NCBI GenBank assembly: GCA_963422375.2
Contig: OY729427.2
Location: 32,001 to 96,000, forward strand
Source: Bryobacterales bacterium
Lineage (GTDB): Bacteria > Acidobacteriota > Terriglobia > Bryobacterales > UBA6623
DNA: 64,000 nucleotides
Reading direction: 5' to 3'
The notes under the pieces are model-generated. The model did not search any database. It saw nothing but the letters and a program-made list of their open reading frames with translations, and was not told where the DNA came from. The position numbers and the translations under genes were made by a program. Below are positions 1-64,000 of the stretch, piece after piece; position 1 is the stretch's first letter, and each line of letters starts with the position of its first letter.

Positions 1-744
1 CCAGCGCGAGCGGGTTGAAGCCGAGCTGGCCGCCGTTGTGGTTCGAAAATGGCTGGCGGACGCGCAGGAGCTCGCGCGGCGGGCCCCCGTCGTAGGCCGC
101 GGCCGAGGGATCGATCGCGGTCCACTCCAGCAGGATCGTGTCGTGGCCGCCCCTGCCGCCGCGGACCTCGAAGTCGGGCGGCGACGCGGTGCCGCTCGTG
201 TCCGTGTAGGTGTAGAGCCTTCCGAACCCGGGAGCCCCGCGCAGGCCGAAATGGGGATGGAAGGCGAAGCTCTGGAATCCCTTCTCCCCCCGAGAAGCGT
301 CGACCGCAAGCGCCCAGCGCGGGTCGGCTAGATCGAGTACCGCCGCACCGTGCCGCCGTCGTAGCTGACGCTGTAGAGGGGCCCGTACATGTCGTTCACG
401 AACAGCCGCCCGGTCAGGGGCTCGTCAACCAAGCGCATCATGCGCGCGGGCCGTCCGTTGGAATCGGGTAGTGTCGCGAACTCGGCTACGTCGACCGCGA
501 TCACGCCCTCGGCCGGCGGGATGGGGTCGGGAAACGGGTCGGCAGCCGTCGGCGCGCGCCCGGTCTGCGCGGGCGCAGCGGCCGCGAGACACAGCACGGC
601 GGTCAGGCAGGGAAGGGGCCGGGCGGGCCTCCGCGGAGCCTGCCGGGAGAGCGCCGCCGCCGATGCCCGTAGCGGCCCGTTCGGGGATCCGCGGAAGCGC
701 GGATGCAGCCCGCCCGCGCGGGCACCGTCGCCGAAGGTACGCAT
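1..744 (-). pseudogene. PQQ-dependent sugar dehydrogenase (GSDH-like), frameshifted near 335; runs off the window start
   Basis: ORF 328..753 (..GRLFVNDMYGPLYSVSYDG..) continues in another frame as DLADPRW..EKGFQSFAFHP..RQPFSNHNGGQLGFNP, typical of GSDH proteins. Start uncertain; the frameshift may be an assembly error. Confidence 0.7.
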
Positions 745-824
745 GGCAGCCAAGCCGGCCCAGACCTCTTGCTCGGCCGGGAGAGGCCGCCGGGGAGACC
801 GGAGGGCCTCCCCGGCGCCGTCGC

Positions 825-3800
825 TCAGAAGCCGATCCGCAGGCCCAGCCGGAACACGCGGTGGTCGTTGCCGTCGCGGCCCGTGTTGGCCATGCTCGTC
901 ACTACACCGAACCCGCTGCTCGCGATGCTCGAATTCGGATTGCGGAAGTGCGGCGTGTTGGAGACGTTGAACGCCTCCGCCCGGAACTGCACGCTGACCT
1001 TTTCCGTCGGCTGGAACTTGCGGAAGATGCCCATGTCCACGTTGATCAGGCCGGGACCGCGCAGGACGTTGGCGCCGCAGTTTCCGAATCTAGGCGAGCC
1101 GCCCGTGTCCGCTGGGTCGGCGAAGGTGGACAGGTCCCACCAGCCGTCGGGATCGCCCAGCTTCCGCGGGGCCGAGAGGCAGTCCGCAAGCTGCCCGGAC
1201 GCGGCGGCGTTGACCGATCCCGACGGGGCCGTGGGAGTCGAGGGTCGCCCCGTGTAGAACGACGCCAGGGCGTTGACCTGCCAGCCGCCGAGCAAGGCCC
1301 CGGCCGCTCCGCCCTGCGCGAATCTCTTGCCGCGCCCGAAGGGCAGCTCGTAGGTGTTGGAAATCACGAGGTTGTGCCGGATGTCGTTGTTGAGCGGGCC
1401 ACGGTTCCGCGAGTAGTAGGCCGGGTGCCGGATGCGCGGCTGGGCGGTGGACGACTCCGACGTGTAGCCGCGTCCGTGGCCCCACGTGTACGCCAGGTTG
1501 AAATGGTGCCCCGACCTGCTCCGGCGCACAAGCTTGACTTGCAGGGAATCGTACATGGGGGTGCCGATCGTGCCCCAGAAGAGCGTCGAGGCCGTCCGCT
1601 TGTAGAGCTTGCGCAGCCGGCGCCCGGCGTTGCCTTCGCCGATCTCGCCCCAGTTCGCCTCGATGCGCGAGCTCTGCCGCGTCGAGCGCGTCGCCACGTA
1701 GGAGGCCGTGCCGATCCACTCTCCCCACTGCTTCTCCAGCGTGAAGTTCCACGACTGGATGTAGCCGCGCTGGAAGTTCTCGTCCGCCGTAGCCACGTTC
1801 GCGCGCAGCGGCATCTGGATGCGCTCGTCGGTCGGGATCGGCGGGATGGCGGGGAAGCCCTGGTCTAGCGTGGTTGCGAAGGAGAAGGAATTCGGAGACG
1901 GCAGCAGCTGCGAGAACTGCGTCGGCAGGTTTCCCCGCAGGTCCCGGCCCAGGTTGAACGGGTTGTAGGTCAGGCCGTAGCCGGTGCGCACCACGAGCGT
2001 GTCCGTCGCGCGCCAAGCGATGCCGACGCGCGGCGCGAACTGCGTCTTGCTCTGCGGCAGGCCGCAGTTCCGCGGGACGGAACCGAGCCCGCACACCAGC
2101 ATGATGTTCTCGTCGATGTCGAACCGCTCCAAGCCCCGGTTCGGCCGCACCGGGAAGGGAAAGTATTCCCACCGCGTGCCGTAGGTCAGGGTCAGGTCCG
2201 GCCGCACCTGCCAGCGGTCGCGCACATAGGCGGCGTACTGGTTGGAGCGCGTCTGCAGGTTCTTGCCGTTGAGGAAGTTGCGCGCCGCGTCGCGAGGCAG
2301 GCCGAGCATGAACGCCGCGATCGGGTTGTAGTCGTTCGCCTTGGACCCCGGCCGCCCGGTGGTGTTCGAGCGGAACCGGAAGCCGCCCGCCGGCGCGTCA
2401 CCGCCGGGGAAGTTGGCCACTTCCTGGTTGATCTGGGTTTGGAAGGTGTCGATGCCGAACCGCACTTCGTGATCGCCCTTGGTCCAGTTGCCGTTGGCCA
2501 CGAACTGGTGCAGGTAGTCGTGACCGATGAACGGCGACGTGGCTTGGTAGCCCAGGTTGCCGTAGCCCGCGTCGAAGCGCATGCGAGGCATCCCGCCGTA
2601 GAAGGAGCCCGCCTCGCCCGGAACGCCGTCCCCATTGGTGCCGGGAATGCCGAGCACGTCCAGCCCGATGCGCTGTTCCAGATTGCCCGCGAAGGCGTTG
2701 CTGTCGACCAACGTGGAACCGAAGTACGCGTCGAACACGAGGCTCGGGCTGGCCACGTACGTGGCCGAGAGAGTGCCGCTGTAGGTCGGCCCGAATCCGT
2801 TGTCGGTGCGGAAGTTCGTGGGATGCACCGAAATGCCCGACAGATTGCCGAACGCCGCCGGGTTCCATTGCTTGTAGTGGAAGAGACTCAGGCGGGCGAA
2901 CATGGTCCACTTGTCCGACAGGTTGAAGCTCGTCTTGCTGTCGATTTGGTGGCGCGTGAACATGTAGGTGATGCCGGCCAGCTTGTTGCGATTCAGGCCC
3001 AGCGCGCCCACGCCGGGCCGGTCGGGCAGGCTCCAATCGGGATCGTCGGCTAGGATCCGGCTCGCCCGCGCGATCCGCGAATCCGGGATCGTGTTGTCGG
3101 GGAACTGCGTGCGGCTCGCTTCGTCTCCGACCGCCGCCGACAGCGGGTCGAAGACCGGCAGGGGCGACGCCGAGAAATCGCCGGCACGCATCGACGCAGT
3201 CGGGACCTTGATGAAGCGAGTGGCGTTGGAGTTCTCCGAAGTGCGCTCGTAGCTCACGAAGTAGAAGGCCCTGTTCTTCTTGATCGGCCCTCCGATCGTG
3301 CCCCCGGCTTGGTTGTAGATGAATTTCGGCTTGGCGGCGTCGCGGTCGCTGAAGTACGGGTACGCCTGCAAGTGCTGGTTGTTGTGGTACCAGAAAGCCG
3401 AGCCGTGAGTCTCGTTGGTGCCGCTCTTGATCTGCAGGTTGATCGCCGCGCCCCCGGCCAGGCCCTGCTCGGCGTCGAAGGAACCGGTGACGACGTTGAC
3501 GACCTCGATCGACTCCAAGGCCGGGTTGATGCCCGTCATGTGGGTCAGGTTCGGGTTGTAGCTCGACGCGCCGTCGATGCGCACGTTGTTGTTGTTGTCG
3601 GCGGTGCCGTTGACCGTGTAGCGCACGGCCCGGGTCGGATTGGCCGGCACGGAGTGCGCGTTGGCCGGGGGCGAGAATCCCGGAAGCGTCTGGAGGAGCA
3701 TCTGATAGTTGCGCCCGAGCGGAACGGGCACGTTCTGCAGCTCCTGCGAGCCGACCTCGCCGCGCACCTCGGCCCGGTCCGTCTGCAGCCGCGCCGCGGT

Positions 3801-4187
3801 CGCGCTGACCTCGATGACTTCGGTCACCTCGCCGATCTGCAGGTCGACGTCGACGCGCGTGACGTCGTTGACGCCCACCGCGACGCCGGTCGTCGAATAG
3901 GTGCTAAAGCCGTCCGACTGGACCTCGATGCGGTACGTGCCCGTCGCGACGGTCGAGAAGCTGTAGGCGCCCGAGGCGTTGGCTCCGCCGATCCGAGTGG
4001 CCCCGGTTCCCTCGTTGGTGATCGTCACCCGGGCCCCGGGAATCACCGCCCCGGTGCCGTCCGACACGTTGCCGACGATGCTGCCGTAGAGAATCTGGGC
4101 GCTCGGGCGCTCCGCTCCGAAACCCGCGACCAGCGCGAGAGCTGCGACCACGACTAGGCCGCGCTTCAATCCGTTCTTGGCTTGCAT
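825..4187 (-). CDS. TonB-dependent receptor, Oar-like, with N-terminal carboxypeptidase-regulatory-like domain
   Basis: Signal peptide, GSIVGNVSDGTGAVIPGARVT, QFRAEAFNVSNTPHF and C-terminal LGLRIGF. ATG at 4187 has a GAGGGA RBS. Confidence 0.95.
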   Translation of the reverse strand: MQAKNGLKRGLVVVAALALVAGFGAERPSAQILYGSIVGNVSDGTGAVIPGARVTITNEGTGATRIGGANASGAYSFSTVATGTYRIEVQSDGFSTYSTTGVAVGVNDVTRVDVDLQIGEVTEVIEVSATAARLQTDRAEVRGEVGSQELQNVPVPLGRNYQMLLQTLPGFSPPANAHSVPANPTRAVRYTVNGTADNNNNVRIDGASSYNPNLTHMTGINPALESIEVVNVVTGSFDAEQGLAGGAAINLQIKSGTNETHGSAFWYHNNQHLQAYPYFSDRDAAKPKFIYNQAGGTIGGPIKKNRAFYFVSYERTSENSNATRFIKVPTASMRAGDFSASPLPVFDPLSAAVGDEASRTQFPDNTIPDSRIARASRILADDPDWSLPDRPGVGALGLNRNKLAGITYMFTRHQIDSKTSFNLSDKWTMFARLSLFHYKQWNPAAFGNLSGISVHPTNFRTDNGFGPTYSGTLSATYVASPSLVFDAYFGSTLVDSNAFAGNLEQRIGLDVLGIPGTNGDGVPGEAGSFYGGMPRMRFDAGYGNLGYQATSPFIGHDYLHQFVANGNWTKGDHEVRFGIDTFQTQINQEVANFPGGDAPAGGFRFRSNTTGRPGSKANDYNPIAAFMLGLPRDAARNFLNGKNLQTRSNQYAAYVRDRWQVRPDLTLTYGTRWEYFPFPVRPNRGLERFDIDENIMLVCGLGSVPRNCGLPQSKTQFAPRVGIAWRATDTLVVRTGYGLTYNPFNLGRDLRGNLPTQFSQLLPSPNSFSFATTLDQGFPAIPPIPTDERIQMPLRANVATADENFQRGYIQSWNFTLEKQWGEWIGTASYVATRSTRQSSRIEANWGEIGEGNAGRRLRKLYKRTASTLFWGTIGTPMYDSLQVKLVRRSRSGHHFNLAYTWGHGRGYTSESSTAQPRIRHPAYYSRNRGPLNNDIRHNLVISNTYELPFGRGKRFAQGGAAGALLGGWQVNALASFYTGRPSTPTAPSGSVNAAASGQLADCLSAPRKLGDPDGWWDLSTFADPADTGGSPRFGNCGANVLRGPGLINVDMGIFRKFQPTEKVSVQFRAEAFNVSNTPHFRNPNSSIASSGFGVVTSMANTGRDGNDHRVFRLGLRIGF

Positions 4188-4779
4188 ACTGGAAATCCCT
4201 CGTCCGTAGGCGCTGATCGCGCCTCCGACGAGCCCGCCGGGCACAGGAACCCGGGATTGAATCCGACCGCTCCTCCCCTGAATGCCACTGTGCGGGTTCG
4301 CCGGCTGAGAGTGTATCACGGAATGCGGGCGTCCACTGGGTCCGCCGAGCGCGGGTGCCTTGCGACACCGTCTCGTTGCCGGCGACCCGATTGCAGCTAG
4401 CGCGAGCTGCCGCGATTCATCACCAGGGGGAGCCCGGGCGAGGATTCTCAGACTTGGTCAGCGGAGAACCGGGCGCCCGGCCTGCGGCCTACCCGTCGGC
4501 AGCCGTCTGCGAGTATCCAATCCATCATCGCGTCCAATTGATGGGCCCAGAAGATCGTAAGACCCCTTGATTGAGCGTCTGCCAGCTTCGCCAGACCGTA
4601 GACGCCCTCCAGGACGGCGGCCGGGACAACCTGAACGGTTCCGAAGTCGTCCAACCAGGTCGCGCACTTGACGACCGCATCAGTTGTTGAGACGCTTGAT
4701 CGAATTCAGCTTTGAACTGGAAACCCTACATTCGACCGCCATCGTGCGACAGTCCCCGAATCCGATCCCGAAGTCAGCC

Positions 4780-4905
4780 TTCCGCCTTGGAGGCCGGGGC
4801 GATGCAGCGGTTGAGCACCGCCGCCAGCAGATACGTGCCGACCGAGGGCCCGGAGCCGTGCTTGGGCACGTGGCGGTCGATGTGCTCGGCGAGGGGCAGG
4901 CGGCG
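4780..4905 (-). pseudogene. IS1634-like transposase fragment
   Basis: Translates RLPLAEHIDRHVPKHGSGPSVGTYLLAAVLNRCIAPASK, resembling the IS1634 N-terminal region; lies where the second TonB gene is cut off. Confidence 0.5.
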
Positions 4906-4949
4906 GGCATGTCAGTGGAGGGCGGCGTAAGCGCCGAACTCGCAGTATC

Positions 4950-5522
4950 TTCAGCTGCTGGCTGACGAAGCGCGGACCGGCACTGTCACCACCGGCACTG
5001 CCGAACGTCACGACGCCGTTGGTGAGGCCCGCCAGCTGCAGGTAGCTCCGCCCGTTCAGGGGCAGGTCCAGGATCTCTCGGTTCGCGACGACATGACCCA
5101 CGTCCGATGTGTCCGTCGCGAGCACCGGGGCGGCCGCGACCACTTCGACCGTCTCAGTCACCTGGCCCACCTCCATCGCCAAGTCGAACCGGGCGGTCTG
5201 GTCGACCTGCAGGACGATTTGGCGTATGGCGTATGTCGACCGGACGGAAGCCGGACGCGGTGGCGCGAATCGAGTACGACCCCGGAAACAGGTTCGTCAA
5301 GGAATACGATCCGAGCTCGCTGGTCGTGCGGGTCTGGGCGACCCCAGTCCCTTCGTTGGTCACCGTCACCTCAACTTCGGGAATGGAAGCTCCGGTGGCA
5401 TCAGTCACGGCCCCGACGATCGAACCGTAGGTGGACTGGGCCGCGGCGACCGGGGCCAAGGCTAACGCCAGCACCCACACCGACAGAGTCCAGCTGATAT
5501 TCGAGTTGCGGAACGTATGCAC
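4950..5522 (-). pseudogene. 5' fragment of a second TonB-dependent receptor, frameshifted and truncated
   Basis: AQSTYGSIVGAVTDATGASIP, then after a frameshift near 5225 MEVGQVTETVEV..DLPLNGRSYLQLA; ends near 4955. Confidence 0.85.
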
Positions 5523-5569
5523 TGCGGTTGTCCATGCGGCGGCGATTCCGCCCGCCCTAGGGAGCGGCC

Positions 5570-6065
5570 GCGCCTAACCGTCAAGCCGAAGATCGAGTCC
5601 CGGTACATCGCTGCCGAGAGAAAGCTCCCCAGCGGCAGGCCGAACTCCCGAAATCAGGTCGCATCTGCCGCGCCAAGCGGTCGCCCTTCAAGCGCGCCGA
5701 CAGCAGATGGCCGATCGCGCCGCATTGGGATGACTTGGGTCAGCTCCAGCCGCTCGCAGTGCTCTCGCTTGCTGCCATCGTCGGCATCCACGGTGCTGGT
5801 CGAGGCACCTTCCAGTACTCAGTCCTAGACGTTGACTTCCTACCACGCCAAGCACTACCTCCCGTTGCCTCGCATGAGGTCGCGTGCCGCGAACTTGTCC
5901 GGCGAGCTGCTGGCGTTCGCGACCAGTTCCCGGTAGTGAAGCAGCACGTTGCCAGCAACTAGGGCCTCTCCGCGCTCGCGGAAGTACTCCTCTCGAATGG
6001 TGACGGCGGCGCGCATCGCCCGGTCTCGAAGAGCATCGTGCGGCGTCGGCCGACCGACTGATCTC
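5570..6065 (-). pseudogene. Decayed Uma2-family endonuclease
   Basis: GRPTPHDALRDRAMR..YFRERGEALVAGNVLLHY..W*E..D*VLEGASTSTVDAD..ELSLGSDVPGLDLRLDG is colinear with the intact Uma2 at 19369-20295; multiple stops and frameshifts. Confidence 0.7.
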
Positions 6066-6109
6066 GGGCAATGAATACAGACAGCGGGCAGTTCCGACTC
6101 GCGCGCCGT

Positions 6110-7718
6110 CAGCGGTTCTAGATTTGGCCGTCAAGGGGGTGCGTGAACGTTGTTTCGGAGGATGAGGTGAATAAGTTGACCGAGAGGTTGCGCTCCCGAG
6201 GCCGCCCCGCGGGAGCGTCGGACGGCGGGCAGGGCCGTGGCGCGGCCCGCGTCGCGAGTCCGCGGAGTGCCGAGCCCGCGGCCGGACGCACTCCGGCGGT
6301 AGCCGGCTTTGACGGCCGGCCGCTCGCCGGACGCTGCCGGCACGAGACTGCGTGGAGTCCAGGCCCCGGCCGCCTGGCAGCCCGGAGGCGCGCGTCCGGC
6401 GCGCACCGCCGCCAGCAGCGTCGGCCGGTCCGGGAAGCGGAACCAGCGCAGCGCGACCTGCAGCTCCCGGAACAGGGCGCGGCGCGTGACTGGCTGGCGC
6501 CGGCACTGCTGCCACAGCGCGCAGACGCACTGCAGCACGGCGCGGAGCGCGAAGGCGAACAGGTTCGGCACGGCCGGCACGTTGGCCAGCCCTTCCTTGC
6601 CGTGCCCGAAGTTGCGCTTGCAGTTGCGGCCGTGCCGCGCCAGGCAGTTGAAGCCCTCGTTCTCGATCTGCCAGCGCGCCCGGCCGGCCCGCGCGATCGG
6701 CTCCGCGTTGTCCGCGGTGACCGCGAGACCGGTGGAGAAGCTGCTGGCGCAGGTGCGCTTGCCGTCGCGCTCCACGGCGTACTCGATCCAAGTGCCCTGC
6801 AGGGCGTCGCGGCCCTTGCGCAGGAGCACCGCGGCCGTCCGGCGGAAACGGTGCCGCTCGGACCGCTTGCCCTTCCCGCGCCGCGGCGGCCTCGCAGACC
6901 GACTGGCAGCAGTACAGGTCGTCGCCCGGCAGGACGGGGCGGCAGGCCTGCAGCCAGGCGCCGCGAGCGGCGAGCCAGCGCTTGGCGGCGTTGCGCTCGC
7001 AGTCCCGCTTGCGCTCGTCCTCGCTCATGTCGGCGCGGGTCGCGGCCGCGTCCTGCTGCGGGCGCACGAACTCGCGCATCAGCGGCAGGACCGTGGCGTG
7101 GCCGTCGGCCACCGCGGTGGCCGCGACCATGGTGTGGAAGTGATGCGGCCGGCGCTCGCTGCCGACGCGCCGCACCGAGCACTGCGGGCAATGCACCCTG
7201 TCGGAGCGGTGGAACCGGACGCCGTCCGGAGCCGCCGGCAGGCGCTCGTCGAGGCGCTGGAAGGGCTCGAGCGCGCCCTGCGCGGCCACGGTTGCGAGGC
7301 ACCGCCGGAACGGCGGGTCGAACGCGGCCGGGTCGCGGTCGTCGAGCAAGTTGCGGATCCGGTTGTCGCAGGGGATGCGGCCCGCGCCGCACAGGGTCCG
7401 GCAGTTGGAGCGCGAGCCGTCCCGCTCCATGCGTCGCTGGAACGCGAGCAACGACTCGCACCGGGTGCAGAAGCAGGCCGGGGCGCACCAGGGCGCAACC
7501 GGCGGCGTCGCTGACCTCGTAGCGCTTGTTGCTGCGACCCTCGCGCCGGTCGGGCCGGCCGGCGGCCGTCTCGCGGAAGGCGCTCGGCAGCGCGTCCAGG
7601 ACATGGGGCATTTACCCTAGCTCACAAATTCCGCAAGCAAAAGTCAAGTGCCAGACTGCCTTCGACACCTTTCTCAGACACTCTGGAAATCCCAAAATGC
7701 CCAAATTGAGAATCGCTG
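6110..7718 (-). mobile_element. ISNCY-like DDE IS, copy A (defective, ~120-bp internal deletion)
   Basis: TIRs CAGCGGTTCTAGATTTGG / CCAAATTGAGAATCGCTG; perfect 9-bp TSD GCGCGCCGT (6101-6109, 7719-7727); motifs DCERNAAKRWL and RARWQIENE. Confidence 0.92.
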
Positions 7719-8031
7719 GCGCGCCGTCCGAATGAGCGCGCCACCCGACAGGTACGTCCCGAAGGCCGTGCTCGGGGGCGTGTGCAGGCGAATCTGCCAG
7801 ACGGGCCTGCGATCCTGCCACGCGCGTAGGGCGTGGAAGCACAGCGTCGCCGAGGCACGCTGGCTGGCGCCGTGCTCCGTCCCGTCGTCCGTCCAGTCCG
7901 CTTCGCCGCCAGCGGACTGGGATGGGAGGCAATGCAGCGCAGGGGCTTAGGACGGGTTGCAGCAATGTCCGTCGACCTTGGAGTTCGTATCTGTCCGCCA
8001 ACCCGGGCCCGCCCGCGCTCGCAGGCGAAAC

Positions 8032-8081
8032 TTCTGTTGGCTGCATCGCGCATACATTCTGTTGGCTGCATCGCGCATACA
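8032..8081 (+). repeat. Perfect 25-bp tandem duplication upstream of the cytochrome c gene
   Basis: TTCTGTTGGCTGCATCGCGCATACA twice (8032-8056, 8057-8081), ending in a TACAAT -10-like box. Confidence 0.9.
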
Positions 8082-8101
8082 ATGGACGGCGACACTTCCC
8101 G

Positions 8102-8926
8102 ATGACAGCTACGCGACTCCGTCCCTGCCTCTGCCTCGCGGCGTCCGTCTTGGCCCTCGCCGCGAGTGCCGGCGCGGATGCTCCCCGCGGCAATCCCCTC
8201 GGCAGGGACCCCGCCGCGGTCCGCGCAGGCGATGAGCTGTTCCACGAACGCTGCGCTGTGTGCCACGGGCAACGCGCCCAAGGGGCGATGGCTTCGAACC
8301 TAGTCCGCACCCGCCGTGTTCGGCGCGGATCCGAGCAGTCCCTGTTCGAATTGATTCAAACGGGCATCCCGGGCACCGAAATGCCTCCCCAGCCCGACCT
8401 CCCGGACGAGCGCGTGTGGCAGATCGTGTCGTACCTGAGAAGCTTGGTGCATCCGGGAGAGCAGCCGCAGCTGCCCGGAGACGTAGACGCGGGCCGCGCG
8501 CTCTTCCGCAGCGCGGGCTGCGCCACGTGCCACATCGTGAACGGCCACGGCGGCTTCTTGGGACCGTCCCTAGACTCGATTGCGATCCGCAAGACGAGCG
8601 ACCAGATCCGGAGCGACGTGCTCAATCCCAGCGCGAGCCTGGCCGAAGGCTACGAGACCGTTTCCGCACAGGCCTCCGACGGAAGGCGGGTCGAGGGCGT
8701 TCTCAAGAACGAGGACACCTTCCTCGTGCTGATCCTGACGGAGGCCGGCGAGGTCGAAGCGCTGCCCCGCGACAGGCTGCGATCACTCGACAGACCCGCC
8801 CGGTCGCGCATGCCAGCGGATTACGGTACGCGGCTCTCGGCGGGAGAGCTGCGTGCTCTATTCGCATTCCTGGACCGGCAGCGAGATCCGTTCACGCCCG
8901 TAGTCCGCGGATTCGGTGTTTACTGA
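8102..8926 (+). CDS. Secreted di-heme c-type cytochrome with putative heme-binding domain
   Basis: Signal peptide, CAVCH, GIPGTEMP, CATCH, GPSLDSI and SRMP; 9 bp upstream of the PQQ gene. Confidence 0.9.
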   Translation: MTATRLRPCLCLAASVLALAASAGADAPRGNPLGRDPAAVRAGDELFHERCAVCHGQRAQGAMASNLVRTRRVRRGSEQSLFELIQTGIPGTEMPPQPDLPDERVWQIVSYLRSLVHPGEQPQLPGDVDAGRALFRSAGCATCHIVNGHGGFLGPSLDSIAIRKTSDQIRSDVLNPSASLAEGYETVSAQASDGRRVEGVLKNEDTFLVLILTEAGEVEALPRDRLRSLDRPARSRMPADYGTRLSAGELRALFAFLDRQRDPFTPVVRGFGVY

Positions 8927-8935
8927 AGCAGCCCA

Positions 8936-10513
8936 ATGCGTACTTCCCGACTTATCAGCCTCGCGCTGCTGGGCACGGGACTCGCCGTCCCGTCCGGGGC
9001 GCAGCCGTTAGAGGAGCGATACAGGAACCCATCCAACTGGCTCAGCTACGACCGCGACAACACCGGCCGTCGCTACTCCGAGCTCGCTCGCATCGATCGC
9101 GACAACGTCGCCCGGCTGGTTCCCAAGTGGATGTTCCAGTACAGCCCGCAGCAGCTGCGCAGCGAGGCGACGCCGCTCGTCCGGGACGGCGTGATGTATC
9201 TGGCTGCGGGCGGGATGCGGGCGTTCGCCCTGGACGCGGCCACCGGCCGTTCCGTGTGGCGCTTCGACTACCCCTTCGACCAAGGGGACGGGCGCCCGAA
9301 CCCCAACTGGAGCCGAGGCCTCGGCCTGTCGGGGACTCGCCTGTATCTCGGCACGCCGGACTGCCACGTAATCGCGATCGACAGCCGCAACGGGGCGATG
9401 CTGTGGCGCTCCCCCGTGACCGCGGACCAGCCCTGCTTCGGCTCGACCGGCGCGCCCATCATCGCAAAGAATCGGGTGCTGGTCGGCATCCGCGGCGGCG
9501 ACACCGGTCGCGTCCGAGGCTACCTCGACGCCTTCGACGCCGAAACCGGGAAGCGCGAGTGGCGCTTCTACACGGTCCCCGCTCCGGGCGAGCCCGGGTC
9601 GGAGACGTGGCCGGACAACGACTCGTGGAAGGCCGGCGGCGGCACTCCCTGGACCAGCGGCACCTACGACCCGGAACTCGACCTGCTGTACTGGCCGACC
9701 GGCAATCCCGGCCCGAAGGACTTCGATGGTCGCAACCGCGAAGGCGACAATCTCTACACCGCGACGCTGCTGGCCCTGCGCCCCGATGACGGCGAGCTCG
9801 TCTGGCACTTCCAGTACACGCCGCACGACGAACACGACTGGGACGCCAACCAGACGCCGGTTCTCGTGGATGCCGACTGGAACGGGCGGCGCCGCAAGCT
9901 CGTGGTACATCCGAACCGGAACGCGTTCCTATACGTGATCGACCGGGAGAGCGGGGAATTCCTGCGCGCCACGCCGTTCGCGAAGCAGAACTGGCTCTCT
10001 CGGTTCACCCCCGAAGGCCGTCCGGTCCCCAGGCCCGAGGCAGCGCCCAGCCCGGCCGGCGCGCACGCCTGCCCGGACATCCACGGCGGGACCAACTGGC
10101 AGTCGCCGACCTTCCATCCCGGGACCGGGCTGTTCTACGTCATGTCCCGGGACGCCTGCGGGGTGTACTTCCGCACGGGACACAGCATCGACCACCTCGA
10201 GACCGGCGCCGAGAATTTCCTGCGCGCCATCGACCTTGCCGCGGGCAGCCTGCGCTGGGAGCTCCCGCTGCTGGGGGTGGAGAACCGCGAGGTGATGTTC
10301 GCGGGTGCGATGTCCACCGCCGGCGGGCTGGTCTTCTTCGGGAGCCGCGACGGCAACTTCATGGCCGCCGACGCAGAATCCGGGCAAGTGCTCTGGCACT
10401 TCAATACCGGCGGCACGATCCGGGCCTCCCCGATCACTTACGAGGCGGACGGGCAGCAGTTCGTCGCGATCACGACCAAGAGCGGCGTGTTCGCATTCGG
10501 CCTCTTCGACTAG
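8936..10513 (+). CDS. PQQ-dependent (quinoprotein) dehydrogenase, beta-propeller
   Basis: EATPLVRDGVMY, YDPELDLLYWPTGNP, WHFQYTPHDEHDWD, GGTNW, ASPITYEADGQQFV. Confidence 0.93.
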   Translation: MRTSRLISLALLGTGLAVPSGAQPLEERYRNPSNWLSYDRDNTGRRYSELARIDRDNVARLVPKWMFQYSPQQLRSEATPLVRDGVMYLAAGGMRAFALDAATGRSVWRFDYPFDQGDGRPNPNWSRGLGLSGTRLYLGTPDCHVIAIDSRNGAMLWRSPVTADQPCFGSTGAPIIAKNRVLVGIRGGDTGRVRGYLDAFDAETGKREWRFYTVPAPGEPGSETWPDNDSWKAGGGTPWTSGTYDPELDLLYWPTGNPGPKDFDGRNREGDNLYTATLLALRPDDGELVWHFQYTPHDEHDWDANQTPVLVDADWNGRRRKLVVHPNRNAFLYVIDRESGEFLRATPFAKQNWLSRFTPEGRPVPRPEAAPSPAGAHACPDIHGGTNWQSPTFHPGTGLFYVMSRDACGVYFRTGHSIDHLETGAENFLRAIDLAAGSLRWELPLLGVENREVMFAGAMSTAGGLVFFGSRDGNFMAADAESGQVLWHFNTGGTIRASPITYEADGQQFVAITTKSGVFAFGLFD

Positions 10514-10581
10514 CGTCCCCGCCGGCCAGCGGGATTCCGCCTTGGATAGTAGTCCCGGGACCTGCTCCGGCCCCGAGCCAT

Positions 10582-10644
10582 GTGCCGGGACGGCCCTATC
10601 GGACCGCCGTCCGTCCTAGGGGCGGTCCGATAGGCTCCCGGCAC
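10582..10644. terminator. Strong GC-rich hairpin after the PQQ gene (terminator or REP-like)
   Basis: 14-bp perfect stem CCTATCGGACCGCC/GGCGGTCCGATAGG plus outer GTGCCGGGA/TCCCGGCAC; no U-tract. Confidence 0.5.
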
Positions 10645-10797
10645 CACGAATCGGTTTACTTGCGTATCATTTTCGTTTCGATAGAGCTGGAAATTGCCAG
10701 CAGAGGTCGCACGATTTCCATATTTTCGTCCGTATGCGCAACTGGAACAGGTCAACTAGCGTCTATTTTCGTACTGTGTTCACTTTGGAGGTGCGAT

Positions 10798-11457
10798 TTG
10801 CCTGTCCCACGAATTCGTTCTATCATCAAGTTCGGCTTGATCGCGGCGGTGCTCGTGTTAATCCTGCTTTCGGGGATCCGCATCGGGTCCTCGACCGGGC
10901 CGCCGGCTCCCCGGACCCAGCCGAAGACCCGCGTGGGTGACCGCAACGATTCCCGGGAGGCCGCGGGCGGCGAGACGGGGGTCGGGCTCCGCGGGTATCC
11001 CTTCGCGGAACGAGGCGCCGCCGCTAAGGCGGCCTTCGAGACGTTCCAGCGCGACATGAGCGCCTACTGGGACTCGGAATACCAGCGCGCGCTCGCCCAG
11101 GCCGAGGAGCGCATGGCGACGGAGACCAAGGCCGCGCTCGCGGTCGCCGAGAGGGTCAACGCCGCCGCCCAGCGCAACGCCGAGCGGGTCGCCGCGGAGC
11201 AGGCCCGGGCCAACGCCGTGGCGCTCGAGCGCATTGCACGGCGCCAGGCCGCAGCCGACCAAGCCGCCGTGGAGCGCATCGGGCGGGCGCAGGCCGAGGC
11301 CAACCGCCTCGCGGTCGAGAGAATCGCCCGCGACCAGGCCGAGGCAGACCGAAGAGCGGCGGAGCTCCTCGCACGCGACCAAGCACGGATTTACAGCGGC
11401 GGGGGCGAGGACCTCGGGAGAGCAGCGGGGGGAGCTCGCAGCGCGCCGGGCAACTAG
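10798..11457 (+). CDS. Hypothetical membrane-anchored coiled-coil repeat protein
   Basis: TTG start after GGAGGTG, one N-terminal TM helix, then ~15-aa repeats (AVERIARDQAEA). Confidence 0.65.
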   Translation: MPVPRIRSIIKFGLIAAVLVLILLSGIRIGSSTGPPAPRTQPKTRVGDRNDSREAAGGETGVGLRGYPFAERGAAAKAAFETFQRDMSAYWDSEYQRALAQAEERMATETKAALAVAERVNAAAQRNAERVAAEQARANAVALERIARRQAAADQAAVERIGRAQAEANRLAVERIARDQAEADRRAAELLARDQARIYSGGGEDLGRAAGGARSAPGN

Positions 11458-11608
11458 TCGCAGTCAGGGCGGGGCTCGGGTATCCGCTCCGGCCACCGGC
11501 TCGGCGGCATCCGGCCCCGTCCCGCTCGCGACTGGCGGGGACGCCTGCCCCGTAGGCCAGCGCCGCCTTGCTATCGACGCGAGCGCGTGCGTCCTACCGG
11601 CCCCGGCA

Positions 11609-13030
11609 TCACCGCGGCGGACGGACGGTCCAGTTGGGGTGCGCGACATGCTCCCGGGCCATGATCGCCTCGATTTCCGCGACCACGTCCCGATGGTTCC
11701 GCGCCACGTCGTAAGTTTCGGCCGGGTCGCGGGTCACGTCGTACAACTCGACCCGGCCCGTCAGCATCGGCTTGCGGACGCCCTTCCAGCGACGGAGCCG
11801 GACCGCCTGCGCCGAGCCGCCCTCGTAGAACTCCCAGTACAGGTGGTCGTGCGGCCGCTGGTCGCCGGGACGGCCCCGCAGCGTCGGCGCGAAGCTGACC
11901 GAGTCCGTGCCCGGCGGCATCTCCGCTCCCGCAAGATCCGCCGCGGTCGCCATCAGGTCGCCGAAGTAGCCGACGTGGTCCGAAACCCGGCCCGGCTGGA
12001 TGGCATCCGGCCACCAAGCGAGGAACGGCACGCGGATGCCCCCCTCGTAGAGGTCGCGCTTGGTACCGCGCAACACGCCCGACGGGTCGAACTTGAGCAG
12101 GTCGTGATTGGACTCGTTGTGCGGCCCGTTGTCGGAGGAGAACATCACGAGCGTGTTCTCGGCGAGGCCGAGCTCGGCCAGCCGGTCCAGCAGCGAGCCG
12201 ACATCCCGGTCCATGCGCGTGATCATGGCGGCCTGCCCCTTGTCGGGATTCGGCCAGTCCTCGCGGTCGTAGATCCCGTACTCGGGCACCTCGGCCCCGT
12301 CCCCTGTAGCTGACGTACCCTCGTTGTTCGCATGGGGAATCGTAAGGGCCAGATACAGGAAGAACGATGCGTCCCCCTGTCTCGCGAGCCAGTCCATGGC
12401 CTCGCGCATGATCACGTCATGGGAGTACTCCCGGCGCTCGGTCGCCCATCCGCCGCGGAAGCCGCCGTACTCCCGCGCTATGCGCTGGACGCTGTTCCGC
12501 AGAGAAGCCTTCTCCAGGCCGCGCCAGAGGAACTCCGGATAGTAGTTGTGGGCGTGGACCTGGTTCAGGTAGCCGAAGAACGTGTCGAATCCCTGCTTGA
12601 GCGGGTGCCCTTCCAAGCCGACCTCGCCTAGGCCCCACTTGCCGTACAGGGCCGTGGAGTAGCCCGCGAACTTCAGCACCTCCGCTACGGTGAGGTCCTC
12701 GTCGCGGAGCGACTGGGCCGTCATGTCCGGGCCGCGGGCGTTGCCCCGGACGTGCGTGTGCCCGGTATGCAAGCCCGTCATCAGGACGCTGCGCGACGGG
12801 GCGCAGACGGTGGCACCGGCGTAGAACTGGGTGAACCGGATGCCTTCCCTTGCCATCCGGTCGAGGCGGGGAGTCTGTATGACCGCCTGGCCGTAGGACC
12901 CGAGGTCCCCGTATCCGAGGTCGTCGGCGAGGATAAAGACTATGTTGGGCCGCTCCGCTTCCGCCCGGACGCTCGCGGCTGCCGCCAGCAGCAGCGCCGC
13001 CACGGCTAACAGAGACAGGGGTCTTCGCAT
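11609..13030 (-). CDS. Arylsulfatase (Cys-type formylglycine sulfatase)
   Basis: PNIVFILADDLGYGD, CAPSRSVLMTG, GKWGLG, SDNG, YEGGIRVP; RBS GGAGGG. Confidence 0.95.
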   Translation of the reverse strand: MRRPLSLLAVAALLLAAAASVRAEAERPNIVFILADDLGYGDLGSYGQAVIQTPRLDRMAREGIRFTQFYAGATVCAPSRSVLMTGLHTGHTHVRGNARGPDMTAQSLRDEDLTVAEVLKFAGYSTALYGKWGLGEVGLEGHPLKQGFDTFFGYLNQVHAHNYYPEFLWRGLEKASLRNSVQRIAREYGGFRGGWATERREYSHDVIMREAMDWLARQGDASFFLYLALTIPHANNEGTSATGDGAEVPEYGIYDREDWPNPDKGQAAMITRMDRDVGSLLDRLAELGLAENTLVMFSSDNGPHNESNHDLLKFDPSGVLRGTKRDLYEGGIRVPFLAWWPDAIQPGRVSDHVGYFGDLMATAADLAGAEMPPGTDSVSFAPTLRGRPGDQRPHDHLYWEFYEGGSAQAVRLRRWKGVRKPMLTGRVELYDVTRDPAETYDVARNHRDVVAEIEAIMAREHVAHPNWTVRPPR

Positions 13031-13053
13031 CAATCCCTCCAATGAGCTCGATT

Positions 13054-15893
13054 CTAGCGCCGGCTGGCCCGCGGGCCCCACTGGGTCGCCTCGAGAAAGG
13101 CTAGGAGGTCGGCCAGGTCGCCGCGGCTGACCTGCTCGGCCAGCCCGGACGGCATGGCAGAAACGGTGCCCGGACGGATCTTCTCGATCTCCGAACGCGC
13201 GAGCCACGCTTGGCTCTCAGCGTCCAGGGCCAGCAGAAGGTGCGTGTCGCTCTCCTCGAGCACCACTCCGTTGAGGCTCTGGTCGGCGGTGACTGCGACG
13301 ACGGGCTCGAAGCTGCACACGAAGCTCGCGCTCGGGTAGACGATCGCTTCGAGCAGGTCCCTGCGCTCGCGAATCTGCCCGATCCGGGTCAGATCGGGGC
13401 CGATCTTCCCTCCTTGGTAGCCGATCGCATGGCAAGCCATGCAGGCGGTCTCGGCGCTATTGAAGACAGCCTGACCCCGCACGACATCGCCCGGCGGAAG
13501 CGAGTCGAGCATCCGGTCGATCATGGCGTTCTGTTCGGCAAGCCCGGCGACCTCGCCCACGAGGAGAGCGTCGACCCGTTCGCGGACCCGAGGCGGGAAC
13601 CCCCGCGTGGCGGAGGCGGCGACATCGGCACGCAGGTTGGCGAGGCCGCGAGCCTGCGACAAACGGTCCGCGAACCGCGCCCCGACCTCGGCATCGTCGG
13701 ACCGGCGGAACGCTGCAACGATCCGCGGCAATTCCATCGGTCCCACTTCGGGCAGCAGGTCCGCCAGATCCAGGAGCTGGTCGCGGTTCAGCGGCGCCTC
13801 CGACAGCACGGTGGCAGCGGCGGCCCTATCTCGGACCGCGCCCGACGGGTGAACCTCGCCGACAGCCAAGGCGTACAACGCAGGATCGAGACCCCCGAGA
13901 GAAGCAGCACCGGCGGCCAGCGCCCGAATCCGGATTGATTCGGCGACCGCCGGATCGCTTGCCACACCGAGCAGCGCGGCATCCAACCGCGGCAATACTT
14001 CGTCCGGAGGCGGCATTCCGCGTGCCGCCCGCAGGGCGGCTTCGACCGTGTCCTTCCGTCCGAGCGCAACCGCGATCGTGGCTTCCCAGCCGTCCGGGAC
14101 CTCGTCCACGGACGCGCCCGCCATGGCCTCCAGCGCCACTTGTCTCGCCTGCGCCCCGCTGTCGCCGCGGGCCGTGCCGGCCAGCAACGCCTGGATCGAG
14201 GGGTTGCCCGCGAAACTCTGGAGCTGCCCCTCCAGATCTCCGGGCTCCGCAATGGGCCGCTCTCCGAGCCTTCCTGCCAGATACCCGGACAGCGCCCCGC
14301 CCCACTCCGGGTGGCGGGAGGCGATCCAGCTGGCAGCATCCGAGATCAGGGGTTCGGGCGAGCGCAGCAGCGGAAGCACGGTGTCGGAACCGAGCACGGC
14401 CGGGCGCATCTGATCCAAGGCGATTAGCGCGGCCCGGCGAGTCCGGGCGGACAGGGACGACAGGCCGGCCCTCGTGGCGCGAGGATCGGCGATCTCGATC
14501 AGGGCATACACCAGCGAGTGCGTCAGGACCTCGCCCTCGGCGCGACCCGCCGCCTCGAGCAAAGGACCGACGGCGGACGAATCGCCGATCCGGCCCAGAG
14601 CCTCCGCCGCCGCCCTCTTGACTGCGTCCGAGGAGTCCTCGAGGAGGTCCAGCGCGGCCCCGGCACCCCTTGCGCGCGATGCAAGGCGACCGCGTTGAGA
14701 GCCGCATGACGCACGCTTGCGGACTCGTCCGAAAGGGCCGTACGCACGGCGTCGCGCGCCTCGGCGGATTCGATTCTGGCAAGGGACCATACGGCGTTCC
14801 GACGCGCTTCGAGCGACGGGCCGTCCTTCAGTGCCCGGGCGAGTTCATCCACGGGCTCTGTCGCGACCGAGGCTGTCAAGACCTTCCTGCGCACCCCGGG
14901 CCGGGGATCGCCCAGCAGTTCGACGAGGGCCGCGGAGCCGGCGTCCGACCAGTCGATCGCGCTTCCGCGCGGATCCTGCGGTGCGAACGCGCCGCGCTCG
15001 CGGATACGGTAGATGCCGCCGAGCAGGTCCGGCTTGGACAGCTGCGCGGTAGGGCAGCAGAGCTTGTCCAAGCCCCGGTGTCAACGACAAGCAAGCTTCC
15101 GTCCGCGTCCTCCATGACGTCCGTCGGATGGAAGTCCCGGCTGCCCGAGACCAGGAAGTCTTCATCCTCCGTCACGAAGCTGGCTCCGCTCGGCACGAGC
15201 CGGTGGGACGTGACCTTGTTCAGGTTGAATGACGTGGCGAAGAGGCGGCCGCGGTAATCGTCGCCGAACTGGCTCGACTCGTACCGGGCGAGACCGACCG
15301 GAGCTGCGCCGCCCATGTGCGTCATGACCGACAGGTAACCGCCGGTCATCGGATGGCCGTCGGTGACGCCGTGAACCTTGCCGTAGACGCCGCCGTACAC
15401 GGCATGGACGATGCCGTCCCGCCGGCCCAGCTGCGGGTGAACTAGGAAGGTCGACGTGAGCAGCCTCTCGCCCTCGGGGGTGAAGGCGACCTCCACCGGG
15501 TTGTCCATGCCACCCGTCAGCACCGCCTCGACCGGGCCGCCGCCCGGGCGACGCCTGAATACATGCGCCGCCCGGGTCACGAGCGGCTCCCGCCCGGGCC
15601 GCTCGTAAGTCTGCTCGGCGAAGGCACCCTTCGTCCAGTAGATCCGGCCGTCCAGCCCGAGATACGGCCCGTGAAGGTCGTTGGCGCAGTTCGTCAGGGT
15701 CTTGGCGTCGAACCACTCCTCCCGCTCGTCCGCCACGCCGTCCCCGTCCGTGTCGGTGAGCTTCCAAATGCTCGGCGGAGCGGCGACGTAGACCGAGCCG
15801 TCGTGCCAGAGCACGCCCTCTGGAAGCATCATCCCATCGGCGAATACCGTACGCCTGTCGTAGCGCCCGTCGTCGTCAAGGTCTTCGAGCAGT
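13054..15893 (-). pseudogene. PVC-type heme-binding (CxxCH) membrane dehydrogenase, 3' part (propeller + HEAT + cytochrome c)
   Basis: LEDLDDDGRYDRRTVFADG, DFHPTDVMEDADGSLLVVDTG, HEAT repeats, CMACH..IGPDLTRIG. Frameshifts near 15068 and 14680; the 5' part is displaced to 24409-24662. Confidence 0.88.
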
Positions 15894-16822
15894 CAGCGAT
15901 TCTAAATTTGGCCATCAACGGGGTGCGTGAACGTTGATTAGCTGATTATGAGGATGAGATGAACCACTTTACCGAGAGGTCGCTCTAATAAGGCTGCCTC
16001 GCGGGAGCGTCGGACGGCTGGCAGGGCCGTGGCGCGGCCGCCGCAGCGGGTCGGCCGAGTGCCGAGATCGCGGCCGGACGCGCCCCGGCGGTAGCCGGCT
16101 GCCACGGTCGGCCGCTGGCCGGACGCTGCCGGCACGAAGCTGCGCGGAGTCCAGGCCCCGGCCGGGGTCGGCCGGCAGCCCGGCGGCGCGCGTCCGTCTC
16201 TCACCGCCACCAGCAGAGTCGGCCAGTCCGGGAAGCGGAACCAGCGCAGCGCGGCCTGCAGCTCCCGGAACAGGGCGCGGCGCGTGACTGGCTGGCGCCG
16301 GCACTGCTGCCACAGCGCGCAGACGCACTGCAGCACGGCGCGGAGCGCGAAGGCGAACAGGTTCGGCACGGCCGGCACGTTGGCCAGCCCTTCCTTGCCG
16401 TGCCCGAAGTTGCGCTTGCAGTTGCGGCCGTGCCGCGCCAGGCAGTTGAAGCCCTCGTTCTCGATCTTCCAGCGCGCCCGGCCGGCCCGCGCGATCGGCT
16501 CCGCGTTGTCCGCGGTGACTGCGAGACCGGTGGAGAAGCTGCTGGCGCAGGTGCGCTTGCCGTCGCGCTCCACGGCGTACTCGATCCAAGTGCCCTGCAG
16601 GGCGTCGCGGCCCTTGCGCAGGAGCACCGCGGCCGTCCGGCGGAAACGGTGCCGCTCGGACCGCTTGCCCTTCCCGCGCCGCGGCAGCCAGCCGGTCGAG
16701 CGCACCGCGCCGCTCCCCCGCCGGCTCTCCGGCACCTCGTGCAAGTGCTTGCGGGATCCGGGCTTGCCTACCCGGATGTAGTCCATGCCGGCGGCCTCGC
16801 AGACCGGCTGGCAGCAATACAG

Positions 16823-18250
16823 GGGAATTATATATCTGAGTGCCGAGGGAATCAAGTCGGCAAATTATCAAGCCATTATAAAATTTCATATTTCTTCCGA
16901 CTTTCCGTTGACATTATATGGTGTTTCTTGGTAGAATAGTTCCAGTAAGGGATACCGTAAATGAAGAAACCAGGTCCCGGAAAGTGGTTCCGTAAAGGCA
17001 TCACATTGATCGAAGTGATCGCCATGTTCCCCGATGACGAATCCGCGGAAAAGTGGTTCGCCTCCATGCGCTGGCCGGACGGTCCCGCGTGCCCCCGCTG
17101 CCGCGGCTCCAGCGTGCAGTCCGACGCGGCCCACCCTTCGATGCCGTACCGTTGCCGCGGCTGCGGCAAGCGCTTTTCGGTGCGCACCGGCAGCGTGATG
17201 GCCGACACCGAGCTCGGCTACCGCACCCGGGCCGTCGCCCTGTTCCTGCTGACCACCGGCATCAAGGGCGTCTCGAGCATGAAGCTGCACCGCGACCTGG
17301 ACATCAGCCAAAAGTCGGCCTGGCACCTGGCGCACCGCATCCGCGCGTGCCGGGAGCGGGATCGGGGCCCGTTCGCCGGCCCGGTGGAGGTGGACGAGAC
17401 CTGCGTCGGCGGCAAGGAACGCAACCAGCACGAGAGCAAGAAGGCCCGCGCCGGGGGCGACCTGCAGGGCTTCGTGCGCGGCCGGGTCGCGCCGGGCGCG
17501 CAGCTCTACTCCGACGAGGCGGCGGCCTGCGCCGGCATGGCGGAGTTCACGCACGAAGCCGTCAGGCACTCCGGCGGCGAGTACGTGCGCGGGGCAGCGC
17601 ATGCGAACGGCATCGAATCGTTTGGGTCCCTGTTCAAGCGCGGCCTGTACGGAACCTATCACCGGATGAGCGTCCGTCATCTCGGCCGCTACCTCACGGA
17701 GTTCGCGGGACGGCGCAACGACCGCGACTGCGACACGGAGGAACAGATGCGGCGCATGGCGCGGGGCTTGGTCGGCCGGACGCTGACCTGCCGGCAGCTG
17801 ACCGGCAAGGCCGCGGTCGCGGCCTGAGCGGCGCCCGCCGCGCCGAGCGCGGCAGCCCGCCGCGGGCGCGCGCTGCACGCTCGGTACGAGGGGTGCACCG
17901 GATCCGGAAGGCCCCGGCGCGACCCCGGTCCGGTCCGGACCGGCCATGCAGGCCGTCGAGCGCCGGGGATCCGCTGTCTTCGGCCCTCGCAGGGCCTGCA
18001 AGCGGCTTGCAAGGGGTGCCCTGCCACCGCCAACCGGGTTCCACCGGGGCAACCGGGGCATGCGCGGCGGCCTCTCTAGTCCCTTCCTCATCAAATCCGC
18101 TGGCAGGCTCGATTCAGATACGATCCCACACCCCACCCCTCTGTGCCCGCCGCGGCCGCACTCGCATGACCCCAGCTCGACACCCACCTCCCTGCTCACA
18201 GCAGTTCTAGTCGGACCATGGCGTTGTCGGCACTCAGATATATAATTCCC
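16823..18250 (+). mobile_element. IS1595-family IS (GGGAATTAT ends, ISNwi1-like); transposase 16961-17827 with internal deletion
   Basis: TIR GGGAATTATATATCTGAGTGCCGA; 8-bp TSD CAATACAG/CAATACAA; Zn ribbon CPRC..CRGC, VEVDET, SDE, NGIES. Confidence 0.93.
16908..16937 (+). promoter_or_regulatory. Sigma70-like IS1595 transposase promoter
   Basis: TTGACA-N18-TAGAAT with extended TG; conserved at 43139-43168 and 55341-55370. Confidence 0.7.
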
Positions 18251-19114
18251 CAATACAAGTCGTCGCCCGGCAGGACGGGGCGGCAGGACGGCATCCAGTC
18301 GCCGTGCGCGGCGAGCCAGCGTTTGGCGGCGTTGCGCTCGCAGTCCCGCTCGCGCTCGTCCTCGCTCATATCGGCGCGGGTCGCGGCCGCGTCCTGCTGC
18401 GGGCGCACGAACTCGGGCATCGGCGGCAGGACCGTAGCGTGGCCGTCGGCCACCGCGGTGGCCGCGACCATGGTGTGGAAGTGATGCGGCCGGCGCTCGC
18501 TGCCGACGCGCCGCACCGAGCACTGCGGGCAATGCACCTTGTCGGAGCGGTGGAACCGGACGCCGTCCGGAGCCGCCGGCAGGCGCTCGTCGAGGCGCTG
18601 GAAGGGCTCGAGCGCGCCCTGCGCGGCCACGGTTGCGAGGCACGGCCGGAACAGCGGGTCGCACGCGGCCGGGTCGCGGTCGTCGAGCAAGTTGCGGATC
18701 CGGTTGTCGCAGGGGATGCGGCCCACGCCGCACAGGGTCCGGCAGTTGGAGCGCGAGCCGTCCCGCTCCATGCGCCGCTGGAACGCGAGCAACGACTCGC
18801 ACCGGGTGAAGAAGCAGGCCGGGGCGCACCAGGGCGCAACCGGCGGCGGCGCTGACCTCGTAGCGCTTGTTGCTGCGACCCGCGCGCCGGTCGGGCCGGC
18901 CGGCGGCCGTCTCGCGGAAGGCGCTCAGCAGCGAGTCCAGGACATGGGGCATGCACCCTAGCTCACACATTCCGCTAGCAAAAGTCAAGTGCCAGACTGC
19001 CTGCGACACCTTTCTCAGACACTCTGGAAATCCCGGAATGCCCAAAATTAGAATCGCTGGACGGAGCCCCTTAGGGCCGTCCGAGTCACCCGCTGGTCCC
19101 TCCGGATCTAATTA

Positions 19115-19369
19115 GTGCTTGTGACAAAACCCCTGAACTCTGGCCTGATCAGCATTTCATACTACATCCTGATGTCGGATGGATCTCCAAACACAACATA
19201 TAGGGTCCAAGGTCGGAAGTTGCTCAGCCGCCAATCGCGAAGATTTCCGCGCTCTACCCAGAATTGGCAGGATTTTGGACTAGTCGTAGCATTCCAGCGA
19301 AATCTTCGCCTTGAGAGATTGGACCTAATGCCTTTTTTGTCAAGGGGATACGAGTTTTTTCACGGGCAC
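19115..19369. mobile_element. 255-bp MITE with ISDol1-like ends, copy 1
   Basis: Ends GTGCTTGTGACAAAAC / GTTTTTTCACGGGCAC; 6-bp TSD TAATTA; close homologs at 37194 and 44576. Confidence 0.9.
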
Positions 19370-20295
19370 TAATTAGAGCGTCGCAGCACCTCTAGCTGCC
19401 GCTCCGCCTCCCTCCACCGGCGCTCGGCCTCTTGCCGCGCCCGCGCCTCCTCGACCCTCTGCCGCGCCTCTTGGTCCCGCTGGCGCTCGGCCTCTTGCCG
19501 CGCTCGCGCCTCCTGGCCCACCCGGCGCTCGGCTTCTTGGCGCGCGCGCGCCTCCTGGTCCACCCGGCGCTCGGCCTTCTGGCGCTGCCGCGTCTCCTCG
19601 ACCCGCGCCCGCGCCTCCTCGCTCAGCGTCCGCAGGTATTCCCCCCTGACCGGATCCCAGATGCGCAGGCGCTGCGCGATGCCGTCGTAGCGCAGGTCCA
19701 AGCCCAGCACGGCGCTGCGGACGGACAGTTCCGCGCCGGGCAGGCGTTCGGCCGGCAGCGGCTCGTAGCGGCCGCCCTTCAGGCGGTCGCCCGCCAGGCG
19801 CGCCGGCAGCAGGCCGCCCATCGGGTCGTACCGGAAGTATTCGCGCACCCCCAGCCGCGCGTACAGCGGCGGCTTCTCGTGCAGGTCCGCGTCGACGGTG
19901 CCGGGAGAGGCGACTTCCAGCACGAAGTCCGGGGGCTTGCCCTCCTCCCACACGAAATAGGACATGCGATTGTCTCCCGGAACGCCCAGCGACACCATCA
20001 CGTCCGGGACGACCCTGCGCTTGGGACGATTCTCGACGTAGTACACCAGCAGGTTGTTGGCCACCAGCACGTCCTCGCGCCGCTCGAAGTAATGGGCCAG
20101 CATGGCCGCTGCATCGCGGATCGCCCTTTCCTGGAAGGTGTTGTCCGCCATCGGCCGACCGTCCGAGCTAGGGTACTGCGCCTCGGCTGCCGCAGGCTGC
20201 GGGGCGCGCCACCGCGGAGGGGGCGGGTCCGTCGGCGCGCGGCGGTCGCGGGCCGGGGCGAGCGGCGGGAATTGGTCGATCTGCTTGCCCGGCAT
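19369..20295 (-). CDS. Uma2-family (PD-(D/E)XK) endonuclease with C-terminal repeat coiled coil
   Basis: YPSSDGRPMADN, VPDVMV, WEEGKPPDFVLEVASPGT, GVREYFRYDP; 14-aa repeats (EARARQEAERR). Confidence 0.92.
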   Translation of the reverse strand: MPGKQIDQFPPLAPARDRRAPTDPPPPRWRAPQPAAAEAQYPSSDGRPMADNTFQERAIRDAAAMLAHYFERREDVLVANNLLVYYVENRPKRRVVPDVMVSLGVPGDNRMSYFVWEEGKPPDFVLEVASPGTVDADLHEKPPLYARLGVREYFRYDPMGGLLPARLAGDRLKGGRYEPLPAERLPGAELSVRSAVLGLDLRYDGIAQRLRIWDPVRGEYLRTLSEEARARVEETRQRQKAERRVDQEARARQEAERRVGQEARARQEAERQRDQEARQRVEEARARQEAERRWREAERQLEVLRRSN

Positions 20296-20505
20296 GCGGC
20301 CTGGCGACCGGTCGCTTCGGTGCCGACACAGTATAGCGGATTAGTGCGGGGAGGCTCCCCCGGAGCGGCGGGCCGGAGCATGACGGGCCGCGAGGCGGCA
20401 CGGCTCGGCTGACGCGGGTGCTCCGGGCGGCGAGCGAGACGCTGGTCGGCAGGCTCAGCCGGGCGCGGGCGGTCGGTTCGGTAGGGACGCGCCCGTGTTG
20501 CGCCG

Positions 20506-22079
20506 CAGCGGTTCCAAATCTGGCCGTCAAGGTGGTGCGGGAACGTTGCATAGGCGGACTAGGCGAACCACTTGACCGGGAGGTCGCGCTAGCGAGGCCG
20601 CCCCGCGGGAGCGTCGGATGGCTGGCAGCCCGGCGGCGCGTCCGTCTCGCACCGCCGCCAGCAGAGTCGGCCGGTCCGGGAAGGGGCACCAGCGCAGCGC
20701 GGCCTGCAGCTCCCGGAACCAGCCGCGGCGCGTGACCAGCTGGCGCCGGCACTGCTGCCACAGCGCGCAGGCGCACCGCAGCACGGCATGGAGCGCGAAG
20801 GCGAACAGATTCGGCACGGCCGGCACTTCGGCCGGCACGGCCTTGCCGTGCCCGAAGTTGCGCTTGAAGTTGCGGCCGTTTCGCGCCAGGCAGCTGAGCC
20901 CCTCGTTCTCGATCTTCCGGCGGGCCCGGCCGGCTCGCGCGATCCGCTCCGCGTTGTCCGCGGTGACCGCGAGACAGGTGAAGAAGCAGTTGGCGCAGGT
21001 GCGGATGCCGCCGCGCTTCACGGCGTACTCGATCCAGGTGCCCTGCATGCGGTCGCGGCCACGGCGCAGGAGCACCGCGCCTTACCGGCGGAAGCGGTGC
21101 CGCTCGGACCGCTTGCCCTGCCCGGGGCCGCGGCAGTCAGCCGGTTGATCGCACAGCGCCGCTCGCCCGCCGGCTCTCCGGCACCTCGTACAAGCGCTTG
21201 CGGGATCCGGGCTTGCTTAGCGGGATGCAGTCCATGCCGGAGGCCTCGCAGACTGGCTGGCAGCAGTACAGGTCCTCGCCCGGCAGGACGGGACGGCGGG
21301 CCTGCAGCCGGGCGCCGTGCGCGGCGAGCCAGCGCTTGGCGGCGTTGCGCTCGCAGTCCCGCTTGCGCTCGTCCTCGCTCATGTCGGCGCGGGTCGCGGC
21401 CGCGTCCTGCCGCGGGCACGCGAACTCGGGCATCAGCGGCGGGACGGTGCCATGGCCGTCGGCGACCGCGATGGCCGTGACCAGGGCGTGGAAGCACTGC
21501 GGACGGCGCTCGCTGCCGACGCGCCGCACCGAGCCCTGCGGGCAATGCACCGTGTCGGAGCGGTGGAACCGGACGCCGTCCAAAGCCACCGGCAGGCGCT
21601 CGTCGAGGCGCTGGAAGGGCTCGAGCGCGCCCTGCGCGGCCGCGGTTTGCAGGCGCAGCCGGAACAGCGGGTCGAACGCGGCCGGGTCGAGGCCGTCGAG
21701 CAAGTTGCGGATCGGGCTGTCGCAGGGGATGCGGCCCACGACGAACAGGGTTCGGCACTCGGAGCGGGCGCCGTCCCGCTCCATGCTCCGCTGGAACTTG
21801 AGGAATGACTCGCATCGGGTGCAGAAGCAGGCCGGGGCGCACCAGGGCGCAACCGGCGGCGGCGCTGACCCCGTAGCGCGTGTTGCGACCGGTGCGACGG
21901 TCAGGCAGGCCGGCGGCCGTCTAGCGGTAGGCGCCCAGGAGAGAGTCCAAGACATGGGGCATACATCCCAACTCACAATATCCGCGAGGAAAAGTCAGGT
22001 GCCTGCCTGCGCCAGACCGCCTTCGACACCCTCCTCAGACACTCTGGAAATCCCGGAATGCCCCTATTTGGAATCGCTC
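20506..22079 (-). mobile_element. ISNCY-like IS, copy C (more diverged, degenerate ends)
   Basis: Ends CAGCGGTTCCAAATCTGG / CCTATTTGGAATCGCT; frameshifted transposase at about 20527-21962. Confidence 0.88.
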
Positions 22080-22189
22080 GTCAAGTCCTGAAGCAAGGAC
22101 ATCTAGGTTGTAGATTCCGACTTCCCAATTCATATTCTGAATGAATCGTTCGCTCCTTCCTAAGAATTCGACTTGTGCATTGGGCGGCT

Positions 22190-22480
22190 CCACAACGCTC
22201 GCCAGGTTCCGGAGCTTGACCAGGACACGGACCTCGTCATGGAAGCGGCGCACTCCATCCTCGTATGACTCCGTCCAAGCCAGGCCTCGCGGGCACATTG
22301 CAGAATGGTCTCCCAGCGCCGGCTCCGTTGGCATATACTCCTTGATCTCCACGGTATCTCCCAGCCTGTCGTGACGCGCACGATCCCGAAACCGCCCTGC
22401 CCGATCAGTCGGAGCAAGGTGTACCCGTGCAGGGATGTGCCGGGGCTTAGCGTGTCCTGAGGTATATCGCTGTTAGCGCT
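22190..22480 (-). pseudogene. Ser/Thr protein kinase N-terminal fragment
   Basis: LSPGTSLHGYTLLRLIGQGGFGIV, then after a frameshift ARHDRLGDTVEIKEYMP..RFHDEVRVL. Confidence 0.75.
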
Positions 22481-22676
22481 GGTCCTCGTTGTCTCGGTCG
22501 CGCGCCCCGAAGTGCCAGTTCGAGGATGGCCGCTACGCAACCAAGACCGTGACTCTCGGGTGTCCGGCAGGCTCGTGCCCGGCGGACGCATCTGCTCGCA
22601 GAGTTGATCTGACCTAGCGGCTGGAGAGCTCGCGCACGCTTGATCGTCATGCGCCGGACTAATTCTAGCCGGCGGC

Positions 22677-24408
22677 CAGCGATTCTCAATTTGGGCATTT
22701 GGGGATTTCCAGAGTGTCTGAGAAAGGTGTCGAAAGCAGTCTGGCACTTGACTTTTCCTTGCGGAATTTGTGAGCTAGGGTGTATGCCCCATGTCCTGGA
22801 CTCGCTGCCGAGCGCCTTCCGCGAGACGGCCGCCGGCCGGCCCGACCGACGCGACGGTCGCAGCAACAAGCGCTACGAGGTCAGCGACGCCGCCGGTTGC
22901 GCCCTGGTGCGCCCCGGCCTGCTTCTGCACCCGGTGCGAGTCGTTCCTCGCGTTCCAGCGGCGCATGGAGCGGGACGGCTCCCGCTCCAACTGCCGGACC
23001 CTGTTCGGCGTGGGCCGCATCCCCTGCGACAACCGGATCCGCAACTTGCTCGACGACCTCGACCCGGCCGCGTTCGACCCGCTGTTCCGGCCGTGCCTCG
23101 CAACCGTGGCCGCGCAGGGCGCGCTCGAGCCCTTCCAGCGCCTCGACGAGCGCCTGCCGGCGGCTCCGGACGGCGTCCGGTTCCACCGCTCCGACAGGGT
23201 GCATTGCCCGCAGTGCTCGGTGCGGCGCGTCGGCAGCGAGCGCCGGCCGCATCACTTCCACGCCATGGTCGCGGCCACCGCGGTGGCCGACGGCCACGCC
23301 ACGGTCCTGCCGCTGATGCCCGAGTTCGCGTGCCCGCAGCAGGACGCGGCCGCGACCCGCGCCGACCTGAGCGAGGACGAGCGCAAGCGGGACTGCGAGC
23401 GCAACGCCGCCAAGCGCTGGCTCGCCGCTCAGGGCGCCTGGCTGCAGGCCTGCCGCCCCGTCCTGCCGGGGGACGACCTGTCCTGCTGCCAGCCGGTCTG
23501 CGAGGCCGCCGCGGCGGCCGGCATGGACTGCATCCGGGTAGGCAAGCCCGGATCCCGCAAGCACTTGCACGAGGTGCCGGAGAGCCGGCGGGGGAGCGGC
23601 GCGGTGCGCTCGACCGGCTGGCTGCCGCGGCGCGGGAAGGGCAAGCGATCCGAGCGGCACCGTTTCCGCCGGACGGCCGCGGTGCCCCTGCGCCAGGGCC
23701 GCGACGCCCTGCAGGGCACTTGGCTCGAGTACGCCGTGGAGCGCGATGGCAAGCGCACCTGCGCCAACAGCTTCTTCACCGGTCTCGCGGTCACCGCGGA
23801 CAACGCGGAGCGGATCGCGCGCGCCGGCCGGGCGCGCTGGAAGATCGAGAACGGGGGCTTCAACTGCCTGGCGCGGCACGGCCGCAACTTCAAGCGCAAC
23901 TTCGGGCACGGCAAGGAAGGGCTGGCCAACGTGCCGGCCGTGCCGAACCTGTTCGCCTTCGCGCTCCGCGCCGTGCTGCAGTGCGTCTGCGCGCTGTGGC
24001 AGCAGTGCCGGCGCCAGCCGGTCACGCGCCGCGCCCTGTTCCGGGAGCTGCAGGTCGCGCTGCGCTGGTTCCGCTTCCCGGACCGGCCGACGCTGCTGGC
24101 GGCGGTGCGCGCCGGACGCGCGCCTCCGGGCTGCCAGCCGGCCAGGCGGCCGGGGCCTGGACTCCGCGCAGTCTCGTGCCGGCAGCGTCCGGCCAGCGGC
24201 CGGCCGTCAAAGCCGGCTACCGCCGGAGTGCGTCCGGTCGCGGGCTCGGCACTCGGCGGACCCGCGACGCGGGCCGCGCCACGGCCCTGCCCGCCGTCCG
24301 ACGCTCCCGCGGGCGGCCTCGGGAGCGCAACCTCTCGGTCAACTGATTCACCTCATCCTCCGAAACAACCTTCACGCACCCCCTTGACGGCCAAATTTAG
24401 AACCGCTG
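22677..24408 (+). mobile_element. ISNCY-like IS, copy D (full length, 1732 bp, frameshifted)
   Basis: TIRs CAGCGATTCTCAATTTGG / CCAAATTTAGAACCGCTG; ATG at 22784; 10-bp duplication at 22898-22917 shifts the frame. Confidence 0.92.
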
Positions 24409-24662
24409 GCGAGCAGTAATATGCTGTGGGGCCGCTCGGCCAGCTGCTGCCTCACGTCGTCGTTCGAACCGGATGACTCCGCGACGTAAAGGCGTCCTAG
24501 GTCATCCATGTCGATGATCATCGGGCGCTCGACGAGGGGCGGGCCCGCGACCAGCTCGATTTCGAAGCCGTCCGGAACGGCGATGCCCTCGGTGCCTCTC
24601 GGCGGGCCGCAGCCCCATGCCCAGGCGAGGAGGGTGACAGCGGAAACGTTGCGGAGATTCAT
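24409..24662 (-). pseudogene. 5' part of the split PVC-type heme dehydrogenase
   Basis: Lipoprotein-like signal (AWGC), then VPDGFEIELVAGPPLVERPMIIDMDDLGRLYVAE..HSILLL. Confidence 0.88.
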
Positions 24663-25057
24663 GGCGGGGCCTTCGAGGGGACGTGCCGGACGCACAGAGG
24701 CGAGGCGGGACGTTCGGCCGTTCTCGGTCGGCAACCATGCTAGCGCCATCCAAGCCATGGTGCGTTCCGAGGCAGGTAGCCAGGAGCAGGGACCTTTCTG
24801 GGCCGCCCGGGGCGCACCTGGGGCTGTTCGTGGGGAATGGCTTCCCAGCGAAAATGGAATTCGTTCGCAATTCGCATGAACTTCGTCGAGAGACCCTCCG
24901 GCCAATCTCTGGATCAGTCGTCGATCCCTCGAAAAAAGGAATAATATTCGAAAATATCTGGCAATTCCGCTTGACACCCGAGAGAATCCGTGCGAATCTG
25001 ACAAGGAGGCAGCATTCAGCTGATCGGAAAGGGCCCTAGCCTGTCGGGAGAGTCAAT

Positions 25058-25639
25058 ATGAATTTCAGCGAAGACACTTCTACTCTATTGCGAACATTGC
25101 TGATCGCTGGCTTCGCGGCGGGGATGATCGCCAAGGTCTGCCGCGAATGCGGCGCGGAGGCGCTGCGCCAGCGCCTCTACGTTCTCGACGCGGAGCTGTT
25201 CGAGTTCGCACGTCTGGGACACATCGGGACCCGGAGCCCTGCCTACGCGATGCTGCGTGACAGCATCCGGAGCATGATTCGCTACTCGCGGCGGATCAGC
25301 CTGACCAGGCTCCTGCTCATCAGATTCCTAGGACCGCTGGCCGCCGGTCGGCGGGTGGAGCCCGGCCGCACCCTCGAGTCGCACCGGTCGAACTGGAGGC
25401 AGGCGCTGGGCCAAGTGGAATGCGCCGCGGTCCGCAAGGACCTTGCGGAGCTTCGCGAGCGCCTCCTGATCGAGGTCGGTGCGCATGTAGCCGTCGGAGC
25501 GATTCCTCTCGCACGGCAGGTGTTCGCCCTAGTCTCGCTGGTCCCGTCGTTCCGGAGCTTCCGGCGACTCGCCCTGCGCAACGCCGGCTTGGTCGAGGTC
25601 CTTGCACGGTCTTCCGAGAGACTGCCCGCCACTGCTTAG
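25058..25639 (+). CDS. Hypothetical membrane protein
   Basis: 193-aa ORF with GGAG RBS and hydrophobic N-terminus; no family recognised. Confidence 0.55.
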   Translation: MNFSEDTSTLLRTLLIAGFAAGMIAKVCRECGAEALRQRLYVLDAELFEFARLGHIGTRSPAYAMLRDSIRSMIRYSRRISLTRLLLIRFLGPLAAGRRVEPGRTLESHRSNWRQALGQVECAAVRKDLAELRERLLIEVGAHVAVGAIPLARQVFALVSLVPSFRSFRRLALRNAGLVEVLARSSERLPATA

Positions 25640-25963
25640 TCCGTGGGCACTGGCACCGTCCGGCATCTAGGTCACTTCGCCTCGCGAGCCCACGCATCAA
25701 GGCGCCCCCGGCGCGACGGGCACCTGTGTCCGCGGGTTCTCGTGGAAGGCCGCGGGACACGGCCGGCAACTTGGACTCACGTCCAAGAACCGCATACCAG
25801 ACCCGCAGCCGAGCTACGGCGCACGATTCCGACAGGCCTTGTCCCGGAGCCCTGCGACGACGTGCGATGAGCCGGACGGCGGCAAGCTCCGGCCCAAGCA
25901 CCCGGTGCCCTTGGCGCACGGAACATGATCGGTTTCTCGGTGTTCCGGTGACCCCGCCGTTGC

Positions 25964-26203
25964 CTACAGAGTGTTCCGCGACCTCCCAGTGGGGCATCGA
26001 GGATACGCGATTCGCGCCACGTCAATTCGTGTATCTAGAGATCTCCGATCTAGATCTGAAAAATCACTCCATAAGTTCAAATCGGAAATGCTGACTTTTG
26101 TCAAGTAGAGGCATTCGCGCTCGGTGGGTGCAACTCCGAATGCACCAGCACTCGTGATGCGCACCTTCTCGATCATGGCCAATTGCGCTTGACTTAATGG
26201 CAT
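25964..26203 (-). pseudogene. Remnant of a gene translationally coupled to the methyltransferase (possibly the cognate nuclease)
   Basis: Its ATG overlaps the in-frame MTase stop (TAATG, 26201-26205); the ORF ends after 79 aa. Confidence 0.4.
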
Positions 26204-27470
26204 TAGAACAATCGCGACTGACTGCCTACAGGGAGAAACTTCGACTCGACCATTTAAGTGACTCTTCGCAGGACAGGACTCATTCCATTTGAGAGCGTCG
26301 GCAGGAAAGTCAACAAGTCCCCCGCCATGTCACGAGGGCGCACCGTCGCTAGGACCCTAATCAGTCCCTTGGCGATAACTTCCGCAAGCCTTGAAGGAAA
26401 AGCATTCCCAATTAGATGCGATTGTTCTGTTCTTGATCCAAGAAACTCGAATACGTCTGGAAACGTCTGAAGCCGCGCACACTCACGCAACGTGAGAAAC
26501 CGATCAAGGGAAGGATGGGCAAACTCTCCGACGGCACCGGCTGTGATTGCCTTCGACGGCTCGTCCGGATGCAGTCGGCGCAGTCCGCCAGGAGCACCGC
26601 CGCGACGCTCGCTGGGCGTCCCATCCATGACTCTCCGGTTCGAGCGACGGCGAAAACTCACGTGCCATTGCCACTCGGGCAAGTCCTTCATCGTTTGGCC
26701 GGGCAACAGCGTACGGATCCTGGCGACCCGCTCTGACCCGACGTCACCGACAAAGTGTGCCTGTGGCACTCCCGACATTGATTCACTTGGCAGAGGGAGG
26801 TCGCCAATCGCACTCTCCACGGTCCCGGTAGGCGAGAGATGAGGTCCTTGCACACGTGCGCCCGGAACTCCGAACGCACTATGCGTTACATCCGGAAACC
26901 CTGGATCGAAGCCCAGCCCACCGATGGCGAGAACCCGCTTCCGATGCTGGGGCACTCCGTAATTGGCAGCGTTGATCTTGCGAAGATGCACTCGATAGCC
27001 CGCGACAATCACGGGCCGCAATAAGTCTTCCACATGACTTCCATCGTCGCCAGTCAGGAATCCCTCCACGTTCTCAAATACAAAAGCGGGCGGTCGCACG
27101 TTGCACACTATCGCAGCAAACGCCGCTACCAGCGAATTCTGTCGATCACTAGGTCGACGCAGACCCGCCGACAAAAATCCTTGGCACGGAGGCCCGCCCA
27201 CGACCAAGCTCGGGCGTGCAATGGAAGTATTCGACTCGGTGGTCCGGCGGTTTCAACCGCCTTCCCCTTCCCCCGTAATTGTACATGCTCACGCATCAGG
27301 ACTTCAGCCGTCGTCCGACTGGTCTGTCGCGAAATCAGAGGCGCAAGCGCTACCCCCGGCTGGAAGTCCCACAGCTGCCCCGCCCGGATGCAGGCAGCAG
27401 GCTGCCACGCCGCTGGCGATAGCAAGGAATTGACAGTCCCGCAACCAAGACAGGTTAGCAACTCCTAGAA
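26203..27470 (-). pseudogene. C5 DNA cytosine methyltransferase, decayed
   Basis: GGPPCQGF, FENVEG, YGVPQHRKR, LTLRECARLQTFP, IGNAFP. Motif I region is scrambled and there is a probable premature TAA at 26254. Confidence 0.85.
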
Positions 27471-27743
27471 GAGTCCCGGCGGACGGTCCGGATGCGGATG
27501 GATTCCGTGCTGCTAGGGGTCCGCTCGGACGCATTGGACCGCCTTCGGCCGAATGTAGCCAGACCCGACCCGATCGGCAGGGCGCATTCGTCGGTCCTCG
27601 GGTGACGACGAGAATTGGAACCAACTGCAGTTGCCCCGGGATCTGTAACTCATTGCGAAATTGCAGTGTTCCGGGGTGTACAGTGCCCGCGACCTCGGGA
27701 TGTCGGTGGCATAGAGCGGAGATGGTATCTTAGCTTCGCAGGA

Positions 27744-28736
27744 ATGACTTCTCGCATAGCGCTGCGGCTTGCAGCAATCCTCGCCGCGCTGGCCTCTCTG
27801 GCGGCCCATTCCGGCGGCCAAGCGCCCGAGCGACCCCGCCCGGTCCGGAACGACGTGCCGCGCGAGGGGACGGAACTGCTGGTGTTCCGCCACCAGAAGC
27901 TCCACAAGGGAGGTCACGAGGCCTACTTTCGCTTGAGTCGCCAAGGGGTCTGGCCTTGGTTCGAGAAAATCGGAAGCCGCATCGTGGGCCAGTGGAAGGT
28001 GATCAATCCGGACGGCTCGGACGAGGATCCCGAATTCGACCACGGATACCGCCTCGCGCGCTACGCGAGCTACCAGCACTGGAAGGCAACCCGGCAGGGC
28101 CACATGCTGCTCGGCGGGAACGGTCCCGACTACCAGCGCAGCCGCGAGGCACTGCGTGCGCGAAGCCACTACGCCGCAGACTCCGACGGGGCGCACTTTC
28201 TCGAAGGCGCAACGGCGTCCGCCAAGGTCTACTACATGCCGGCCCTCAAAGAGTCCTACGCCCCGGTCGAGGCGATGTCGCAGCGCCCTCCACGCCCGGT
28301 TCGCAACGACGTGAACTGGCCGGCCCCCGAAATCGTCGTCTTGGACCGCTGGAGGGTCGACAAGACCTCGGCGGATGAGTTGATCCGCTCCGGCACCGAG
28401 AGCATCTGGCCGTACCTAGAGAAGGTCGGAGCCAGGATCGTAGGCCAGTGGAAGGCGGTATACCCGGCCGAGAGCGGCTTCGCGGAAAGCGACGACTACG
28501 ACGAGGTCTTCCTGATGGTCCGCTACGCGGGCTTCGAGCACTGGAAGGCCGCTCGGCCAGACCAGATCGCCGCGATGGGCGGCGACGGCCCGGACTACGA
28601 GGCTTTCAGGAACGCCTTGGCGCACCTCGAGCAAGTCACCCGGGGCAGATCGGTGACCTTTCTCCAAGGCTACATGTACAACAGCCCGCCGAAGTTCCTG
28701 CCGGGCCTTCGCGAGGCGTACCGGCCAGCCGAGTGA
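27744..28736 (+). CDS. Secreted protein with two tandem NIPSNAP-like domains
   Basis: Signal peptide plus internal duplication RPVRNDV..WP(W/Y)xEKxGxRIVGQWK..RYA..HWKA.R..GGxGPDY. Confidence 0.7.
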   Translation: MTSRIALRLAAILAALASLAAHSGGQAPERPRPVRNDVPREGTELLVFRHQKLHKGGHEAYFRLSRQGVWPWFEKIGSRIVGQWKVINPDGSDEDPEFDHGYRLARYASYQHWKATRQGHMLLGGNGPDYQRSREALRARSHYAADSDGAHFLEGATASAKVYYMPALKESYAPVEAMSQRPPRPVRNDVNWPAPEIVVLDRWRVDKTSADELIRSGTESIWPYLEKVGARIVGQWKAVYPAESGFAESDDYDEVFLMVRYAGFEHWKAARPDQIAAMGGDGPDYEAFRNALAHLEQVTRGRSVTFLQGYMYNSPPKFLPGLREAYRPAE

Positions 28737-28779
28737 GAAGTCGCATGAACCGAGGCCGACCACAGCGACCGAGTCGCGC

Positions 28780-30105
28780 CTAGATGCGTTCCAAGCGCGT
28801 GTCGGAGTCCCCGAAGCGGTCGAGTCGCACGCCCATCCTGTCCATGAGCGACAGGTATAGGCTGCACATCTTGCGACTCTCGTCCGACTCGTCCAAGTAG
28901 CTCAGCGTCCGGCCCGTCTCGAGTGCCCCGCCCATCCCGCCGGCCAGCACCACCGGGAGCCGCGAGTTGTCGTGCAGGCGCCCTATCCACATGTTCGAGA
29001 GGAACATCAGGCACGAGTTGTCCAGCACGGTCCCCTCGCCTTCGGGCATCCGGTCCAGCTTCGCCGCGAGATAGGCGAACTGGCCGAGGTGGAAGCGCGT
29101 GATGCGCTCGTATCCCGGCGAGAGGTTGTCGTGCGACGCCGCGTGATGCCCCTTCCGGACCTCTAGGAACGGATAGTAGAGCGCGGAGAGATCGCGTGCC
29201 AGGATCAGCGACGCGACCCGCGTGCGGTCCGTCTGCAGGGCGATGGCGACGATGTCGCACATCAGCCGGGCATGGTCGCGCAAGTCTTCAGGCAGGCCCT
29301 CCGGTGGCCGATCCATGCTCGCGGTGTGCTGGTCCCGCGGAGCGTCCAGGGCCTTGTCCGCCCCCTTCCTCAGCGCCGCAACCCGCTGCTCCACCTCGCG
29401 CACGCTAGTGAGATACTCGTCCAGCTTCGCCTTGTCGTCCGAGCTGACCCGCTTGCTCAGGGCCTCGGCGCGGTCCTTCGCCCGGTCAAGGACGCTGATG
29501 TTGCGCAGGCTGCCGCGGTTCTCGAAGAGGTTGTCGAACGCGAGGGCCGGATACACCTCCACGGGCACCGGCGAGTCCGCTGTGCGCCACGAGATGTGCG
29601 AGCTGTAGGCCATCGAGAAGTTGGTCTCGTGGTACCCGGTCATCGGCTGCTCGCAGGCGAGCACCAAGCTGGACAGCGGAGTGTCCGTACCGACTTGGCC
29701 GGCGATCATTTGATCAACGGAGACGCCGGACTTGATAATCGCTCCCTTCTTGATCTCCGCGCCTGAAAGCAGGCTGCCGGTCTGCGCCGGATGGATCCCT
29801 TGGCCTGTCGCGGCCTTGTTGAACAGCCCGTCGATGACATTGATCTTGTGCTTGAGCGGTTCGAGCACCGACAGGGTCTTGGACAGGCTCATGGCGGGGC
29901 CGTCGCCCTCCGCGCTCCAATGGTCCTCGTTGACCCCGTTGCCCATGAAGACTACCCCGAAGCGCTGCGGGAACGCCGCCTGCGACGAGCCGTTGCCGAA
30001 CGCCGGGAAGGACTCTAGCCATGGCAAGGCGATGCTGACTCCCGCGCCGCGCAGGACGGTGCGCCGCGAGACGCGGCGCGAGGGTCGCTGCTGGAACTCT
30101 GTCAT
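28780..30105 (-). CDS. DUF1552 domain protein (Tat-like signal)
   Basis: SRRTVLRGAGVSIALPWLES, YSSHISW, EGEGTVLDNS; ATG at 30105 after a GGAG RBS. Confidence 0.9.
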   Translation of the reverse strand: MTEFQQRPSRRVSRRTVLRGAGVSIALPWLESFPAFGNGSSQAAFPQRFGVVFMGNGVNEDHWSAEGDGPAMSLSKTLSVLEPLKHKINVIDGLFNKAATGQGIHPAQTGSLLSGAEIKKGAIIKSGVSVDQMIAGQVGTDTPLSSLVLACEQPMTGYHETNFSMAYSSHISWRTADSPVPVEVYPALAFDNLFENRGSLRNISVLDRAKDRAEALSKRVSSDDKAKLDEYLTSVREVEQRVAALRKGADKALDAPRDQHTASMDRPPEGLPEDLRDHARLMCDIVAIALQTDRTRVASLILARDLSALYYPFLEVRKGHHAASHDNLSPGYERITRFHLGQFAYLAAKLDRMPEGEGTVLDNSCLMFLSNMWIGRLHDNSRLPVVLAGGMGGALETGRTLSYLDESDESRKMCSLYLSLMDRMGVRLDRFGDSDTRLERI

Positions 30106-30116
30106 TTGCGGTCTCC

Positions 30117-33100
30117 TTAGCCCGGTCGCAACGGGTGCTCGCGCCGGTTCAGGAATTGCGGGCTTGCGACGACCGTCTCGACCAAGGCCGCGACGCGGTG
30201 CCCGCTCGCGGCCAGATTCGCCTTCATCCGCTCGATGAGAGGCTCGTCGGACAGTTTCAGGGACCGACTCAAGGCGAAAGCCAACAGCTTCCTGCTTAGA
30301 TTGTCGAGAAAGTCGCCCTCCCGACGCTCCCGGATGTAGCGTAGCACCCCGGCCAAGCCCGCCCCCGTGGATCCGTCGGGAAACACCGCCGCCGTGTCGA
30401 CGGGGCGGCCCGCCAAGTCCTCGGAACGGGTCTCGCCAACCGGACCGTAGGCCTCGAATGCCAGTCCGAACGAATCGAACCGGGAGTGGCACGAGCTGCA
30501 GGCCGGGCTTGCCCGGTGCCTCGCTAGCATGTCCCGCAGTGGCGCCTCCGACTTCGACTCGTCTTCCGGGAGTTCCGGCACCTCTGGAGGAGGCGGGGGA
30601 ATCGTCTCGCCCAGCACCCGGCGCACTAGCCAGTAGCCCCGCTGCACGGGGCTGGTACGCAGCCCGGGAGAGTTTTTGGTCAGGAAGACCGACATCGGCA
30701 GCAGACCGCCGCGCCCGAAGCGGCGCGCGTCGTCGATCCGCATCCAGCGGCCCGCGCCGCCTTGCGCGCCTGGCATTCCGTAGTGCCTCGCCAAGACCGC
30801 ATCAACGAAGGTGTGCTTGCCGTAAAGCAGGTCAAGCACGGTGCCGTTGTTTCGAATCATGTCCGTGACGAAACGGACCGGCTCCTCGAACATCGAGCGG
30901 CGGAGGTCGTGGTCGAAGCTGGGAAACCGCTGGCGGTCTACTGCGTTGTGCTGCTCGAACCGGCGGAAGTCAAGCCAGGGGCCGGCAAACTCCGTCGCAA
31001 GTCCTCGCGCCCGATCATCGCGCAACATTCGCCGGACCTCGCCCACTAGGACCGCGGTGCTCTGCAGCGCTCCGGCACGGGCCTGCGCGAGCAGCCGGTC
31101 GTCCGGCATGCTGGACCACAGGAAATAGCTGAGCCGACTCGCAAGCGCGTAGGCAGACAGCGGCCGGGCGTTGCTCGGAGACCTGTCGCTCGACAAACTC
31201 CGGGTCCCGGAGAAGTCGTCCAGCAGGTCCATGCGGTAGCAGAAGTCGGGCGCCATCAGCACGCTGACAACCGAGTCGCGGATAGCCTCCTCGTGGGTGA
31301 GTCCATTCTGCTCGATCAGGTCGCGGTAGTAGCCAAGCAGGCCGTCCCGCTCGGAATCGGCCAGCGGCCGCCGATAGGCGCGCTCCGCGAACTCGAGCAG
31401 GGCCTCGCGGTGGCGGGGCTTGGCGTCCGCGCGCATCCGCTCCACGGCTCGCATCGCCTTGTCCATCTGCTGGAAGTGATGGCGGATCGCCTCCGGCGCC
31501 GCAGGATCGCTGGTTTCGTCAGCGCGGACCTTGGCGAGATAGGCGTCCATTAGGTCGGCCACGACGGGCGAGGCGCTGACTTCCTCGTCGGAAGGGCGTT
31601 CGGTACCGGACTCGCGCCCCTTTCCTTGAACTTCGCCGCTTTGGTTGAAGTAGTACTGGATCCACGTCCTCTTGGTGAAGTCGGCGATGAAGTCGAACTC
31701 GTCCCAGAGACGGTCCAGCTCGGCCTTATCGCGGTCGTCGAGGATCATCTGCACTAGCGGCGTGTCGTCGCGGAAGAACCCCATGACGTTGTGGAAACCC
31801 GCGCTAAGCAGTCGCCCTTTGTCCTCGGAGACATCCGGATAAAAGCGCCCGCGCTCGCGAATGTAGAAGGTGTCGGGAAAGACGGAGCTGAAACGCGCGA
31901 AAGCCGCTTCGTAGCGCTCGCGCTGTCCGTCGGGAACCACCAGTTCCGCGGCGGCGGCCCTAGCCTGGAGGGCGAGCGCCGCCCCACGGGCCTCGGCGTT
32001 GCGGCCGAGCCCGGTCCCGATTCGCTTGGGGATCTCGCCTGACTCCAGTGGAGGATCACTCGCCATCCGCAGCGCATTGCGATCGAATTCCCTGCGGTGG
32101 GAAGCAAACTGCCGCAGCTTCCAATTCATCAGCGGCTGGGAGGTAGCGGCCAAACCTTCCACATGCGGGGAGACGAACTGCTTCGCGACGAGCCTTCGAA
32201 TCCTGACCACGAAGTCGCGCATCGCGCGCGAAGCGACCGGGAAGAGACCTCGCTCGCCTCAGGCAGCGCGCGCCACATGGCGCGGAGCTCGGCCAGGGGC
32301 CCGAAGTCGTCTTCCGAGCCTTCCAGCAGCTGCCAGACCGTCGGAAGGTATCCCGAGCTGACCCTCGCCTTCCTAGCGACGTCGGCCATGCTGTCGCCGG
32401 GACTGCCTAGTGCAGCCCGGTGCTTGAAGCGCCAGGCGGCCTCGAAGTACTCCGCGAAATCTGTCGGCTGGCGATCGTAGAATTCCACGATCCGCCGGAT
32501 CGCGTATTTCTCGCGGTCCGTGACGACAACCATCGGATGGGGCGCGAAGCCGAAGCCGTCCGGCGTGAGGACCAAGTGCTCACCGACTTCGCGGGCTGCC
32601 TGCAAGTACTTGGCCAGCAGCGCCGGGGACATCAAGAGGGACTCGCCGGAATTGTCAAACCCTGCCGGATTCGCGGGGTCAACGGGAAACTCCCTGGCGG
32701 GGCGGATGTCGACTCCCGTCAGGTCCCGCACGGTGTAGTTGTATTCGGCATTGCTCAGCCGGCGTACCAGAACGGGACCGGGATCGCCGGACTGCCGGCG
32801 CGCCACTTCATCCCGGAGCGATTCGATCCAAGCGATCACTTGACGACGCACAGGCCGGTCGGGCTGGGGAGCCGACTTCGGCGGCATTTCGCCCGCGGCA
32901 AGCCTCTCTAGAATCAACGCCCAGTGCCGGTGGTCGCTCACAACCGCGTCCACCGACGCATATGCCTCAACGCTGAACTGCGCGACGGGACTGGCACCGC
33001 CGTGGCAGCCGACGCAATACTGGCCGAGGAACGGGCGGACTTCGCTCTCGAACTGGCGCTCGAGGGCGGCTTCCGCGGCAACGGCAGGCGAAGCGAGCAG

Positions 33101-33145
33101 GAGAACCGACGCGACGAGGACCAGTGAGAAGTGGCGACTCGACAT
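30117..33145 (-). pseudogene. DUF1592/1587/1588/1595/1585 (PSD) cytochrome protein, frameshift near 32225
   Basis: CVGCH, RRLSNAEYNYTVRDL, LASRLSYFLWSSMPD, TSPVQRGYW and CSSCH spread over two overlapping ORFs. Confidence 0.85.
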
Positions 33146-33289
33146 CAAGCCATATGCGCCTGGCGCCTGATCGCCAGGAACGGCCCGGAAGCTTCCAAGC
33201 TGCCAACAGCGTATCACCGCCGTAGCGAGCGCGGGCCGACCAGGCCGGGCGCGAAACGGTCGAGAATACAGCGGGCAACGTTGACTGTA

Positions 33290-33696
33290 GATCCAAGCGC
33301 GTGGCATCGTTGCGCGCCCACGGCAGGGGATGATGCACCACCGTCCTTCCGGCGAGCGACTGGCTGACGGACCCGAGCAGCGAGAGCATCTGCGAGCCCG
33401 CCGGAATCCAGCGCCCCGGCTCGGGGTCCGCGTCGACTAGGCCCTGCAGGTACGGGGGAAGATCCGGCACGCGCCGGACTTCGTCCAGCTCCGCACCGCC
33501 TGGAAACTGCGCGAGAAAGACTCGCGGATCCTCGACCGAGAACGATCAAAGGTCCGGGGCCTCCAATCTGACGTATGGGATGGTCCGGAAACAACGCAGG
33601 GCAAAGCGTCGTCTGGCCGCTCTGGCGAGCGTGACGGAAGGAAACCGGCGGGCCGCGTCCGGGAGCCAGGTCGCGGACCGCCATCATCAGATACAT
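33290..33696 (-). pseudogene. AAA_14/DUF4143-type ATP-binding protein fragment
   Basis: Degenerate Walker A (RQSGQTTL), LDEV, PDLPPYLQGLVD..GSQ..VSQSLAGR. Confidence 0.7.
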
Positions 33697-33850
33697 GGTG
33701 GCCCGCGGATCTGGCGGATACAAGATGGGACTTGTGTTTGGCCGGAAGACCCATTCGCACGAGGTTTCGCCGACCAGACACGCGGCCACGGCGCATTGCG
33801 CGTTACTGGGACCAAGATCGCTTGACACCAACCGAAGAGGCGTCCTCACA

Positions 33851-35344
33851 ATGAACAGCATGCCCCGGATGCTCTGGTCTTCGGTCGCGGCGCTCGCGCT
33901 TCTCGCCCGGTGCGCCGCGCCGGCCCCGCCCGACCGCCCTAACGTCGTCTTTTTCCTCGCCGACGACCTCGGCTGGAAGGACCTCGGCTGTTACGGAAGC
34001 CCGTTCTACGAGACGCCTCACATCGACGGACTCGCTGCCTCCGGCGCAAGGTTCACGCAAGCCTACGCGGCTTGCCCGGTCTGCTCGCCGACCCGCGCAA
34101 GCATCATGACTGGCAAGTACCCGGTGCGCGTCCGCTTGACCGACTACATCAGCCCGTCCGGAGGCAACCAGCCGGAAAAATGGGGTCGCAACACTGTGAT
34201 GCTGCCGTCGGCGTACTCCGACCGCATGCCATTAGAGGAGGTAACCCTAGCCGAAGCGCTCAAGGAAGCCGGCTACGCCACGTTCTTCGGCGGGAAGTGG
34301 CACCTCGGACCGGAGGGATTCTGGCCAGAGGACCAAGGCTTCGCCGTCAACAAGGGAGGTTGGGAGCACGGCGGGCCGTGGGGCGGCAGGAACTACTTCT
34401 CGCCCTACGAGAACCCAAACCTGACAGATGGGCCTCCCGGGGAGTTCCTGCCACAGCGGCTGGCAAGAGAAACTGCCAGCTTCATTGCCGACCATCGCGA
34501 CCAGCCCTTCCTCGCCTATCTCTCGTTCTATTCCGTCCACACGCCGCTCATGACTACCGACGAGCTGGAAGCGAAGTACTCCGGCAAGTCCGCCAAGCTT
34601 GCGTTTTCCGGCCCGCGCTGGACCACCGAGGGCTTCCGCGAGGCTCGCCAAGTGCAGGATCACGCCGTGTACGGCGGCATGGTCGAAGCGCTCGACTCGG
34701 CGGTCGGCATGGTGCTGCAGGCAATCTCCGAAAACGGCTTGGACGACCGGACCGTGGTGGTCTTCATGTCGGACAACGGCGGGCTGAGCACATCCGAAGG
34801 CTCTCCCACTTCGAATCTTCCCCTACGAGGGGGCAAGGGCTGGATGTATGAGGGCGGAATCCGGGAGCCGATGATCATTCGCGCACCGGGGGTGTCGCGG
34901 CCAGGGGCGGTGATCCGATCCCCCGTGACCAGCACCGATTTCTACCCGACTCTCTTGGAGCTCACCAACCTCCCGGCGCGCCCCGACCAGCACATCGACG
35001 GCGAGAGCATGGTCCCGCTCCTGCTCGGCCAGTCGGCCAACCGCGCACCGCTCTTTTGGCACTACCCGCATTACGGCAACCAAGGGGGCGCTCCGAGCGC
35101 GGCTGTCCGGGACGGGAACTGGAAGCTGATCAAGTGGTATGAAGACGGAGCGACCGAACTCTATGATTTGGATAGAGGCCCGGCCGAGCGCTACGATTTG
35201 GCCAAGACGCATCCGGACATAGCGGACGCTCTGGCCCAGCAGCTTGACAATTGGCTCAACGAAGTCGATGCGAACATGCCGTCTGTCAACTCCGACTACA
35301 AGGCGGATCGGCCATCGGGGCGACTTCCTCCGGACCGGCGCTGA
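33851..35344 (+). CDS. Sulfatase
   Basis: PNVVFFLADDLG, CSPTRASIMTG, GKWHLG, SDNGG, YEGGIREP, WHYPHY. Confidence 0.95.
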   Translation: MNSMPRMLWSSVAALALLARCAAPAPPDRPNVVFFLADDLGWKDLGCYGSPFYETPHIDGLAASGARFTQAYAACPVCSPTRASIMTGKYPVRVRLTDYISPSGGNQPEKWGRNTVMLPSAYSDRMPLEEVTLAEALKEAGYATFFGGKWHLGPEGFWPEDQGFAVNKGGWEHGGPWGGRNYFSPYENPNLTDGPPGEFLPQRLARETASFIADHRDQPFLAYLSFYSVHTPLMTTDELEAKYSGKSAKLAFSGPRWTTEGFREARQVQDHAVYGGMVEALDSAVGMVLQAISENGLDDRTVVVFMSDNGGLSTSEGSPTSNLPLRGGKGWMYEGGIREPMIIRAPGVSRPGAVIRSPVTSTDFYPTLLELTNLPARPDQHIDGESMVPLLLGQSANRAPLFWHYPHYGNQGGAPSAAVRDGNWKLIKWYEDGATELYDLDRGPAERYDLAKTHPDIADALAQQLDNWLNEVDANMPSVNSDYKADRPSGRLPPDRR

Positions 35345-35387
35345 ACGGCTTGAAGGGCAGACTTCCATAGGACCGAGTCGGACTCAG

Positions 35388-35516
35388 CTAGCAGACGAAC
35401 CAGACGTCCCCGCACGGCTAACGGTCGACCGAGGCTCGCAAAGGGAGGCCCTGTCTGCCCAAGCGCGCCGGAGGATGCAAGTTGATCTTGCGATCGCCGA
35501 GATGGACGAGGCGCAT
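35388..35516 (-). pseudogene. Ghost paralog fragment of the VOC gene at 53382
   Basis: VHLGDRKINLHPPA..LRAS..*PCGDVWFV aligns without gaps to VHCGDHKINFHRPA..LRAS..PPCGDFCFV. Confidence 0.7.
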
Positions 35517-35562
35517 TTCCTCTCTCGTGAGTCGCGAATCCGTGAGACCAATGGTTTCAATG

Positions 35563-37460
35563 GGGAATTATATATCTGAGTGCCGACAACGCCATGTTCG
35601 ACGAGAACTGCTGTGATCAGGGAGGTCGGCGTCTGGCTCCGGTCATTCGAATGCGGCCGCGGTAGGCACGGAAAAGTGGGATCGTATCTGAATCGAACCT
35701 GCCAGCGGAATGGACGAGGCACGGATAAGAGAGGCCCCCTCGCATGCCCCGGTGGAATCCGGTTGGCGGTGGAGGGCACCCCTTGCAAGCCGCTTGCGTG
35801 CCCTGCGAGGGCCGAAGACAGCGGCTCCCCGGCGCTCGACGGCCTGCATGGACGGTCCGGGCCGGACTCGGGTCGCGCCGGGGGATTCCGGATCCGGCGC
35901 GCCCCTCGCACCGAGCGTGAAGCGCATCGAGCGTGAAGAGTGCGTCGGCAGCCCCCCACTGCCGCGGCTCCAGCGTGCAGTCCGGCACGGCCCACCCTTC
36001 GATGCCGTACCGTTGCCGCGGCTGCGGCAAGCGCTTTTCGGTGCGCACCGGCAGCGTGATGGCCGACACCAAGCTCGGCTACCGCACCTGGGCCGTCGCC
36101 CTGTTCCTGCTAACCACCGGCATAAAGGGCGTCTCCAGCATGAAGCTGCACCGCGACCCGGGCATCAGCCGGAAGTCGGCCTGGCACCTCGCGCACCGCA
36201 TCCGCGCGTGCCGGGAGCGGGATCGGGGCCTGTTCGCCGGCCCGGTGGAGGTGGACGAGACGTACGTCGGCGGCAAGGAGCGCAACCAGCACGAGAGGAA
36301 GAAGGCCCGCGCCGGGCGCGGGCCCGTCGGCAAGACGTCCGTGGCGGGCGCGCGGGACCGCGCCACGAACGCAGCGGCCGCGCAGCCGCTGCCGGGTACG
36401 ACCAAGGGCGACCTGCAGGGCTTCGTGCGCGGCCGGGTCGCGCCGGGCGCGCAGGTCCGCTCCGACGAGGCGGCGGCCTACGCCGGCATAGCGGAGTTCC
36501 CGCACGAGGGTGTCCAGCACTCCGGCGGCGAGTACGTGCGCGGGGCGGCGCATACGAACGGCATCGAGTCGTTTTGGTCCCTGTGCAAGCGCGGCCTGTA
36601 CGGCACCTATCACCGGATGAGCGTCCGTCATCCGGGTCGCTACCTCACGCAGTTCGCGGGACGGTGCAACGACCGCGACTGCGACACGGCGGAACGGATG
36701 CGGCGCATGGCGCGGGGCCTGGTCGGCCGGACGCTGACCTACCGGCAGCTGACCGGCAAGGCCGCGGTCTCGGCCTGAGCGGCGCCCTCCGAGCTGAGCG
36801 CGGCAGCCCGCTGCGGACGCGCTCTTCACGCTCGGTGCGCTTCACGCTCGGTACGAGGGGCGCACCGGATCCGGAATGCCCCGGTGCGACCCCGGTCCGG
36901 CCCGGACCGTCCATGCAGGCCGTCAAGCGCCGGGGATCCGCTGTCTTCGGCCCTCGGAGGGCACGCAAGCGGCCTGCAAGGGGTGCCCTCCACCGCAAAC
37001 CGGATTCCACCGGGGCATGCGAGGGGGCCTCTCTAATCCGTGCCTCGTCAATTCCGCGGGCAGGTTCGATTCAGATACGATCCCGCCTTGCTGTGCCTAC
37101 CGCGGCCGCATTCGAATGACCCGAGCCAGACGCCGACCTCCCTGATCACAGCAGTTTTCGTCGGACATGGCGTTGTCGGCACTCAGATATATAGTGCTTG
37201 TGACAAAACCCCTGAATTCTGGCCCGATCAGCATTTCATACTACATCCTGAGTTCGGATAGATCTCCAAACACAACATATAGGGCCCAAGGTCGGAAGTT
37301 GCTCAGACGCCAATCGCGAAGATTTCCGCGCTCTACCCAGAATCGCCAGGATTTCGGATTAGTCGTAGCATTCCAGCGAAATCTTCGCCTTGAGAGATTG
37401 GACCTAACGCCTTTGTTGTCAAGGGGATACGAGTTTTTTCACGGGCACTATATAATTCCC
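35563..37460 (+). mobile_element. Rearranged IS1595 (ISNwi1-like) with two right ends; 5'-truncated transposase at about 35955-36778
   Basis: 35563-35950 is the reverse complement of the element's 3' region; the right TIR is split by a MITE; no TSD. Confidence 0.85.
37194..37448. mobile_element. 255-bp MITE, copy 2, inside an IS1595 TIR
   Basis: TSD TATATA (37188-37193, 37449-37454). Confidence 0.92.
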
Positions 37461-38226
37461 ATTCGAAACCTAGCACCGGCCGATGCGGATCCGATCCAGC
37501 GGGCCAAGCTCGCGGCGGTCATCGAGCAGGACAGCTTCCTGTCCGAAGCGCAAGGCGGGGACGAAGCCGTCGAATCCGCGATCCGGAACTACGAACTCGC
37601 GTACCGCATGCAGTCCTTGCTGCCGGACGTGCTGGATCTAAGCAGGGAGACAGCCGCCACGAAGCGCGCGTACGGGCTCGAGGCGGAGGAAGAGGAGGCG
37701 CGGCGCTATGCCACGCAGTGCCTCAGGGCGCGCCGTCTGATCGAAGCGGGCGTCCGGTTCGTGGAAATCACCTGCGCGGAGGTCTACGGAGGCAACAACG
37801 GCACCTGGGACCAGCACACCGACCTGAAGAAGGGTCACGAGGGCAACGCGAGGATCACCGACCGGCCCGTGGCGGCGCTGCTTGGCGACCTCAAGGCGCG
37901 CGGAATGCTTGACGAGACGCTGGTGGTGTGGGCCACGGAGTTCGGCCGCACGCCGGACATCGGCAACGGCGACGGGCGGGACCACCACGAGTCGGGATTC
38001 ACGATTTGGATGGCGGGAGGCGGTGTGCGGAGGGGGCTGGTGTACGGCTATACGGACGAACTCGGGGTGCATGCCGTCGACAACGTAGTGTCCATTCACG
38101 ACCTGCACGCAACGATTTTGCATCTCGTCGGGCTGGACCACGAGAGGCTGACCTACTCGCTTCGGCGGACGCGACATTTCACTGACCGACGTACATGGGA
38201 GGGTGGTCCGCGACTTGCTCGCATGA
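37461..38226 (+). pseudogene. DUF1501 protein, 5'-truncated by IS
   Basis: NYELAYRMQ, ARRLIEAGVRFVE, WDQH, TEFGRTP, GRDHH; +1 frameshift near 38157. Confidence 0.88.
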
Positions 38227-38251
38227 GGGCCGGGCGGGCTCCTGCGGACCA

Positions 38252-39151
38252 CTATCGCGAGCGCCCGAAGATCTGGACGCGCTCTCCCTGAACCTCCGTT
38301 ACGTACAGGCGGCCGCGCTGGTCGACGTCCATCAGGTGCGGCAGCTTGAGCGTCTCGGGATTCCCCCATTGCGCGGTCATCTCGCCATCTCCCAGCCGCA
38401 AGTGGCTGATCGTGTGGGCGTCACCGTCCGAGACGATCAGCTCGTCGCCGACCACCAGTACGCCGAAGGGATTGCCGAAACCGGTCCACGCCGCGAGGAA
38501 CTCGCCTTCCGGGGAAAACACCTGCACGCGATCGTTGCCGCGATCCGCCACGTAGATGCGGTCTTGCGGGTCGATCGCGATTCCGTGGGCCGCGGCGAAC
38601 TCCCCCGGGCTCTTTCCCTTGCGCCCCCACTGCGAGACGAACCGGCCATCCGGGGAGAGGCGCACGATGCGGCCGTTTCCGGCGTCAGCCACATAGATAT
38701 CCCCGTTCGAGGCGAATACCAGATCGTCTGGCGAACGGAAGTGACTGCGATCGCTGCCGCTAACCGACTTCTCGCCGTACGTCGCAAGGACCTCGCCGTC
38801 AGGCGAGAACTTCCACAGCACGTGCAGCTGGTTGTCCGTCGCCCAAACGTAGCCGTCCGCGTCGACGCGCAGGCCGTGCGCCACGCCGAATTCCCCTCGG
38901 CCCCAGCCGTGGCTGAACCTGCCGTTGGCATCGTAGGCCAGCAGGGGCGGCTCGCCCCTGTGCAGCACGTACGTCCGACCGGCAGGGCCAACCGCCACGG
39001 CGGAGACCGCGCCGACCTGCACGTCGGAAGGAAATTCCAAGAAGCCCTCGGAGCGGTAGGGGCCTTCCGCTTGAAGCGAGACCGCGCCCCACGCAACCGC
39101 CAGGGCGAGCCGCAGCCAGCCGCGCCGCGGCAAGGATACTTTGACCACCAT
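38252..39151 (-). CDS. NHL-repeat protein (peptidyl-alpha-hydroxyglycine lyase-like)
   Basis: AHGLRVDADGYVWATD, IYVADAGNGRI, HGIAIDPQDRIYVADRGNDRVQVF; signal peptide. Confidence 0.88.
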   Translation of the reverse strand: MVVKVSLPRRGWLRLALAVAWGAVSLQAEGPYRSEGFLEFPSDVQVGAVSAVAVGPAGRTYVLHRGEPPLLAYDANGRFSHGWGRGEFGVAHGLRVDADGYVWATDNQLHVLWKFSPDGEVLATYGEKSVSGSDRSHFRSPDDLVFASNGDIYVADAGNGRIVRLSPDGRFVSQWGRKGKSPGEFAAAHGIAIDPQDRIYVADRGNDRVQVFSPEGEFLAAWTGFGNPFGVLVVGDELIVSDGDAHTISHLRLGDGEMTAQWGNPETLKLPHLMDVDQRGRLYVTEVQGERVQIFGRSR

Positions 39152-39339
39152 TGCCGAGACTCTAGCAGAGAGTCCGAGGCTCGCTGGTACGGTCCCCGAG
39201 GGACGCGGGACATCAGGCGAGCGCCTCCCGGAGAACTGGGGCGTCCGTGGCGGTCGGCCGGCGGCGGCCCTGGCACCGGCAGAGCAGCTTTCGGTGGTGG
39301 ATTCCCACATGGTGCACAATCTTCGCCGACGCTGCATGG

Positions 39340-40230
39340 GGGGCCGCCGCTGCGTCCGCGACATTGCCGCTGAACCCGTCCGCCGTCCCGCGGCGTTGCG
39401 GTCACTGGCAGGGTGGTCGCGACGGTAGGTGTCGGGCTCGGGGGGCTTTGCGCGTGGGGCCTGCACCCGAACTCCCTGCCCCAGACAACCGGCACGGCGT
39501 CGAGAGGGTCGCGCACCAGCGCCGCGGAGTGCTTGTCGGTGTCGCAAGCCGACACCCGCAGGCGCTTGGGCGCCTTGCCGTGGTGGCAGCACCGGAGGAC
39601 TCGCATGTCGCGCTCTACGAGTCCGCGACGCGCCGGCATTGCATCTCGTTGATCCCGGCACCCGATTTATCGTCAAGTGGGGACGGTGGCGGGTGATGCC
39701 GGGCCGATCGCACAGGTAGGACACTGGATCCCCCTTTCGGACCCGAACTCTCAGCCCTGACGGCGGCTCGGCAGGAATCAGGTGGTGCCCCACGGCCGGG
39801 CCAACGGCCCAGCCCGCGAAGCCCCTCGCTGGCGGCAGAATCCGGCGCAACGAAGGCCGGGAGCTTATCATTGGCGCTACCCGGGCGTAGTCGATTCAAG
39901 CGCCATGCGCCTTGGGCATGGCGGATGGCCTCCGGTCCGGAAGGACGTGATGGCGGAGGCATGGCTAGTCGCTTCTGCACGCACCGACTGGATCGGGCAG
40001 ATCCGGCCCGCGATACCCGCGGCGCGGGACAGGATCTCGCCGAGCTCGGTTCCGCTCTGGCGGACCTTCTGGAAGCAATGCGCTGTCGGCATGACTTGGA
40101 ATCGCACCCACCGCGCAACGATGCCGGCCGCGCGGTGGCCGCCGAACGCCGGCACCGAAGTATCGCCGGCGAACCGCTCCCTCGGGAGCTGGTTCGAAGC
40201 GAACGGATCCCCGCGCGAGGGGCTACCCCG
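39340..40230 (-). pseudogene. Ghost paralog of the DUF1501 gene at 47612
   Basis: RFQVMPT..QSGTEL..AGIA..IC, KGDPVSYLCD and PKRLRVSACDTD.SAALVRD..VVWGREFG occur in the same order as in the intact gene. Confidence 0.75.
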
Positions 40231-40361
40231 CTACCGCTAGCCCGGGGGCAAGTCCACTAGCAGCAAGGGCGGAAGCTGTCAGGCAAGGCTAGATCGATCA
40301 TCGGCTAGGAGCAGGCGCAGCGGCCGGCTGGAGTGTTATGCTGGCCTAGGACGCAATTACC

Positions 40362-41186
40362 ATGGCTCGAGGCACTCTGATTCTCCTTGCGGGCGTACTG
40401 CTGCTTGCGCCGGGCAGCCTTCGAGCCGCAGAGGAACTGCATACGAAGACCGGCTTTCTGAACTTCCCGTTCGAGGTAGGCGGCACAGAGCGTACCGCCG
40501 CGCTCTACGTCCCTCCGCAATACGACAGATCAATGGAATGGCCGCTGATCGTGTTCCTGCATGGAGGCGGCGGGAAGGGCGACAACAACGGCAACGCTTT
40601 AACCGAGCGATTCATGAGGCAGGGCCTCGTCAGTACGATCCAGAGCTACCCGGAGGGTTTTCCTACCTTGGTAGTGTTTCCTCGTTGTCCTGAAGACAAG
40701 ATCTGGACACCCATTCCCCCCGAACCAATACAATCACCTTGGCGTTTGCGACGGCACGGGACCGATCCTATCCCAGACGCCGAGGAGCACATCACCGCAG
40801 TGATCAACGCAGTCATTGCGGATTTTTCCGTAGCAGAAGACAGGATTATCCTCACCGGGCACTCGATGGGCGGGGAGGGATCTACACGATACGCGGCACT
40901 TCACGCGGATCGAGTCGCCGCTGTCGCGCCGTCAGCCGGTTCTGCGGTGGTGGTGCTCGAAGACGCCCCTGCTCTCGCGAAAATCGGCGTCTGGCTCTTT
41001 CAAGGGGAGACGGACAACATCAGTACAGTGACGCTTGCCAGGCGCATGATCGCCGCAATCCGCTCCGCAGGTGGAAACCCGAGGTACACCGAATACGAGG
41101 GAGTGGGTCACGCTACGGCCGGTCTCGCGTATCGAGATCGCGAGGTCATTGCTTGGATGCTTGAACAAAGGCGTCGAAAGAAATAG
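40362..41186 (+). CDS. Secreted alpha/beta hydrolase (esterase/peptidase-like)
   Basis: WPLIVFLHGGG, TGHSMGG, FQGETD, YTEYEGVGH. Confidence 0.9.
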   Translation: MARGTLILLAGVLLLAPGSLRAAEELHTKTGFLNFPFEVGGTERTAALYVPPQYDRSMEWPLIVFLHGGGGKGDNNGNALTERFMRQGLVSTIQSYPEGFPTLVVFPRCPEDKIWTPIPPEPIQSPWRLRRHGTDPIPDAEEHITAVINAVIADFSVAEDRIILTGHSMGGEGSTRYAALHADRVAAVAPSAGSAVVVLEDAPALAKIGVWLFQGETDNISTVTLARRMIAAIRSAGGNPRYTEYEGVGHATAGLAYRDREVIAWMLEQRRRKK

Positions 41187-41201
41187 TTAGGGAATTATAT
41201 A

Positions 41202-43059
41202 GTGCTTGTGACAAAACCCTGATATTTTGGGTATTCTAGCTGATAGATCCCCACCAAATGATAGCTATGGAAGAAACAGTCTGCGCCAATTAACCGAACT
41301 CATTGCCTCATATTCCATTTTCATTGTGAGGATACAGTTAGTTCTGTTCTAGTTGTACACTTTTCCTGAACCTTGTCTCTTCAAGGTTTCAATTCAGGGC
41401 AATTCAGATCGCTGCCGACTGCCTATGCAGCCAGCGGCAAGGGTCCCGTCTTGAGACGCTCCCTCTCTCTGTCGCGCACGATCCGGCCCGCTCGATGCAC
41501 GTTCGCCGCCAGGACCGCTAGCCCGATCATCCGCTCGAATCCCTCCGCTCCCCGGTCCATCACCCTGTCCGGACCGCGGCACTCGAGATTGTTGATCGCG
41601 GACTCCACGGCCGGGTGCGCCTGCCTCGCTGCCACGAATTCGGGCGCGCATTCCGTCGCCTTCGCCGCCTTCGACAGCCTCCCCTTCCGCGGCATCGCGT
41701 GGCACGACAGCAGTTCCGCCAAGCGCGTCCGGTTCGCCGGGCTGCGAAAGCCCTTGTCGAAGCTGCAGCTCGACAACCCCGCGTACAGCCCCTGCGCGCC
41801 CTCGACGATTCCCACCGCTACGTCCGCGTCGCTCCCCTTGCACATCACTTCGTGATTCATCACGAATCGGTGCTCGCTTTCCACGATGCATACCGGAACG
41901 CCCGGCTCCACCGGCACCCCCGCTTTTCCTTTCACGCACCAGCGCGTGTGTTCCTCGAAGATCGAGAACACTTGCTCCTCGTGCGGGATCTTCTCCCCCC
42001 GCAGCACGCGCCGCTCCACCGGGTCCGCCAGGAGCTGCACGCACCCGAGGTAACTCCTTGCCGCTCGCAAGGTTCCCTCGTCTTCCCCGGCCTGCGCCAG
42101 GGCCGCCAGCGCACCCTCCGCCCGCCGCGCTATCTCCAGGGCCGCCTCCAGGTACGACCGCACCCTCTCCGGGTTGCCTTGCCTCCTCTTCGCCTGCCGC
42201 ACCCGGTTGAATTCCTGCTTCAGCGTCTTCGGCAGCCGCGCGCTCTGCCGCCAGCCCGCGATACCGCGCCCCTTGCACAGCGGCGCAATAGAGCGAATCA
42301 GGCAGCGCAACGCGTCCCGCAGCAGACTCACCTCCGTCGGGTAATGCACGTTCGTTTCCACCGCGAAAGAGTCGCACCGCGCCTTCAGCGGATCGCCTTC
42401 CTCGCGCCCCGCCAGCGCGTGCCCTTCCTGCACCACCAGCTGATTGATTTCCGCGAGGAGGTCGGGCGTGAGAAGCTTCGGATTCCGGTTGACTGTCCGG
42501 TAGCTGAAGACCTGCTCGTCGAGCGTCGCGTTCAGACCGAGGAAGCGCCGGACGTCCGCGTGCTTGTTCGCCAGCTCCGTCACGCGGCCGTAGTCGCAAT
42601 TCAATCCCTGCTTGAGCAGGCCCGGGACGAGAATATTCCACAGCTGCATGCCGGGACGACCGACAGCAGGGTTGATCCTGCCGGACTCGCCTGCGGAAGG
42701 ATCGCTTCCGTTCTCGCCGTTCCCGCCGTTCCCGCTACTCTCACCGAGGCCGAGGATACGGCTCTCGAGCAGTCCGAAAACCCTGTCCCGCAACTCCTCG
42801 GTGGGATAGATGAATTGTATTCCTAGCAAGATGGCCGGGATATCTTCGCGGGAACGGACGTCGAGATCGATATCCTCGATTGCAGTCCGGCCAAGGGTGA
42901 GCTGGCTCTCCTGAACGGTCCTCACGGGCGGTTCCTCAACGAAGATTGTCGCACAACCCCCGGAAACGCGCAAGCCGGCCCGGATCGCCCCGATCTTCGT
43001 CCCACGGACCTGCTGCAACCTCCCGGAAACTAAGAGCTTGCGCGTTCTGTCACAAGCAC
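41202..43059 (-). mobile_element. ISNCY-family (ISDol1-like) IS; transposase 41423-42925
   Basis: TIR GTGCTTGTGACA(A/G)AAC; TSD TATATA; motifs GRPGM, RCDSF.VETNVHYPT, SFDKGF, AVESAINNLE. Confidence 0.88.
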
Positions 43060-44749
43060 TATATATCTGAGTGCCGAGGGAATCAAGTCGGCAAATTATC
43101 AAGCCATAATAAGATTTCATATTTCTTCCGACTTTCCGTTGACATTCTGTAGTGTTTCTTGGTAGAATAGTTCCAGTATGGGATACCGTAAATGAAGAAA
43201 CAAGATCCCGGAAAGTGGTTCCGTAAAGGCATCACATTGATCGAAGTGATCGCCATGTTCCCCGATGACGAATCCACGGAAAGATGGTTCGCTGCCATGC
43301 GCTGGCCAGGACGGCCCCGCGTGCCCCCACTGCCGCGGCTCCAGCGTGCAGTCCGGCACGGCCCACCCTTCGATGCCGTACCGTTGCCGCGGCTGCGGCA
43401 AGCGCTTTTCCGTGCGCACCGGCAGCGTGATGGCCGACACCAAGCTCGGCTACCGCACCCGGGCCGTCGCCCTGTTCCTGCTGACCACCGGCATCAAGGG
43501 CGTCTCGAGCATGCAGCTGCACCGCGACCCGGGCATCAGCCGGAAGTCGGCCTGGCACCTGGCTCACCGCATCCGTGCGTGCCGGGAGCGGGATCAGGGC
43601 CTGTTCGCCGGCCCGGTGGAGGTCGACGAGACCTACGTCGGCGGCAAGGAACGCAACCAGCACGAGAGCAAGAAGGCCCGCGCCGGGCGCGGGCCCGTCG
43701 GCAAGACCCCGGTGGCGGGCGCGCGGGACCGCGCCACGAACGCAGCGGCCGCGCGGCCGCTGCCGGGCACCGCCAAGGCCGACCTGCAGGGCTTCGTGCG
43801 CGGCCGGGTCGCGCCGGGCGCGCAGGTCCGCTCCGACGAGGCGGCGGCCTGCGCCGGCATGGCGGAGTTCCCGCACGAAGCCGTCAAGCACTCCGGCGGC
43901 GAGTACGTGCGCGGGGCGGCGCATACGAACGGCATCGAGTCGTTTTGGCCCCTGTTCAAGCGCGGCCTCTACGGAACCTATCACCGGATGAGCGTCCGTC
44001 ATCCGGGTCGCTACCTCACGCAGTTCGCGGGACGGTGCAACGACCGCGACTGCGACACGGCGGAACAACGGCGGAACAGATGCGGCGCATGGCGCCGGGC
44101 CTGGTCGGCCGGACGTTGACCTACCGGCAGCTGACCGGCAAGGCCGCGGTCGCGGCCTGAGGCGGCGCCCTCCGCGCCGAGCGCCGCAGCCCGCTGCCGA
44201 CGCACTCTTCACGCTCGGTGCGCTTCACGCTCGGTGCGAGGGGCGCGCCGGATCTGGAATCCCCCGGCGCGACCCGCGTCCGGCCCGGACCGTCCGTGCA
44301 GGCCGTCGAGCGCCGGGGATCCGCTGTCTTCGGCCCTCGCAGGGCACGCAATCGGCTTGCAAGGGGTGCTCTCCACCGCCAACCGGATTCCACCGGGCAT
44401 GCGAGGGGGCCTCTCTTATCCGTGCCTCGTCCATTCCGCTGGCAGCTTCGATTCAGCTACGATCCCACCTTGCTGTGCCTACCGCGGCCGCATTCGAATG
44501 ACCCGAGCCAGACGCCGACCTCCCTGCTCAGAGCAGTTCTCGTCGGACATGGCGTTGTCGGCACTCAGATATATAGTGCCCGTGACAAAACTCGTATCCC
44601 TTTGACAAAAAAGGCGTTAGGTCCAATCTCCCAAAGCGAATATTTCGCTGGAACGCTACGACTAGTCCGAAATCCTGGCGATTCTGGGTAGAGGTCGGAA
44701 ATCTTCGCGATTGGCGGCTGAGCAACTTCCGACCTTGGGCATTATATAT

Positions 44750-47325
44750 CCTGATTACCCACAAGACTCAGCCAAGGTTAGGAGGCGGTAAGGCATGGGC
44801 GGGGTGCGCACGGAGGCGTGGAGCAGGCGGGGGACCAGCGCCTCCAGGTCGTAGCGGCGGTTGAAGCGGTAGCGGAACTCGGCGAGGTACCGCGGCAGGT
44901 GCTTGCCGTCGAGCGCATGGCAGGTTCCCGCCGGGGACTGCTTGACGTTCGCCAGCATCGTGTTGACCCGGACGAAGCGCGAATCCGCGCAGCTCCGCTT
45001 CCCGCCTCCGGTGACGGTCGGCACGTGCTCGCAGCCGGCGCCGGCCACGCCCCGGAAGCAGGCCGGGCCGTCGGAACGCACCTCCGTGCCGGGCTGCAAG
45101 TGCCGCCCGGCCCATGCTGCCAGCGTCTTCTTGCGGCAGCCCGCCACGCCGCTCATGCGCATCCTTGCCGGCTTGCCGGCGGCGGTGACCTGCACGGCGG
45201 CGACGAACGGCGTCTTGCCTGCCGCGCCGCGCCCGCGCTTGCCGCCGGTCCGCTCCCCGCCCCGGCAGGCGTCGTCCACCTGCACGATGCCGCCCAGCGG
45301 CACGCGCTCGTCGCGCTCCTTCATCACTTGCAGGAGCTTGTGCTTCATCTTCCAGGCCGTGTTCCGGCTCACGCCCGGCTGCCGCGCCAGTTCCAGCGAC
45401 GAAACGCCGTGCTGGCCCTGCGTCAGCAGGTGCAGCGCCAGGAACCAGACGGTCAGCGGCAGCTTGGTGGCGGCGAAGATCGTGCCGGCGACGAGGGAGG
45501 TCCGGCGGTGGCAGGCGTGGCACTGCCGGAGCTTGCGGGAGCGGATGCGGCAGTGCCGGCGGGAGCCGCACTCCGGGCAGCGGAAGTCGTCCGGCCAGCG
45601 GGCGTTGAAGACGGCCTGCTCGCATGGCCCCTCGCTGCCGTAGCGCTGCAGGAACTTGCCCAGGCTGAGTCCCTTCTGGAATTGCACGCGATTGCGTTTC
45701 ATCTGAGCCTTTTGCAAAAATCCCGAGCTCATAGCATTATCATTTAGTTAGTCTATTAAGTATTCGATATAATCAATGGAATAGAACTGTAGTAAATGTA
45801 GTTTTAATGGCTTATCATGCGTTTTGAGTTTCCTGGAAATCCCTTGCCATCCGTGCTATTATTGTAATGCAAGCCTAGTAAGCAGCTGGCAGGATTCAAC
45901 GAATATGTCCTTGATAGAAACCGTATCCGCGTACTGGTTCACGTTCCAGCAGGGGCTGTTCCCCTGGCTCGAGCAGGAACTCGGCCCCCTCGGCGAGCGC
46001 TACCGCAGCTTCGTCCAAGCGGTGGAACGGGCGCAGGTCGAGGACTGCCTGCCCGTCGGGCAGGGCGGCCGCGGCCGCCCCCTCGAAAGCCGCGCCGCCA
46101 TGGCGCGCGCCTTCATCGCCAAGGCCGTCTTCGACCAGCCCGCTACGCGCTCGCTGGTCGAGCGCCTGCAGACCGATCGCACCCTGCGCCGACTGTGCGG
46201 CTGGGACCTGGCCGGGGCCGTGCCCGGCGAGGCAACCTTCTCGCGCGCCTGCGCCGAGTTCGCCGCCGGCGAACTGCCCGGACGCTTGCACCAGGCGCTG
46301 CTCGCGCGGACGCTCGACGGCCGCTTGGCAGGGCACGTCTCCCGCGACTCGACCGCCATCGAGGGCCGCGAGCGGCCCGCCGGGAAGCCCGCGCCGGAAC
46401 CGGAGCCGAAACGCAAGCGCGGGCGCCCTCGCAAGGGCGAGCAGCGGCCGCCCGCTCCGCGCCGACTGGCGCGGCAGCCCGACATGAATCTCGAAGCAAT
46501 GCTGCACGACCTGCCGCAGGACTGCGATACCGGCACCAAGCGCAACGCCAAGGGCCGTACCGTCAGCTGGCGCGGCTACAAGCTGCATATCGACGCGATC
46601 GACGGCGGGATCCCGGTCAGCTGCCTGCTCACCTCGGCTTCGCTGCACGACAGCCAGGCCGCGATCCCGCTGGCGACACGGACCGCGGGCCGCGTCGACA
46701 ATCTGTACGACCTGATGGACAGCGCGTACGACGCGGCCGGGATCCGGGCCTTCAGCAAGCGGCTCGGGCACGTGCCGCTCATCGCTGTCAACCCGCGCGG
46801 CCGGACGGAGCTGCAGGCGGATCTGGCACGGGAGGCCAAGGCGCTGCGCAGCGCCGGGCGGGCGGAGCCCGCGCAGCTGCGCTACCGGGAGCGCTCGACG
46901 GTGGAGCGTGTCAACGGCCGCCTGAAGGACGATTGCGGCGGGCGCCGCGTGCGCGTCCGCGGCAAGGTGCTGTGCCACCTCCTGTTCGGCGTGCTCGCGC
47001 TGACGGTCGCGCAGCTCCTGCGCCTGGCGCTCCGAGAGCCCGGGCCGCCGGGACAGCCGCGAAGAGCGCCCGCCCGCAGGGCCGGGCCGGGAGAGCTGCG
47101 CCTGCACGCGGCCGCTCCCCGCAGGAGCGCCCCGCAGCCGAGCAAGCCCAGCTGAAGGGAGTCTTTTTCGGCGAGAATAACAGCCCGGAAACTAGTCGTT
47201 CATGGGGCGGTCAGCCCTCTTTTCTGAATTTTGCAAAAGGCTTATCTGCTAGCCCCTTTCCTAGCAGAGATTTCCGACCTCCTTCAGTATAGCATATCCT
47301 CGGCTGACGTTCGTTGGTAATCAGG
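44750..47325 (-). mobile_element. Second IS1595-family type (CCTGATT ends); transposase 44755-45702
   Basis: TIR CCTGATTACC; 8-bp TSD TTATATAT; MKRNRVQFQKG, CPEC..CHAC, QVDDA, YRFNRR. Confidence 0.9.
45705..47243 (+). mobile_element. IS5/IS1182-like IS; transposase 45905-47155
   Basis: TIR core AGCCTTTTGCAAAA; probable TSD ATCT; motifs SRDSTAIE, GYKLHID, MDSAYD, RSTVERVNGRLKD. Confidence 0.85.
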
Positions 47326-47611
47326 TTATATATTGTGCTTGGAGCTTCAACTGACCTCAGGATGTAGTATGAAATGCTGATCGGGCCAGAATTCAGGGGT
47401 CTTGTCACAAGCACTATATAATTCCCAAAAAGATCGGGCAGCTGCGACCGTCCCGCTGCCGGGATCTCGCCGACTGCACGGACTGGCCCTGCCGTCTACC
47501 TACCCGAAGGCCCCGCTGCGCGACTCCCTGTGCCCGGGGCTTCCGTTTGTCGAGTCCGACTCATGGGGCATGGGCAGGCCGCGCCCGCGGGCAGCTGCAG
47601 GGTCGCACCTC

Positions 47612-49039
47612 TCAAGCGAGCGCGCCTCGGATTACGTGGCCTTCCGTGTCGGTCAGCCGGAAGCGGCGGCCTTGGAACCGATACACCAGCCTCTCGTGGT
47701 CGATGCCCAGCAGGTGCAGGATCGTCGCCTGCACGTCGTGGACGGGGACCGCTCCCTCCGCGACGTTGAAGCCGTACTCGTCCGTTGATCCGTGGACGTG
47801 CCCGGCCCTGATGCCCGCGCCGGCCATCCAGATCGAGAAGCACCGGCCGTGGTGGTCTCGACCGTAGTTGTCCGGCTTGGGGTCGCCTTGCGCGTACGGC
47901 GTGCGCCCGAATTCCCCGGCCCAGACCACAAGCGTGTCGTCGAGAAGCCCTCGCTCTTTCAGGTCGCGGACCAGTGCCGCGGAAGGCTGGTCGGTGTCGC
48001 GCGCCGACACGGGCAGGCGCTTGGGCAGCTCGCCGTGATGGTCCCAGCCGCGGTGGTAGAGCTGGACGAATCGCACGTCGCGCTCCGCGAGCCGACGGGC
48101 CAGCAGGCAGTTGGCGGCAAACGTGCCCGGCTTGCGCGAGTCCGGACCGTACAACTCGTATATCGATTCCGGCTCGGACCCGACGTCCATGAGCTCCGGG
48201 ACGCTCGCCTGCATGCGGTAGGCCATCTCGTACTGCTCGATGCGCGTCTCGATCTCCGGATCCCCGACCTGGCGGTAGTGCAGCTTGTTTAGCGCGGCTG
48301 CCGCGTCCAGCGTCATGCGGCGGCGTTCGCGGGTCATGCCGGGCGGGTCGCTCAGGTAGAGCACCGGATCCCCCTTGGACCGGAATTGCACGCCCTGGTG
48401 GCGGCTCGGCAGGAATCCGGCGCCCCACAGCCGGGCCAGCAGGCCCTGCCCGCCGGGCCCCTCGCTGGCGACCGAATGCAGCACGACGAAGGCGGGCAGG
48501 TTCTCGTTGGCGCTGCCCAGCCCGTAGTCGATCCAGGCCCCCATGCTCGGCCGGCCCGGCAGCTGGCTGCCGGTCTGGAAGAACGTGATCGCGGGGTCGT
48601 GGTTAATCGCCTCCGTATGCACGGACCGGATCAGGCAGATCTCGTCCGCGATACCCGCGGTGTGCGGCAGGAGCTCGCTGAGCTCGATGCCGCTCTGCCC
48701 GTGCCGCTTGAAGGAGTACTTCGTGGGCATCACTTGAAAGCGCTCTTGGTGCGCGACCATGCCCGTCACGCGCTGGCCCCGGAACACCGACTCGGGCACG
48801 TCCTCGCCGAACCGCTCCCTCAGCAGCGGCTTGGAATCGAACAGATCCACGTGCGAGGGGCCTCCCGACTGGAAGAGGAAAATCACGCGCTTCGCCTTGG
48901 GAGCGAAGTTCGGGAAGTCGCCGCCCTGGGCCGCCTCCGACGCACCCAGCGCGTGAAGGCCGATCGCGCCCACGCCGTAGGCGGAGCGCACCAAAAGGTC
49001 GCGGCGCGTCAGATAGCGGGCAGGTCCGTGCATGGTCAT
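47612..49039 (-). CDS. DUF1501 domain protein (Tat signal)
   Basis: TRRDLL, FLFQSGGPSH, WDHH, GEFGRTP, GRDHH; overlaps the upstream stop (ATGA). Confidence 0.93.
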   Translation of the reverse strand: MTMHGPARYLTRRDLLVRSAYGVGAIGLHALGASEAAQGGDFPNFAPKAKRVIFLFQSGGPSHVDLFDSKPLLRERFGEDVPESVFRGQRVTGMVAHQERFQVMPTKYSFKRHGQSGIELSELLPHTAGIADEICLIRSVHTEAINHDPAITFFQTGSQLPGRPSMGAWIDYGLGSANENLPAFVVLHSVASEGPGGQGLLARLWGAGFLPSRHQGVQFRSKGDPVLYLSDPPGMTRERRRMTLDAAAALNKLHYRQVGDPEIETRIEQYEMAYRMQASVPELMDVGSEPESIYELYGPDSRKPGTFAANCLLARRLAERDVRFVQLYHRGWDHHGELPKRLPVSARDTDQPSAALVRDLKERGLLDDTLVVWAGEFGRTPYAQGDPKPDNYGRDHHGRCFSIWMAGAGIRAGHVHGSTDEYGFNVAEGAVPVHDVQATILHLLGIDHERLVYRFQGRRFRLTDTEGHVIRGALA

Positions 49040-52000
49040 CCCTTCGTGATCACTTCGTCAAGGTTCAGGATCAGGTTCGCAAGGGCAGCGTAGGCGGCCA
49101 GCTCTCGCGGGTCAATGCTCGGGTCCGCCGCCGACGCGCCCATCGCAAGGAACTCGCGCGCCTCTTCGGCGCTGGCAGCGAACGAGCCCTGCAGCCCCGC
49201 CAGCGCCTCGCGCAGGACGGCCGCCTCGGCCGGGGCCGGGAGGCGCCCGGCGGCGATCTCGAACAGCCGCTCCACGCGCTCGTCCGCAGACTCCGAGGAA
49301 GCGAGCAGGACCCGCTCGGCGAGCTCTCGGGCTGCCTCGACAAACGTCGGATCGTTCAGTAGAGTCAGGGCCTGCAGCGGCGTGTTCGTAGCGGAGCGCC
49401 GGACGGTGCAGAACTCCCGGTCCGGCGCGTCGAAGACCGTCATCGCCGGATGGGGCAAGGTCCGCTTCCAGAACGTGTACACGCTGCGACGATACAGATC
49501 CTCGCCCTCGCTCTGCTTCCAGATCGTTCCCGGATAGGCCGCTCCGACGACAACGCCGTCGTAGAGCCCTTCGGGCTGGTACGGACGAACGCTCGGGCCG
49601 CCGATGTTCCCGGACAGCAGGCCGGCCAGCGCCAGAGCCTGGTCGCGAATCGCCTCGGCCGGAAGCCGGAAGCGCGGCCCGCGCGCCAGCAGGCGGTTCT
49701 CGGGATCCTTGGCGCGGAGGGCCGGATCCGCGGCCGAGGACTGGCGGTAGGCGGAGGAAAGCACGAGGGACCACAGCAGGCGCTTGACGTCCCATCCGGA
49801 CTCGACGAAATCGACGGCCAAGCGGTCCAGCAGTTCCGGGTGGCTCGGCGCCTCGCCCTGCAGTCCGAAGTCCTCGCTGGTCTTGACGAGGCCGATCCCG
49901 AACAGCTGCTGCCAGAACCGGTTGACGACCACCCGCGCCGTGGTGGGATGGCGCTTGCCGGTCAGCCAGCGGGCCAGTCCGAGGCGATCATTCGGAGTCC
50001 CGCCGGGCCACGAGCCCAGCAGGCCCTCGGGGACGCCGGGCTCGACCGGCCTGCCGGGGCTGTCATACCGGCCGCGCATCAGGACATGCGTCTGACGCCG
50101 CCGAGCCATCTCCTCCATGACCATCGTTGTGGGCAGGCTGCGACGCAGCGCGAAGAGATCTTCCCGCAGCCGCTCGAGCCGGCGGTCCGGACGGAGGACA
50201 CGGTAGAGCCAGCGGCGCTCGAGTCCGCTGCCGGCTCGCTGCCTCGCCCAAGGAAGTGCCGCGGCCTCGAAGGCCTGCCGCACCTGCGCAGGATCCAGCG
50301 CCTGCTTCCAGACGGCCGCCTCGTCGATTCGCCCCCGGAACCGGCTGCCGCCGGGGAGGTTGTCGCGAGCAATCCGGTACGGCTTAGCGAATGCTGCCGG
50401 CGACTGAGCGTCGTCGTGCAGGACCTCGGTGCCGATCTCGCGGCCGTCGGCGAACAGTCGCACCCACGCCGCGCGGGCCCGCATGGAATCCTTGCCTTCC
50501 GAGCCCTCGTACACCGCGGCGACGTGCCGCCACTGGCCGGGGGCAAGATTCGCTCCCTCGCTGCGCACGGTGATGGAGTACGACGGGAAGCGCTTGCTCA
50601 GGCGCAGCTCGACTTCGCTTCCGGCGAGGCGCAGCTCGATCCCCGCGCCGTGCTGGGACGAGGCCGGATCGGGGGAGTAGTCGATTGCCGAGAACAGCGG
50701 GGCGTCCGACTGTTCGGCGTCGGCCCGCAGCCACAAGGCCAGAGTGAAGGCTCCGTGCTTCTCCAGCTTGAGCGGCTCTTCCGAGTCGATTTCGAGCGAC
50801 GCGCAGGCCATCCCGGCGATACCGGCCTCCCGCCCGTCGTCGCAGCCGAGGAAGAAATCGGCGTTGGCCGGGTACTCGCGGGCGGCAAGCGACGCCAGCG
50901 CCTCGCTCGACGGCTCCCAGCTCGCAGCCCGTTCCCGGTCTGCCCGCTCGCGGGCATCGGCCTCAGCGCGGAGAGCGGCGATCCGCTCGGCCTGCTCCGC
51001 AGTCGGGGCCGGGATCATCGGCACGGCGTTCGCCACGCGGCCCGCCTCGCCCAGTTCCGGGACGTTGTCGAAGAACGCGAACAGCCGGTAGTAGTCCTCC
51101 TGCGAGATCGGATCGAACTTGTGGTCGTGGCAGCGGGCGCACTCGAAGGTCAGCCCCAGCCAAGCCATTCCGACCGTGCGGACGCGGTCCGCCACGTACT
51201 CGACGCGGTACTCCTCGTCGATGATTCCGCCCTCGGAGTTGATCACGTGGTTGCGGTTGAACCCGGTCGCGACCAGCTGGTCGAGCGTCGGGCTGGGCAG
51301 CAGGTCACCCGCCATCTGCTCCTCGACGAAACGGTCGTAGGGCAGGTTCCGGTTGAACGCTTCGATCACCCAGTCGCGCCAGCGCCACATCGAGCGCTCG
51401 GAGTCGTTGTTGAAGCCGTGGGTGTCGGCGTAGCGAGCCACGTCCAGCCAGTCCATGGCCATGCGCTCGCCGTAGCGCGGCGACGCCAGAGCACGCTCGG
51501 CAGCCGCCGCGTAGCCGTCCTCCCCGCGCAGGGCGACGGCCCTTTCGAACTCCCTGACCTCGCTCAATGTCGGAGGCAGGCCGTTGAGGTCGAGCATCAT
51601 GCGCCTCAGCCAAGCCGCAGCGCCTGCGGGAGGCGACGTCTGCAGTCCCTCGGCCTCCAGCCGCGCCAGGATAAAGGCGTCCATGGGCCGACGCGGCCAG
51701 CGGCCAGCGGCGACGGCCGGCTCGAGCCGCCGCACCGGCGGATTGAACGCCCAGTGATTGGAGTACTCGGCCCCCCGCTCGATCCAGCTCCGCAGAATCG
51801 AAACCTCGCCCGGCTCCAGAGGCACGTGCCCTAGGTACGCGGGCGGCATGCGCGTTGCGGGATCCTCGGACTCGACGCGGCGCAGCAGCTCGCTGGCAGC
51901 GGGATCTCCGGGGCTGACCGCCACCCGGCCCGAAGCTGAGGGAGCAGTCGCCGCCACGCGATCATCGAGGCGCAGCCCGGCCTGGCGCTGAGCCTCGTCC

Positions 52001-52146
52001 GGCCCGTGGCAAGCGAAGCAGCGGTCCGAGAGCAGCGGCTGCACGTCGCGGCCGAAATCGACCGGGGCCGCGTCTAACGGGCCGGGCAGCCAAGCAGCCG
52101 CCAGCGCGGCGAAAGCCGCAAGTCGGCAGGGTCGCTTCCCGGTCAT
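49036..52146 (-). CDS. PSD1/planctomycete cytochrome c protein (DUF1549-LamG-DUF1553)
   Basis: CFACHGPD, WLDVARYADT, CARCHDHKFDPI, LamG-like insert, TNTPLQALTLLND. Confidence 0.92.
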   Translation of the reverse strand: MTGKRPCRLAAFAALAAAWLPGPLDAAPVDFGRDVQPLLSDRCFACHGPDEAQRQAGLRLDDRVAATAPSASGRVAVSPGDPAASELLRRVESEDPATRMPPAYLGHVPLEPGEVSILRSWIERGAEYSNHWAFNPPVRRLEPAVAAGRWPRRPMDAFILARLEAEGLQTSPPAGAAAWLRRMMLDLNGLPPTLSEVREFERAVALRGEDGYAAAAERALASPRYGERMAMDWLDVARYADTHGFNNDSERSMWRWRDWVIEAFNRNLPYDRFVEEQMAGDLLPSPTLDQLVATGFNRNHVINSEGGIIDEEYRVEYVADRVRTVGMAWLGLTFECARCHDHKFDPISQEDYYRLFAFFDNVPELGEAGRVANAVPMIPAPTAEQAERIAALRAEADARERADRERAASWEPSSEALASLAAREYPANADFFLGCDDGREAGIAGMACASLEIDSEEPLKLEKHGAFTLALWLRADAEQSDAPLFSAIDYSPDPASSQHGAGIELRLAGSEVELRLSKRFPSYSITVRSEGANLAPGQWRHVAAVYEGSEGKDSMRARAAWVRLFADGREIGTEVLHDDAQSPAAFAKPYRIARDNLPGGSRFRGRIDEAAVWKQALDPAQVRQAFEAAALPWARQRAGSGLERRWLYRVLRPDRRLERLREDLFALRRSLPTTMVMEEMARRRQTHVLMRGRYDSPGRPVEPGVPEGLLGSWPGGTPNDRLGLARWLTGKRHPTTARVVVNRFWQQLFGIGLVKTSEDFGLQGEAPSHPELLDRLAVDFVESGWDVKRLLWSLVLSSAYRQSSAADPALRAKDPENRLLARGPRFRLPAEAIRDQALALAGLLSGNIGGPSVRPYQPEGLYDGVVVGAAYPGTIWKQSEGEDLYRRSVYTFWKRTLPHPAMTVFDAPDREFCTVRRSATNTPLQALTLLNDPTFVEAARELAERVLLASSESADERVERLFEIAAGRLPAPAEAAVLREALAGLQGSFAASAEEAREFLAMGASAADPSIDPRELAAYAALANLILNLDEVITKG

Positions 52147-53381
52147 GAATCCGATGTTTCCTTGCGAGCCCATTATCACCGATCCCCTCGGTCCGTTGGC
52201 AGGGTCGGGGCCGTGAAGATTGCAGATCGCGGCGCCCCGCGCAGCTCGCCCAGGCGGCGACACGGCGTGGGCCGTGACAGCGGCGGACACCGACACGACC
52301 GCCGGGCGAGCATGCACCTGGCGGAGTTCCCAAGCGCCGGAGGACAGCACCGTGGCGGTCCCGGCCTGCAAGCGGCCCGGCCACCGAGTGCGGCACTGGA
52401 ACCTAGACTGGCAGTCCCTCAGTTCGTCCCAGATCGGCATCGGTCACCAGAAGACCGACTGCCTTCAGTGAGCGTTCCGGGGGAAACCGACTGTCCGCTC
52501 CCGTGAAAACCTCCTGCGGAGTACCGTCCCAGATGCTGCCAGTGGCAAGCCCCTCGGGCGACGGAATTGGCCCGATCCATGCCCGGGCACGTGACGCCGG
52601 AGCGGACCGCCGACCTCAGCCGCCGAAGAACTGAAGTACGACGAGGAGCAGAGCGATGAATGCGACGCCGGACCCGATCATCCATCGCTGGACGCAACTC
52701 GCGCGCTGCAGCGAATGGATCGAATCCAGTAGCATCTTGGCGCCAGCGCTGTTCTGGGCCAGTCAGGCGGTCAATCCTGGCGTTGGTCCGGCTGACGTCG
52801 GCCGCAGTCTCGGCCCTTAGAGTGCCGCTGCGAGCGGTCGTGTCCACTCGCAGCTGAACAGCGCGGGCATTGGCCTGCCTGATGCGAGTGTTGGTCTCGG
52901 CGCGCAGCCGGTCGATGAGAGCGTTACCGCGGGCCTCGGACATCCGGATTTCCGCTACCACATGGTTCACTGCAGGGTCGCGGTCATCCTCCGCCGCGCC
53001 GTGAGACTCCTGCGGATCCGCGCCGAGTGCCAGCAGAGTGCGGGGCAACACTCCTTCAACGGGCTTGGTCGACGTAGCGGACAGTTCTGGTTCGAGCACG
53101 GGCGCGCCTGCCGCTTCGGAGTACATCAGTCCGGAGCCGATCGCCAACTCGATCCTCTTGCGTTACGACCTGAATCTGGAGACCGCTGGCGCTTCTCGCG
53201 AGAGATGGGCCCGGCCGGGGCCGACTCGGCTCGTATTCGGAACATGGATTGTTTCGGTTTGTCCATGAATCGAGGCTGGGGACATCGACTGGGTTCTTCC
53301 GTTTCGAGACTCGCGGGGCTGCTGGGAGAGCCGGCCGCGTACGCGGCGAACAGTACACCCAGAGGTCAAGGAGACAGGATC

Positions 53382-53891
53382 ATGAGAAGCTCGCCCCGGA
53401 GGAGCATTCTGCAGCGGCTCGCCCGCTCGACGGCAGGAGCGTGGGTGGCCGCGCAAGCGGTCGCCCGCAGGCCGGCCCGAGCGCAACCCGCCGGGCGGAT
53501 CGTCGGGTTCGATCACGTCGCGGCCCCCATGCAGGACGCCGAAGCGATGACCGGCTTCTACAGGTCGCTCGGATTCGTCGTGAACGAGGGGGAGCGGATT
53601 TGCTCGGTCCACTGCGGCGACCACAAGATCAACTTCCACCGCCCGGCCCTTTGGCAGGACACGGGCTTCTCCCTGAGGGCATCCGCGGCGAAGCCCCCAT
53701 GCGGTGACTTCTGCTTCGTCTGGAACGGCTCCGAGGAGGGGCTCGCCGAAATGCTCCGAAGAGCGGGGGCGACCGTGATCGAGGGGCCGGTGGAGTGCAG
53801 GGGCGGACAGAACGCGGGAACCGCCGTCGGCGTCAGCCGATACACCCGCGACCCGGACGGGAACCTGCTCGAGTTCATCGTCTACCGGTGA
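53382..53891 (+). CDS. VOC/glyoxalase-family protein with Tat-like leader
   Basis: FDHVA, FYRSLG, CGDFCF, YTRDPDGNLLEF. Confidence 0.88.
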   Translation: MRSSPRRSILQRLARSTAGAWVAAQAVARRPARAQPAGRIVGFDHVAAPMQDAEAMTGFYRSLGFVVNEGERICSVHCGDHKINFHRPALWQDTGFSLRASAAKPPCGDFCFVWNGSEEGLAEMLRRAGATVIEGPVECRGGQNAGTAVGVSRYTRDPDGNLLEFIVYR

Positions 53892-55255
53892 GGCCGTGGT
53901 CGCTTCGCTCCCGCGGCAGGCGCAGGTCGCCCGACAGCACCAGCCGCCCTTCGCGAACCAGCTCGTCCGCGCGCAGCTCGACCGCCAAGCGCATCTCCTC
54001 GCTGGCGTAACGCGCTCCGAACATGCGCGCGACCTCCCTCGCGCAGTCGGCCAAGCCGATGCCGACGTTGCGCTCGACGGCCCGCAGGATCGCATCCTTG
54101 ACTTCGGGCGGCGGGAGCATATCGACCCTGGGCAGCGACTGCGACCGGACGGAGCTGCGGTCACGGACAGTCACCGCCTCGATCCGGTCGCTGCGGTCAA
54201 GGAATCCCTTGGTCTCGTCGCCGTCCCGACAGACCTGCCCCCCGCCCACCGCCTGGCGAACGGCCGCTCGCGCGACCTCCTGGATTCTCGCCCCCGCCCG
54301 CTGGTAGCCTCACAAGGAGCTGAGACAGCGGACCACCTCGTCGGCGTGGACCGGTCCCTCCTCCTCGACGATTCGCGTCACGCACCGTTCCAGCAATGGC
54401 TCGGGCGCGACGTGGATCTCGGTTCCCTCGCTTTCCGGAACCAGGAACGAGGCTTCCCTGTACGGTTGCGGCGACTGATTCGCCGCCTCGGAGGTGCCGG
54501 ATCGCTGCACCTGGCGACGCGGCTCGGCGGCCGGGGCTATCAGCTCGGCACCTCCGACGGACCAGGCGCGGTCGATCGCCTCCAGCAATTTCGCCATCTC
54601 GTTGTCGCGGTCGTAGAACCAGTCCGTGCTCCAGATGCGGTGAAACCTCCAGCCCTTCTGCTCGAGAACGGTCTGGCGCAGGCGGTCCCGCTCGCGCGCC
54701 CAGCTCGAGGAGTGGTAGCGCGCCCCGTCGCATTCGATCGCTAGCACGAATCGCCCCTCGTCGTCCGGGTCGTACACCGCGAGGTCGATGCGGAATCCGG
54801 CCGAGCCCACTTGCGCGGCCACGCGGTGTCCGTGGCTCTGCAGGGCCATGGCCACGGCTTCCTCGAACGGGCTGTCCATTTCGGCGCCGGTCAGCACCGG
54901 CACGTCCAGCTCGCCGGTCTGGGCGTACTTGAGATAGCGCTTCAGCACCCTCGTGCCGGCATGCTTGGTCGCGTCGACCCGGATCTCGTCGTGGCGGATC
55001 GACGAGAACACGCGGCATCTTTCTCCGCGCCCGCGTGAAGAGGACATTCAGACGCCGCTCGCCTCCCTCGCTCGAGACCGGCCCGAAGTGTTGCGACATG
55101 TAGCCGCCCGCGTCCTTGCCGTAGCCGATCGAGATGAAGATCACGTCGCGCTCTTCGCCCTGGACGTTCTCGAGGTTCTTCACGAAGAATCCCTCGTCCC
55201 TGCCCTCCTTGCAGAACGCCTCGAGCTCGGGAAACTCAGCGCGCATGAATTCCAG
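53875..55255 (-). pseudogene. 3' part of an SF1 helicase + Vsr-like/REase + DUF3320-type protein
   Basis: VKNLENVQGEERDVIF, GERRLNVLFTRAR, DSPFEEAV, IECDGARYHSS, RIWSTDW; frameshifts; cut by IS. Confidence 0.85.
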
Positions 55256-56650
55256 AGGAATTATATATCTGAGTGCCGGGGCAGCCGATTTGGAAAATTA
55301 TCAATCCATAAAGGAATTTGATATGTCTTCCGTATATCTGTTGACAGTCTGTGGAGTTTCTTGATAGAATAGTTGCAATATAGGAGGTCGTCATTGAAGA
55401 AGTCGAAGCAGAAAGGTCCCGGGAAGTGGTTTCGTAAAGGCATCACCTTGATCGAAGTGATTGCCATGTTCCCCGATGACGAATCCGCGGAAAAGTGGTT
55501 CGCCTCCGTGCGCTGGCCGGACGGTCCGGCATGCCCCCGCTGCCGCGGTTGCGGCAAGCGCTTTTCCGTGCGCGCCGGCAGCGTGATGGCCGACACCAAG
55601 CTCGGCTACCGCGTCCGGGCCATGGCCCTGTTCCTGCTGACCACCGGCCTCAAGGGCGTCTCCGGCATGAAGCTGCACCGCGACCCGGGCATCAGCCGGA
55701 AGTCAGCCCGGCACCTGGCGCACCGCATCCGCGCGTGCCGGGAGCGGGACCGGGACCTGCTCGTCGGCCCGGTGGAAGTGGACGAGACGTACGTCGGCGG
55801 CAAGGAGCGCAACAAGCACGAGAGCAAGAAGGCCCGCGCCGGGCGCGGGCCGGTCGGCAAGACCCCCGTGGCGGGCGCGCGGGACCGCGCCACGAACGCA
55901 GTGGCCGCCCGGCCGCTGCCGGGCACGACCGAGGGCGACCTGCAGGGCTTCGCGCGCGGCCGGGTCGCGCCGGGCGCGCAGGTCCGCTCCGACGAGGCGG
56001 CGGCCTGCGCCGGCATGGCGGAGTTCGCGCACGAGGGCGTCAAGCACTCCGGCGGCGAGTACGTGCGCGGGACAGCGCATGCGAACGGCATCGAGTCGTT
56101 CCGGTCCCTGTTCAAGCGCGGCTTCTACGGAACCTATCACCGGATGAGCGTCCGTCACTTGGGCCGCTACCTCACGGAGTTCGCGGGACGGTGCAACGCC
56201 CGCAACTGCGACACGGCGGAACGGATGCGGCGCATGGCGCGGGGCCCGGTCGGCCGGACGCTGACCTACCGGCAGCTGGTCGGCAAGGCCGCGGTCGCGG
56301 CCCGAGCACGGCCTGGCCGGTCCGCTGCGGCCTCTCTTCACGCTCAGTGCGAAGGGCGCTCCGGATCCGGAATCCCGCGCCGCGACCGGTGTCCAGCCCG
56401 GACGATTCATAGATGCAGCCGCCCTGGAAGGGGAGCCTCTCCACGGCAATCCGGGTTCCACCGGGGCGCCCGAGGCGGCCTCTCCGGTCCGTGCGTCGCG
56501 AGATCCGCTTGCAGGCGCAATTCAGATACGAACCGACCTTTCGGCGCCCACCTCGGCCGCACACGAAAGATCCGAGCTAGACGCCGACGTCCCCAAGCAG
56601 AGCAGTTCTAGCCGGATATGGCGTCGTCGGCACTCAGATATGTAATTCCC
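55256..56650 (+). mobile_element. IS1595 (ISNwi1-like), diverged copy
   Basis: Same TIR family; Zn-ribbon deletion between TGCCGCGG repeats; stop TGA->CGA relative to sibling copies; no TSD. Confidence 0.9.
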
Positions 56651-57010
56651 CAAATAATTCGGAGAAAATATAGTCAGGAGGTAGACCAGTCATCTTAAGT
56701 GGCTCATAACGGATACGAGGGGTTTGCTCTATTCGCTCGCCTAGGTCCGGGGAAGATCTTCATTTGAAATATGTTTCAACATAGCGTTCCCGTCGACGAC
56801 CCAGTTGAAGCAGCGGTGTAGTGTCTGCAGACAACGCGCTTCTTTCCATCTCTTCCACAGTCGGTGCCTTCAGCGGCACGTTCGTCGGGTCAGGATCTGT
56901 CCGCGCCAGCTGCTCAATCAGGTCCTGCAGGTCTTGCATCCCAATCGAATCGGGAGTGGACCGAGACAGCACGGGTCCGAAGATTGTTTCTCTTCTCGAG
57001 GAACGCATTA
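56651..57010 (-). pseudogene. ABC three-component-system-like C-terminal domain remnant
   Basis: DLQDLIEQLA..ALSAD..LLQLG..VETYFK*..PDLGERI..RY..L...GLPPDYIFSELF; similarity recalled from memory, not searched. Confidence 0.45.
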
Positions 57011-57353
57011 GTGAACAGAAGGCCGTAGATTGCACACTGTACGTCATCCAATACGTTGTTCCCATTGTCAACCTAGCACAGTCGGCCCAGATGCGCTTGC
57101 ACTGCGTTCTGGGACGCGCTCCACCGAAGGCGAACGGCCCCTCCCTGCCCAAACGCATCGCGATTCACGCGACCCCTCGAGAACCGAGCGAAGGTCCGAG
57201 AGAGCCTGTGCCCGTTGAGCGCTGTAACCCAGCCGCCTACGCAAGGCATGCCGATCGTAGGCGGCGGAGGCTTCCGCCGCGCCTGGCGAATGCTGGCCCC
57301 GGCGGACGGAGGCGCGCTAGCGCCCGGATCGACCCGGCGGCCAGCCGGGGACG

Positions 57354-60300
57354 CTAGGCTCCGTCCGCTTGCATCGCTGCCTGCTTGAGCACCCATTCGC
57401 GCAGGACACGGAAACCCTCGTCCTCGGGCTCGTAGCGCAGGCCTCCTTGGTGGCCCTCCTCCTGGCCCGTCTGAACGTTTAGGGGCTTGCGCAGCAGCAG
57501 GCTGCTCTCGGGCTCCGCGAGATCGACCCTCGCCTGCAGCTTGCGGTAATTCGCGAGCAGTTCCGCCGCCCCGATGTGACCGGCACTATCAGGCGCGTTC
57601 AGGTACAGCGTCGGGACACGCCCAGGCACTCCGTGGCACGAAATGCACGCCTTGTCGTCCCGGTCGCTGATTCTGTTCATCTCTGCGAACGCGTGGTCGC
57701 GGAAGTGCAGGATATCGGCTACGAACTCGTCGCTGGCCTCAAGTCGCCTGCCGGTGGATTCGGTGCGATCCGAGCTGCCGGAGGCGATCAGCTTGCGGAG
57801 TTCACTGCCGAACTGTGCTTCGTCGCTGGCCAGCAGGTTGTTCAAGCGCACCTGGATCGAAGGATCGGTCTCCCGCTGGACGTGAGCCGCGACCGCCTTG
57901 CGCACTTCGGGGTTGCGGCGCAGGGACGGCGAACCCGCTAGCTTCGCCGCGAACAGCCGGGTCTCCAAGGGGACGCCCGCGGAGAACCAATTCACGAACA
58001 TCTGCACCACCCGCGCCTTGGCGGCCATGATCGGGTCGATCACGTCAAGGCCCCGTTCGTCCTTGGTGAACAGGGTCTGCGGGCCCTCGCGGGGCGTTAG
58101 CTTGAGATAGTCCAGACCGAACTTGAACTCGGGCTCCGCCTCCGGATTCGTGCCGAGCATCTTCACCGTGAACAAGGCGCGTCCCTCCTCGAGGTTGAAG
58201 GCGCCCAGCGGCATAGGGCCCGTCGAGGTCATGTCGGGGCGAAAGAAGTCCACCTCTTCAAGCACCGGCTGCCCGCCGATCGACATCTCGACGGTCCCGT
58301 GGGACGCCCCGTAAAGGAACGCACCGAGCAGCTCGTAGCGACCCGCGGCGGGAACGTGCAGCGCGAAGGAGACGTGGGCGCCGACCTTGCCTTCTTCCCA
58401 AATCAACGCGCCGTTGTTGCTCGCGATCCCGCCGGAGATCATCTGCTCGGTCGTTCTCCCGAAAGTCAGTTCCGCCACTTCCAGCTCTTCCGCCTCCACC
58501 GCACCCTCGACCGCCTCTTCCACGGTCGCGTCTCCGTCGCGGAACGCGAGCATCCACTCCGTCGAGTCGAGCCACAGGCGCGGATCGCCGGCGAGTTGCT
58601 CGAACGCCTCCCTCCGATGCAGGCTGCGGTTCTCGCCGAGAATGCGCGCTACCAGCGGCGCATAGGCGTCCTCCGCCGGCTCGGCCCGGCTCGAGGGGGC
58701 CGGCTCGCCGGCAAGGCCGCGCGGCACGCCTTCGAGACTGGCACGCCCGCTGTCCTCCAGTCCCAGCAGGAGCCGGTAGAACGCCTCTTCCTGGGCCGCG
58801 TCGACTCCCTCGAAGTCCCACCGGACCCGCGCGAGAAAGTTCGCCACACCGTCGGCGTCCTTCCGCTGGCCGCGCCGAGAGAACTGGCGCATGACCCGCA
58901 GCAGCGGTTCCAGTGACTCGCGCCGAGCCGGCAGCGAGAGCTCGCCGGGGTTGGACAACGCCCTCGCCGCAATCGCGACGCTAGCGGGATCCGCTGCCAG
59001 CAGCAAGCCTAGGATTGCGTCCTGCAGGGGCTTGTGCGTGATGTTCCGCGCACCCTCCAGCGCGATGGTCTTCCACGGAATCGGGCCGTCCGTCTCGTTG
59101 CGGTAAATGGACAGCACGGCCTTGCCGTAGAGCTCGGTCGCCCCCGGCGTGCTGTAGGCGAACTGCCCGGGGCTCTGCTGATTCGCCCGCTCCATGTAGT
59201 GGGACGCCGCCATCGCGACCAAGCGGCGGTCGAGCCGCCTCCTGTCTGCGGGAGGGGCTCCCTCGCGCCACCCGTCCAGATCACGGTAGAGATCGGAGAG
59301 TTCCGTGTACTGCTGGTCCAAGTACTTCCCGCCGGTGATGTTGTTGACCTGGCCGTTCACCACGAACAGGGAGATCGTCGAGTAGCGCAGGGCCATCTCG
59401 ACATGCGCCTCCTTCTCGTCGCGCAGCAGCGCGTCCATCCAAGCGCGGCTGATGGGCTCGCGCATAGGCGGGTTCCAGACCCACCAGTGCCACGCGGCCT
59501 TGAAGGCGTACGCCCGCACGCCGGGATGGGAATCCACCATGCCGGCCGTCAGCAGCGCCGCCAGCTCGGACAGGTCGACGTCCACGCCGCTGCCGGGGAG
59601 GTGGGCTCGCGTGACCAACGCCTGCAGGACCGACTGCCGCGTCCGGTCGCTGCCTTCGCGGAAGGCCGGGAAAACGGCGTCCCATCCGACCCCATCCAGC
59701 AGCAGCTGGCGCAGCGACCAGAACGCGGCTTCGCGGCAGCTCTTCACCGGGTCGTCGAGGTGCTCGACCAAGGTCGGCACGGCCTCGCGCACCAGCGCGC
59801 CGCCGAGGCCGAGAAGGCCGTAGAGGCGGATCTGGGGCCGCGGGCTCCGGGCCGCCTCGATCAGCAGGCTCGCATGTCGGCTGTCGCCGCGCGCCTGGGC
59901 GGCACGGACCTTCGCGAGCGCGGCCAAGAAAGGGTCTTCATCAGCCAGCGTGACAGGCGAATCGTCGGGAGCGGGCTGGATCGGATGCAGGCGGCTGAGG
60001 GCGCGGATGGCGTAGGCGCTGGTCACGAACCCGGTGGCGGCCGCGGCGTTCCAGAGACCGTAGGGGTACTGGTTCCGCAGCATCCAGCGCACCCCGTCGG
60101 CGACGACCGGGTCGTCGGCGCGCCTGCCGGCGGCCTCGAGTGCGATCAGCGCCACGGCCGTCGCGGCCGGGTAGCTGTGGTCGTCCGGCGGCCGTAGCCA
60201 CTTCCCGGCGGGACCGGAGCGGCCGGGGTCAAAGCCCCATCCGCCGTCGTCGCGCTGCAGCACCAGCAGGCGCTGCAGGTCGAGCGCCGCACGTTCCCGA

Positions 60301-62156
60301 AGGCCTTCGTGCAGGATCTCCGCTTGCGCCACGCGTCTCGGGGAATTTGTGAGCTTGCGGACCTGGTCCACGTAGTCGCCGGGCCAGATCCTGTGGAAGA
60401 ACTCGATGCGGTGCCCGTAGTCGTCCGTGACCCGGATCTCGTCTCCAGTAGCTAGGATTTTGCGGCCCTTCTCCTCGAGACCGAAGAAGTAGCGCGGCTC
60501 GCCCGTGTCGCGCCAGGCGCGCTCGAGAATCTCGGCGGCGAACTTGAAGACCACGTTCGGCCCGAAGTTCGAGCCGCGCCCCGCGGCGTTGATCCCTTTC
60601 GGGTCCGCAGTCTGCAGAACGTAGTTGGCGGTGCGCCGTTGCCACTGCGCATGCAGCCGCTTGGGCCGGAATGAGCGCTCGTGCAGGACGATGTTGCGGC
60701 CCGCGACCCGCGTCCCGGCCGGCCCGTCGCCCAGGTCGTTGGGAGCGACGCTGGTGTTCACCGCGGCGTCTTCGAGCTCGTTGGTCAGCCGCAGCGATTC
60801 GTACATCGTGTTGACGAGACGGCGGTAGTTCTGCTCGACGCCCGCGGGGCCGTAGCCGCTGCGGAAGGCGTCGGCCACGCCCCAGATCCCGCTCTGGGTG
60901 TGGCAGCTCATGCAGTTCTCGCCGAAGAGGGCCGTGGCGTCGCGCACGCGCCGGTGCAGGGCGATGTTGCGCGGGCGGTGGATGAGCCAAGCGTCGATCT
61001 CGGCCAAGTGGTAATAGACGCCCTGCTTGACCGCCTTGACCGGATCGTCGTACGGAGCGGGGTCGAACAGCCGGACCTGCAGCTCGTAGTGCGGCTGGTT
61101 GGCCTCGACGCGCAGGTAGTAGGTCTCGCCCGGCTCGACCCTGCGGGTGACGAAGGTGCGGAAGGAGCGGTCCTGCTGGTGGGCGCGCTCGTTGAGAGCG
61201 CGGCCCTCCTCGTAGGTGTAGACGGGCACCGGGCCGGGCACGACCGTGGCCGGCGGATGCACGTAGGGGACCGGGTTGAAGTTGGCGAAGTCGTAGCTGT
61301 TCGGCAGCTTGCGCTCCCGCAGCTCCTCCTCGCTGGGCTCGCCTTCCTTGTAGAAGCGAATCCGGGAGCTCACCACGGGCTCGACCAGCTGCAGGTTGGC
61401 GCTGAGGAACCTCGGCACGCTGCCCGCGTATTCGATGCGGTACCAGTCGTCGGGCGCCTGGCCAGTGCGCGTGTTGTTGTAGTACTCGATGTCGTCCGAG
61501 CCGCCGACGACGTACAGGACGCCCTCGCCACCGGCATCGGAGAACTCGAGGGGGACCGCCTGCTCGGGGGCATTGTTCGGCTCGGCCTCGAGGACCAGCG
61601 AGCCGCTCGCCAAGGATTCGAGCGGCGACACCTCGACTCGTATTCCGACCGATTCGACGGCAGGAGTGATCGTCGGCAGGGGGGTGGCAAGCGGGGCCAG
61701 CCCGGTGTCGTGGGGGACCTCGCCCACCGGTTGCGGGCGATTCTCGACCGTCCGGAGCCGCAAGGCGTACTCGCCGTCCACGGGCGCCCGGTAGACCAAG
61801 TAGAGATCCGGGTCGAGCGCATGCAGCGTCTTGAACCAGTCGGACGTGGCCGCGATGCCCGGCTCGCCGCGGTCCCCCTCGAAGGCGAGGCCGGGCAGGT
61901 CGGGGCCGTCCCAAGTCGCCTCGATGCGGGCGTTGGGCAGAAGCGCCGACGGGCGCTCGATGCGGACGCCGATCTCCAAGGCGTCGCCTGCGGCGAGCGA
62001 CCAGGAGCGGCTCCAAGCGCCGTCGAAAAAGACCGTCTCGCCCGGCTCCTCGACGGCGGCGAGCGCCGGGCGAAGGCTGGGCAGCAGGCACAAGCCGAGG
62101 AGCCATGCAGGGACGAGGGGCGCGGCCCACCCTCGCGGCAGCATCATTCGTCGCAT
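57354..62156 (-). CDS. 1600-aa secreted multidomain protein (2 CxxCH, prenyltransferase-like repeats, HEAT)
   Basis: Signal peptide, EAEPNN, CMSCH, QRDDGGW/QYPYGLW, HEAT-like helices, C-terminal CISCH..SLLLRKP. Confidence 0.85.
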   Translation of the reverse strand: MRRMMLPRGWAAPLVPAWLLGLCLLPSLRPALAAVEEPGETVFFDGAWSRSWSLAAGDALEIGVRIERPSALLPNARIEATWDGPDLPGLAFEGDRGEPGIAATSDWFKTLHALDPDLYLVYRAPVDGEYALRLRTVENRPQPVGEVPHDTGLAPLATPLPTITPAVESVGIRVEVSPLESLASGSLVLEAEPNNAPEQAVPLEFSDAGGEGVLYVVGGSDDIEYYNNTRTGQAPDDWYRIEYAGSVPRFLSANLQLVEPVVSSRIRFYKEGEPSEEELRERKLPNSYDFANFNPVPYVHPPATVVPGPVPVYTYEEGRALNERAHQQDRSFRTFVTRRVEPGETYYLRVEANQPHYELQVRLFDPAPYDDPVKAVKQGVYYHLAEIDAWLIHRPRNIALHRRVRDATALFGENCMSCHTQSGIWGVADAFRSGYGPAGVEQNYRRLVNTMYESLRLTNELEDAAVNTSVAPNDLGDGPAGTRVAGRNIVLHERSFRPKRLHAQWQRRTANYVLQTADPKGINAAGRGSNFGPNVVFKFAAEILERAWRDTGEPRYFFGLEEKGRKILATGDEIRVTDDYGHRIEFFHRIWPGDYVDQVRKLTNSPRRVAQAEILHEGLRERAALDLQRLLVLQRDDGGWGFDPGRSGPAGKWLRPPDDHSYPAATAVALIALEAAGRRADDPVVADGVRWMLRNQYPYGLWNAAAATGFVTSAYAIRALSRLHPIQPAPDDSPVTLADEDPFLAALAKVRAAQARGDSRHASLLIEAARSPRPQIRLYGLLGLGGALVREAVPTLVEHLDDPVKSCREAAFWSLRQLLLDGVGWDAVFPAFREGSDRTRQSVLQALVTRAHLPGSGVDVDLSELAALLTAGMVDSHPGVRAYAFKAAWHWWVWNPPMREPISRAWMDALLRDEKEAHVEMALRYSTISLFVVNGQVNNITGGKYLDQQYTELSDLYRDLDGWREGAPPADRRRLDRRLVAMAASHYMERANQQSPGQFAYSTPGATELYGKAVLSIYRNETDGPIPWKTIALEGARNITHKPLQDAILGLLLAADPASVAIAARALSNPGELSLPARRESLEPLLRVMRQFSRRGQRKDADGVANFLARVRWDFEGVDAAQEEAFYRLLLGLEDSGRASLEGVPRGLAGEPAPSSRAEPAEDAYAPLVARILGENRSLHRREAFEQLAGDPRLWLDSTEWMLAFRDGDATVEEAVEGAVEAEELEVAELTFGRTTEQMISGGIASNNGALIWEEGKVGAHVSFALHVPAAGRYELLGAFLYGASHGTVEMSIGGQPVLEEVDFFRPDMTSTGPMPLGAFNLEEGRALFTVKMLGTNPEAEPEFKFGLDYLKLTPREGPQTLFTKDERGLDVIDPIMAAKARVVQMFVNWFSAGVPLETRLFAAKLAGSPSLRRNPEVRKAVAAHVQRETDPSIQVRLNNLLASDEAQFGSELRKLIASGSSDRTESTGRRLEASDEFVADILHFRDHAFAEMNRISDRDDKACISCHGVPGRVPTLYLNAPDSAGHIGAAELLANYRKLQARVDLAEPESSLLLRKPLNVQTGQEEGHQGGLRYEPEDEGFRVLREWVLKQAAMQADGA

Positions 62157-62321
62157 CAGACTGGCTGCATTCTATTACGGATGGGGGGGTGCCGGAACAG
62201 GAATCCGTCTCCGCGCGACCGGCCGCACTCTCACCGAGCTCCCATGCCCGCGATGCGCGACGGGGCCGGCGGTGCAGTGCTCCCGGCGGCGGCCGACGCG
62301 TGCGCTAGACTTGCTCGCGCT

Positions 62322-64000
62322 ATGACCGTCCGACTCATCGCCGCCTTCGCCGCGTTCAGCCTGCTAGCCCACGCACGCGTCGACGAGAACGTCGTCTACG
62401 CGATGCGGGGCGGCCTCGCGATGCTGATGGACGTGCATTACCCGGAGCGGTCGAACGGTTTCGGGATCGTGTTCATCCCCGGCAGCGGCTGGCACGCGCC
62501 TATGAGATACGACGCAGCGCCCCTCAAGGCGTCGGGCTTCGCGAGGCTCTACGTTCCGCCCTTGACGGAGGCCGGTTTCACGGTCTTCGTCATCAATCAC
62601 CGGGCCGCGCCTCGGTACGGCTACCCGCTGCCGCTGGAGGACGCCCAGCGCGCCGTGCGCTTCGTGCGCCGGCACGCCGCCCGCTTCGGCATCGAGGCCG
62701 CGCGCGTCGGCGGCGTGGGAGGCTCGTCAGGCGGGCACCTGATCAGCATGCTCGGGGTTCTCGACGGCGATGGCCGCAGCTCCGACCCGGATCCCGTGGA
62801 GCGCGAGAGCGCGAAGCTGCAGGCCGTTCTGGCCCGGGCCGCTCCCACGGATCTGACCCGTTTCGTCGGTCGCTTCTCGAGCGCTTCGTTGTCCTCGCTG
62901 CTGGGGCTGCGACTCGGCGGGCGCGATGGCCCGGCGAGCCTCGAGTACCGCACGTACCGGCGGGCTTCGCCGGCGGCATACGTCACGCCGGACGATCCGC
63001 CGTTCCTCCTGCTGCACGGCACGGCGGACGACCGCGTGCCGTACCACCAGTCCGTGGACTTCGCCGCCCGGCTCGCGGCGGACGGCATCGAGGCGGAGCT
63101 GATGACAATTGATGGCGGCGGGCACGGACCGTCCTTCGGGGGGGCCGAGAGCCCGCCGGACTACCTGGGCGCGATGGTGCGCTTCTTCAACGCCAAGCTG
63201 TCCGGCGGTGCGGCCGCGGGCAGGAAGCCGCCAGAGCTTTTCGCGCGCGACGAGCGCGACGAGCGCGACGTCCCGTTCGGCATGGTTTCCGGCGGGGCGC
63301 TGCTGATGGACGTCTACCGCCCGGAGAGCCCCAACGGGTACGGAATCGTCCATATCACGGGCAGTGGCTGGCATTCCCCGCTCGCGGCGAACGCCGCGCA
63401 GCAGAAGGCCAGCAGGCAGGTCGAGGTCTTCGGCCTGCCGCTAGTCCGGGCCGGCTACACGGTCTTCGCGGTGAACCACCGCACGGCACCGCTGAACAAG
63501 TACCCCGCGCAGCTGGAGGATGTCGAGCGCGCCGTGCGGTACGTGCGGCATCACGCCAAGCGCTGGGGCATCTCGGCCGAGCGGATCGGCGGGGTCGGCG
63601 GCTCGTCCGGAGGCCACCTCACGCTGATGCTCGGGCTGCGACCGTCGCCCGGCGAGGCGGGCGACGCGGACCCCGTGAACCGCGAGAGCGCCCGGCTGCA
63701 GGCCATCGTGCCTTGGGCGCCGCCGACGGATCTCGCGCTGGCCAACGGAATGTACGGAAGCGGCACGTTCGCGTCGCTGTTCGGGATGCGCCTGCTGGCG
63801 CGCGATCCCGAGACCTCGCCGCAGTTCCGGGCCATGCACGAGGCGTCGCCGATCCATCACGTGTCGGCCGACGCCCCGCCGACGCTGCTGATTCACGGGG
63901 ACGCGGACGCGGTCGTTCCCATGGAGCATGCCGAGATGCTGGCGAAAGCGATGAAGGCGACGGGCGCGACGACGGAGGTGCTGGTCATCCCCGGCGGCGG
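62322..64000 (+). CDS. Tandem-domain alpha/beta hydrolase (BD-FAE-like); runs off the window end
   Basis: Absent from the ORF track because no stop lies in the window; two domains, each with GSGWH, GGSSGGHL and HG..D..VP. Confidence 0.88.
   Translation, partial: MTVRLIAAFAAFSLLAHARVDENVVYAMRGGLAMLMDVHYPERSNGFGIVFIPGSGWHAPMRYDAAPLKASGFARLYVPPLTEAGFTVFVINHRAAPRYGYPLPLEDAQRAVRFVRRHAARFGIEAARVGGVGGSSGGHLISMLGVLDGDGRSSDPDPVERESAKLQAVLARAAPTDLTRFVGRFSSASLSSLLGLRLGGRDGPASLEYRTYRRASPAAYVTPDDPPFLLLHGTADDRVPYHQSVDFAARLAADGIEAELMTIDGGGHGPSFGGAESPPDYLGAMVRFFNAKLSGGAAAGRKPPELFARDERDERDVPFGMVSGGALLMDVYRPESPNGYGIVHITGSGWHSPLAANAAQQKASRQVEVFGLPLVRAGYTVFAVNHRTAPLNKYPAQLEDVERAVRYVRHHAKRWGISAERIGGVGGSSGGHLTLMLGLRPSPGEAGDADPVNRESARLQAIVPWAPPTDLALANGMYGSGTFASLFGMRLLARDPETSPQFRAMHEASPIHHVSADAPPTLLIHGDADAVVPMEHAEMLAKAMKATGATTEVLVIPGG

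Follow-up and report, generated by a model that had tools for sequence, protein, structure and literature searches.

The insertion sequences (IS) in the 64,000-nucleotide stretch of Bryobacterales DNA analysed here (the window) recur as sibling copies that differ repeatedly by T or C within CTGG motifs. An earlier note attributed these differences to a CCGG-directed, very-short-patch-like mutator, acting in one context and disabling transposases somewhat as fungal RIP does. This raises the question of whether the excess of T>C changes is real, and of whether it originates in mutation or in the way alleles spread among copies.

IS copies were aligned genome-wide, and five families (F1, 104 copies; F2, 88; F3, 46; F6, 20; F7, 15) were polarised by homologues from related genomes, at most 267 of the 273 aligned copies being usable per site. 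Families F4, F5 and F8 (55 copies), without outgroups, entered only the unpolarised count. According to profile searches, F1 and F2 belong to the IS1595 family and F7 to the ISNCY family; F6 is IS5/IS1182-like, with a profile score below the curated cut-offs, and F3, whose copy at 6110..7750 has no Pfam or NCBIfam match, could be placed in no family. Polarisation by family consensus was dropped, the consensus often being the derived state. Nearest-neighbour triplets gave a 3.1-fold value at CTGG (108/3164), yet the reverse change was raised too (222/13,201), and they were rejected because recombination counts one site many times.

The T>C direction with its peak at CTGG is borne out by these alignments. 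Of 54 conserved CTGG sites, 32 have a T>C allele in at least 10% of copies; among T-pyrimidine sites 9 of 356 do, a difference beyond chance (OR 56, p 4e-25). C>T alleles reach this frequency at 8 of 983 sites. All five families erode the same way (4/6, 10/13, 12/18, 2/7 and 4/10), as do both strands (26/43 and 6/11). Thus, the pattern spotted earlier is confirmed, while its interpretation is supported in part. CTGG does form the peak, but it is not the one context involved, as it provides only 32 of the 91 T>C alleles at ≥10% (728 sites), and DTGG (19/58), GTAGG (6/6) and CTGH (11/88) are also hot. Flanks matter within CTGG (CTGGG 12/12, CTGGCG 3/13). C[T]TGG, which is the cognate type of E. 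coli Vsr, is cold (0/6 sites at ≥10%). The C allele stands at ≥50% at 25 of the 54 CTGG sites and is absent from 18. No CTGG site has lost its ancestral allele, with frequencies spanning 0–99%, and none of the 42 fixed differences is a fully fixed CTGG site. T>G changes that follow a T form a second GC-ward class (19/143 sites, against 11/619). As a separate observation, C>G at TTC was high at 5 of 14 polymorphic sites vs 15 of 92, a difference not taken as significant.

All the motifs cited in the earlier note were located at, or a few bases from, the positions given there. The features concerned, and the other copies of the window, are the following:

6110..7750, minus strand: F3 copy, aligned as two pieces that together carry 23 derived hot alleles
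15900..19052, minus strand: F3 copy interrupted by an F1 copy nested in it (pieces 15900-16823 and 18251-19052)
16825..18248, plus strand: IS1595 F1 copy with W90R (17228), ancestral L113 (~17298) and an internal deletion
20506..22063, minus strand: F3 copy, 21/38 hot sites derived
22684..24402, plus strand: F3 copy, 24/38 hot sites derived
26254..27207, minus strand: C5 cytosine methyltransferase fragment, whose profile match begins at position 55-64
35565..37193, plus strand: F1 copy without its 5' part; in front of it lies its own 3' end, duplicated in inverted orientation; ancestral W90 (~36089), L113P (36159)
41210..43051, minus strand: ISNCY F7 copy with L97P (42624, ILVPG), L337P (41904, PVEPG) and L448P (41571, RGPD)
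43060..44575, plus strand: F1 copy with W90R (43460), L113P (43530), Q117R (43542) and Y220C (43851)
44750..45705, minus strand: IS1595 F2 copy with L109P (45377, ARQPG), L213P (45065, SDGPA), W245R and Y261C
45713..47234, plus strand: F6 copy (IS5/IS1182-like), 2/8 hot sites derived
55258..56648, plus strand: copy of an F1 sub-family with W90R, L113P (55686), W121R (55709), W252R, Q292R and stop TGA>CGA

The pair 36087/17227 corresponds to F1 codon W90, which has become CGG in 87 of 102 copies and stays TGG in the other 15; of 25 outgroup sequences, 24 have TGG. Conserved transposase residues are altered, and the damage to transposases claimed earlier is supported. Position 17294, compared with 36155, 43525 and 55682, is F1 L113 (CCG in 49 copies); 55706 is W121R of F1 (20/99 copies), 56243 is codon 300 (CCG in 5/99) and the stop change TGA>CGA occurs in 37 of 96 copies. 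FPDW/FPDR has CGG in 26 of 39 copies and RWK/RRK shows the change in 3 of 41. The QLV/QPV site is polymorphic (CCG 23, CTG 12) and cannot be polarised, because the outgroup residue differs there. The elements taken for single-copy ISs are single within the window only: ILVPG, PVEPG and RGPD belong to F7 and ARQPG and SDGPA to F2, and such families have 15-88 copies in the genome.

Base-calling or polishing errors at methylated motifs could in principle produce CCGG alleles; the three contigs suggest a long-read assembly, and CCWGG is the most depleted 5-mer of the genome (O/E 0.66-0.70). However, rpoB/rpoC keep CTGG intact at 29 conserved sites; 18 changes fall on 1003 conserved residues of these genes, and not one of them is of the eroded type. 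The bimodality, moreover, is site-specific. The W90R allele, as in the F1 copy at 43060..44575, is matched by a 98-base contig (depth 63) of a run made in 2015 on another sample in another study, whose library is not on record. Such an artefact is very unlikely as the source of the CCGG alleles.

The copies are short-tract mosaics, as seen from four-gamete failure and decay of linkage disequilibrium in F1, F2 and F3. For GC-neutral or other non-hot pairs more than 30 bp apart, four-gamete failure is 0.47-0.50 in F1 and 0.56-0.67 in F2. At 11-30 bp in F1, r2 is 0.02 for hot pairs vs 0.12 for non-hot pairs; such near-absent linkage of hot markers is what short-patch repair would give. Exchange among the copies is supported by this test, and we infer that it is non-reciprocal. 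Shared alleles might instead have been inherited from one eroded master copy, or a few, mobilised in trans. Shared haplotype blocks, and a per-copy load over-dispersed relative to independence in four of five families, agree with such descent. Nevertheless, four-gamete incompatibility is free at all marker classes, which largely refutes it, the segregation of ancestral alleles at all CTGG sites over the whole frequency range does not fit it, and it leaves T>C at CTGG unexplained. Inheritance from masters is accordingly very improbable.

If the copies recombine, the bias may lie in mutation or in fixation. Under the first possibility, T>C mutations would recur in particular contexts through the action of Vsr on replication errors, either constantly or in a past burst, and unbiased conversion would only shuffle them. 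Overexpression of Vsr in E. coli is indeed mutagenic and stimulates CTAGG-to-CCAGG changes (PMC2715241). The private alleles, however, speak against a directional mutator. Overall, they number 160/87,800 for T>C and 447/213,744 for C>T; T>C at CTGG (8/2459) amounts to 1.8x (CI 0.8-3.5), no significant excess, against an at least 50-fold one at high frequency, although the test leaves out sites whose allele is shared and therefore under-samples hot sites. At non-swept CTGG sites the figure is 0.0045 per copy, compared with 0.0031 at T-pyrimidine sites. C>T alleles newly arisen before a purine more often remain single (76:9 vs 44:15, p 0.024). In a Moran model that assumes equal site rates and a star start, the joint lnL summed over its outputs is -524.6 for drive, -539.1 for a past burst and -565.0 for a constant mutator, so that drive is ahead of the uniform mutator models by 14 and 40 log units, respectively. 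The 18 untouched CTGG sites alongside the 25 at ≥50% also weigh against mutation; site-specific rates could mimic part of this bimodality, because the wider context matters (CTGGG vs CTGGCG).

Erosion moreover depends on copy number. The hot/reverse rate ratio is 8.95 above 30 copies, 4.33 for 11-30 and 1.3-2.6 for 10 or fewer, with the reservation that larger families make detection easier and that the classes of 2-10 copies, which are small, show no monotonic trend; CTGG polymorphism follows family size (rho 0.86, n 8). AT>GC alleles reach higher frequencies than GC>AT ones with no matching mutation excess, and the strength of the skew scales with the opportunity for recombination, as in GC-biased conversion. 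The lack of a significant private CTGG excess, the untouched sites and free recombination all argue for a fixation bias during gene conversion.

Single-copy DNA is less one-sided. Single-copy remnants have a hot/reverse ratio of 2.55, and they exceed the relative G023 in a separate count (49:33 vs 14:29, p 0.005). At synonymous sites of single-copy genes the same context ranking appears (rho -0.71, 50 contexts), and T before GG is rare whichever strand is read (0.05-0.09, against 0.25-0.50 before CC). Mutation bias also predicts the excess in the remnants and the shared ranking, and it is favoured by the remnant ratio, by the rarity of T before GG and by the genome-wide CCWGG depletion. Recurrent mutation is on balance unlikely. 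Segmental duplicates, which might have shown conversion after duplication, had no usable IS content.

A candidate for the bias is Vsr. The vsr gene, which lies near 2,578,600 in sequence C2 of the genome, is intact (TIGR00632, 154 bits, cut-off 97.85), and alignment with E. coli Vsr shows the equivalents of E25, D51, H64, H69 and D97 to be kept, these being catalytic and zinc residues named in PMC12907096. Its 3.2-kb locus holds no methylase; its MTAP neighbour is common to the loci of 5 of 11 relatives. Several C5 methylase genes exist in the genome, none beside vsr, and no CCGG methylase was identified among them. Nor do the data support a CCGG-directed bias: CCGG has an O/E of only 1.04, C>T at CCGG (23/10,924, 1.0x) forms no hotspot, and GTAGG is equally hot. 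A second, DUF559-type Vsr-like gene was not found in this genome (96% complete).

Vsr occurs in 24 of 24 genomes of the genus. In the Vsr-bearing relative G021, ten F2-like copies are mosaic (564/1268 pairs incompatible), though none of nine shared T>C alleles lies at CTGG, and decayed elements of G023, which also bears Vsr, have a hot/reverse ratio of 0.72. Because these relatives lack erosion, Vsr is not sufficient. Conversion could also be biased by another activity, such as a MutS/MutL preference, a UDG/HhH thymine glycosylase or MutY. MutS, MutL, two UDG-family genes and a MutY-like gene (282 bits, cut-off 286.5) are present, the hot contexts are broader than one 4-mer, and T>G after T is impossible via T:G repair. 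Against this, hot markers separate over very short distances, and the ranking CTGG > NTGG, NTAGG, CTGN is similar to the series of degenerate sites of Vsr enzymes. Multispecific Vsr enzymes also exist (PMC6116569). A non-Vsr activity seems rather improbable. As a genomic footprint, the pattern is that of context-bound repair of T:G to C:G, with Vsr as its putative agent.

As what spreads the T>C alleles we therefore somewhat favour gene conversion between IS copies that is biased in its outcome, with an orphan Vsr as the likely agent of resolution, over a CCGG-directed mutator. A single T>C mutation would arise in any one copy at a near-ordinary rate. Pairing of this copy with a T-bearing sibling would give heteroduplexes, half T:G and half C:A. 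In the former the T strand would be nicked and the patch repaired to C, probably by the orphan Vsr, while the latter would be resolved without bias; the C allele would for this reason move through the family as a weak drive, and new C>T alleles would be purged. The end state would be the substitution of conserved residues in every copy. Recombination between strains under the same bias may shape synonymous sites of single-copy genes.

Both the existence of GC-biased conversion in bacteria and the enzyme responsible are debated. The roughly 330 IS copies that recombine within this one genome behave as a population and allow mutation input to be told apart from fixation bias, and the bias motif points to a testable enzyme. 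IS bursts may self-extinguish, more copies meaning faster spread of damaging alleles. In such genomes the family consensus is itself degraded, so that consensus polarisation and IS annotation mislead. A literature search, with subscription papers outside its scope, found no paper on Vsr-biased conversion among IS copies. It is conceivable, as a tentative proposal, that an orphan Vsr makes ectopic recombination of IS copies a copy-number-dependent drive that step by step disables every large transposon family, a repair-based bacterial counterpart of RIP that would give GC-biased conversion an enzyme and a motif.

In fungal RIP, a methylase-like enzyme makes new C>T changes in repeats. The analogy drawn earlier is sound as to effect, transposon inactivation being repeat-dependent and context-specific in both, but the direction is opposite: here repair spreads T>C alleles, C>T reaching ≥10% at so few sites, and nothing indicates an evolved defence. 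Non-functional Wolbachia IS copies reportedly undergo gene conversion that maintains the elements (Cordaux, in 2009, going by the title); dead copies swap sequence ectopically in both cases, whereas conversion here spreads damaging alleles directionally. Like Caulobacter VsrA (PMC12907096) and Neisseria V.NgoAXIII/XIV (PMC6116569), the present Vsr lies apart from a methylase and has a relaxed context; the available parts of these sources draw no link to repeat conversion or transposon decay. With Dcm/Vsr very-short-patch repair of E. coli, which acts on CTWGG/CCWGG (PMC2715241) and is accompanied by CTAG depletion (PMC5591236), the system shares motif-dependent T:G to C:G change, a Vsr homologue with a conserved active site and an oligonucleotide footprint across the whole genome. 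Unlike in E. coli, vsr stands alone, the peak is at C[T]GG and [T]RGG with C[T]TGG cold, there is depletion of CCWGG instead of its preservation, and the footprint is a frequency skew within IS families. Finally, Lassalle et al. (2015; PMC4450053) point to MMR, their text containing neither "VSP", "vsr" nor "MutY". As in the bacterial GC-biased gene conversion that they describe, GC is favoured at fixation, not at mutation, and deleterious alleles are driven; here, in contrast, the exchange runs between IS copies within one genome, depends strongly on context and can be seen per site.

The 6.0-Mb genome (67% GC) is assembled in three contigs, C1 to C3, and repeats, mostly of 85-98% identity, make up 14-23% of each. 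Its IS repeats fall into eight families and one sub-family:

F1, 104 copies, IS1595
F2, 88 copies, IS1595
F3, 46 copies, no Pfam or NCBIfam match
F4, 25 copies
F5, 21 copies
F6, 20 copies, IS5/IS1182-like (score under the cut-off)
F7, 15 copies, ISNCY
F8, 9 copies

F1, F2, F3, F6 and F7 are represented in the window, which spans C1:32001-96000. The motifs cited by the earlier note were all found there, and the IS elements it had taken as single-copy are members of F7 and F2. An F1 copy (window 35565-37193) carries its own 3' end, inverted, in place of its 5' part (384-bp arms, 94%). A Uma2-family gene (window 19369-20295) has a 21-bp tandem repeat tail (19400-19638), with related pieces at 37192-37450, 44570-44756 and 47327-47425; the end of this gene and an F3 copy (19505-22678, 3.2 kb) have a 99.8% duplicate at C2:2735107-2738280. 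A block of about 30-40 kb occurs three times at 99.9% identity (both ends of C1, C2:1.31-1.35 Mb, both ends of C3), and reflects either integration of an element or a break in the assembly.

For polarisation of the substitutions, these five families were aligned with congeneric homologues (9-17 rows each, at roughly 67-75% DNA identity). Non-synonymous changes were scored where outgroup conservation of the residue is 85% or more and the ancestral residue is left in at least one copy; the 42 fixed differences thereby excluded include no CTGG T>C change. A T>C allele is carried by 10% of copies or more at 32 of 54 CTGG sites, 19 of 58 DTGG sites, all six GTAGG sites and 11 of 88 CTGH sites (IUPAC code). 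The corresponding count for T-pyrimidine sites is 9 of 356, and C>T alleles reach this frequency at 8 of 983 sites. The CTGG excess is seen in every polarised family and on both strands. The T>C erosion of these families is real, strong and context-specific. CTGG is the peak context yet holds only 32 of the 91 high-frequency T>C alleles, so that the pattern is not plain GC bias, nor does it follow a pure CCGG rule. Flanking bases also matter (CTGGG 12/12 sites, CTGGCG 3/13), so that rates may be site-specific. T>G changes that follow a T (TTC>TGC, Phe>Cys; AAG>CAG, Lys>Gln) form a further GC-ward class, found genome-wide in F1-F7 and reaching at least 10% of copies at 19/143 sites versus 11/619 other T>G sites; the Lys>Gln change also recurs in IS1595 copies of the related genomes G008 and G015 (L086-L099). 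One possible cause is MutY acting on A:G mismatches.

As regards base calling, the 29 conserved CTGG sites of rpoB/rpoC are all intact, and none of the 18 changes at their 1003 conserved residues is of the eroding kind. A contig of depth 63 from run X1 (2015, different sample and study) covers window 43432-43529 and departs from it only once, at another position, so that X1 contains the W90R allele (F1 transposase codon 90, TGG>CGG).

Every near-full copy of F1, F2, F3 and F6 has at least some of these T>C alleles (hot alleles; minimum per copy 2, 2, 10 and 1, respectively). Because the altered residues are conserved, these alleles would abolish transposase activity. The only 100% identical F7 pair (C1:1182972-1184845 and C2:254894-256767), reflecting a recent move or full conversion, carries 2 of 12 hot alleles (F7 median 7), without stop or gap. 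From this single event, the least eroded copies may be those still mobile.

The IS copies have a mosaic structure. Of the non-hot marker pairs over 30 bp apart, roughly half or more show all four gametes in F1 and F2, and linkage decays within tens of bases, which rules out plain descent from an eroded master copy. Copies in the related genome G021 (L240-L245) are mosaic as well (564/1268 pairs incompatible), so that IS copies across the genus may often undergo ectopic conversion.

The earlier note had proposed a directional mutator. Among 1002 private alleles, however, T>C (160/87,800) is no commoner than C>T (447/213,744), and its excess at CTGG is just 1.8x (8/2459, CI 0.8-3.5), in a test that under-samples swept sites. 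The C-allele frequency is bimodal across CTGG sites, with 18 of them at zero, 4 in the low range, 7 at 10-50%, 25 at 50% or more and none fixed. In a Moran model that takes cold transitions as its calibration, and assumes a star start, independence of sites and the same rate at each, spread of the C allele by biased conversion (summed joint log-likelihood -524.6) fits better than a past mutation burst (-539.1) or a constant mutator (-565.0). A new C>T allele is likelier to remain single if a purine follows (76:9) than if a pyrimidine does (44:15; p 0.024). The hot/reverse ratio of changes falls from 8.95 in elements with over 30 partners to 4.33 with 11-30 and 1.3-2.6 with 10 or fewer, and CTGG polymorphism rises with copy number over the eight families (rho 0.86), large families being also easier for detection. 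Biased gene conversion among IS copies is the best explanation of the erosion and quite probably the right one.

The process reaches beyond repeats, as judged from two observations. Single-copy remnants have a hot excess above decayed elements of the related genome G023 (p 0.005). At synonymous third positions of 2370 single-copy genes, T is at 0.05-0.09 before GG and 0.25-0.50 before CC, a strand-symmetric pattern that is weaker in relatives, with contexts ranked as for IS alleles (rho -0.71). Mild mutation bias and biased between-strain recombination are each compatible with this.

The likely agent is Vsr, the T:G mismatch endonuclease, which would resolve T:G mismatches in exchanges between IS copies. 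One vsr gene is present (C2:2578614); its product passes TIGR00632 and retains the E. coli active-site residues named in PMC12907096. No methylase gene lies in the vsr locus; in relatives, 5/11 loci share its MTAP neighbour and 3/11 have a C5 methylase close by. Vsr was found in all 24 genus genomes searched. Elsewhere, C5 methylases give 18 matches, several broken, including a fragment at window 26254-27207. Three identical genes (L001-L003) sit in the triplicated block, one (L009, C2:1866218-1869631) is abutted or interrupted by IS1595 copies, and several others contain stops. CCGG shows hardly any enrichment (O/E 1.04), nor do private alleles mark it as a C>T hotspot. CCWGG is depleted in this genome (O/E 0.66-0.70) but not in the fetched stretches of the related genomes G023 and G045 (0.91, 0.97). 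GTGCAC is very rare (0.17-0.30; 0.03 in G023, L220-L233; 1.01 in G045), and AAGCTT stands at 0.52-0.59. MutS, MutL, MutY-like, MutT-like and UDG genes are also present. Vsr is not sufficient, since G021 has it, and mosaic copies, without CTGG erosion; the difference must lie in the age of the families, in expression or in specificity. Taken whole, biased conversion among IS copies with Vsr as likely agent has a somewhat better than even chance of being correct.

A Wolbachia study cited in PMC3004938 reportedly describes gene conversion among dead IS copies. Vsr-biased conversion among IS copies was not reported in the literature searched, in which subscription papers are few. The case for GC-biased gene conversion in bacteria has been argued (PMC4450053, whose text contains neither 'VSP' nor 'vsr'), and multispecific and unlinked Vsr proteins are on record in PMC6116569 and PMC12907096. 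In E. coli, very-short-patch repair acts on T:G in CTWGG/CCWGG, Vsr can stimulate CTAGG-to-CCAGG change (PMC2715241), and loss of CTAG has been attributed to this repair (PMC5591236).
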